Shown here: positions 1-41,710 of the stretch, piece after piece | Numbering within the stretch: the stretch's first letter is position 1 | Layout of the letters: each line of letters starts with the position of its first letter | Assembly: GCA_001642005.1 (NCBI GenBank) | Contig: LWCA01000192.1 | Coordinates: forward strand, 1-41,710 | Length of the DNA: 41,710 nt | DNA from: Intoshia linei | Lineage: Eukaryota; Animalia; Orthonectida | Direction of reading: 5' to 3' | The notes under the pieces: generated by a model | Told to the model about the DNA's origin: nothing | Seen by the model: only the letters and a program-made list of their open reading frames with translations | Databases searched by the model: none | Translations under genes and position numbers: made by a program

Positions 1-1438
1 CATTATTAAAAAATCACGATAAATAATGAATGTATAAGAAATTTACTATAGAAGAGATGAATTTTGACCAAAACTCGTTCATTATCATCGAAATTTATTA
101 TTTACGGTATTTATTATTGGCGAGTTAGACTGTATAGGTAAAAACGGCACAACTTAAATAATTAAGAATTACATAGCAATGAAAATATTGTATTGATATG
201 ATCACAAGTAGAACTTATAAGTCAGTATATTTAAATCTATATAAATCAGCTACATTCCCCTGAAAAACATTTTATGGTGTAAACACCATATTTTGATCAG
301 TATGAACTGATGTTTAATGAATAATATATGGCAAAGCGTAATTATAATATATGGTAAATTATAATTGACAAATAAAAATTAACAGTCTGAAGTTTGAATT
401 TTTATGTTTTGTTGATAAGACTTATCATAAGTATTTCATAAATACATAATTATAAATTTGTACCGTTTTTGTATGTGACGCTTTTGTAGAGTACCATTTT
501 TATTATACCAAAAAATAAATTCACGTATAAAATCTAACTTAAAAATCCTATTATTAACTATTATCAATCCTTTAAAGCAGTGATTCTTAACCTTTTTTGA
601 CCTAAGCACCCCAAATATTGATCTTAATGACTGTGTACCCCTGATTAAAAATTAATTAATACAATATTAATTATAAATGAAGTGTTAACTAGTTACTTAA
701 ATTAAACGGATAAAATTTGCTTTGGTTCCCAAATTTGTTTCAGGTGGAACCATCATATCACATTACTTTTTACTTTAAACTGAATTATTCTATCTTAATT
801 TTTTGTGTTAACAAATTTGCGTAAACAATTTTAAAAACAATTGTTATATCATGTTTTTAATTTATTAAAACAATATAGATGGCGCATATTATTACATAAA
901 CAATTGATCATGTGACTTGATGCTTTTTGTTACATTGCAATTCCTTTTTTCGATTCAATTTTAGCTGAACTCAGCCTATGATTTTTCAGTGGTCAACAGA
1001 TTTTTTTGAAAAGATTTTCTCCACATCCCATGTATTTCAAATCGAGTCATTTTGAAAATTTGAAAGAATTCGCAGAAAAATATGAATTATTTTTACCATG
1101 TATATCATTAGATAAAGATCTCAAAGCAGAATATACTAAATGGTAAAAAAAACTTGATTCAAAGACCACTATCATACAATCAATCAAATTTGGAAACTAT
1201 TGTATAACAACCTTTAAATAAAATTAAGACACGCTTTAACTAGCTTGAAACTAGACACCTTGATATTAAAAGAGACAGCCATATATTCCTCGCTTCGCTC
1301 GCACCCCATTAACTAGCCTCTTGGATCCGCCCTTGAGCATAAATTTCAGAAAAAATAAAATTATATTAAACCTATTTTGTCATTTTCAATATGATGACTA
1401 GAGTCGACATTTTATTGCACTAAAAATTCGATGATAAA

Positions 1439-2558
1439 TAAAGGTGGCACAAAACTCAATGAGTTTTGTGTTGAGTATTGTGCAAAAAATTTTTATATAA
1501 TTGAATTAAAAATTAATTAGTATATTGGTAATTCCCTGCTCCCAGGTATCTGTAGAACGTTCCTTCAATATTTTAAAAACTATAGATAGTTGCCAGAAAA
1601 CAATAATGTCAAGGAACTTCTTAGAGAATATTTTATTTATAAATTTAAATAAATAAATTTGATTATGAAGGTCTTTTAGTTATTAGTAGGGCAATTTTTT
1701 ATTGACCTATAGAATAACAAAAAAACTGACCTAAAAATTAAATTTACTGACTTTATTTGACCTTAATTTGTTTTTTGTTTCTATGGTTAATACCAACTGA
1801 ATCTACCGTACCCCAAACCTTCATAACTCAATAGACTTTAGTATATAGACAATAGATAGTAGACTTTAAATCAATACAATATTTAATAAACATAATTTTA
1901 ATATTCCATAGGCCCCGATCATGATGGTGTCGGTCACTTTACATAATAAATTAATATGAATAAAACTTCAAATAAGGAATATTTATGTGTGTAATAATAA
2001 ATATGAATACCAAGAACTGCAAATGAAACAAACGATGTAAATCTCACTGTTTAATGTTAGAAATGTTGAAAATTATTAATGTTTATTGTAGTATAACATA
2101 ATATACTTCTTAACATTATCTGGTAAAAATTTCCAATTAAGTTACCAATTTTTTGAACAAACTGAAACTACGTTCAACAGATGGCGCTTTTCTTAATAAA
2201 TTACATAGATAAGATGGTATTTGTTCAATTTTATTGTTCATTATATCATAAATATTATTTTTTTAAGTCGAATATCCTTTAAAAAAAATATTGACTTTAT
2301 GGCATCTAAAAAAAACTTACTTTATGGCATTTATTGACTTTATAAATTGTTAATTAGTTAATTAATAAACATAATATTGATATCATGATGCTTGTTATTT
2401 CGTGCTGATTATCAAATAAAAAATGGCATTTTGCCATAAAAAACTGCCCTAGTTATTAGTCTTTATTGAATTTTTGAACTTAAGTATTGTGTTGAGTATT
2501 GTGCAAACCATTTTTTGAGCTTGAGTATTGTGTTGTGTTGTGTTGTGTTCCACCTCTA
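1439..2558 (+). mobile_element. Non-autonomous hAT element
   Basis: TIR taaaggtggcaca / tgtgttccacctcta; perfect 8-bp TSD ATGATAAA; hAT C-terminal dimerisation remnant IPCSQVSVERSFN at ~1531-1570. Confidence 0.85.
1687..2451 (-). mobile_element. Non-autonomous hAT element nested in 1439-2558
   Basis: TIR tagggcaattttt / aaaaactgcccta; perfect 8-bp TSD GTTATTAG; minus-strand APSVERSFS remnant at ~2161-2190. Confidence 0.85.
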
Positions 2559-3323
2559 ATGATAAATTATATTTTATTTATTAAAATTTAATCTATGACA
2601 TTTTAAAAATGACATTAAAATATTTTAAATAATATAATTAATGCCTCGTTATATGCCTCATAAAATAGTTTCATGTCTTCAAAATGCAACTTATTGAGTA
2701 GAATATTCAATCGGGTGAACAATGTTACTATTCTGTCAGAAAAACAGATAATTCTAGAATAAGGGTTACAGGCATCAGTGTTAAAATTTCTACTCCTTAA
2801 TCTATGATTTAATGTATTGTTGATATAAAAAATTTACTCATTATGTGTGTTAGATTTTCTATGAGAATCCACGTGAAATTTTTTTCACATTTAATATGTT
2901 TACTACATATATTGCAAAATAATTTGCTTTTTATCATAATAAATTCGGATGGATATTCAGTGCAGAAAGATTGCACTTTTTCAATATCGGATAATCGTTT
3001 TTTGGCATTAAATTTAAAATAATTTTTTTTTTTTACTTTTAAATTCATTTAAATGAAGTACATGAATGTAGTAATAAAATGAAATAAAATAAACTTAAAT
3101 CACAAAAAGTGAAACTTAGTTATTGCACTCATAATTTTTATTATGTAAAAAATAAATTGGTTAGTGCAAATTTTGCATAAATGCTTAAATGCAATTTATA
3201 TGCGTGCATTTATTGCATTTAAAAATTAAAAATTAGCATTATCAACGCAAAATTTTGACTTAAAAACTACTTTTTAGCATTTAAAATTTTGTCTAAAAAT
3301 TACAGGCTCACAATTGTATAAAG

Positions 3324-3851
3324 CAGGCATTCTTAACACTTTTTCGTTGTGGACCCCAAAAAAATTAATTATAATGACAATTTTTAATGAATCATTACAT
3401 TTGGGTGAAACGAATAATGGTCAAAAGACATAGAGTACTCTATTTTTGCGAGGTGATAAACTTGATGAACTATTAATATTAACCTTAAACTTGTCAATGT
3501 TCCCAAAATGGAACATGTTTTTCAGGTATTGTTTACAGTACATTATTAGTTGTTTACTACATATTTTATCAGATCAATAAAAAGTCTATATTATCTATCC
3601 TTCCTGTGACGAATTAATATTTTATATCCCTTGGTTGATGTTTCATAGAATCATGAATATTGACTGATTTTTTGTCATATTTTCAATTTGAAATTTAAAG
3701 CTTTTTTTTATGAATGGAAACTTGGCTCGGTCATAAATAATAAAATAATTAAATTAAACCACTGCTTCTATAATAGAACAATAGAGATTTCTTAATAAGT
3801 TTTTACACTTGTAAGTAATTTAAGTGCTGTGGACCCCGTTGAGAATGGCTG
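3324..3851. mobile_element. hAT MITE
   Basis: TIR caggcattcttaac / gttgagaatggctg; perfect 8-bp TSD GTATAAAG; the interior resembles ~34460-34825. Confidence 0.85.
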
Positions 3852-5154
3852 GTATAAAGTCAATAAAATTAGCATTATCATCGAATTTTTAGGTCAATAA
3901 AATGTCGACTCTAATTATCATTAATATTCATGTGGAATAGATAAATTTCGTGAAAATAAATTTACATGTATATGTGTAATGCATTCCCCCAAAAATTTTA
4001 AAATCTGGAGACTAATTAAAGTAAGAATTCACACAATTCTAAAATAACGTTATTATTGTTTACTTAAAATGTTTAAAATTTTAATTGCACTACAATTTTT
4101 ATCGGTTATTATGGCCATAAGAAACACAACAAATCACACATCAACACGTAAAAATTTTTAATAATAAATAAAATCATCGTTTTTAGATCTAGAAAATATA
4201 ATTAGAGTTATTACGCCGATTAGCTTTGATGGTATTATTCAACTTCAACAACAAGTTTATTTTATTTAGATTTTAACAATACGTCGGTAAAGGAAGTTTA
4301 CCTTTTGCAATGTAATTACTCATTATTAGAGCCATTCTAATATTATGCTCTAAAGTCATTTACAAAGTACTCAGTAATGTTACATTTGAGAGGGTAAATA
4401 TTAACCGATTTTATTTTTTTGGATGAATGCTTAAAATCAAAAAAGGCTGATTTGCTAAAAATGAATGTGAAATATCCGGGTATATAAGTTTGGAAACCGC
4501 TGAAGTAATGTACATGATGAATGTATGATGCATAATTTGACTGCATATAATATATAAATAACATTATATAATGTTACTTTTAGATAATTTGATGAGTAAT
4601 TTTTATCATTTTCAAATTATTATTTATAAACGTCTGGCCTAAGCTATTTTTATATATCACTGATTGATCTGACCATACATTGATATCATGTAAGATAACT
4701 TTTCGTGATTCACGTCAATGTGAACAAATTACCAGATTTATTATAAAATCATCTTCTTTGTCAGTCTCGAAAAATTTCTTAAAAAAGTCGAAAAAATCTT
4801 ATTATAAGAAAATTAAAAGTCAAATCAAAGTAATTTTTCATCATTCCGATACGTCGCGATGGAATAATAATTCATAACTGATTTATAATTATGCTCGATG
4901 AATTTAATATTATGTAACAGAATAAATAAATGGTGTATCGCTTTTCATTTATAACTATTATAGCCTTAGATTAACTTTGTGAACATTCTTTATTTTGACT
5001 GTAAGAATTTGTCACTTTTTATAATATCAAAAATTTAAAATTCCATTTAATATTTCAATTATTATCCAATTTATCTCCGTTTTTTTTGCTTGAGAGATAC
5101 TTCAAGATTTGTTCTAATTTAGGTATTCTATATTTATATCATGTCAAATTATAG

Positions 5155-8100
5155 CAGGTAAAAATTTTTACTTTTACAAATACTATGTATACATATTTGT
5201 ATATACTTGTATGTTAACACTTTAACACCCATGAAGTGTGCCTGTGGTATATTTTTTGTGTATATTTTTGTAACTATACTTTACATTTACTTCACTTTAC
5301 ACATATATTTGTACATTACTTTTTATCAAAATAAATTTAATTGAAGTATGTTATTGATTATTTGTTATAAAATCTTGAATATTGGACAAGTTTTATGTAT
5401 ACAACACAATCCAGGAAATGTAATTATGTTAACTTAGTATATGGATAAGAAAACAGGAAATGGACATTATATTAATGTTTAAATACATACAAAAATTTTA
5501 CAATGATATTTTTTACAGTAAAATAACTAACAAACATATTATTACATTCCATATAACCGGAATAAAAATTTCAATCGGAATAAGTGACGACTTCACGGTC
5601 AAAAAAGCATTTTAGTATTCATATTTTTTTTCAAAATATTTTATTAAAACAAAAAATGTGAAATAATTAACAATCAGAAAATTAAAAAAAAATTCTAATA
5701 GAGCTTATTCCAGTTGATATAAATACAAAAGTTCAACCCGAGAAATTCAAGCATTCCCGATGAAAAATAATTTTTAATATATTATCAACCAATATTTTGA
5801 TTAAAATAAAAATTTTAAATGTAAATATTGATCTTACAATTTAAAAAAAAAATGTGCAGTGAACGTCTACACATTTCCAATAAAGAAATATGGGTGGAAA
5901 TCTATATAATCCATTCCTTCGTAATTTTTATCATTGCTACGCAATTTTTAAATTTTAAATTATTATTTTTAAAACATTTTGAATAAAATTTAAATAGAAA
6001 CTAAACAACGAAACTAAAAACAACTTTGTTAATATCACTGTCAATGTCTATTAACTGTTAATGTCAACTTTTTTATATTTATTACAATCCAATGGAAATT
6101 TTGTAAAATTCGACTAAAATGTGTTTATAAAGCTAAGATTCGGTTAATTATTAATACATACAAAGTAATTGGTATTTTTAAGTATTTATTAAATTGGTAC
6201 TGAATATATATCATCACATTGAAAATGACAAAATAAATTTTTATTATTTTATTTTTTCTGGAATTTATGCTATTTATGACTATTTTTAGGTTGGACCGTT
6301 TTTTCTTTATTTTTAAATGTTAAACAAAAAATTAAGATGAAATAATTTACTTTAAAGTAAAAAGTAGTGTGATGTGATAGTTCCACCTGTAACAAATTTG
6401 GGAACCACTCCTTTAAAGGATTGATAATAGTGAATAGTAGGATTTTTAAGTTAGATTTTCAACGTGAATTTATTTTTTAAGTATAATAAAAATGTGCTCT
6501 CGGCAGAGCTAGGTCCTGTTTGTACGTAGTATGTAAATTTATTTTTTGGTAGTATAAAAATGTTCCCTCGGTAGAACTAGGCTACGAGTATAATAAAAAT
6601 GTGCCGTAGTTGTACTTAGTACATTACAGTCAACCTAGTTAATATATTATACATATACGTATAACGGTTAATTATAATTATAATGATTATATCTATTGTA
6701 TAAGGAATGTAATTATTTAGCTCGTAAATTTATATTATTTTTAAAATTTTTATAATTTTCTATTTATGATTTCAGCTAGTAATGATTAATATTTTTTTTA
6801 TTTGTCTTTTTCCCATTGCGCCTTTAATATTGTCAATATAAATATTTAATTAGGATTATCGTTATAATTCAATAATTTTAGTGTGTATTATAATTATACT
6901 TTTACATTTTTTAATAAATTAACATTTCGACTTATTTACTAAAAATTTTAAATATTTTTAATGCAAAGTTTTATTCATATTAACTGAAGGGTTAATAAGT
7001 ATGAAAATAATTTTTTATTTAATAGTTATTTGTAATGCAATCATTGAATCATTATTTTATTTTAAAATTTTTTAAAATACATGCATTACTTGAAATGATT
7101 TAGTCTGTAATAATTTTTAACTTAATTTTTATTATCTTATTACTGTTGAATATACAAATACAAATACATTATAAATAATATTCTAGTAGGTAATTGAAAT
7201 TTTGAAATTTTTTTATTGTAATGGTGTTGGATGATAATTTTTTGTTTATATAGTGCGACCATAAGTACGTTATTTTATAAAGGCACAGTGCCAATAACGT
7301 ACTTTTAACGTACTAAATAAAGTTATGAATTTAAATTTTATATTACAAATTATATATAACTTTTACTTATTTTTACGTATATATAGTATATATTTTAACA
7401 TAAACCATTCAAATTCAATATTTATCACCATTCTACTTTGTTATTAGTAAAACTCAAGTTAATTGGATCAACATACAAAAATGTATCACAATTTATAACA
7501 AAATAAATTTAATTAACAAGATAAATCGAGATAAAATGTTCAATGAATTTGTTACAGTTGATGTATGTTTAAAAAATTCTCCTACTATTCCTCCTTGGAA
7601 GGATTTGTGTGATAATATCGATACTAATGGATTCAAAAAATTAATCCAGTTTTATTATTCTCTAAATTGCTCAAATACATATATAGAAAGAGTATTTAGT
7701 GTTACTAATAATTATTGGACAGAACATAAATCCAACCTTAGCTTAAAAACATTAAAATCTGTCATTTTATTTCGAGAAAATTCAAAGGAAAAATGTACTA
7801 ATGTTTATAAAAATCTGTTAAACGACATTTAAATTTGTAAAAACATTAATTCTAGCAATAAATACATATTTCATTTTCAGCAATTACTCATGGTTATCAT
7901 AAACTTTATGTCTCAATTTAGTTATTGTCTAGTTACACAATTTTTTTTATATATTTTTTACATTTTCGTTTCTAAGCAATATTAGTACGTTAAAAATATG
8001 GTCGCACTAGTTTATATTAACGGTTTCACATTTTATCGTTGTATTTTGATTTTTTTAAAAAAATTATTTTGTATATTTTATTTATTTTTCTTGTTTTTTA

Positions 8101-10773
8101 TTTTTAAAATCACTTGAAAGTTATATAAAAAACATTTAAAAAATTATTTATCATCAAATGTTATACTAAAGGCTTTATTTAATAGCCATAAATAAACCAA
8201 CTCTTAAGGAAAATACCATTTTACCCATAGGGTTAATAAAACTGGATTTTTCTTTTTAGTGTTGGTAAAACTAGAACTTTCTATAAAGGGTTGGTAAATT
8301 AGATTTTTAGTAAAAATGGTTGGATTTTTGAAATTTTAGTAAAAATTTTTGAATGATTCATATATGAATCATTAGATGTGAAACCGTTAATAACATAAAT
8401 AATACATGGTAATTATGAAATCATAGAATGTAATTAAAATTATTTATGTACATTAGGGGTATTTCATTTGGACTTTATTGAAATAAAAGAAATTATCTGA
8501 CTAGGAATAATCAGTTTCTAAGTAAAAATGCTACAAAAATATAAAAAGTCAAATGTTTTTTTAGGGAGTTAATCAATTTCCAGCGTAAAATTTTTTTTGT
8601 CATAAAACGTTTTACCTTTCCAAATTTGCTATTTTTGTATCTTTTGTTGAGTCACACGTTAATGTTATATATGTTATGTAGTTAAAAAATTGTAAATTGG
8701 TTTAGTATTTTTTATGTAAAAGTGGTTTTAGTATATAAAACAATTATAATATACAAAAAAAATAATAATAATAAACAAAAATCAACATAAATTGTATATT
8801 TAATAAATTTTACAAAAAAAGTGGACTTTCGTAGATCAGTTAAATAGCAAAACTGTGGTCTAATAATTTAAGTAATGACTAAGAACTACCAAATGTAGCG
8901 ATACTGAAAAATACTTTTAAAAATTTTAATCCACACGGGACACCTTACTTTACATGTATATTTTTAGTGTGTAAATATCACTTTTAAATTCAATTTATAT
9001 ACACTTACTTTATAATCACTTTTTATATAAATATCAATGTAATATGACGTAATTATTTATAGTAAGTTGTAATATGATAAATTTTTTTTTATATTATTAT
9101 AATAAAATCCATCTGTTTTATACATTTAATTTAACAAAATAAATAAGAATAATATAAACAATAATAATTATTATACATTATAATATATCAATCGTTATTT
9201 TTATTATTTAGTTAGTAATACAATATTCCAAAAAATATTTAATTTAGTTTAATAATTGGATGAATAATGTTACAATTAAATTGAAAAATTGTATATAACT
9301 GGAGAGGCAAACATTCACCGGATTTCAATTTTTTCAGAACAAAATAGAGCAATATAAGATTTATTTCAATATAAATAAGCATTATCTCAATGAGATAAAC
9401 TATAGAGAGAATATTGTATTCATCCATCATAGTGATAATATATAATATTTATATTATAATTATAATAGCAATTTGTAAATATATAATTATTAATTCTAAT
9501 GAATTTTTCACATTTTTTTTTATTATATTTTATGTACAATTGTATCTCAAATATTTTTTTTATTTAGTCCGTAATATATAAACCATATTAATTAATATAC
9601 AGCATTGTTTATATAATAACTTGTTTGTTTTGTACTTTGTGCTTTAATTTCATATCCTATTATATTTATATGTATATAACATGATATGCAATATTTGCTT
9701 CTGTGTGTTACCGTTTATTTCAATAGCTACTAGTCTTAGAATTTTATAAAGTCAACATTTCAATTACAGTTTTTTCCGGGAGTCTTATCAAAATAAATTT
9801 CAACCATATAAACTCATATCTTACGGGTCAAAAAGCCCAATCATCCTTTTTTTGAAAATCAAACGAGTTCGAGAATTAAAAAATATATACTCTGATACGG
9901 ATTTTAAAATCATAAATATTATGTTAAATTTAAATTTAAAAAAATATATCTTCAGGGCCAAAACCACAAATTACCCGTTTTTTTAATGAAAACGGCCCTA
10001 GAATTTAAAAAAATTACAGGTGATACAGTTGTATCCTGTTAACAAACACACAAAAATTTCAATCTGAATAAGTGACGTCTTTAAGGTCAAAAAAACAGTT
10101 TATTAAATTAAATTTTCAACGTGAATTTATTTTTTTAGTTGAATAAAAATGTGCACTCGGCAGAGCTAGGTGCTGTTTGTACGTAGTACATAGATAAAAA
10201 TGATAATGGATAAAAAAAGACAAGACAGATATAAGAATAATCAAAAATGTAACATAATAGTCAACCTAGTTTAAAAAGTTAAAAGTTAGTTATATAAAAA
10301 ATTATATTTTAAAATGCATTCAAAGTTTTACTTTGTGTGTCACGGCAAAAACTACTGTATACTTTAATATTATGAACATTGTAATTAAATTATTAAATTA
10401 TTACAATGGTGTAAGCTCTCCTTGGTCAGGGTTAAATAATAAATTATTTTCAAAATTCTTTTTTTATTTTACAAATATACACTAAATTTAACAAATTAAA
10501 CGTTGATAAAAATTGAACAAAGATACCTAGAATGAAAATTAAAAAAGTAAGTTGTTTAGTTATATACGGTAATTAACATAATACTTTGTACACCATGATA
10601 TTTATGTATGTGAATGCACACTAGTTCGTATTTGTTGCTTATTAGCGTAAATTGAGTTGCATAATAGCTCGTGTCTCTGTGAACAACACTGTAATAAACC
10701 TGAGACAGTATTTAAGGTCCTAGAATAAACATCAACATTATAGCGATATTTTATTATAATCGTTATTTAGAAA
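5155..10773 (+). CDS. Micro-exon block 1 (APMFIFLVSFTIFLIYE)
   Basis: Exon starts: 5155 CAG, 6721 CTC, 6776 CTA, 6882 TGT, 7026 TTATTT, 7104 TCT, 7187 TAG, 9063 TAAGTT, 9212 TTA, 9469 CAATTT, 9568 TCC, 10560 TTATATACG, 10771 AAA; each is flanked by ag/gt. Confidence 0.7.
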
Positions 10774-13700
10774 GTAAATTATTACATACAATGTAAACCA
10801 GAGGTGGGGAGAGAGTCCGCCTACTGAACAATTTGAAAATTATTTTATATTGATTTTTAATTTTAATGATACGTTTATATATTATCCTTACTTATTATAT
10901 ACATTATATATACAACATATTACAATTGTAATATGCTACGTAATATTTGTTTGTGTGTGTGTGTTCGACTTTATTTCAATAACTACCAATCTTAGCATTT
11001 TATTAAGTTTACATTTCAGTTACAGTTTTTTCCGCGCGTGATAATAAGATAAATTATAACTTCCCAAATTCACATCTTACGGGTCAAAAACCCCAATTGT
11101 TTTTTTTTTAAATATCGAACAAGTTAGAGAATTTAAAAAAATATATACGCTGATACGCATTTTAAAAGCATAAACATTATCATTAATTTAAATTTAAAAA
11201 AAATTATATCTTTAGGGCCAAAACCCCAAATTACCCTTTTTTTATGAAAACAGCCCTAGAATTTAAAAAAACTACAGTTGGTACTGTTGTAGCCTGTTAA
11301 CACACACAAAAATTACAATCTGAATAAGTGACACCTTCAAGGTCAAAAAAACAGTTTATTAAATTAGATTTTCAACGTGAATGTATTTTTTGGTATAATA
11401 AAAATGTGCCCTCGGCAGAGCTAGGTGCTGTTTGTACGTAGTACATAACAGTCAACCTAGTTAATTATAAATAATGATGATATAAATTTGTGATAAATAC
11501 AAATTGGAGTCTATTGACATTGTAAATTAAATTAAATTTAAGTTTTCATTTTCCATTGTAACCTGAAATTTTAATAAATTTTATTAATAAGGAAATTTTT
11601 TTTGTCAAGTCACTACAACCTTCTCACCTAAAGGTTCTCGGCTTTTTTTGTAAACTAATGTATACATGATTAAGTATAACATATTATATTTATATTATAT
11701 ATATATTATTTATAGTATATTTTGTAGCCTACTAATATGAATCATATACAGATAGTATTATTATAATATATATTCAACCGTAACAATGCGTAATTGTTAA
11801 AAAAATAAGATATTGTACTTTGTAAACAACTGTAAAATGGTTTCTATCTGATATGAATAACAATGCGCCAATCAATTTTTGTATGATTTGTATTGTATTT
11901 GTTCAATATGAATATCACAGCTAAAAAATGTATTAATTTTTATTGACAGGCATACATTAAATTAATAAAATTAAATATTACATATTATGTATCATAATAA
12001 CAGAAACCACTGTACGTCTAAATTTTAATATGATCTGTACATCAGGCGTGTCAAACTTGCGGCCCCTTTCAAATTCAATTGCGGCCCGCCACGACTTCGT
12101 AAATGTATATTTACTATATTATTAATGCTAATAATGTATGATATAATATTTATATTATGAAATATTCCAGATGAATTGTTTATCATCATTTGCACATCTT
12201 TACTGCGATAAGATCATATTTAATGATATCAATGATACGATTAAAATCATATTTAGTTCCACAATTTTTAAAAATCCGTGAAAGTCTTATCAAATTAACA
12301 TTCTAGTTTTATTATTCGAACATTAATTTAAAAAAATCAATCTTGCAGAATAGATACAAAACCACAAAAAAAAATATTTCGCTTCTAATTTTTAGGATAA
12401 AATTATCACACAAAAATTAAAAAGAAAGAACTCGCTACGTTTACTCCGTAATGGGCGATGATAATCTGGATTATCCATTAAATAATTAACTAATATTATA
12501 ATATTAGCACAACTGACTGAACAAATTTATCAAAAATTAAAAAAACAATGGCGCTCGAACTAAAAACATTGATTTCGATTATCTGATTATACATCACTTT
12601 TAATACACACTGTGTATTTGACAAAGATCTCGATTCATAGTATAATGATTTCCAAAGGTGATGCTATAAAAAAATTTATGATGCGGCCCGCCACGTAGTT
12701 GAGTTTGACATGACTGCTGTAAATTGTATACTGTACATATGTATATGTATCAATTTATCATTTAATGTTTATTTATTCCACTAGAGAGTAATATTAAAAT
12801 AATTTTATTAGAACAGAGGATGGGGAAGTGGGGCCTTTATGGCAAATTTTCAATAATTTTGTATTATAAAAAAAATTAAAACATTTATAATACATAATTA
12901 TTTATACAGAATATATAGTATACATATAATTATACATATAATATATATTACATACATAGTATTAATAAAACCATACAGAAGATTTTTGCAAAATGTTGCA
13001 TTTTTATTCTACTTGATCCGTAATAACATCATAAATCGTCTTTATATCGTTTTGTAAATGGTAGGGTAAACTAGAGATTTTGAACTAAAAATATATGTGT
13101 ATATAAAAATGAAAAAAGTTAATTGCATACAATTATTAATATCAGTCAAAGATATTGCCGAAGAATATTTCTGTCAATTTTCTAAATATAATACATTTTA
13201 TTTTCATCTTAACGGGTTCGAAGAAAAAATAAATTAAGCGTGTAAATTTTATGGTCCATTGAATGGAAAAAGTCACATATAACAGTTTTATCGCTGCACT
13301 GAAAAAAATGATTTTAAAGAATTCTTAGCTGAAATTTGAAGCGCTTTGCGGAATTTTTAAAATGGCGTCTACGCAAATTTTTATCTAATTTAATTATTAT
13401 TTTGTTTTATTCTCATTTTTAATTAATTACTCAACTTTTTCCCAGTCTGGACTTAATTTTTAAAATTTTGGAACATCATAATACTGTATACATGTTATGA
13501 TTCATTACTTGATATTGTAGTACAAAATTCAAGATATGATAATTAATTATTTAATAACAATTTAATTTTTTTTAATGAAGTCATATTTTTATACATTTTC
13601 AAAAAATTCGTTGAGACTTAAGAGTCTAAATTAGTGTCGGTTCTGCTCAAATCTGTTATTATTATTAATTCAATATGTTATTCTATGATGTAAATGATAT

Positions 13701-16700
13701 GTAATAATTTGAATTGTTTTTATCATCATAAAATGTGAAATAAAATCTCATAAAACTACACTTGTAGAAATGATATTTACATTTTTAATATATATTTCTT
13801 AATATTTGATAAATGTACGTAAACGATATTAGATTTATTGAGTTATCATTTCGGATTACACTAATATTGAATATTTTATACATTTACTAAAAAAATTAAA
13901 TATATTATAAAAAGTTTGGCGACACACTAACGTGTCACGACTCTCGACAAACCGTTTGGAAATCACTGATCTAACGGGAGACAGTTTTATCAGAAATGTC
14001 ATTGACATTTATTTTTTTTGAGTTGTATTAAAATTATTTTATTTACATAAATTTCTTAATGTGATAGTTTTTTGATGTTTTATCATTTTTATTTATCATC
14101 AAAACTGGGAAATAACTACGTTATAGGTAAAAATACATATGGATGCATGTAAACGTGATAAAGTGGCATAGCAACTTAAAAATATGAACCCGTTTATTTA
14201 AAAAACTAAGTTCTTGGACATAATTATAATAGTTTATTAATTAGTATCATAACTATTCATTATGTTAAATTTACTCAATTTTTAACAGACAGTAATATTT
14301 TTTTATATTTATTATATTGTTATGTGTAGTATATATATGATATATATATAATGTTACAAAATAAATATAAAAATATATATATTAATGAGTATTTTTATTA
14401 TTTAACATAATTGACACATTTTAATTATAATTAGTTTGTAAATCATTTAATTAAATAGATATTTAAGATATAAAAAAATATTGTTTGTTATATAGTACGG
14501 TGTCACCTCTTTTTTAAATTTTGAGGTTGTGATGGGAAATTAGAACTAATTGTGTGTATTTTTAAAATATAAAATCTATTCCGCCATCAAAAACCTTAAC
14601 ACTACCTATTCGAGTTGCGTTTGTAAAAATGTTAAATAAAAATTAAACTGAACTTTATTTGTAGAAATAATTATATAATGACATATCCATGGTTATTGGT
14701 TGTTATGTGTAAGTCATCATATTTAATGATATCAATGATATAAATTTTTTTTAATATTTATTTGAAAGATTTTTTAAATATATTTCTATAAATCATTTAT
14801 TTTGGGTTTTAGAGATGGTTAAAATCCTCTAAAAATCTAATAAATACATACAGTAAAGTGTCCTTATATGCACACTATGTATAAGACTTATAGACAATAT
14901 AATAAGTACACACATCACACATGAAATTTAAATACAATGAAGTCTGCTTATAAGTTAAAGTGGCCAAAAAAATACGTACTACAGTCAAAATCTAACTTAA
15001 AGAAAATGGCAAAACGTTAAAATCGCATTTAACGAATATGTTAATATAGATATATTAGAAATGTGCTGCTACTGCTGCTGTCTACTTTCCCCTCGAATAT
15101 ATAGCGTTAAATATTGTTATTGTGAAGTATTCTTAATTTTAAATAAATTGACAGATTGATAACTAATTTTCCTTGATTCTTAGATAAGTGTGACACCCTA
15201 ATATACGGTGTATGTTATTAATAGTAAAAACATTGAAATAGTCCGTAATATAATTATTTATATGTATTTCTAATATATTATTTTTAAATTAACATGTAAA
15301 CAAATTAAATTACAATATGGAGATTAATTATTAATTTTTTAGTTAGTAGATCATTAATTTTTATAATTTTATGACATTGCATTCAATGTATGAATAGTAT
15401 TCATACAGATATATTGAATATATCATGTCACTGAATTGAGAGAGTTTAATTTCTTATAACTTAAGTATTCATTATATAGTTTGTAATTAGTATTGTTATA
15501 TATTGTATGATATGTATTATAATCTATTTTCAATCTTCGTTGGCTTAATTTACTGGATACAGTTACCTGTGACAAGGCGTTTATAATGTTGTACAGTAGA
15601 ATCTCCTTAATCTAAAGTGCAATTTTGATTCAAAACAAGGAATTCTTTAACTACAATGATTATTTACAATTTTTAATTTGACGTTTTTATGACTCTAATA
15701 AAAATAAATAAATATAAATGTATTCCAAATAACGTTTAACAGCAGCTAAATCATTATATATGGAATATCGAACATCGATACAATTTAATTCTCTATATAT
15801 AAGATTAACTAAATAAATCATAAGTAATATTCATTCTATGTAACACTAAATTTTAAATGAAAAAATTTCGGACTAATAAAATTAACAAATAATATAAAAT
15901 GTAAATAAAATAATTCAGATATTTTCAATTTCAATTATAAAATTCATATAAAAATGAACATGTCAATATTTAAAATGAAGAGTATTTCAATGAAATTGAC
16001 TTTAACAAAAATGTACTTTTTTATATAGTAACTATATGGAAAGAAATAATTAGGTTCACAACTAAGAATTATTCAATGAAATTGACTTTATATTAAAGAG
16101 ATTCTACTGTATTACGTAGTGGCTAGAAAAATACGTACTATCACTTTTAGTTTATTTGGAATAAATTTTTATTCTTCATCATGGATATGTAGTTTTGGCT
16201 TTACATTTAATACCAAATAAACTAAAATTGATAGTACGTATTTTTTCTGGTTACTTTATATCACGACTAAATCTTATTTTATTCAACTGATTTTACTATG
16301 GAATAGTTGCATTGTATACTATTTAATACAATTATATTTTAGTCAGTAAATTAGATTATAAGTAAAAATAAATATGTATATTGCTTATTATCAAATTTAT
16401 ATATAACATTTAGTAAGTAATATCTTTAATAATATTTACATATGTTTATTTTATTAAATATTATTGTATATATTATGTGGTCATTTTCACCGAAATATCA
16501 CGATGATATCTCCATATACAAGGAATATAGTAAATAAAATTTAAGATATTTTAAATAGCGAGTAAAAATAAAAATATATTTATACCAAATCTGAATAATT
16601 AATTTATTACCAAAAATAATGAATATATTGACTAAAAATTTATATAATATTATAGTAGGTATGATGAATTTTATTCATATGTTCCACAAGAAAAAAAGCT

Positions 16701-19700
16701 CTGCATTTTTATATATAAGATATTAAATAATTTAATAAACGTTTATATATTATAGCTAGTAATTTTGTATCTAAAATGTGCATTGTAGTTATTATAATTG
16801 TATACTATCTATAAATATCTTTAATTGAGATGCTCCATTTCCAAATTATTTTTACGGAATTTAGGCTAATTTTTACCAAATCGTTAGAATTGATCAAATA
16901 CATATTGTAGATAAATAAATTTTAGACTAAACTGAATTAGTATTGATTCATAGTTATGATTATTGATCATAGTTATGTAACTCATAGTTAACTCGAAAGA
17001 AACTAAAGTGTTAATACTTATTTTATCTTAATTCCCAAGTAAGTGTGAATTTTTGTTTATTATTTTTTATTAATCTATAAAATTCTATTTTTAATTTTTT
17101 TCTTCCAACCATTTTTCAATTGATTAAAAATTTACTATAAAATCCCGTTTTAAAATATTGTTAAAACCTATCATTTACTATTTGAAACATTAATGTATAT
17201 AATTAAAATGTTAAGAATATACTTTTAAAATTAATTTAATGTCATTTTATTTATTGTTAGTGGGTACATTTCATATACAATATAGTTATATTTTTTTTTT
17301 AAAATTATTTATATATAGTGTTTTACGATCTTTCAAGTCATGTTTGCATAGAGTCGAGTCATGTTTGCACTTAATGAAGTCAATACAGGACTTCATAATA
17401 TAGCAATTTTACATGTAAATTATTCCATTTAAAGTTTAATTTAAATTATATATTTTATTATTTCCATCTTAAACAAATATTTTATTTAAATATACAGGGA
17501 ACAAAACTTATTTTACTGTTTATATCATACATCAATTAATATTTGATTTAATTTGCAAATTAAAATAAACAAATTTCTTAATTACCTACCACCGTATTCG
17601 CCATTTTTGAATCCAATCGATGATGTATTCTCAGTATGGAAGAATATTATCAAAAGAGCGTGTGTCCATAAAGAAATGCAACTTAAAGAAAAAATAACCA
17701 ACTCATTTGAAGAAATATCATCCGTGCATTGTGATAGTTTTTATAGGAAAATGCTACCCTATTTGATAAAATGCGAACGACATGAAATTATTAATGATTA
17801 AACATTTCCTTGCTATTTTATTCTTAAATACGTAGTTAAAATCTATATAAAGTGTACTAATAGAAATGTTAATCATACATTAAAAATTTAAACTAATTAT
17901 CGAAAAATGTGCAATTAATAATTTTATCATGAAAATAAATTTTTACGAATATATTGTGAAAGATTAATTTAACTTGTGCTTTTTAAGAACGACTTAAAAG
18001 TTTGTTAAACAAAAAATATCTAATAAATTTTGGTATATAATGGAATCTCTGTATTGACCATATTCATTGAAAAGATGACTTGAAAGATCGTAAAATTCTA
18101 TATTATGGGATTTTAAATTATACAATATAGCCAGTAAATATAAAAAATAAATCAATATTAAACACAATGACGTTATTAATTTACCCAATAATCCATGTAT
18201 TATGCAACTACCCGTATACTAATTTATTTAGAATGTAAATTTTATTATATTTAACGGTCACTAACGGAAACCTCCATTGTTATATAAAAAATGTTAAAGG
18301 GTATTAATCTTATATACTTCCAAATATGTTCATTTATTTTTTGAATAGTTAGTAAATAACACTAATCATCAATCTCGTAAAATATACTAACTATTATTAC
18401 AATTATATATTTCTCGCGTTAAAACTTATAAGTCAAATTTTATTTTCGTAAGGAAACTACGCGATTTAATGAAAATTATTGAATTTTGTAGAATAATACA
18501 TATAATATAATATGTATAATCTAAACATTAATTTATCAGATTGTAAATTTAAATTAATGTACATTGTACAATGTACTCCAATAATACATATTTTACGTTA
18601 TAGTATGAATACAATTTTACAGGTCTAAACTATTCTTAATCCTTTGTTGACGAATGTATGAAATTTAATACAGTGCATCTTTTATAAATTTACGGAGTAC
18701 CAGAACTTTAAAATTCATAATATTAAGTGGATATCATAAAGTTAAATGTTAGCGGAATAATTAAAATTTAATTGTATCCAAAAATCACTTAATAAATACG
18801 CCAATCATTAATAAAGACCTTGATTTTGTAAATATTAACTAAAAATATATAATCTTTATTAACATACAATGAATTGGAAATATTAAATAAAAAAAAATAC
18901 TGTATTGTTAGAAAGATTTAAATTGTATTTTCCATTAAACACAATTTTGAAAATGATGTATTAATGATATTAAAAATTTGGTATTAGGTATTTATCAAAT
19001 TTTATACATTCGTCATCTACAATATAAAATAAACTTTAAATAACGTTGATAAGATTTAATTTACAACAAAATTTTTATTACATTTTATATATTTTTCAAT
19101 AATAATTTATTTTGATAAAAATGACATACCATTAAAAAAATTATATAAAAAATAGTGGAAAAAAGGGAAAGGACCATTAATAGAGTTATCTATCCATAAA
19201 AACAAAGAAAATAAAAACTATGCAATCCTATAGATCATTTCAATTGTTTTTTGACTCATGACATGTTTGAAGAGACAGTGAAACAGTCAATTTATTATAC
19301 TACACAATGTGGTTCAATGTTTGTAGCCACTGTTGCAGAAATATACATTTTTTTGGAATCATTTTAAAAATGGGTGTTATCCCATTGCCGCGCTATAGAA
19401 TGTATTGGTCGGCCGAATTTACCGTTGGCAATATATCTCATTGTATGACCCGGGATCGGTTCGAAGACATAAAAAAATACTTGCATTTTGCAAAAAATGC
19501 ATAGCTAGTGACAGACAAAAATAATCCAAAAATTGACCGCTTATATAAAATATCTAAAATTCTTGAAATGTTCAGAAATGCATGTTTTACTTCACCCCTA
19601 AATTCAAATGATGGCATAATGAATAATTTTTATATATATTCGAGAAATCCACGAAAAGTAGACAAATCTTGTGGAAATAATTCTGGGGACGTAGTGGTAC

Positions 19701-22700
19701 ATTTATTTCAATCGTTGAATAAAATTAATCATATTTTGTGTTTTGATAATTACTTTAATTCATACGTCCTCTAGCAGTTTCTAGTAAAATAAAAAATTGA
19801 TTCTGTTGGTACAATGCGAAAGAATAGAATGCAACGAGCTCCTGTGATGGACGATAAAGTAATTAAAAAAAAATGTAGATGAACTATGGACTATGCTTTC
19901 AACAATAACAAAAAATCCATGTTGTTAAATGGCATGACAACGTTTTTATAAATGTTTTAATATGTAAATTCTACAATTGTGGCTAGAATTTACTCGAAAA
20001 ATTATTATATAGTAACTAGGTTGACTTTTAGTACTACGTACAAACAACACCTAGCTCTGCCGATGCACACTTTTATTTTACCAAAAAAATAAATTCATGT
20101 TGAAAATCTAACTTAAAAATTCTAATATTCACTATTATTAATCCTTTAAGGGAGTGCTTCCAAAACTTATTTCAGATGGAACCGTCATATCACATTGCTT
20201 TTCACTTTAAAGTGAATTACTCTATCTTAATGTTTTTTGTTAAGATTTGTGTTAAGAATTTTAAAAACAATTTGTATCCCATTTTTTTAGAAGTTTATTC
20301 CCAATTTATTAGACAGAATGTGTATATAATATTAAAAATGAATTCCCAAGGAATGAATATATAGATTTTCACCCATATTTATTTATTGGAAATTTTTTTT
20401 GAAATTATAGGAACAATATTTACATTTTAAATTTTTATTTTAATCGAAATATTTAAAAACTATTGGTTGATAATATATTCAAAATTATTTTTCACCGGGA
20501 ATGGGTAGATTTCAGGGGTTAAAATTTTCTATTTATATCAACTGGAATAAGCTATATCAGAATAATTTTTTTTTTAATTTTCGAACCTTTAATTATTTGA
20601 CGTTTTTTGTTTTAATAAAATATTTCGGAAAAAAAATATATGAATACTAAAATGCTTTTTTGACCGTGAAGTCGTCACTTGTCCAATTGAAAATTTTGGG
20701 GTGTGTTAACAAAATATAATTGTACCACTTGTAAATTTTTTTAAATTCTAGAGCTGTTTTTATAAAAAACGGGTAATGTGTGGTTTTGGTTCTGAAGATA
20801 TAATTTTTTTAAATTTAAATTTACAATAATGTTTAAAATTTTAAAATCTGTATCAGTGTATTTATTTTTTTAAATTCTCCAACTCGTTTGATTTTCAAAA
20901 AAAAGGGAATTGGGGTTTTTGTCCCGTAAGATGCGAGTTTGGGAGATCTTATTATATGTCCCAAATAAAAACTGTAATTGAAATAAGGACTTTATAAAAT
21001 TCTAAGACTGGTAGTTATTAAATAAAGTGGAACATACACAAACAAATATTGCGTAGAATATTATATAAGTAAGGATATGAATATATTTTTTCATCTTACG
21101 GTACGGCCTTATCAATTTTAAATTATTGGAATGTGGCCTTATGTATGAAATGGGTTTCTCACCCCTAGGTTAGTGTATTAAATTTTCTTTTTGAAGTTAC
21201 ATTTTTCGGAACTCATTGTTAAACCATAGAGAAAAGGTCATTATGAAAATAAATTTTTATAAAATGTATTGATTAGATCCGAGTAATTTACTTTAATATA
21301 TTATATGATATACTTTATAATATAAATGACATTTTTTGAAAATTAAATTTGTTAGATATAATATAATAATAATAATTACAATTTATAATTTTATAAAATT
21401 TAGTTCATGGTATATATATTAATTCAGTGTTTCCCAATCTTTTTTAAACTACGCCCTTTTATGTTCTTAATGAAACGAATGATTATATTCACTGCATCGA
21501 TTTTTTATTTTTTATTATTACAAATTACTATTATAGTTAAACCTGTCTACTGTGGACCGTAAAATTGAGTTGTTACAACAATTTTCATTGTAGTAAAGTT
21601 AGCAATTTTCATTGTTATGTTGAAAAATTTGTCAAAAACTATATTCATTGTCATATCCAATGGATAATCCATGGATTATCCACTGTAGACAAGTTGAAAA
21701 TTCTATTGTAAAATTTGTATTTACATTGAAATCATGATAGGAAATAATTTTAAAATCAATTTTCCTCTATAACAATTTCTACTTTATTCAAGTTGCACTA
21801 TAATAATGTATCAAAAATTTAAATTTTTTCCATAAAATGTAAAAATTACCTGTTGGGATTCACTACGGTCATTTGTTTACTTTAATATAAATTAAAAAAA
21901 TTGAATATTAGATAGTAATTTTTAATTTCAACAATATCAATATTGTTTAAATTTAGCAATTGAAAATGTAATTTAAATTCTAAAATATTTACTTAGCCAG
22001 TAATATTTAAATTTTTGAACTATAATTTAAATATTGGCAATACAGTCCAATCTATATAGAGATGAAAACAATCTCATAAATTGGGATCGTTATGCTTTAG
22101 ATATTGTCAGGTTAGATTACCGGATTGCTATCATAACTTTACTGACGGTTCTTTAGACTTTTGACTCTTTTGATGACTCAGATACACTAGCTCAAATTCA
22201 TAACCTAAACTGATTTACGTTTGACATATAACGAAACCAACATCTACATGCCATTACCAATCGAAGTTGACTCTTATCAATTGTACCTAATTAATACTAT
22301 CAAACCGTAACGCAATTATTTACCTATTTTTACCTAGAAGTTTTTTCGTAAATTTTTTTCGTATTGATTCAATGGTGATTCAGTTAGCGTTAAAGTGTAA
22401 GCGTGTTTTAAATTACAGGACAGAAGTATATGTTATTACTATAGATATAAAGTTTTACATGGGGAGTGGGCCTCACAATATTATTACTCATCAATTACCT
22501 CAAAATGATGACAGAAATCATATCAACATACCTATTACAGTTAATTCCCTGAAAAATTATTTTAATGGCGAATTTGTAACAATAAATATCGTTAAGGTAG
22601 CGATTCGCAAGAAAATTTAAAAAGTTTCAATTTTAGTTATCCATTATTTTTGGAATATACTTAATAGAATATAATTCTTGTATAAATCAATCACGTCATA

Positions 22701-25700
22701 TTAATTTTTATATATTGATAAGAATGTAGTCGACAATTACCAATATTCAATATCAATGTTTTGATGTAGATGTAGAAGTAGTGAGTTAATATATAACCGT
22801 ATTATAAGAACCGCCTTAGAAAAAACGTCTTAACGATATATACTGTATATTATTGAATTTATTTATATTTGCATTAAATAAATACACAATTTATTTAATT
22901 TTATTTTAGTAAGTAAATGATATTCGATATTTGAATATTTACATTTACATTACAAAGATGCATACAGTGAATGTTTAAATTTTATGGCTAATGGGTGCTT
23001 AGAGAGAATTTGAATTTAGATATTATCATATAAATATTATGTAGTATTATACTTTAATTAATTCAAGTAATGTGATAATGTTTTTGATTTTTGAAGTTGA
23101 CTATAAAAACATCACTTTCACCCCGGTCTAATTTATATAAATATAATAAAAATTTAGTTCGTAAATAAATATTAATAAGTTAAAGATTACAACAATCTAC
23201 TAATGCTTAAATTCTGTTAAATCTGCTATGTTAATATATTTCAATTTATAAATATGTATTTATGATTATTAAAAATTTAATAAAACTTTTATAATATTAA
23301 TTAATTTGTAAAATTACATAATATTGGTATAATTAAGGAGGTATATTATTTTTTAAAATATATTAATATAATATATTATTACGTGCTTACATAGTATATA
23401 ATATATAATATATATAATAAATATAAAATTAGTTAGTAAATAATAAAATATACATATACATAATAGGACTTAATTATAGTATTAATATATATATAAAATA
23501 TTATCGATTAATTTGTAATGTTTAGTGTGTAATAATTTTTGAATTTCAATTTCTATGCAATAAATTAACCATTACATGAAAGTATCACTTTCTACTTTTA
23601 TCTCATTTCTAAAATTTAAAAATGTTAAATTTAATGTTGAAATAAAAATAATGTAACTAGTTGGTAAATTAGAAATAATTATTAATATAAAATATTAAAT
23701 TGAGATTATGATATAATATTTATCAAAATCAGCTGGTAATGTTAAAATATTAATTTTTTATTTTTCATTTTTAAATTAATTTTTTTTTGATTCAAAAAGT
23801 TGGTAACTATAATAAATAATACAATAAATATATTAAGGTAAGGACCGGAGAGTTAACAGTGGACTTAGTTCAAATGAAAATTGTATATACATTAAGACAT
23901 AGATCGGCAATCATTAGTCCACATATTGATTTTGGTCGCTCTTTGAATAAATATGTACATTATTTGTTTTTCAATTTTTAAACACCGTTTTAAAAATTTT
24001 CTACTATAATTGGCTCACTATACTCATTTTTATTCTGAATTTTTAGATTGCCCTGGATATTATTTTGTTGAATATACTGGAACCGTTTCTCTCCGTAGCA
24101 CTAGTTAAAATTGAGATGTATCATGTGTAAATTTTCTAAAACGGGACCAGTCGATTTTTTGATATAAAAAAGTGACCCACCAAACGCAAAATGTTGCCGA
24201 TCCCTGTACTGTGGTGTATTTCGAAAACGTTGTCATTGGTAACATATTTAGATTGAATTTGTAAAAGTTGTATTAAGAACCCAACACCAATAAAATTTAT
24301 ATTAACACGAAGTCTCTCACGCATTTTTTATAATTTCATTCAAAAATATTAGAGAAAAGTTAAAAATGAACTTTATTATATTAAATAGTGAAATATGGTA
24401 GTTACTAAGCGTTAACCTTTTGAAGTAAAATAAGATTCGTCTAACCGTTAGACTCTAATGGTTATAATCTAACCATAAGTAAAATTAAATTATATGGGAA
24501 AAAGGAAACATGTCATGGTGAGGGGTTTTTTGAACTAAATTAAAAATATTTGTATCATTCCGCTGCAAATTAAATGATTATCATCATTCACCAATTCTTT
24601 TTTATAACTCAAAACAACCAAAAGTGGAATTGACCTAAAGTAAATTGTATGAAAAATGTTGTTACAATTAAATATTTGAAGTTTACATTGTAAATAAAGT
24701 TTTAAAACGTTTAAAAAACATTTCACTGTCATTCATAAAATATAAATATAATTTTTAAAGCTGGTAAATGATTTTATTTGTTATTATTGATAAATTTTTA
24801 TTAATGAAATGTTAAATTAACATTTAAATATTAACAAATATTAAAAATTAACATTTCATTATTATTTATATATTGGATAAACATCATATTTAATAGCTTG
24901 TAATATTTTATTTGAATCACAATATATATATGAAATTTTAGCTTCATTGACATGATTATAATGACAGATACCAGAATTTACTAAATTTTCAATTTGATCT
25001 ATTTAACTGAAGTCTAGTCTATACTAGAGTGTTTAACTTTTGTAAAAAGTACTGAGTTATTTATTAAGTATACATTATTATGTACTTAGTTTTATTTTTA
25101 CTGAGTTATTGGATTTTTTAAAAATTCAGTACAGTACTGTACTTGGATGAATAAGCTTATTTTTAAAATTTTTAATTTTGCAAATCATATTGCATCAGTT
25201 GAAAGATTATTTTCTGCGGTGAGATTATTCAAGTCTATTCTTAAATTAGGATTACGACATAATTAATTGAAACTGAATTTTAAAATTGAATAAAAACTTC
25301 ATGTCTACAAAAAGTAATTTATAATTAATTTTTTGTTAATAAATAATTTAATTATCTACTTTTAATGATACTATATATATTATAGTTTCTAATAAAATTT
25401 TAATATTATCTTTTTCTAAATATCAGTTATTTATTTATTATAAATAATATAATTTATTTCTATCTAAAATCAGAAACATTTATTGTATTTAATTTTTTTA
25501 CATCTTGTAAACGAAAACTGAAAATTTAACAAATTTTTAAAGTACTTTTACTAAAATTTGAAAAAAAAAAATTTTACTGAATTTTTATTTTTTAAAACTA
25601 ATTACTTACTTAATTTTTAAAAAAACTAAGTTGAACACACTAATCTATACTTAAAGACTATTTCATTTTGTCTGTGTATTGTTATTATATTTTATATGAA

Positions 25701-28700
25701 TCCAATTCTGATAGTTAGTAATCCAATACAAAAATTTATATAATATACTATATCATATTGTATATGCAATGTTAGGATTGTTAATGTTAGAATATTAAGT
25801 TGCATATAAAAAGGACCGATGATGTGATGATGAATGACGATTAAATATGATGATTGTCGCACAAACGTCCTTAAAAATAAAAACTTGTCTGTTTATTTGC
25901 GATATCACTAAATAATAACGGAAACAAGATTTACCCATAATTACCAATTAATAATTATAATTGAACACTGAATTTATTGAGGCGCTCATTAAATGCACAT
26001 ACAATGTAATACATTTATTGCAAAAATATCATTTAAAACTAAAAATTACGTTTAGACGGTAAATAGACTTATGATATTTAAATATAAATTAAACGGACAA
26101 TAAAATTAAAATTCACATATTTTATATTACTAATATATTAAATTCTTAGATGGTAAGTGTTAACGTTACCATTAATTGTAGTAAATATAAATAAACAGTG
26201 TCATATAAAATTGAATTTAATTTTTAGTGTGTAATTTGAATTATTAAAATTTAATAAACTACCAAATGAAATGTTAAATTGAAACATCCAACCTATTAAT
26301 CTAAATTTATTTAGTTTATAGTAATATTTAAATTAAAAAATTTTATTAGTGATTTATATGTTGTTAATTTAACGTTACTTTTAGACGGTATATTCAATAT
26401 TCCATAGGACAATAAGTTATTGTCAATAACATTTATTTAAATTATTAATCTGAAAATTAAATTTTAGACAGAAAACGTAAGATAGATTAATAATTATTAT
26501 TTTAATGATAAACTAATGTATTTCATTGCAGATAGTAAGAAACATATAAAATTAATCAAATCATCATAACATTAATATAGTTGGTAAATAATATATATTA
26601 GTATACAATTTTATAATAATAGATTATAATATATTTAAATTAAAATTTTTTAGAACGTAATGTATACATATTTCGTTATATATTTACAAAATATTTGATG
26701 ATTTCAACTGTTATTGATTACATTATTATTTTTTATAGTTGGTAATACACATTTATTTAACAATTAATAAAATAATACATTTTTAGCATGTAATACTAGA
26801 TGAAGATGCATGATTTATTCATGAATATAACATTGATTTAAAGCAGGGTGGTCCAAAGACGTGTCGAGTGAGGGCCAAAAAATTTAAAATTTTCGCGGAT
26901 CGTAATTTTGAAATATTTTTAAAATAATAATTTATTAATTCTTTTGCCTTAGTTTGATGTTCTAATTCAAATTTATAAAGCGGTTTTCTCCAATGCATTG
27001 CTCATTTTCATTCCATAAATAATTAATAAAGTTTATTGACATGCTCATTCACTTTTCATTGATAATTGCAGCTATATCGCTGCCTGGCCACATTTTTTGG
27101 ATCACTGTGATTTAAATGATAATTAGATTGAAAATATTTTTTATTATTATAAATGTAAACGTTTTGATATTTTAGACTGTAAATCGAAATTTATTCACAC
27201 TGACTTTGTAAATAAATTAATTTGTATTATAGTTGGTTATTTTAATTTTTAAAATGAACTACATTAAATTTAAATTTTTTTCAAATTTAAAATGGTATTG
27301 TATAGCATGTAATTATAATTAATATAATTATATTTTACTTTTAATGTCATTTAAATTATTTTTTATTATTTTATATTACACGTATTTAAGGTTATTTTAA
27401 TATTTGATATAATAGTTGGTATTTTTAAACAATATTACTATATATTCTTTTTATAATATTTCTAATTTTATTTATCCAGAAATTATGAGTAATCTAATTA
27501 ATAATGTTCATTGCAAATATTATAATTCTATCATTATAAATTCGAGCTAGGAACATAATACCCTCAACAAAAACCGTTTTAATCAAGTGATAATTGTACT
27601 TGAACATATATATTAAATATAAATTAAAAAAATTTTGACAAAAATGAAAACTAAACAGTCTAAACAATTTTAAAATAAATCTTAAAATGTATTATACTAG
27701 TGTGAATATATTTTAATCGATTGACTTTAATAATTTAATACAAATGAAAATTTGATTTCATGAATATTATATGTATTTACTAAATGTTAATACAAATGTA
27801 TATAAGGAAATTATAAAATCAATTAGAAAATAATTTCATTCCTATAAAAATCCCCCAGGTTGAATCTCTGCTTTAAATTAACGTAGAAAATTTATGAATC
27901 ATAATCATTATGATATTGAAAAATATAATATTTTTGTAACAATATTATAATTTATATAGCTAGTAAGAATATTGTCTATTTACTATTTACTAACATTTAA
28001 ATATAGTATTTATAATAATAATTATTATACATGATATTATATTATTATGAATTATAATTCAACTTTAATTTCAAAATTTTAATTTAAATTCATTTTTATA
28101 GGCAGTAATCATTAAAATGACAGTTAAGCCTCCACTATTAGCCAAAATAAAGAATTCAACTAAATTTTTTGGCGAATATTGGATATAAATTAACGTAAAA
28201 TAATATATCAATTAAATTTAGTAAGTAAATTTAAAATATATTATATAATTAATAGTAACTATGAGCGATTAAAATTAAAATTTTAAATCACTTGATTATA
28301 ATCATGATCAAGTTGATATCCTTTTATTTTTCTTATAAAGCAACCTCCAGTTTTTTCACATGTTTCATGATCTTTCGTGGTATCCCACTTGAAAATATTA
28401 TACTAACAGGTTAAAAATTATATATAATGATAATTTTAAATTTAAAGTAAACTGTACCATTTTACTGTAATAAGAATAAAAATATCAAATTATTAATTTT
28501 AGAAAAGAGTAAAATTTATTTACATTTAAAATCATCTAAAATAAATGTATTATCACAATTTAATTTAATCAATTGATAGAAAGTAACAATACATTTTATC
28601 AACAATTGACAAGAGATGATTTGTCATTCAATTAAAATTTTTTTAATAGAATGTAATAAAAACATAAATATAAAATATAATTATAAACAAGATAATTCTT

Positions 28701-31700
28701 CATCCACAAAGTTTTCTACGATAAAAAAAAAAAAAAAAAAANNNNNNNNNNNNNNNNAAAAAATCAATTTATGAAATTTTTACCCATATCTCTTTTTGAA
28801 AACGAGTAGACGTTTAATGCAATTTTTTTTAATTGTAGGATGAATATTTACATATTCATTATTAATTTTTATCATGCCATTTGAAAAATATAGTTTGATA
28901 ATATATTAAAAGTTATTTTACATCGGGAATACGTATATTTCTGAGATTAAATTTTTGTATCTTTATCAACTGGACTAAGCTATATCAGATCAATCTTCTT
29001 TTTTTAATTGTAGGACTGTTAATTATTTCAAATTGTTTGTTTTAATAAAATAGTTTCGAAATAAAAAAAATGAATACTAAAGTGGCTTTTTGACCTCTCT
29101 TCTCTTGATCTTTTTAAAATTCTAGGATTATTTTCATTGTTTAAAAAAAGCGTAATCTTGGTTTTGATATAAGTATTTAATTAATATCGTAGTCGGTAAT
29201 TCACTTAATTAAATTACTGTAGTGTACTGTCATAATTATCAATTTAAATTTTATTTAGCTTGTTATGTGAATAATTATTCATTTCTTTTATAAAAGATGG
29301 TATTTTATTTTTTAAATTAGTTCAATTCAATTTAATATTATATACTACATGTAGTCGTGTGTAAATTTATTTGAAATTTATTGTAATTATGAATAGGGTG
29401 TTCAGCTGATATTATTACACAAGCTGTTAATTAATCATTTTAGTCTGTAATTATTTTTTTATTTGTACATTATACGATAAAGTAGAATCTACATTGTAAA
29501 TGTAGATCAACGGTCTCTAATAAATTTGTTTTGTGATATCAACACAAAAATCAAATTTTTACGCCTATTATTTTTCTCGAACATTTTAAATTTTATTTTT
29601 GTGATATTTTTCATACTTTTTTAAAAAAATTCTCGATAAAATTAAAGGTTAATTACATAGATAATTGCGTATGTTTAATATTCATGATTTAATTTTTTAT
29701 TTCGTTAGTTGGTATTTATGCATAACAACTTTAACATATTTAATAAATAACTCTTAATATTTAATATTTTAGCTTGTAAATTTAAAGTTAATATAATAAT
29801 GTTTTGTACATTGTGCAATGTACAGTGTAATACAGATATACAGATTTTGTATACTAATTTTAAAAAAGCAGTTGGTAACATTTTTATTAGCTATTAAAAT
29901 TATAAAAATTAATGATATAATATTTTATGACATGGTATAATAAATTTTAAAATAATAGTGAGTAATGTTTTATTATTAAATTAATATAATTATTACTACT
30001 AAATGTTAAATTATAATTAAAAATTAAATACACACATAAACTGTATGTATAATTAAACTTTACCTATTATATTTCAGTCGGTAATTTTTTAATTTTATTT
30101 CATATTTATTAAATTAATGAAAAATTAAATTATATAAACCGAAATAATAATAATAATAAATTATTTTATATAAAAAAAATTATAGAAGGTAAAATCATCG
30201 TCTTTAATCATTGGATCCGCAGATCCTACCGTTTGCTATAAGCTTTTTATTAATGTAAAAAGTTTATTTAAAATATGTTGGAATATTTAAGTTTGGATTT
30301 AAATTTAAATTTGTAATTTTTACATGTCATTTAAAGTTGAAATCTGGATCTGAAAATAATTGTATTTCATACAGAATTTTCGTGAGTCAAGTTTATGTAA
30401 AAACTAAGTGGGAAGTCTTTGTATAATTTACCAGTACATTAGATTTAATTGTTAACATTGTTTTATTTTAGAAATTTGTAATTTTTATTTTTAGATTTTG
30501 TACCTAGTGTCGAACATACCGTACCCTCGACCCTCCTCGGATGGATAATTTTATTTTGTAAAATGTAAAAATGGAGCCTGATTTTACCAAAACTATCCTT
30601 GAATACCATAACCATTTTGTTTGTTACGTTTAAAATGTTAACCTTATAGCTCTATAGAGGTGGCTAAGGGCTATATAACACTACAAATTGTTTGTGATTT
30701 TTTTGTTAGGCATATTTTTCATTTTTAATGGCCGACAGCTGGCTAGATTCGCTTCTATTGTACCTTATGTTTTATTATTTAAAATAGTGAAGATAAGTAA
30801 ATATCACCATATGATTATTATATTTATCCAGAATTATGTGCACATATAAATTATTTTTTCAGTTATAATTTTAATTATGCATAATCAAATTTATACTTTA
30901 AGTCGATATTCATAAATTACGGTGGAACTTATAATATTATTCTTAATTTAGTTCAAAGTAAGTTTTGAAATTCTATTTTAATTATAAGCAGTCATTTATT
31001 ATATTTTAATATTTAGAAATATTAACTAAAGGTACACTAATTGCATTTTATATAAATTTATAATTTTTTAGTGGATGATAATAAAGGTAAATATAAATTT
31101 AATGATATGTAATACACATTGTGTATGATAAAGTGTTTAAATAATTTGAAACATTTTGTCATTTCCAATGACTCAATTACGCCGAGAACGTGACAGAGTC
31201 AATGCTAATTTGTTTTATAACTATGTAAAACTGTCCTCTTAAAATCAAATTATTGTTGTATTAATATATTTATTTTAGTAGGTAGTGATTATACATTTTA
31301 ATTTATGGCTTGTGTGTTTAAACCAGTGTTTCCCAACCCATTTTGCGTTATCGGCCATTTTTTAGAATTTTATTAAATATATTATTTTTATCGCCAAGTA
31401 AAAATAAAATTTTAATTTTGAAAGTAACGTTATATTATAGTATATATTTTATGCATGAACAAATAGATTTATTTTTTTTTCAACTAAATCAATTTTTCAC
31501 CAACAGTATGATCTTTTCCGCCTTTTGCGATAAGATGCCATTAATCCATTTTTATTTGATCATAAAATTATAATAATTGTAAAAATTTTATATTTATCGT
31601 CATATCTTTAGTATATTATAACTAGGGCGATTATTTTTTTAACTAGGGCAAATTTTGATATGTTCATAGACATCAAATTAAATCAACAACCTTAAAAACT

Positions 31701-34700
31701 TACATTTTCGAGTTTAATTCCTAAATTTCCAGTTTTTTAAAAATGAAAAAAGTCACAGAATTTTATAAAATATAAATTCTGGGTAGTTTTTAAAATCGTG
31801 AGTATCATAAATTACAACTTCAAAAACTTAAAATCAAATAAAAAGTGGCCCTCGATATAGCAACTGCTGTTTGCAGTATTGAATCTATTGTACTCCGAGG
31901 TACCTCTTCTGGAGTCTAGGCAAAAAATTTTTAAAATGGGAGCCTCATTTTTTCAAATTAAATATTAAAAAAAAATATCTTTGAATATTATAATTATTTT
32001 GTGTGTTAAATTTAAAATATAAAGTCAAGATCTTTAGAGAGGTTGGTAAGTACAATATGACACAAGCCATCGTTTTCGAAACAAATTTTTTATGGGCCTA
32101 CTTTTCATTTTGTAGGTGACCTCGAATTGGATAGGTTCGGATCAGGCTGTTTGTGCCAAGTACATAACAGTAAACTTTACTAGAGTTAGCGTGACTAAAC
32201 CAAGCTATTAATATTAATAATATTGTTCAAAATTAATATTAAATCAATCTAAAGTATTTATAATTCCAATCAATTCGTGAAATTTCCCTGGTCATTTCAA
32301 AATATCGCAGATTCCATCAAATTTTCGATGACCCACAAGTGGGTCTAAACCCACGATTGGGAAACACTGGTTTAGGGTACGTAATGATTCAATTAAATTA
32401 GTATACTAATTGGTAATTGTAGTTACTGAAAAATCAATACTTGTATCAATTCTATTTTAGAAAACTTGGAAAACGGTAAATTAAATTTTCTGTAAATTAC
32501 TATAAATTATGTCAAATATTTCATATTTCAATTTAGAAAGTTGGGATAACGGTAATAATATTAATTTATAACATAAAATTGAGATGAATGTGATTTTAAT
32601 CGTCCTGTATTCCAGTAAAATCATATTTCCGATCACTAGTTCTACTTGAGAAATAAAGAATTGAGAGGGCCTAGAAATTTAAAAATTAATGATGTATAAT
32701 ATACATCATATATCAATCATACATCAATATGCTTAAGATTTAATTACAAAGTGTTGGTCAAAGATATGTAATTCATACCCTAAACTCGAAAAAAAAGCTA
32801 TTGTATTTTTCTTACTTTTCGCATGAACGTATTAAAATATATAAATGTATATGAATGTGGATTTTACTCTAGGGAAATTTTTTTAGCCATATTTTGAAGG
32901 GGGTTTTTAAAGATATTTTTTTAACCATATTTTCAAGTGGTATTTTGTGGAAATTGAAGAAGTCACTTATTCAGATTGAAATTTTTTATGTGTCTTAACA
33001 GGATATAACTACTATCTGCAATTTTTTTTAAATTAGGGTTGTTTTCATTTTAAAAAAAAAAAATGTGGGGTTTTGATCGTAAAAATTATCATTAAATTAA
33101 ATCGTTAAATATACATTTATTGACCAAATTTTTAATATTTAATTTAGGCATGAATGAAATACGTAAATATAATAATCATTATAATAATAACAACGTTGAC
33201 TTTTATGTACTACATAGTACGTACAAACATCACCTAGCTCTGACGAGGGCACATTTTTATTCTACCAAAAAAAGAAATTCACGTTGAAAATCTATTTAAA
33301 AATCCTACTATTCACTATTATCTATCCTTTAAATGAGTTGTTTCCAAATTTGTTTCAGGTAAAACCTGGTTAGAATTGACTTTATTCTATAATAACGAAA
33401 AATATATATTCTTAAATACATATTTTTCAAAATGACAATATTAGATAGAATTTTTCTAATGGAATAAAAATACCTAAAATGATTAATATATCAATTTAGA
33501 GGAAATTAACGAAAGTAAATATATAAATTTATGATATAAATTGAAATTAATCTAAACTTGTCAAATATGTCAAAAAAATCATATCAAAACTCACAACTTT
33601 TGAGTCAGATGACGAATTCGGTAGTGAAAATTTTTTGAACGTTTTAAATCGATTGTATGTTTTATCCACCTAATAAATATATTACATTGCCCTAAATCTG
33701 ATTTATAATTTTTAGAGGTGTTTTTCTAATAATATTTTTAAATCACACCCAACATTTCTGATTCGTGATTGTTAAAATTTTTACATTGGAAACTTTGAGA
33801 ATGTGTTTATACAAATTTTATAGGAAAATAAAAAATTTTAACCAATTAAAGAGAAAATACTGTATTTTTAGTTTCAAACTACTTACAAAACATTACCGCA
33901 GGATTTTTTCTTTAGCATATATTACATAATTAATAAATTTAGATATAATTTTGATTAGTAAATTATCATAACTTGATATTGTATATAATATTTTATAAAG
34001 TATATTTAATAGAATAATTATACAATCATTTTTATTATATTTAAATTATTCTTATATTAATTTTAAAAGACTGTAATAATTCAATTTGATTTTCGTGATA
34101 ATTATTATTACTATGAATGCTCAATTTAACAAACACAACGTTACCTGAATTTTATGTTAATTTAAAATTTTAAAGAAGTTTAAGTACATTCCCAAATTTT
34201 AAAAAAGTTAAGGTATGTCTGTTTAATGTATCCTTTTATTTAAAATAATTAAAAATCCATTAGAGATACATTAATTGATAAGGATAAAGGTTATAATATA
34301 TAATAATATATTATAACCTCATAACAATAGTAGAGTCTTAAAGAAAAGAGATATAATACTTTTTTATTTTTTTTTACTTTTATACTTTTATAATATTTAT
34401 TTTTAATGAAGAGTTAAAAAAGGGATGAAGGTTAAACTTTATCCCGCTAATGTTCTCAAAATAAACATGTTTTTAGATTATTGTTTACAGAACATTACAA
34501 CTTACTCTATATTTTATTAAATCAAAAAAAAATCTAATAATATATTATTATCTATCATCCCTGCGAAAATAAATATTTTATAACCGTTGGTTGATGTTTC
34601 GAAAAATCATGAATATTAAAAGATTTTTTATATCATTTTCAATTTGAAATTTAAAGCTTTTGTTTTATTACTAAAAACTTGGCTTGGTCATAAAGTATTT

Positions 34701-37700
34701 TCCATCAAATGTATAATATTGTCATTGAAAATAATATAAATTACTATACTGGGGTGACTGTATTAATATAATAAAAACAAATGCTCCTAAAATGGAACAA
34801 TGGAGGTTTCCCAGTAAGTTTTTACAATTATGTTTACATTTACAATTATTTTGAATTTGAAAAATGTAATATTTCCGTACAAAATTATCAAATGTTTGTG
34901 TTGATTAAATTGAGGGTTGACTGTATTTATCTAAACTAATTAATTATGAAAAATCGTAAAATTCAGATACTAATTTAAGACACATAGCAAGTAAAATTAT
35001 ATTTAATATTATAAAATTTATGTATGATGAGACATCATTTGATGCGTAAAATTTCATTAAGTCGTAAAAAATTGGAATGTATGCTTTCTTGTGCGCGTAA
35101 ACATTGGATTTAATTGCATGGTTCAAAAATAAAAAAAATTTATTATTAATAATTTTGTACGAATATATTTTTACTGAGTTATACAATGGCAAAAGTGTAT
35201 CCATAATAATCTATATTATTGATAGATTATATATAAAAGCAAACTTTGATAAAATTACCATAGGAATAGAGAAGTCAATAAGTCAATGGCTTAATTTTCT
35301 ATACATCTTAAACTTATTGATGAAAAATTTGTTTTTTTATTACTTTTAATACTTTTTATTATTGCTTTTTTGGCTTTCTTTGGCTAATACATAATTGGTA
35401 TTTTTAAGTATTTATTAAATTGTACTGAATATATATTATCACTATAGGAGACTAAAAAGAGCACTTTTGAAATGATAAAACACGTATAAAAATAATAAAA
35501 TGTATGATACTAATTTTAATGATCATTCATTATAGCTAAGTGCATTATCTTTATGACATAATCGTGCTAAAACTGTGTTTTTTATATTTTAATTATATTT
35601 GAAATTGTTAAAAAACATTCATCAATGACATGTCATATCATTTTAGTGTAAAATAATATTTTGATCGCTTTACTCGTTTGTGTCTACTCTGATTATCACA
35701 TTGAAAATGACAAAATAGGTTTTTATAATTTTATTTTTCTGTTATTTATGCATAATTAATAAATATAATAATATAATAAATCAAATTATCAAATTTTCTA
35801 TGCCCAAAAATGAACAAATCAGACTCGTTAGTGCTTAACGCCATTTTATTTATTACATGTACTATATGTAATAATAATATGTAATAAGTATGTATGTTTA
35901 ATTACATTAAATATTTTTATTTGTCGTTCCAATTTTACAGTCTTCGGTTTTTGGAAACACTACCACGTACTGTACATTTATTCACTTTTAAAACAAATTG
36001 TTTTGTATTATTCTTTTTTAATCGTACTTTTTTATAGAAAAAGTTGCATTAAGTCAATTTTTTTTTAGAGTCAATAAAAAATTTGCCCTAATTATAATAT
36101 AATTATATATTGTTTTCACTGTTTAAATTACCAATATTATCAATTTATGTTATCTTTCTTAACGACTACAAACAGCATATCAAAATATTATTTGTATTTT
36201 CACGCTTTTAATTAATTAATTAGAGTTTTTTATACATAGTATATGAAATAGTACAGATATACAAAGTATATAAATGTATATAAAAATAACAATTGTTTTT
36301 ATTATAATTATATTATTTAAATATCCTTATTAAAGTCAGTAAGTTGTAAATAAAGTTAAGTTATAGTACAATCAATTACATTGATACATTTAGAAAGTAA
36401 ATATTTTGAAATTCATACAAATACGTATGCAAGTATATATAAACCAGTAAGTGTATGATCAAATTAAAAATTTAAATATATATTCTAGTTAGTAATAAAT
36501 TAAAATACATCAATAAATTGAACATTATATCAATTACATACATACAGTGCGCGTAATAAACATAGGAAACCCCGATTTATATTATTTTTTGGTCTATTAA
36601 CATTAATTTTCATGAATATTTCATCTCCATTAAAAAAGGAATTTAAAAAGTACGCTTGTTGATACCATTATTTTTCTTCTGCCACCTTTATATGAAAAGT
36701 TATCACACAAATCGCTAATTAGCCGCGCAATAAACATAGGCACCTTAAATTAAAATAATTTGTCTTTTCTCCTTTATTGACCACAACTTCTAGGCATCTA
36801 TTTTTCATTGTCAATACTAACTTTTCAATAGTATCTATATGGATATTTTTCCATTCTGTCAATATTATTTGCGTCAGCTGATACCTATTTTTAAATTGCC
36901 TGCCATTTTTGTATAAGGACCTTGCCAAAATTCCCCATAAGTTTTCTATTGGGTTAAGGTCAGGAGACTTCGATGGCCAGTTTATTACATTAACAGAATG
37001 TTCTTCAAACCATGTTTTAACAATACAAGAAGTGTGGATTGGAGCATTATCTTGTTGAAAAATGTAATTTGTACCATAATGAAAGTGAGCAAATGGAAGT
37101 AGAAATTCAAATAAGGTAAAAATATAATCCTCAGAGTTTTGATTTTTATTCAGAATCGCCAATTTGGATTTGCCTTTCTATGAAAATGCTCCCCAGACTA
37201 TTACCGATCCACCTCCACTTTGCCGCGTAAAGTAAACTTCTTTTTCCTTTCGTAGATCATGCCAATAAAACTGGAATTCATCAGGACCGTTTGATCAAAT
37301 CAGTCCAAATTGAATTTTTTTTTATCCGAGAATATCACAGAATTTTAATGTGTATCCAAATCCACGTATTTTCTGACAAAAAAAATCTTATTTTCTTTAT
37401 GAGCTTTTGAAAGGACCAGAGCATGATGTCGTTTACTCCATTGAAGGTGGGAACAATTACTTATTACCTGTTGAACGGTACAGAGCTTCACGTCTAATTC
37501 TGCATTTTGCATAATGTTTCTAGCTGTATATTGACCGCTTAAAGCCTCACGTATAATATGAAACTCCGTTCTTGAAGTAAGTTTCTTGGGCCTACCTGGA
37601 CTTTTTGACTTTCCATATGACTCTGGGTTGTGTATAAACCTCGATACCACATTTCTAGACCTTTTAATCTGCTTAGCAATGTATTTGTGTGATTTATTTA

Positions 37701-40571
37701 TTGTTTTTAATGCCATAATTTGACCTTTTTCAAAATCAGTTAAAAATACAACAAGCGTACTTTTTAATTCCTTTTTTAATAGAAATGAAATATTCATTAA
37801 AATTAATGTTAATAGACCAAAAAATAATATAAATCGGGGTGTCCTATGTTTATTGCGCGCAATGTATATTAAAAATATGTATAAATATAATAATATGTAT
37901 AAAATGGTTTTAATATGTGTTGTTACGATTCTAAGGAATCGTAAATCACTGAAATCGCTCGATGTTAGGAACCCGGAATCAGTAAAAAAATAACGCTTAC
38001 GTTTCTTTGGGAAATACGATAGTAATTAGTTTAAAAAAACTAAGTTTTTTTAAAATTAGATAAACTTGCTCAATATTATTTTTTTAATTTATTATGTATT
38101 TATATCATAAATAGTACATAACTTGGCATATAATGAGGAATTAAATTACATACTATTATAATTATGTATATATAATAAATAATATATATAAATAATAATT
38201 ATGTTATTATCTTATATATAAAATGAAGAGCTTTTTTTCCTGTCTAATGTATATACTATCTACAATGTATATTATACATACAATTATATTATTTTTATAA
38301 GTATACTATAAAATTTTTATTGTTAAAATACCATATAGTGCGTAATTTTTAAACTTATTTTATACATATAGTGGATCCACTATTAACCGCTGATTCCGTT
38401 ATTCACTAAAAAAACTAGTACTTTTGATTTTTAGTTTTTTTGTATAAAATTTTTACTTTTAATTTTTATTTTTTTTATATAAAACCTCCGTTATTCGCCA
38501 GTTTCCACTGTTCGATAAAAAATTTTTCAAATTAATCGAAAAAATAAAATAAATTGTATTTGCAAACCGCGAGTATATAGAAAAAATGTTAATATATCAT
38601 GATCTTTAAATTTGAAGAATTATATAACTTGTGATATGTGAATAAAATACCGTTTTCACTATTAACAACAGTAAAATTCATCTTTATAATGATATAAATA
38701 TGTATACTAAATTGATAAACATTTTCATAAAAACTGGGTCTATTATTCTCCAAAAATTGTGCATCCAGATTTAGGCAAATTCTGAAGGCTTCACTAAACA
38801 GACTAATTCGTCAATAATTATCTATAGTCTCTATATCAGTGCTTCCCAAACTATTTATGTTCATGGCGCAAAAAAATAAGTAAAAAATTGCGGCGCACTG
38901 TATACATTGCCTATATTTCTATCTTTAAAAATGTGTATTATCACAGTTGTTCTCAAACGTTTTTAATAAGGGTTCCCGTCAAATGCAATAATTATTAATT
39001 TTTTTATGATGAAAATTTTGAAAGATGATAATAATTACCGAAAAAAAATATTTTACACTTTGTTTTAGTGTATTTATAAAACGTATGTACTTTATGCATT
39101 AAAATTTAATGATTAGATAGACATTTTTATAATTTTAAATTATAGATCGTTAAAATAAATAATCAAAATTTAAAAAAAAACACAGATTCAGGTGCCGGCG
39201 CACCATTTGGAAGCACTGCTCCATATATACATATATACTGTATACTTTATAATATAGTACAGAGTTTATATTATATAATTATAATTTATATACGTTTTAT
39301 TTAGGATTAGGTATTTTATTTATTTTAAATAAATTCTCATACAATTGACAATCATCTTATATGTAGTTAGTAATTAAAAATATGTTACAATTTATTATAC
39401 GTTTTTAAAAAAAATGTAATTACATTGGACTACGATTATGTCAATGTACCATGAATTGAAATTGAATTTGAATGAGCCATTAAAAAATGGTTATGTGCTG
39501 GAAATCAATTTAAATCGTTTTCCATTTGGCAAAACGTTTTAAAAGTGATTATACTGTGTAAATTTTAAAGGAAGCTTTTGTAAGTTTTCACATATAAATA
39601 AATTTTTTATTTTGGGGTGTTTACCTGCACAAATAATCGTCAACTAAACATATTTTTCAAGTAACTTTCTATGAAAGAGGAGGGAATATCAATTTAATTG
39701 AATTAAGATTGCATAAAATAAAAATCGACTGTCAAAGGTTTATTTTTCATTTTTTTCGTAGTCTTTTGGAGAAATTTGATATTATATTTCTGTATTATAG
39801 TTAGTAATTTAATATATTTTAAAATTAATAACATTAGTATGTAACTAAATTATAATATTATATTTATATTATATTTATTATTATTATAAATGTAGATGGT
39901 TATTAAATTAATATTTATAATAATATTTATTTATGAAAAATGATAATAATCAAAAACAGTTGGTATATTATTTATGTTAACAGATTTAATTATGTATTAC
40001 AATTTATAATTATAATTAAAAAAGTATCACTGTCAAGTTACACCTTTCATGATTAAACATTCTGTTCATCATTATTCATTATACCCTACCATAAAAAATA
40101 GCACAATTAAAATTTTTATTATATTCAAATTTAGAAAATTTAACATATTATTAAGATTTCATGATTAAATAAAAATTCAACCTTTGAACTTTCGGAACAT
40201 AAAAAAATATAATTTAATTATAAATATATAAAAATATTATTTAATTAACTAAAATTATGAATAAATCTGTATTATATTGAATATGTAAATATGTATTAAG
40301 TTTCTAGAAATTTTATAACATATACGTATAAAAAATTACATTTTTAAAGGAAGTAATAAAAACTATAATTATAAATTATTTAAAATATACCAGACAAGTT
40401 TTATTTTTAAATATTAGTATGTAAATTGCTCAATTTCATTTAATGATATATTAATATTATATGTGAAAATACTTTTAGTCAGTAATATTTTGTTTATATT
40501 ATTATATTATATTATAATATAAATATTTACTTATAAGTTTTGGATATATCATAATAATTATTAAATAGTTT
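5155..40571 (+). CDS. Putative micro-exon gene (~105 symmetric phase-1 exons of 3/6/9/15 nt) encoding a multi-hydrophobic-segment protein of unknown family; 5' and 3' ends not defined
   Basis: Repeated (t/c/a)ag-NNN-gta(a) motifs on the + strand with AT-rich upstream tracts. The concatenation of ~468 nt is open in phase 1 and has stops in phases 0 and 2. The product has alternating hydrophobic and charged blocks. Confidence 0.8.
6330..6639 (+). repeat. 3' fragment of Helitron-like dispersed family
   Basis: Shares ttagattttcaacgtgaatttatttt...ctcggcagagctagg...acagtcaacctagt with the other copies; has an internal partial duplication. Confidence 0.65.
7251..8009 (+). mobile_element. Internally deleted hAT transposon with C-terminal dimerisation-domain ORF (7536-7832)
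   Basis: TIR tagtgcgaccata / tatggtcgcacta; flanking direct repeat gtttata(t); ORF motif CSNTYIERVFS..W...KSNLSLKTL. Confidence 0.85.
9640..10270 (+). repeat. Copy of Helitron-like dispersed family
   Basis: Collinear with 10880-11461 and with the reverse complement of 20013-21090; ends tcaacctagt. Confidence 0.7.
10880..11461 (+). repeat. Copy of Helitron-like dispersed family
   Basis: Ends in the hairpin ctaggtgctgtttgtac-gta-gtacataacagtcaacctag followed by T; no TIR or TSD seen. Confidence 0.7.
11752..18542 (+). CDS. Micro-exon block 2 (NKNIFLIFITIAMAKFN)
   Basis: 3-nt exons: 11752 ATA, 12785 AGA, 14289 ACA, 14435 TTT, 15242 TCC, 15343 TTA, 15480 TTT, 16343 TCA, 16414 TAA, 16559 CGA, 16656 TAG, 16756 CTA, 17261 TGG, 18131 CCA, 18232 AAT, 18349 TTA, 18540 ATT. 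Confidence 0.7.
12043..12716. mobile_element. hAT MITE
   Basis: TIR caggcgtgtcaaact / agtttgacatgactg; subterminal gcggccc motifs; TSD ctgtacat/ctgtaaat. Confidence 0.8.
15594..16109. mobile_element. Tc1/mariner-pogo type MITE
   Basis: TIR cagtagaatctccttaat / attaaagagattctactg with TA on both sides. Confidence 0.8.
16117..16257. mobile_element. Small foldback MITE
   Basis: ~40-bp inverted repeat agaaaaatacgtactatcacttttagtttatttgg / ccaaataaactaaaattgatagtacgtattttttct; a related terminus lies at ~14957. Confidence 0.65.
17316..18100 (+). mobile_element. Deleted IS630/Tc1/mariner element with DDE C-terminal fragment (17553-17801)
   Basis: TIR tagtgttttacgatctttcaagtcat / atgacttgaaagatcgtaaaattcta, TA TSD; motif YLPPYSPFLNPIDDVFSVWK. 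Confidence 0.88.
19200..19945 (+). pseudogene. piggyBac-type transposase relic
   Basis: Motifs YRMYWS, MTRDRFEDIKKYLHF, DRLYKI, FDNYFNS, GTMRKNR (~19808) and KWHDN (~19927), interrupted by stops and frameshifts. Confidence 0.88.
20013..21090 (-). repeat. Longest copy of Helitron-like family (reverse orientation)
   Basis: Begins actaggttgac (reverse complement of gtcaacctagt). It contains segments matching ~500-870, ~5530-5930, ~28760-29165 and ~32960-33360. Confidence 0.7.
21277..24899 (+). CDS. Micro-exon block 3 (YPIHDT[NVEVV]IIRVMFAV[VKY]AA)
   Basis: 21277 ATCCGA, 21404 TTCATG, 21912 ATA, 21997 CCA, [22770 15 nt, uncertain], 22910 TAA, 23158 TTC, 23338 GAG, 23433 TTA, 23526 TGT, 23661 TTG, 23733 CTG, 23800 TTG, [24389 9 nt, uncertain], 24761 CTG, 24897 CTT. 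Confidence 0.7.
25025..25642 (+). mobile_element. Non-autonomous hAT element
   Basis: TIR tagagtgtttaactt / aagttgaacacacta; TSD gtctatac/atctatac; remnant ASVERLFSA at ~25190. Confidence 0.8.
26056..28582 (+). CDS. Micro-exon block 4 (YDVFYNDRKHIELAYFAFEIMTSIKKK)
   Basis: 26056 ACG, 26150 ATG, 26228 TGT, 26315 TTTATA, 26385 ACG, 26468 ACAGAAAAC, 26532 ATA, 26581 TTG, 26654 AAC, 26739 TTG, 26787 CAT, 27176 ACT, 27233 TTG, 27306 CAT, 27416 TTG, 27480 AAATTATGA, 27960 CTA, 28102 GCA, 28222 TAA, 28503 AAAAGA, 28580 AAA. Confidence 0.8.
26844..27107. mobile_element. Degenerate hAT-like MITE
   Basis: Imperfect TIR cagggtggtccaaa / tttggatcactg; TSD unclear. Confidence 0.45.
28743..28757. other. 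Assembly gap (N run) after poly-A
   Basis: Run of n; additional micro-exons could be missing here. Confidence 0.99.
29193..34072 (+). CDS. Micro-exon block 5 (IAYVVFFAFVIEEILKIIQKILTKVDDNKVENLENESWDNEEINENIILIN)
   Basis: 29193 TCG, 29259 CTT, 29297 ATG, 29355 TCGTGT, 29444 TCT, 29709 TTG, 29773 CTT, 29872 TTG, 29959 TGA, 30078 TCG, 30186 AAG, 30472 AAATTT, 30788 TGAAGATAA, 30952 TTCAAA; 15-nt exons at 31017 and 31072; 31279 TAG; 15-nt exons at 32461, 32537, 33500 and 33943; 34070 ACT. Confidence 0.8.
31324..32369. mobile_element. hAT non-autonomous element
   Basis: TIR cagtgtttcccaa / ttgggaaacactg; partial TSD gttta. Confidence 0.7.
36336..40571 (+). CDS. Micro-exon block 6 (FKIIMRLVRSFFIYVGIFI)
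   Basis: 36336 TCA, 36394 AAA, 36448 TAA (weak donor), 36489 TTA, 38339 TGC, 39305 GATTAG, 39367 TTA, 39571 GAAGCTTTT, 39801 TTA, 39838 TAT, 39896 ATG, 39960 TTG, 40350 GAA, 40418 TAT, 40479 TCA, 40569 TTT. Confidence 0.72.
36545..37864 (-). mobile_element. Near full-length Tc1 (DD34E) transposon, transposase disrupted
   Basis: ~115-bp TIRs beginning cagtgcgcgtaataaacatagga, TA TSD. ORF 37345-37797 has HTH and GRPKKLT; VIFSD and VWGAFS lie between the ORFs; ORF 36719-37162 has QQDNAPIH..SPDLNPIENLW, with 34 residues between D and E. Frameshifts and one stop are present. Confidence 0.95.
38837..39218. mobile_element. hAT MITE
   Basis: TIR cagtgcttcccaaa / tttggaagcactg; TSD ctctatat/ctccatat. 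Confidence 0.8.
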
Positions 40572-41710
40572 GTAAATAATTAATTTTTAATACAGTCGAA
40601 TCTCTCTATACCACTAGTGTCAATTATGCGGCCGCAATTATGGAATGTGCGTTATAACAAAATTTTTAACTCATATTTCTTTTTTAAAATATTTTTAACG
40701 ATTTATTTATTACTGATTAAAATTCTATTATTATTTATGCACGTATTCCATTATTGGTTTTTATTTCATTTTATTAATTAATTAAAACTGTTAGTTTTAT
40801 AATGATTTGAGTAAAGATATTTTTTGTGCGGCCAGCGTAATACTTTTTTTGTCACATTTAGCCCGCCAAGCAAATTGGGTCTAACACCCAGATCTGTACT
40901 AAAGGGCATATCATTGAAATACACTGTACGTTTAGGATGAAATTTAATTTTCATTTTCATAGTGTTTCTATATAAAAAGTACTATTGGAAGTTTTCTTTA
41001 TTTTAAATACATCACTTATGTATGAAATTATCATTGATTTTTAAAAAATTAAGATTTTTACATAATTAATTTTAATTTTTTGTTTTTTTAAGTTACTTTG
41101 TACTAGGGCAAAAAGTGTTAAATTATAAAGCAATCCTTACATCAATTTGGTAACAGATATAATATTCAAATTTCCCTTTAAAATGTGGTATGAAATTACT
41201 TATATAAATGATCATATCTGCTAAATTATATGCAATTCATAACATGCATTGAATAAAATATTTTAATAATGTAAATAGCCAGAATTCAAGAAATTAAATC
41301 GTTAATAAAATCCAAAAAATTGAGCTAGAAACAAATTTTAAAAAATAAACTATATAACTAAATATGAACAATAATATTATAAAGTCGGTACCACGTTTAA
41401 AAGCTCAAACGATAATTTACGTTAAAATAAAGTTCAGTTTAAATTTATCCATAATATTTTTAAAGTGATATTTAAAATGACAAACGCAACTCGAATAGAT
41501 AGCTGTTATGTTCTGGGTCCTTGAAGGTCTCCAATCGTTAGCGAAACTATTTTTTATAATTTAAGTTAAGCTTTTAATACAAAATTATAAAGTGAGCGAG
41601 TTGTCTGCTCACTTTAACAACTATAACAACTAAACTGGTACAACACTACAATAGCTTTAAATGTTTTTGATTGCGAATTAGTTTTTTTATTTTAAAAATA
41701 CACACTTTTA

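Follow-up and report, generated by a model that had tools for sequence, protein, structure and literature searches.

One stretch of the Intoshia linei genome most likely holds a protein-coding gene in which nearly every codon is split by an intron. We analyzed one whole contig of the 41.6-Mb assembly (the window; 41,710 nt, 77% AT) and found, between positions 5155 and 40571 of the + strand, an array of splice-like motifs that enclose spacers of 3 nt and, less often, of 6, 9 or 15 nt. Sequence statistics lead us to place at about 0.7 the probability that this region is a transcription unit, possibly more than one, of short introns and 3-nt exons that are spliced and translated. Read in this way, the window contains 80 strict exons of 3, 6, 9 or 15 nt, very short exons with lengths in multiples of three (3n), as in genes of the micro-exon gene (MEG) type. 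The array and the elements that lie within it are listed in Table 1.

Table 1. Positions of the candidate micro-exons, repeats and other features in the window, and of the related satellite (exons are 3 nt unless a size is given)
Feature	Location	Strand	Details
Whole array	5155..40571	+	80 strict sites (TAG-N3/6/9/15-GTAA) and 17 looser 3-nt sites ([CT]AG-NNN-GTA[AT]), all on the + strand
Micro-exon cluster	6721..7189	+	Starts 6721, 6776, 6882, 7026 (6 nt), 7104, 7187
Micro-exons	8427..10773	+	8427, 8968, 9063 (6 nt), 9212, 9469 (6 nt), 9568, 10560 (9 nt), 10625, 10771
Micro-exons	14289..18542	+	14289, 14435, 15242, 15480, 16235, 16343, 16414, 16559, 16656, 16756, 18131, 18232, 18349, 18540
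Micro-exons	21912..24899	+	21912, 21997, 22388 (9 nt), 22910, 23158, 23433, 23526, 23661, 23733, 24897
Cleanest cluster, 15 exons	25715..27418	+	25715, 26056, 26150, 26228, 26315 (6 nt), 26385, 26468 (9 nt), 26532, 26581, 26654, 26739, 26787, 27176, 27306, 27416
Micro-exons	27960..28652	+	27960, 28102, 28222, 28503 (6 nt), 28580, 28650
13 exons	29193..31086	+	29193, 29355 (6 nt), 29444, 29709, 29773, 29872, 29959, 30078, 30186, 30472 (6 nt), 30788 (9 nt), 30952 (6 nt), 31072 (15 nt)
Five 15-nt exons	32461..33957	+	32461, 32537, 33148, 33500, 33943
Sparser 3′ part	34988..40571	+	34988, 36394, 36489, 38339, 39367, 39801, 39838, 39960, 40418, 40479, 40569
Assembly gap	28742..28757		Within a poly(A) run in intron 28650-29193; abuts repeat 28758-29095
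Interspersed repeat	5564..6643		Also present at other places in the window and on further contigs
Interspersed repeat	9673-10199		Inside an intron of cluster 8427-10773
Further interspersed repeats	10925-11489, 12061-12712, 23902-24206, 25193-25642, 28758-29095, 33165-33366		
Tc1-type fragment	17547-17798		
Transposon debris	19271..21076		Fills the 2.5-kb gap between exons 19399 and 21912; piggyBac-type transposase fragments 19271-19771, repeat 19997-21076
Tc1/mariner remnant	36535..37870	-	In an intron, antisense to the array; inverted ends of ~120 bp at 36542-36661 and 37749-37867
145-bp satellite	>30 small contigs, at least 8 kb of contig C2280		Unit boundary ...TTTTAATAG-NNN-GTAAAAAATA...; same TAG-NNN-GTAA junction

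The motif TAG-NNN-GTAA occurs 59 times on the + strand of the window, always inside 5155-40571, and once on the - strand. Relaxing it to AG-NNN-GTA gave 99 matches on the + strand and 22 on the - strand. When the spacing k in AG-N(k)-GTA was varied from 0 to 24, the only peak was at k = 3 (99 matches, compared with 11 to 34 at the other spacings), leaving about 75 three-nucleotide sites above background. Strict candidates with spacers of 6, 9 and 15 nt numbered 9, 7 and 6, respectively, against a background of 0 to 4 per spacing. When six arrays were pooled (97.6 kb), k = 3 pairs numbered 165 on the sense strand and 4 on the antisense strand; further excess was confined to k = 6 (20), k = 9 (12) and k = 15 (12), and every spacing other than 3n was at background. 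A preliminary description of this DNA had recognized the array, and the spacing profile that it proposed to check over k = 0 to 20, with a + strand peak at 3 and sub-peaks at 6, 9 and 15, was recovered, as was the strand bias. Its figures needed revision: 53 strict sites was an undercount, its roughly 81 relaxed candidates compare with the 99 matches and 75 excess sites given above, and its roughly 24 exons of 6, 9 and 15 nt reflect a genuine excess at those sizes mixed with chance matches.

Genome-wide (41.6 Mb), the strict motif has 3186 and 2796 matches on the two strands (5982 in total), or about 3 per 41.7 kb per strand. A reversed control motif is commoner (5088 + 5050), and the motif itself is not enriched across the genome. 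The array locus is thus about 20-fold enriched over the genome mean, and on one strand only. Clusters of the motif outnumber those of its control: pairs of motifs within 30 to 150 nt of each other number 399 versus 155, and three motifs in a row occur 131 times versus 5. Given these counts, we practically dismiss the idea that the array is a product of chance or of faulty assembly, even though the sequence is AT-rich and the contig has a gap. The strand ratio, the 20-fold enrichment and the excess of triples refute it, and the repeat families of the window also occur on contigs with ordinary genes.

The two halves of the motif, TAG and GTAA, are the normal intron ends of this genome, and motif spacers of 34 to 200 nt resemble its normal introns. 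In ordinary myosin genes of the same genome, introns are 33 to 90 nt long, start with GTAA or GTAT and end with TAG; the published median intron of I. linei is 57 bp (PMC6543705). Spacers between neighboring sites in the window are mostly 45 to 150 nt. In the array as a whole (strict and looser sites), 55 spacers are at most 200 nt (median 92, minimum 34) and 11 exceed 1 kb. One myosin intron of about 1.1 kb carries a repeat, and such an insertion is thus tolerated in a bona fide gene. The one conserved myosin gene examined (contig C1207) uses no 3-nt exons; the candidates found there were rejected as chance matches in or beside normal exons.

The surroundings of the motif also have the character of splice sites. 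At strict sites in the window, G is the first base of the triplet in 1 of 59 cases. When 175 strict sites of seven loci were pooled, flanking sequence had a GC content of 16%, with little G ahead of the AG and an enrichment of T at -5 and -7; the exon triplets are 30% GC, near the value for coding sequence. This triplet composition could in part reflect splice-site preference rather than coding. GTAA without a preceding AG-NNN, a potential cryptic donor, is depleted on the sense strand (404 versus 514). A GC skew of the type left by transcription disappeared once motifs and repeats were masked, with a slight excess of T over A remaining. The motif is short, and it might be read as a polar signal in the DNA, such as a site for protein binding or recombination, whose likeness to splice sites is accidental. 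We find this very unlikely: the motif is identical to the genome's own intron ends, the tract upstream is G-poor and T-rich as in acceptors, and the spacing matches intron sizes. Spacers restricted to 3n and a reading frame that extends across introns would, moreover, be meaningless for a binding site.

Clusters of candidate exons differ in how cleanly they can be read. Between 26056 and 26787, the introns are 45 to 90 nt long, every one has the form GTA...AG, and the open frame reads DVFYNDRKHIELA. In the first cluster, an ATG in the open frame arises across the intron between 6776 and 6882 and is followed by a hydrophobic run; it may be regarded as a candidate start codon. The 15-nt exons at 32461 and 32537 are alike, indicating a local duplication, and their cluster would encode an acidic/polar stretch in the phase-1 frame. 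No conventional first exon or signal-peptide exon was identified in 4200-7560, and no terminal exon or poly(A) signal in 39700-41710; in particular, no terminal exon was recognized between the last micro-exon at 40569 and the contig end at 41710, and the gene may extend beyond it. Both sides of the assembly gap have the same motif density and strand, and because all exons are 3n, the frame argument is independent of it.

Joining the exons left one frame largely open. By a fixed rule (strict sites, k = 3, 6, 9 or 15, outside repeats), we obtained 79 exons totaling 372 nt; two frames contained 12 stops each, and the third contained 1. Shuffling the order of the exons gave P = 0.0028. The single in-frame stop lies in a 9-nt match at 24252, beside a repeat, and is probably a chance hit. 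With looser site criteria, 5 stops fall in this largely open frame of the window, so any statement that there is "no stop" hinges on the candidates kept. The preliminary description had reported a stop-free phase-1 frame with both other frames closed and had suggested the shuffle as a check. Phase 1 is indeed the best frame and the others are closed, but its complete openness holds only for a particular choice of candidates. Codons that lie wholly inside exons agree with this frame: in the six 15-nt exons (31072 and the five of 32461-33957), 0 of 24 internal codons are stops in phase 1, compared with 3 of 30 and 6 of 24 in the other frames.

Bases that are separated by an intron can be co-constrained only if they are joined and read. 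We compared neighboring strict exons lying 30 to 200 nt apart (103 pairs from 7 loci). The previous exon ended in T in 0 of 21 pairs in which the next exon started with AA, AG or GA, and in 34 of the 82 remaining pairs (Fisher P = 0.0001). With the window left out, the fractions were 0/16 and 21/50 (P = 0.0008). Permuting partners within each locus predicted 6.7 stops, whereas none was observed in the 103 pairs (P = 0.00025). The other junction frame had 11 stops where 7 were expected, frames outside phase 1 were at chance level, and lag-2, reversed-order and within-exon controls were flat. Six hold-out loci that were fetched afterwards gave 0 stops in 34 strict pairs and 0 in 53 looser pairs (P = 0.036 for the looser set). 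Together, the 103 + 34 adjacent junction codons contain no stop, with about 7.8 expected. A looser rule yielded 4 stops in 185 adjacent pairs, implying that some candidates are false or that some exons are decaying; the other arrays, when distant pairs were included, were noisier (8 stops in 169 codons).

Stop avoidance across introns fits exons that are joined and translated, with all introns in phase 1. A different reading is that the array is transcribed and spliced but serves as a non-coding spacer or UTR-like sequence, in which two splice sites need at least 3 nt between them to work and the exons of 6, 9 and 15 nt come from precise intron loss that merged triplets. Such merging would also give 3n sizes, composition alone lowers the number of stops in the open frame, and neither a domain nor an exon marking the start or end of a gene was found. 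We nevertheless judge this reading unlikely, because the cross-intron avoidance exceeds what composition produces and is confined to a single frame, in which the 15-nt exons also lack internal stops, and because simple merging does not account for an excess of 15-nt exons when 12-nt exons show none. The tests thus support the earlier proposal of a hidden gene of consecutive 3-nt exons with phase-1 introns; they do not establish the exact exon list, the 468-nt open reading frame or the single gene that came with it.

Repeats account for the uneven spacing of the clusters. They cover about 9.2 kb of the window yet contain just 5 of the 99 relaxed motif matches, sitting between the motifs rather than on them, and the long gaps between clusters are due to these interspersed repeats and to transposon debris. 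In the Tc1/mariner remnant, the transposase is broken into two open reading frames (ORFs). The arrays as a group lie in transposon-rich stretches without ordinary genes, and ORFs of at least 70 aa in and around them were only transposase fragments or had no match. A search for contigs encoding one ORF of the window returned no record.

The locus is not alone in the genome: arrays occur on at least 21 other non-satellite contigs, each on one strand only. The same junction recurs in a 145-bp satellite. We aligned 64 satellite units without conditioning on the motif and obtained 142 columns, in which variability is highest at positions 1 and 3 of the triplet (entropy 1.55 and 1.80, compared with a mean of 0.52) and position 2 is slightly above the column mean (0.73). 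The donor is 94 to 100% conserved, and the acceptor G is 80% conserved. A contiguous 5.2 kb of contig C2280 has the same pattern; its 33 triplets contain 7, 1 and 0 stops, depending on the frame. Read in phase 1, the two variable bases would occupy codon positions 1 and 2, and the conserved base would be the wobble position. A T at the place where TAA would form is present in 7 of 94 cases, and donors elsewhere carry T there in 31%.

How the arrays relate to the satellite bears on their origin. An nhmmer search with the satellite unit found no match in the window or in the other arrays, and the window introns were accordingly rejected as old satellite copies. The flanks of the 99 relaxed sites are not copies of each other, and no similarity was detected between neighboring introns. 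Neighbors resemble each other no more than distant introns do, and recent tandem duplication within the arrays was rejected on this ground. Given this lack of similarity, the splice motifs have either outlived complete divergence of the introns or arisen independently. The arrays probably arose when an "intron + 3 nt" unit was duplicated in tandem, a pattern that the 145-bp satellite still shows; if so, the splice motifs survived saturating divergence.

A splice-like satellite could also have expanded and then decayed, leaving in the arrays a dead gene or junk that is no longer expressed. The junction shared with a living satellite, the transposons that riddle the arrays and the in-frame stops among looser candidates are all compatible with such a relic. 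We consider it improbable, because under neutral decay the motifs would have been lost as quickly as the intron sequence, whereas the window introns are unlike the satellite and unlike each other, yet about 80 perfect 7-base motifs remain, on one strand. Stop avoidance, in addition, indicates recent or ongoing selection.

If the array is a spliced and translated gene, its exons, mostly of 3 nt and occasionally of 6, 9 or 15 nt, would be separated by GTAA...TAG introns, mostly of 45 to 150 nt and in some cases swollen by transposons. The footprint of U1 (-3 to +6) is larger than a 3-nt exon. Splice sites would be paired across each short intron (intron definition), and U1 on a donor would cover the whole 3-nt exon and the preceding AG. 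Because of this overlap, neighboring introns could not be recognized together and would have to be removed in turn; the upstream exon would gain one triplet per step, much as in the ratchet of recursive splicing. With all introns in phase 1, each codon would take its first base from the end of one exon and its other two from the start of the next. The predicted product is a protein of at least 125 to 170 residues with hydrophobic ends and an acidic/polar middle. We know of no gene with more than a few such short exons in a row, and the literature searched gave no account of 3-nt exons in long runs, of short introns combined with them, or of an intron satellite feeding such runs.

The MEGs of Schistosoma and other parasitic flatworms provide the closest known analogy, ahead of isolated 3-nt exons. 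The micro-exons of a MEG lie between two conventional exons, of which the 5′ one carries a signal peptide; transcripts vary by micro-exon skipping, and the product is secreted. The array would resemble these genes in residing in a parasite genome, in having most of its coding sequence made up of short, symmetric 3n exons, in yielding small, hydrophobic or charged products, and in being hard to annotate. Published MEG exon sizes range from 3 to 81 bp (PMC10526429), whereas here about three-quarters of the exons would be exactly 3 nt, dozens in a row, with nearly every codon split. MEG introns reach 5 kb, compared with 45 to 150 nt in the array, and no signal-peptide first exon was found for the array. 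Because the host is an orthonectid, any likeness would be convergent. We regard the array as a probable new and extreme form of micro-exon gene.

Isolated 3-nt exons, such as micro-Ex8 of Drosophila homothorax (PMC7392893) and the smallest of the 3-, 18- and 22-bp exons of human RPS24 (PMC12207440), indicate that the spliceosome can include exons of this size, as the array would need. Those exons are single, often alternative and located in normal genes, whereas the array has runs of 10 or more. Recursive splicing at ratchet points, where a donor comes immediately after an acceptor and the intron is removed stepwise from 5′ to 3′, would be a likeness in mechanism. Ratchet points, however, are zero-length exons (AG/GT) that leave nothing in the mRNA, whereas the array would leave 3 nt in frame; in the pooled arrays, k = 0 is not enriched (8 sense versus 6 antisense).

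Tandem arrays of repeated introns are also found in the SNORD115/116 snoRNA host genes (PMC3413130). Like mirtron clusters, snoRNA hosts combine many similar introns with short exons, and the 145-bp satellite is formally such an array. The introns of those systems hold conserved or folded RNA, whereas those of the array do not: mirtron or hairpin introns were rejected on a mean fold z of -0.26 over 40 introns, and no Rfam family was found in the window or in four other loci. In the array it is the exons, not the introns, that bear signs of selection. Introner-type elements, which mass-produce introns with their own splice ends, recall the satellite unit, which would act like a copyable intron. 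Introns made by introners are recognizable as copies of one mobile family; the window introns are not copies of any family, and the satellite is tandem rather than dispersed, with no terminal repeats or target-site duplications seen.

Should RNA bear the model out, the array would surpass every described protein-coding architecture in fragmentation, with runs of dozens of exons shorter than the U1 binding site. It would force sequential, intron-defined splicing, offer a natural test bed for the minimum size of an exon, and make one ask how exon-junction complexes are placed on an mRNA with a junction every 3 nt. Such genes would escape ORF finders, HMM gene predictors and spliced aligners alike; as a result, parasite secretomes and the gene counts of small genomes may be incomplete. 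The satellite would represent a simple route by which repeats build coding sequence. More tentatively, and as a possibility that we do not favor at present, the at least 20 dispersed arrays and the 145-bp satellite may form a whole class of protein genes, nearly every codon of which is split by a phase-1 intron and which would grow one residue at a time through tandem duplication of "intron + 3 nt." I. linei would then possess a repeat-driven generator of hypervariable proteins that works at single-residue resolution, in a parasite, and is invisible to annotation.

Arrays of 3-nt exons, each confined to one strand, are not limited to the window and were located on further contigs of the Intoshia linei assembly (table). 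We sampled eleven array contigs (C516, C610, C970, C1017, C1037, C1428, C1522, C1593, C1697, C1857, and C17), and the one-strand pattern was present in 11/11. Two sequencing runs of the same 2016 sample (X2 and X3), whose contigs total 23 and 7 million letters, contained 2% and 0% of the words of the locus, respectively. Both runs are labelled "DNA?" and may be RNA libraries.

Features located in the window and on other contigs of the Intoshia linei assembly
Feature	Location	Strand	Remarks
3-nt-exon arrays	C261, C516, C610, C629, C715, C970, C1017, C1037, C1164, C1321, C1398, C1428, C1522, C1593, C1697, C1857, C1861, C2186, C2227, C2237, C2263		one strand each
Tc1/mariner element	window 36535-37870	-	inverted ends about 120 bp, 94% alike
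piggyBac-type transposase fragment (DDE_Tnp_1_7)	window 19271-19771	+	intronic in array
Tc1-type transposase fragment (DDE_3)	window 17547-17798	+	intronic in array
Interspersed repeat, about 520 bp	window 9673-10199 and 10925-11489		84% identity between two copies in direct orientation
145-bp satellite	C282, C285, C666, C870, C997, C1000, C1503, C1741, C2280
Myosin gene, intact-looking	C1207 (piece L019) 2340-3700	-

Within the array of the window, the neighbouring 15-nt exons at 32461-32475 and 32537-32551 are about two-thirds identical, and this likeness suggests that an exon was locally duplicated together with its intron. The assembly gap at 28742-28757 falls mid-way in a long poly(A) run and probably represents a homopolymer whose length was left unresolved; that two unrelated segments were joined here is less likely. 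A low-complexity, AT-rich run (23387-23432) lies directly upstream of micro-exon 23433.

The array also houses transposons and repeats. The transposase of the Tc1/mariner element is broken, with HTH_Tnp_Tc3_1 and DDE_3 on separate ORFs, and a copy of the element that is 87% identical is found on C610, itself an array contig. The direct copies of the approximately 520-bp repeat are 1.2 kb apart; inverted copies are located at window 20645-21067 and on other contigs. A repeat family present at window 41349-41508 also occurs in an intron of approximately 1.1 kb in the myosin gene on C1207. The exon after this intron is normal, and the lysine/glycine-rich stretch that it encodes is, when read by eye, the putative myosin loop 2.

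The arrangement of the array recurs in a satellite with a unit of 145 bp (86% AT). Where its units meet, the order is acceptor, 3 nt, donor. The most variable columns of the satellite are positions 1 and 3 of this triplet, and the only stop-free frame across the triplets is phase 1, in which a codon comprises the last base of one exon and the first two of the next.

Follow-up and report, generated by a model that had tools for sequence, protein, structure and literature searches.

The 41,710-nt contig LWCA01000192.1 of Intoshia linei, analysed here over its whole length and referred to as the window, very probably carries a single plus-strand gene for a small secreted protein whose coding sequence has been cut into tiny exons. 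The explanation that best accounts for the features taken together, and which we hold to be quite likely, is one protein-coding micro-exon gene of this orthonectid parasite, read from the plus strand with its exons in phase 1. The gene would span at least 36.5 kb and would consist of a signal-peptide exon at 4069-4147 followed by some 80-100 symmetric exons in phase 1, of which about three quarters measure exactly 3 nt and the remainder mostly 6, 9 or 15 nt. On the best reading it would be an extreme micro-exon gene, with an architecture like that of the micro-exon genes (MEGs) of flatworms and the bicycle genes of aphids, a likeness that does not imply kinship.

Predicted three-nucleotide exons and their splice sites

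The original prediction had selected exons whose length is a multiple of three and, for this reason, all exon lengths from 1 to 30 were scanned. In the window, the motif AG-N3-GT[AG] occurs 112 times on the plus strand versus 29 times on the minus strand, and every other spacer from 1 to 30 yields about 25-45 occurrences on both strands. With the more stringent motif YAG-N3-GTAA the counts are 66 on the plus strand and 2 on the minus strand, and the 68 matches to strict YAGNNNGTAA compare with 9.0 +/- 2.8 (maximum 17) in 100 dinucleotide shuffles. According to these splice-site statistics, the plus-strand excess is restricted to lengths 3, 6, 15 and, weakly, 9, and none of the lengths between 1 and 30 that are not divisible by three rises above background, so that the multiples of three claimed earlier emerge from a scan in which no length was chosen. 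For 15-nt exons with strict sites the numbers are 7 on the plus strand versus 3 on the minus strand. The 3-nt exon pattern in the window is thus confirmed as real. The signals that surround each exon are a TAG acceptor, present beside 89% of the triplets, and a GTAA donor. These are the usual AT-rich intron signals of Intoshia linei, and matching signals and sizes recur in ordinary introns of this genome, those of Hsp70 paralogs. One intronless Hsp70 of the genome is 100% identical to the NCBI protein of Intoshia linei, which identifies the organism. The DNA of the locus has a GC content of 22%, and its GC skew on the plus strand is positive over most of its length.

Reading phase and gene model

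The reading phase was examined in a chain of 80 exons chosen by splice-site score alone. Its three frames contain 13, 10 and 1 stops, the open one being that in which every exon begins at codon position 2 (intron phase 1). When the order of the exons was shuffled, phase 1 contained a mean of 4.2 stops versus 1 in the real order (P=0.035), and this sole stop vanishes once a weaker exon, TTG at 27416, is added to the chain. In exons of 6-15 nt with strict sites, the internal stops per frame are 11, 6 and 2, again lowest in phase 1. Six 15-nt exons at 31072-33957 have no stops in phase 1, and nearly all strict 15-nt exons are stopped in another frame. Both the chain and the larger exons bear out the earlier claim that the exons are symmetric and in phase 1. 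Altogether, the phase-1 frame is open over about 120-165 codons, versus 10-13 stops in the other frames. The stop-free gene model described below is stop-free partly by construction; the evidence on frame comes from the unfiltered chains.

Dynamic programming on the plus strand gave a model with 78-99 internal exons, 58-74 of them of 3 nt, and the same procedure applied to the minus strand as a control gave 6-23 exons with just 1 of 3 nt. Model exons that measure 12-24 nt are unreliable because the control yields similar numbers of them. The roughly 100 units proposed beforehand agree with the modelled number. As for their range, 6721-40571, both of its terminal exons (6721-6723 and 40569-40571) are strong, whereas the start of the gene has to be moved upstream to 4069. 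The exons and exon groups of the putative gene, together with the weaker and doubtful candidates, are as follows.

4069..4147, plus strand: candidate for the first coding exon, with 26 codons from the ATG and one extra base before a GTAAAA donor, ending in phase 1
4584..7189, plus strand: first micro-exon group, modelled with 7 exons: one of 12 nt (4584-4595), five of 3 nt (5155, 6721, 6776, 7104 and 7187) and one of 6 nt (7026-7031)
6530, plus strand: weaker 3-nt candidate, present solely in the 99-exon model
8427..10773, plus strand: micro-exon group, five exons of 3 nt and two of 6 nt
12785..18542, plus strand: micro-exon group, 13 exons, all of 3 nt, with strict YAG/GTAA sites throughout
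20013..25717, plus strand: micro-exon group, about 10 exons of 3 nt, plus one of 6 nt at 21277
20013, 21057 and 25018, plus strand: doubtful 12-24 nt candidates in the preceding group, the minus-strand control being equally rich in such sizes
26056..26789, plus strand: densest cluster, where 9-11 micro-exons (mostly of 3 nt) and their introns of 45-157 nt occupy 734 bp
27176..28652, plus strand: micro-exon group, 6-8 exons of 3 nt, plus one of 6 nt at 28503; weak-donor exons 27233 and 27416 included
29193..30188, plus strand: micro-exon group, seven exons of 3 nt, plus one of 6 nt at 29355
30472..33957, plus strand: block of larger micro-exons, opening with 6, 9 and 6 nt and continuing with six or seven 15-nt exons
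34988..36491, plus strand: three 3-nt exons, at 34988, 36394 and 36489
38339..40571, plus strand: last group observed, made up of 7-9 triplet exons, the final one TTT at 40569-40571

Candidate first exon and ends of the gene

Exon 4069-4147 encodes M-F-K followed by a hydrophobic core of 12 residues, by inspection a signal-peptide-like N-terminus. No other ATG exon in the window combines a clearly signal-peptide-like sequence with a phase-1 donor. Strict 3-nt exons are absent from the 4 kb upstream of exon 4069-4147 and number 66 downstream. Its position, strand and phase are what join it, as a candidate first exon, to the micro-exon array. It has no DNA paralog elsewhere in the genome, where its matches run through repeats alone, and the array at 25900-28700 likewise has genomic matches only via repeats. 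A search for the SL1 spliced leader found none present, and a nematode origin was rejected. Sequencing runs searched with exon 1 and the region upstream gave one run of unspecified type and no RNA run. Neither a 3' end nor a stop codon was found within the window, which is the whole contig, and the gene may end beyond the end of the contig at 41710. An apparent last exon starting at 40596 was rejected, as it falls inside a MITE-like dispersed repeat.

Introns, repeats and assembly gap

Many introns are of 45-160 nt, and the long ones contain transposon debris. The repeats and the gap located in the window are listed here.

5564-6316, no strand assigned: dispersed repeats within intron 5158-6720
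9673-10192 and 10929-11447, no strand assigned: intronic repeat copies
17553-17801, no strand assigned: intronic DDE_3 transposase fragment
19508-19774, no strand assigned: intronic piggyBac-like fragment
20331-21078, no strand assigned: intronic repeats
28742..28757, no strand assigned: assembly gap of 16 N, surrounded by poly-A and intronic, with exons 28650-28652 and 29193-29195 on either side
36719..37797, minus strand: intronic Tc1/mariner transposase remnant with two ORFs (Pfam DDE_3 1e-13, HTH_Tnp_Tc3_1 8e-11)
40597..40890, no strand assigned: MITE-like dispersed repeat, represented in the genome by over 290 candidate copies

The right flank of the gap (28758-29095, about 340 nt) is a dispersed repeat that matches positions 5597-5901 of the window and contig C970, and on both sides of the gap lie plus-strand arrays of one kind. 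Since all exons are multiples of three, unread exons of this kind in the gap would leave the frame unshifted. The gap would leave the proposed reading unaffected, with the continuity of the array across it being presumed. No similarity was detectable among the introns of the window. An annotation look-up with one transposase ORF of the window yielded no record.

Similar arrays elsewhere in the genome

At least ten other contigs that were checked carry arrays of this kind, likewise strand-specific and open in phase 1, and pattern counts suggest a genome-wide class of such genes on 25-30 contigs. In ten other loci, with 230 strict 3-nt exons, the stops per frame are 19, 21 and 3, the fewest in phase 1, and a second array, on contig C159, is also preceded by a signal-peptide-like phase-1 exon. 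On some contigs the arrays are young tandem repeats whose unit is an intron plus a triplet. There the splice motifs are 90-100% conserved, and bases 1 and 3 of the triplet are conserved only about 60%. This organization suggests that arrays grow by tandem duplication of the unit. An all-against-all BLAST of 11 loci returned dispersed repeats only, Sushi-domain loci carry no 3-nt arrays, and none of the arrays examined has a convincing long phase-1 exon beside it.

Predicted product and splicing

From a spliced message of about 0.5 kb there would arise a secreted protein of about 150-190 residues in which Ile, Phe, Leu, Asn and Thr abound and which includes an acidic block. The latter corresponds to the larger exons at 30472..33957, which in phase 1 encode an acidic, Asn/Glu-rich segment. 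The predicted mature protein lacks cysteine in the present model, which is incomplete at its 3' end.

On general principles of splice-site recognition, an exon of 3 nt is too small to accommodate an acceptor complex and a donor complex simultaneously. For lack of this room, splicing would have to proceed by intron definition, one intron at a time, with every ligation making the 5' exon for the next donor and leaving one triplet per step. At the ratchet points of long introns in Drosophila and vertebrates, a donor lies almost directly after an acceptor, so that the intron is removed stepwise with the 5' splice site being recreated; such points are non-coding and leave zero nucleotides in the mRNA. 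The likeness to recursive splicing is one of mechanism only, namely the stepwise removal, whereas each step at the locus would leave an in-frame triplet. Splicing of single 3-nt exons occurs in both flies and humans (PMC7392893, PMC8632122), and isolated cases such as micro-Ex8 of Drosophila homothorax and those in human MAP4K5 and RPS24 (PMC7392893, PMC8632122, PMC12686416) show that the spliceosome can include them. [quoted passage not shown]

Comparison with micro-exon genes and bicycle genes

MEGs are genes with 3n micro-exons that permit one-residue protein variants through exon skipping (PMC7653826). In flatworms they encode signal peptides and hydrophobic products (PMC7653826, PMC10526429, PMC10399815), their exons measure 3-81 bp (PMC10526429), and they are said to be restricted to platyhelminths (PMC4350168). 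Under the operational definition of PMC7653826, the locus counts as a MEG: according to the splice-site statistics its exons measure less than 70 nt and are multiples of three, and the model has 78-99 internal micro-exons after one 79-nt first exon, which by inspection would also provide the N-terminal signal peptide. Since Intoshia linei is an orthonectid, a platyhelminth origin does not apply, and the likeness to the flatworm families is one of architecture. Within these terms, the resemblance to schistosome MEGs drawn in the original prediction is apt, given the 3n micro-exons and the one-residue variants that skipping permits (PMC7653826). The MEGs of Schistosoma, Echinococcus and Hymenolepis share with the locus a signal-peptide first exon followed by runs of 3n micro-exons, small (up to 189 aa), hydrophobic and secreted products (predicted for the locus), long transposon-rich introns, a parasitic organism and a difficult annotation. 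The locus differs from them in having three quarters of its about 80-100 exons at the 3-nt minimum, many introns of merely 45-160 nt, and a host genome that belongs to an orthonectid.

Bicycle genes have many small internal exons, nearly all of which start at codon position 2, and the related megacycle genes have more than 100 micro-exons (PMC9168663). Small internal exons that start at codon position 2 are likewise found at the locus, which shares with the bicycle and megacycle genes of Hormaphis cornu and other Sternorrhyncha an N-terminal signal peptide and a secreted product, both predicted here. Bicycle genes, however, which are expressed in salivary glands, have about 17 exons on average and paired CYC (Cys-Tyr-Cys) motifs, whereas the locus has about 80-100 exons and its 3'-incomplete model contains none of these motifs and no Cys. 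Megacycle products of about 2000 aa are encoded in 118 exons of roughly 50 nt each, in contrast with the 3-nt exons seen here. An aphid origin and membership of the bicycle family were rejected on account of the missing Cys and the different phylum, the genome being that of Intoshia linei and not of a sternorrhynchan; the likeness is best described as analogy or convergence. In the literature searched, nothing connects Intoshia or orthonectids to micro-exons, and runs of 3-nt exons are not described.

Exon skipping and alternative readings

The original prediction regarded the array as a generator of diversity. In this reading, which we consider unlikely, the 3-nt exons would be skipped individually and often, producing single-residue variants at the host interface. 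Its premises agree with the data: the internal exons are symmetric, in phase 1 and mostly of 3 nt, so skipping any of them keeps the frame, and the second base of the codon travels with the exon, T being the first base in 53-54% of the 3-nt exons. A single skip makes no stop in about 96% of cases, documented skipping and secreted products are known from flatworm MEGs (PMC4015677, PMC7653826), Intoshia linei is a parasite, and the young tandem arrays vary in their triplets and keep their splice motifs. It had also been proposed to check whether stops created by single skips are rarer than in shuffled orders. In physically adjacent strict 3-nt exons from 11 loci, a set of low power, stops arise at 1/159 junctions between real neighbours, 4/111 single-skip junctions and 13/305 more distant pairings. 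Junctions between real neighbours are depleted in stops (Fisher P=0.04), but single-skip junctions are not (P=1.0), a result that gives the idea no backing and, at such power, does not refute skipping. Depletion at the real junctions only implies that selection is visible solely on the full-inclusion product. Frame-neutral skipping is therefore possible by construction and the junction test lends it no support; the near-consensus TAG/GTAA sites of the triplets are equally compatible with an efficient, perhaps constitutive, inclusion. Slightly more doubtful still is the extension of this idea to an entire class of genes for secreted proteins, spread over perhaps 25-30 contigs, with single-codon-sized phase-1 exons that would be tandem-duplicated and combinatorially spliced to give residue-by-residue variants at the parasite-host interface. 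If true, such a class would mean that the strategy of flatworm MEGs had been invented independently here, in a far more extreme form.

It is rather improbable that the locus is a decayed or non-expressed relic, either a tandem repeat with TAG-NNN-GTAA present by chance or a dead micro-exon gene. Tandem-repeat contigs with exactly this motif do exist, the locus is full of transposon insertions and the window lacks the 3' end. Nevertheless, about 75 splice-site pairs have been kept at an exact 3-nt spacing amid introns that are mutually dissimilar, which points to purifying selection on the pairs. A relic would also be at odds with a phase-1 frame that stays open in DNA so poor in GC and with a signal-peptide exon that is intact and in phase.

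Very improbable is a spliced but non-coding locus (mirtron-like small-RNA precursors, a timer that delays transcription or splicing, or ratchet sites in the giant intron of another gene), in favour of which stand the numerous short introns in series and a layout reminiscent of recursive splice sites, with their abutting acceptor and donor, but 39 short introns fold no better than their shuffled versions (mean z -0.06), for which reason a mirtron cluster was rejected, recursive sites leave 0 nt and not 3, flanking exons of a larger gene were not seen in the window, and the frame open in one phase only, the start codon with its signal peptide and the 15-nt exons in the same phase indicate coding.

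Implications

Should transcripts confirm the proposed micro-exon gene, no coding sequence known to us would be more fragmented, with some 60-75 exons of 3 nt, nearly all of them serial, within one gene that has many sister loci. A metazoan spliceosome would then be able to chain dozens of minimal exons by intron definition, and the locus would offer a natural system for the study of minimal exon size and of the order of intron removal. Genes of this kind have probably been overlooked by standard gene finders and RNA-seq aligners. The genome paper of I. linei reportedly counts about 8,700 genes for a "minimal" animal, a figure that, if the reading is true, probably omits a class of secreted proteins. 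The proposed gene would also be the third independent case, with flatworm MEGs and aphid bicycle genes as the earlier two, of parasite secreted proteins encoded in phase-1 micro-exon arrays, and the question of why parasites use such arrays would become comparable across phyla.

Triplet excess and exon lengths

The window has a GC content of 22% and is nearly devoid of long ORFs, transposase remnants excepted. When AG-N(L)-GT[AG] was counted on both strands for each spacer L from 1 to 30, AG-N3-GT[AG] appeared 112 times on the plus strand and 29 times on the minus strand, the other spacers giving about 25-45 on either strand. With the tighter sites YAG-N3-GTAA, which define the strict 3-nt exons, the counts were 66 versus 2 over a background of about 4, and a search for the YAGNNNGTAA pattern returned 68 matches compared to 9.0 ± 2.8 (maximum 17) in 100 dinucleotide-preserving shuffles. 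Most triplets are of the TAG...GTAA type (59) and a few of the CAG...GTAA type (7), with lesser excesses for TAG...GTAT, TAG...GTTA and AAG...GTAA; from the summed site types, 75-80 true 3-nt units are estimated in the window. The plus-strand excess is confined to 3, 6, 15 and, weakly, 9 nt, and among spacers of 1-30 in the window no exon length other than a multiple of three rises above background on this strand. Since no length selection entered this spectrum, it answers the worry that multiples of three had been picked in the original prediction, and this property of the exons is borne out.

Extent of the candidate gene

The candidate gene has a plausible beginning, located upstream of the range 6721-40571 from which the array had been described:

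4069-4147, plus strand: candidate first coding exon, with ATG, 26 codons plus one base and a GTAAAA donor, ending in phase 1

This exon encodes Met-Phe-Lys and then a hydrophobic core of 12 residues, resembling the beginning of a signal peptide, and no strict 3-nt exon exists in the 4 kb preceding it while 66 follow. A dynamic-programming gene model started from it contains 78-99 internal exons on the plus strand, 58-74 of them of 3 nt, compared to the "about 100" units initially proposed. Applied to the minus strand as a control, the model procedure yields 6-23 exons with only 1 of 3 nt, a comparison that makes the 3-, 6- and 15-nt classes trustworthy but not the few candidate exons of 12-24 nt. 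The predicted product, about 150-190 amino acids long, abounds in Ile, Asn, Phe, Leu and Thr, and Cys is missing from this model, whose 3' end is incomplete; the 15-nt exons encode an acidic block and the final stretch is hydrophobic. The 3' end of the gene was not found within the window, the contig stopping at 41,710, and a terminal exon at 40596 was rejected for lying inside a repeat with more than 290 copies.

Many model introns measure 34-160 nt, and the long ones hold Tc1/mariner, piggyBac-like and MITE-like repeats. The repeats and the assembly gap are the following:

36719-37797, minus strand: Tc1/mariner remnant (DDE_3 and Tc3 HTH), in an intron
17553-17801, plus strand: second DDE_3 transposase fragment, in an intron
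19508-19774, plus strand: piggyBac-like fragment, in an intron
40597-40890: MITE-like repeat, about 290 bp long, with >290 candidate copies at 73-87% identity across the assembly
5564-6316, 9673-10192, 10929-11447, 20331-21078 and 28758-29095, both orientations: dispersed repeat copies, in model introns
7251-8012: possible element, bounded by inverted repeats that are short and have their arms at 7300-7316 and 7982-7998
28742-28757: assembly gap of 16 N within a poly-A run, between exons 28650-28652 and 29193-29195

The dispersed repeats are common to other micro-exon loci of the assembly (contigs C970, C1697 and C2340), and a 98-aa ORF at 7536-7832 inside the possible element has no Pfam match. 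Immediately to the right of the gap lies a dispersed repeat that recurs at 5597-5901 and on another contig. Arrays alike in type, strand and density flank the gap on both sides, and the exon junction across it, as assembled, creates no stop; any similar exons left unread there would not alter the frame because all exons are multiples of three. At 16442-16529, in the intron separating the triplets at 16414 and 16559, another ATG segment encodes a hydrophobic start and has a GTAA donor in phase 1; chance is the probable explanation, though this is conceivably an internal alternative first exon.

Reading phase

Phase was examined on a chain of 80 exons chosen by splice-site score alone. Its three frames contain 13, 10 and 1 stops, the open one being phase 1, with each exon starting at codon position 2, as anticipated for symmetric phase-1 exons, and when the exons are put in shuffled order this frame holds 4.2 stops on average (P(<=1)=0.035). 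The sole phase-1 stop arises where exon 27306 joins exon 27480 and is abolished by adding a weaker exon, TTG at 27416 (GTAT donor). Independently of junctions, internal stops in strict-site exons of 6-15 nt number 11, 6 and 2 by frame, and the six 15-nt exons at 31072-33957 have none in phase 1. Each triplet would complete one codon (bases 2-3) and open the following one (base 1), and since T is the first base in 53-54% of the triplets of the window, many of the residues would be hydrophobic.

Micro-exon arrays in the Intoshia linei genome

Intoshia linei is an orthonectid, a parasite of marine worms, and an intronless Hsp70 ORF of the assembly matches its NCBI HSP70 protein at 100% identity, which excludes an aphid origin of the window. 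Its assembly (41.6 Mb, 3520 contigs) was searched with paired motifs, giving 74 matches versus 43 in the control and 125 versus 36, concentrated on about 25-30 contigs; the SL1 leader is absent, contrary to a nematode origin. TAG-NNN-GTAA arrays are found on C516, C1697, C1017, C1037, C1522, C2340, C2327, C970, C1593, C1428, C2828, C3096 and C159, among others, and strong strand-specific arrays are present in 8 of the 10 array contigs examined (16-43 YAG-NNN-GTA per 10 kb versus about 3). Stops in the 230 strict 3-nt exons of the examined contigs number 19, 21 and 3 according to frame, with the fewest in phase 1, which confirms the phase rule on data other than those from which it was derived. 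Moreover, the C159 array is preceded by a signal-peptide-like exon ending in phase 1. T is the first triplet base in 33% of cases in the other array loci versus 53% in the window. The original observation is confirmed, and it now takes in a first exon and a class of loci across the genome. Ordinary introns of Hsp70 paralogs start with GTAAGT or GTAATA, end with TTAG and span about 35-70 nt, with signals as in the arrays, and the median intron of this species is 57 bp (PMC6543705). As a separate observation, C3009:56-2738 (minus strand) is a mitochondrial fragment whose cox1 has 10 TGA codons in frame, read as Trp, and directly precedes a nad4-like ORF, both very divergent and AT-rich.

Origin of the arrays

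Three small contigs, C282 (1-2035), C3431 and C997, consist throughout of units repeated in tandem, with repeat lengths of about 72, 145 and 159 nt, each unit comprising one intron and one 3-nt exon. A comparison of 21 units shows 90-100% conservation of the flanks on the acceptor and donor sides, as opposed to only about 60% for triplet bases 1 and 3. These contigs look like young micro-exon arrays, or satellite derived from one, and their sequence suggests tandem duplication of an intron together with its triplet as the way in which arrays grow. The introns of the window retain no similarity to one another, yet about 75 pairs of splice sites keep their exact spacing, which argues for selection on the pairs. 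A non-coding use as a mirtron cluster, delay timer or set of ratchet sites is unlikely, given that the frame evidence favors coding and that shuffled sequences fold just as well as the short introns (mean z -0.06). It is likewise unlikely that the array is the dead relic of a tandem repeat, with a frame open in DNA of 22% GC, an intact signal-peptide exon and splice sites preserved without any intron similarity.

Splicing, exon skipping and relation to known systems

Taking together the observed splice-site pairs, phase, first exon and family of loci, a route of expression for a coding gene can be proposed. Transcription would produce a pre-mRNA no shorter than 36.5 kb, and its introns would be removed by intron definition. 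A 3-nt exon is too small for acceptor and donor complexes simultaneously, so removal would be stepwise, every ligation preparing a 5' exon for the donor that follows, in a recursive-like manner that leaves one triplet behind.

The geometry of the array permits exon skipping, and the literature on flatworm micro-exon genes (MEGs) describes just such skipping-based diversity (PMC7653826, PMC4015677). Among physically adjacent strict triplets of 11 loci, stops occur at 1/159 real junctions, 4/111 single-skip junctions and 13/305 pairings at distance >=3. Depletion is restricted to real junctions (P=0.04), and the expectation that single-skip stops would be rarer than chance found no support (P=1.0, at low power). 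Selection is thus visible solely on the full-inclusion product, and about 96% of single skips would be stop-free regardless. The structural part of the initial interpretation is right; a function as diversity generator is a possibility drawn by analogy with MEGs.

The candidate gene resembles flatworm MEGs in its predicted signal peptide and small hydrophobic product (PMC10526429, PMC10399815). However, MEGs were regarded as confined to flatworms (PMC4350168), MEG exon sizes range over 3-81 bp while here most exons have 3 nt, and no MEG with as many exons was found in the MEG literature covered. The phase rule and the signal peptide recur in aphid bicycle genes, but these have about 17 exons and CYC motifs (PMC9168663), in contrast to a predicted product without Cys in another phylum, and the exons of megacycle genes are of about 50 nt (PMC9168663). 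In the literature searched, which did not include the I. linei genome paper, no article links orthonectids to micro-exons or describes runs of 3-nt exons. The in silico evidence strongly supports the candidate gene as a new, extreme variant of micro-exon-gene architecture in a new phylum.

Follow-up and report, generated by a model that had tools for sequence, protein, structure and literature searches.

The region between positions 26056 and 26789 on the plus strand of the Intoshia linei contig analysed here (41,710 nucleotides, hereafter the window) contains eleven units of three to nine nucleotides, each framed by splice signals. We consider it probable, at roughly three chances in four, that these units are real and constitutively joined micro-exons, symmetric and in phase 1, of a single plus-strand gene encoding a secreted protein and extending from about position 4069 to at least 40571. 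The joining of adjacent units is supported, at the level of sequence, by the avoidance of stops in the codons formed at their junctions.

The micro-exon cluster and its splice signals

The cluster starts with ACG at 26056-26058 (in the context tag-ACG-gtaaat, splice score 4.6), ATG at 26150-26152 (tag-ATG-gtaagt, 5.4), TGT at 26228-26230 (7.2) and the six-nucleotide unit TTTATA at 26315-26320 (4.8). The next three units are canonical but weaker: ACG at 26385-26387, with the weaker donor gtatat (2.3), the nine-nucleotide ACAGAAAAC at 26468-26476 (2.2), and ATA at 26532-26534, which has a cag acceptor (2.2). The remaining units are TTG at 26581-26583 (6.8), AAC at 26654-26656 (9.1), TTG at 26739-26741 (5.8) and CAT at 26787-26789 (6.2). 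A stringent splice score was passed by 8 of the 11, all except the three weaker ones. The last two units were confirmed as DNA in an independent 2024 sequencing run (X2), which is identical to the window from 26708 to 26876.

Every unit is preceded by tag, replaced once by cag, and followed by gta. The ten short introns between them (26059-26786, plus strand) run from GTA to YAG, have AG-free 3' ends, and are unstructured and unique; from 5' to 3' they measure 91, 75, 84, 64, 80, 55, 46, 70, 82 and 45 nt. The preliminary description had counted eleven micro-exons in 734 bp with introns of 45-90 nt, and all 11 were recovered where it had placed them, with introns of 45-91 nt. It had also called the spacers non-repetitive, which was borne out: at the period of the units TRF detected no repeat, and the introns resemble one another no more than shuffled sequence does, so that a tandem repeat could be rejected. 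The cluster was further said to be transposon-free and to show an unexpanded architecture, and 26056-26789 is indeed repeat-free and single-copy. A dispersed repeat, present in at least 20 copies with 66-75% identity, begins only at 26822 and occupies 26822-27082 in the intron that follows the cluster. Other introns of the array contain piggyBac-type transposase fragments (19307-19774, plus strand, DDE_Tnp_1_7) and a Tc1/mariner transposase remnant (36719-37797, minus strand, Tc3 HTH and DDE_3).

The consensus of the units, GTAA(A/T)..(T)TAG, is that of four true actin introns from the same genome. These actin introns are 30-45 nt long, normal introns of this genome measure 30-60 nt, and the minimum spacing of the units is 34-45 nt; the I. 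linei genome is described as having 41.6 Mbp and a median intron of 57 bp, and the assembly comprises 41,603,068 bases. An AG within 20 nt 5' of the acceptor was found in 12% of units, compared to 52% of control YAGs from the same loci (p=1e-22), and in none of the 11 cluster units. Farther from the acceptor this depletion weakens, and at -60 to -80 nt the units no longer differ from the controls. A search for branch points returned a weak enrichment of AT-rich 5-mers (TTAAT, ATTTA), which is not decisive. Since the units show the splice consensus of this genome together with an AG-exclusion zone, the earlier interpretation of them as splice units holds.

The signals were also found to be specific for strand and for exon length. 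The motif TTAGNNNGTAA was found 29 times in the window, each time on the plus strand, against 2.9 expected, and none of 100 shuffles reached 29. YAG-NNN-GTA[AT] occurs 77 times on the plus strand of the window and 9 times on the minus strand, while the other YAG..GTA[AT] spacings from 0 to 60 nt are about equally frequent on both strands, including the zero spacing in which AG is directly followed by GT (11 versus 13, without strand excess). Over 14 loci, the counts on the array strand and on the opposite strand were 259:6 for an exon length of 3 nt, 29:7 for 6 nt, 14:2 for 9 nt and 19:6 for 15 nt, and 65:66 for all lengths up to 17 nt that are not multiples of three, which confines the enrichment to multiples of three. 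Genome-wide, TTAGN3GTAA has 2404 matches and TTAGN4GTAA has 2220. Since this excess is only about 8%, the micro-exon class is restricted to a limited number of loci. At least 11 array-bearing loci were found elsewhere in the 41.6-Mb genome, which makes at least 12 with the present gene.

Gene model, reading frame and junction codons

A candidate first coding exon was located by eye and with a hydropathy scan at 4069-4147 on the plus strand. It opens with ATG and one basic residue, continues with a hydrophobic core some 12 residues long, resembling a signal peptide, and ends in phase 1; hydrophobic open reading frames are numerous in such AT-rich DNA. A Pfam search with this exon gave no match, and scans for signal peptides at the other array loci were too noisy in AT-rich DNA. 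Three further candidate exons, all on the plus strand and open in the phase-1 frame, lie at 4187-4231 (45 nt, after an intron of 39 nt), 4270-4311 (42 nt, after an intron of 38 nt) and 4584-4595 (12 nt). The whole micro-exon array spans 5155-40571 on the plus strand, with about 58 high-confidence exons of 3 nt, about 9 of six nt and about 5 of fifteen nt, separated by introns of 34 nt to 2.9 kb. Its segment of 15-nt exons (31072-33957, plus strand, with starts at 31072, 32461, 32537, 33148, 33500 and 33943) would encode a peptide rich in D, E and N, and the exons at 32461 and 32537 are paralogous. For the 3' terminal exon there were three candidates, none of them convincing, and the gene's 3' end was not located.

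When the window model was filtered by score, a chain of 78 exons and 354 nt was obtained, with 1 stop in 117 codons. The conceptual protein is of low complexity and rich in I, L, F, N and K, as expected from AT-rich DNA, and contains no cysteine. For the cluster, the preliminary description had proposed the translation (Y)DVFYNDRKHIELA, which is correct where every exon begins at codon position 2. The cluster by itself does not separate frame 0 from the phase-1 frame, and the choice of frame rests on the first exon and on the stop avoidance pooled over loci. The frame previously assigned is the one set by the signal-peptide-like first exon, and it is the sole frame in which junction stops are avoided over 13 loci.

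In these 13 loci, the junction codons of adjacent units include 8 stops among 354, while about 20 were expected from local block shuffles (none of 5000 was as low; P<0.0002). The depletion is specific to the phase-1 frame, the other junction frame not being depleted. It was significant in the first set of loci (P=0.00125) and again in ten loci independent of that set (P=0.0023). In the window gene alone, 1 junction stop was observed against 2.9 expected, which is not significant (P=0.14, order shuffling), and the case for stop avoidance therefore depends on the pooled loci. The 8 remaining stops indicate that some units are false or that some exons have been overlooked. The stop rate across the 13 loci also depends on which units are paired: it is 2.3% for neighbours (lag 1), 6.2% when one unit is skipped (lag 2), and between 5.8 and 8.3% over lags 2-7. 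Because the junctions with one unit skipped are not protected from stops, selection seems to act only on the form in which all units are included.

A whole-genome DNA search for paralogues of the cluster and the 5' exons matched dispersed repeats only. An all-against-all blastn comparison of 20 array loci revealed shared transposons and a single tandem module duplication. The latter, on contig C1593, concerns a module of 218 nt with one CGA micro-exon, whose tandem copies are 99.6% identical. A Logan contig of sequencing run X1 carries two variants within candidate micro-exons, at 25716 and 26058; this run may be the assembly's own source sample. Matching contigs from two studies contained no GT..AG joints, and these come from DNA-type runs and are thus uninformative on expression.

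Proposed splicing and alternative explanations

Real splicing and translation are supported by signals that played no part in identifying the units, namely the AG-free zone, the flanking consensus, the exon lengths, the phase of the first exon and the avoidance of junction stops. In the model that we favour, three small ordinary exons would be followed by a coding sequence split into about 75 exons, mostly of exactly 3 nt. All of these exons would lie in intron phase 1, each completing one codon (positions 2 and 3) and opening the next (position 1), which amounts to roughly one intron per codon. The introns are expected to be recognised singly, by intron definition, because the normal introns of this genome are only 30-60 nt long. 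They would presumably be removed one after another, since 3 nt cannot hold the 3' and 5' splice-site complexes together, and removal may thus resemble recursive splicing that leaves 3 nt at each step. The product would be secreted and small (about 120-150 residues), with a hydrophobic first part and an acidic remainder, and the gene would probably belong to a parasite-specific class of micro-exon genes. The arrays may grow by tandem duplication of modules made of an intron and a micro-exon, as shown at the one other locus described above.

Could the splice sites be real and the RNA non-coding, with the units acting as recursive stepping stones for one huge intron or forming part of a spliced long non-coding RNA? 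The architecture does resemble juxtaposed 3' and 5' splice sites, the gene would span 36 kb in a genome with true introns of 30-60 nt, and stop avoidance within the window alone is not significant. Nevertheless, stepping stones would be needless at steps of only 45-91 nt, and the spacing is strictly 3 nt and never 0, with every enriched length a multiple of three. The avoidance of stops at adjacent junctions over 13 loci is moreover tied to one frame, which is that of the ATG and hydrophobic first exon, and we regard a non-coding transcript as quite unlikely. A rather unlikely explanation, in our estimate, is that the units are coding but optional, so that stochastic or regulated skipping would combinatorially generate many peptides that differ from one another in single residues. 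It draws on the symmetry of every exon, by which any subset would preserve the frame, on schistosome micro-exon genes, which work by the same logic (PMC4350168), and on the position of both variants in the X1 contig inside candidate micro-exons. Optional use is difficult to reconcile with the lag-2 junctions, whose proportion of stops is similar to that at lags 3-7 and unlike that at lag 1.

Two further explanations dispense with the coding function or with the gene altogether. With a GC content of about 20%, TAG and GTA are frequent words, and TTAGN3GTAA is only slightly above TTAGN4GTAA genome-wide, as one might expect if the array were an artefact of AT-rich composition or an old, diverged satellite with a core resembling splice sites. 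It is highly improbable that no gene exists: the shuffles never attain the observed count, 29 of 29 strict matches are on one strand, there is neither periodicity nor similarity among spacers, and neither composition nor a satellite can produce an AG-exclusion zone together with a coupling of junction codons across introns. The idea that the introns themselves are the product, in a host gene for a cluster of mirtrons or snoRNAs with minimal exons as spacers, is suggested by the many introns of 45-90 nt, which fall in the mirtron size class. We find this scarcely credible and have rejected it, since the cluster introns fold worse than shuffled sequence (mean z +0.66), a search of the whole window returned no Rfam family, and the introns are mutually dissimilar; the lengths in multiples of three and the stop avoidance would also be left unexplained.

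Relation to known systems and biological meaning

The closest structural parallel to a translated micro-exon array is found in the micro-exon genes (MEGs) of schistosomes. Their products are reported to be secreted, with one family hydrophobic and disordered; like the present candidate, they are parasite genes whose coding sequence consists mostly of tiny symmetric exons, preceded by an exon for a signal peptide or, in our case, a similar sequence, and gene predictors have overlooked them too (PMC4350168, PMC10526429, PMC10399815). A coding region made up mostly of very small exons in multiples of three, which defines a micro-exon gene structurally, is what we find here. By contrast, the exons of schistosome MEGs number 10-20 and measure 6-81 bp, most often 15 bp, and their introns are 0.1-5 kb long, whereas here there are about 75 exons, of which about three quarters are exactly 3 nt, and many introns of 45-100 nt. 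Another difference is that the lag-2 junctions here give no indication that skip isoforms have been selected for. MEGs are reported to be restricted to flatworms, and the present gene comes from an orthonectid.

In the bicycle genes of aphids, nearly all internal exons begin at codon position 2 and an N-terminal secretion signal is present; in megacycle, whose exons number more than 100, growth took place through internal tandem duplication (10.1101/2021.09.24.461719; 10.1101/2020.10.28.359562). The gene described here shares with them the many micro-exons and the start of exons at codon position 2. It differs in the organism that carries it, bicycle genes being found in aphids and related Hemiptera and this genome being that of an orthonectid, and in its short introns and exons, since bicycle genes have long introns and far longer exons on average (megacycle, for instance, encodes 2092 residues in 118 exons). 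Bicycle proteins also carry cysteine-tyrosine-cysteine (CYC) motifs, in contrast to the conceptual peptide without any cysteine.

At the ratchet points of Drosophila, which occur in very long introns, zero nucleotides separate AG from GT and nothing is added to the mRNA. The present units resemble such recursive splice sites in having a donor almost directly after the acceptor, so that introns could be removed stepwise with regeneration of the 5' splice site. They are unlike ratchet points in that 3 nt (or 6, 9 or 15) would be retained at each step and apparently translated, and the zero-length junction is not enriched. Human MAP4K5 is one documented case of a single 3-nt exon, which shows that a spliceosome is able to include exons of this size (PMC8632122). 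Exons documented in this way are isolated between normal ones, while those described here are consecutive, and we found neither a description nor an experimental precedent of consecutive 3-nt exon runs in the literature searched.

Taken jointly, these observations incline us, by a little, to think that the spliceosome of I. linei splices dozens of 3-nt exons in succession, both routinely and accurately, that at least 12 loci form a hidden class of secreted-protein genes which gene predictors do not see, and that their arrays grow codon by codon. If so, an obligatory, ordered splicing pathway of a recursive type would be required. The cluster, being 734 bp long, single-copy and repeat-free, offers a practical target for an amplicon or a minigene. 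Confirmation by cDNA would make the limiting exon size a rule and not an exception, with about one intron per codon over some 36 kb, and would move the lower limit of splicing by intron definition to a new value; an ordered mechanism would then be forced, because splice-site complexes cannot adjoin on 3 nt. It would also bring to light a set of secreted proteins that the published annotation lacks, in what is a model "simplified" parasite. I. linei would represent a third independent parasite lineage, after flatworms with their MEGs and aphids with their bicycle genes, to use symmetric micro-exons of one phase for secreted proteins. The duplication of an intron together with a codon would, if the joint interpretation is true, represent a new mode of evolution of protein length, perhaps serving diversification at the interface with the host.

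The cluster between 26056 and 26789

The observation of the 11-unit cluster is confirmed: read directly, positions 25800-27100 of the window contain the units exactly as the preliminary description had listed them. On the + strand, the putative micro-exons are ACG at 26056, ATG at 26150, TGT at 26228, TTTATA at 26315, ACG at 26385, a 9-nt exon at 26468, ATA at 26532, TTG at 26581, AAC at 26654, TTG at 26739 and CAT at 26787. All are flanked by tag (cag in one case) and gta, and the introns between them measure, in order, 91, 75, 84, 64, 80, 55, 46, 70, 82 and 45 nt. The cluster had been said not to be a tandem repeat, and Tandem Repeats Finder gave no match at the unit period. The spacers proved to be non-repetitive, as described, when 39 short introns of the gene were compared by pairwise local alignment and scored at the level of shuffled sequences. 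A DNA search across the whole genome found the cluster in a single copy. Identical DNA for 26708-26876 was present in a second public run from another study, indicating that it is no artefact of assembly. A Logan contig, assembled from the public run X1, covers 25549-26221 with 4 differences from the assembly in 673 nt; two of these (25716 and 26058) fall inside candidate 3-nt exons (TTA>TAA and ACG>ACA), which may reflect raised polymorphism there, or chance.

The view of the cluster as a repeat-free, unexpanded state is fair, with transposon remnants and repeats sitting in other introns. One dispersed repeat, some 260 bp long (26822-27082; at least 20 copies, 66-75% identity), begins in the next intron, 33 nt past the cluster. 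Elsewhere, introns of the gene hold a Tc1/mariner remnant with Tc3 HTH and DDE_3 domains (36719-37797, - strand), a DDE_3 fragment (17553-17801, + strand), piggyBac fragments (DDE_Tnp_1_7; 19307-19774, + strand) and a very high-copy repeat (28814-29187; contig depths sum to more than 1000 in each of the two runs). A 68-bp MITE- or SINE-like element with at least 40 genome copies at 84-94% identity (4380-4447) occupies part of the intron downstream of candidate exon 3.

Extent of the array and splice signals

The pattern TTAGNNNGTAA has 29 matches in the window, all 29 on the + strand, with 2.9 expected, and YAG-N3-GTA[AT] occurs 77 times on the + strand and 9 times on the - strand. When the spacing is set to any other value from 0 to 60 nt, counts on the two strands are roughly alike, with small excesses at 6 and 15. 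The units span about 5.1 to 40.6 kb, and a tally by splice score, with the antisense strand as control, gives some 58 three-nt, 9 six-nt and 5 fifteen-nt exons.

Three signals that had no role in choosing the units (AG exclusion, consensus and spacing) identify them as predicted splice sites. Only 12% of the unit acceptors have an AG in the preceding 20 nt, compared to 52% of the remaining YAGs of the same loci (p=1e-22); in the cluster, none of the 11 acceptors has one. This deficit weakens with distance (30%, 40%, 48%) and is far stronger than that of GA. The unit consensus is also that of the actin gene introns in the same genome, which are 30-45 nt long and read GTAA(T/A)...(T)TAG. The minimum distance between adjacent units is 34-45 nt, and the median intron of Intoshia linei is 57 bp (PMC6543705). 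A small-RNA host gene was also considered; the cluster introns fold less than their shuffles (mean z +0.66) and no Rfam family was matched in the window, and the idea was ruled out on these grounds.

Reading frame, gene start and removal of introns

Across 14 array loci, only micro-exon lengths that are multiples of three are enriched on the array strand relative to the opposite strand (259:6 for 3 nt, 29:7 for 6 nt, 14:2 for 9 nt, 19:6 for 15 nt), while all lengths up to 17 nt that are not multiples of three sum to 65:66. Stop triplets within units are as frequent as in the background (6 of 77 in the window), which excludes frame 0 as the reading frame. In the window and two other loci, frames 0, 1 and 2 contained 11, 10 and 1 stops, with 7.1 expected in frame 2 when unit order was shuffled (P=0.00125), and ten further loci replicated this (17, 18 and 7 stops; 15.3 expected for frame 2, P=0.0023). 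Pooling the 13 loci, the phase-1 frame, in which every exon starts at codon position 2 and a junction codon spans two adjacent units, has 8 stops in 354 adjacent junction codons, compared to about 20 in local block shuffles, and none of 5000 shuffles was as low. The other junction frame showed no stop depletion in these loci, and pairing each unit with its second to seventh downstream unit gave 5.8-8.3% stops. Since an intron separates the two parts of each such codon, only selection on spliced, translated RNA explains the avoidance of stops.

In the window alone, the test is not significant (1 stop, 2.9 expected, P=0.14), and the cluster by itself is open in two frames; the coding claim for this gene therefore relies on the behaviour of the class and on the gene start. 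Candidate exon 1 (ATG at 4069, 79 nt, + strand) encodes a signal-peptide-like N-terminus, with one lysine and then a hydrophobic core some 12 residues long, and closes in phase 1 at a GTAAAA donor; it has no Pfam match. Three further candidate exons follow, of 45, 42 and 12 nt, all open in the frame of exon 1; the introns before the first two measure 39 and 38 nt. The phase of exon 1 was obtained independently of the stop test, and the two agree. In the phase-1 frame set by this exon, the cluster translation DVFYNDRKHIELA given previously is correct. The score-filtered chain for the window comprises 78 exons and 354 nt, with one stop in 117 codons; the 3' end of the gene was looked for and could not be fixed. 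The reading of the units as spliced micro-exons is supported in silico, and we put its probability at roughly 0.75. Of the 77 units in the window, 42 begin with T and only 1 with G; the starting base of the 3-nt exons is more even in ten other loci (G 26/208, T 69/208). As this base is the second codon position, its T-richness means that the window array would encode mainly hydrophobic residues.

In a genome with introns of 30-60 nt, each intron would be recognised as a unit. Three nucleotides would be too short to hold acceptor-side and donor-side complexes together, so that neighbouring introns would have to leave in sequence. Such removal would resemble recursive splicing, except that 3 nt are kept at every step. 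The idea that exon skipping makes the array a generator of diversity is tempered by the 13 loci, in which junctions skipping one unit showed no stop avoidance and hence no sign that exon-skipped isoforms have been under selection.

The class of loci and its relatives

The assembly has 41,603,068 bases in 3520 contigs, the window being the entire contig C2698 (the genome is given as 41.6 Mbp; PMC9218549). Its mitochondrial cox1 (locus L001, C3009:1556-2737) contains TGA as an in-frame codon 10 times, in keeping with an invertebrate mitochondrial code. A three-unit pattern was found at 26 places in this genome and its control at 4. Strand ratios of 3-nt units reach 41:1 in contig C1593, 41:1 and 32:2 in C1697, 31:2 in C970, 31:1 in C1037, 26:2 in C2340 and 21:1 in C1428, and the other array loci examined had the same strand-specific excess. 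Genome-wide, the strict motif outnumbers its 4-nt-spaced version by only about 8%, so the class is restricted to a limited number of loci. The window is among the largest, and at the DNA level the array loci have only transposons in common.

In C1593 (L004:7912-8358), a CGA exon and one intron form a 218-nt module that is tandemly duplicated with 99.6% identity, a direct demonstration that module duplication lengthens arrays by single codons. Two 15-nt exons of the window (32461-32475 and 32537-32551) lie 76 nt apart and are identical at 11 of 15 positions, and by eye their flanking introns seem unrelated. Judged by sequence, these would be older paralogues with diverged introns, which fits selection on the exons following module duplication. 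Another locus, L007 (C207:10000-19999), has three similar 15-nt exons of the AATGTCAT type at 2148, 3378 and 3892, 500-1200 nt apart and downstream of a hydrophobic ATG exon (1198-1303); it is a predicted further micro-exon gene with repeated 15-nt modules.

A search of one literature library yielded no account of 3-nt exons occurring in runs and nothing connecting orthonectids with micro-exons. In architecture, the window gene, with its signal-peptide-like exon, resembles the micro-exon genes of schistosomes, which have a signal peptide and symmetric micro-exons, are secreted and are missed by predictors, but have 10-20 exons of mostly 15 bp. With the bicycle and megacycle genes of aphids it likewise shares exon phase and growth through internal duplication, whereas these have much longer exons and CYC motifs, absent in the window gene. 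On the basis of its architecture, we file the window gene as a putative new form of the micro-exon-gene kind.
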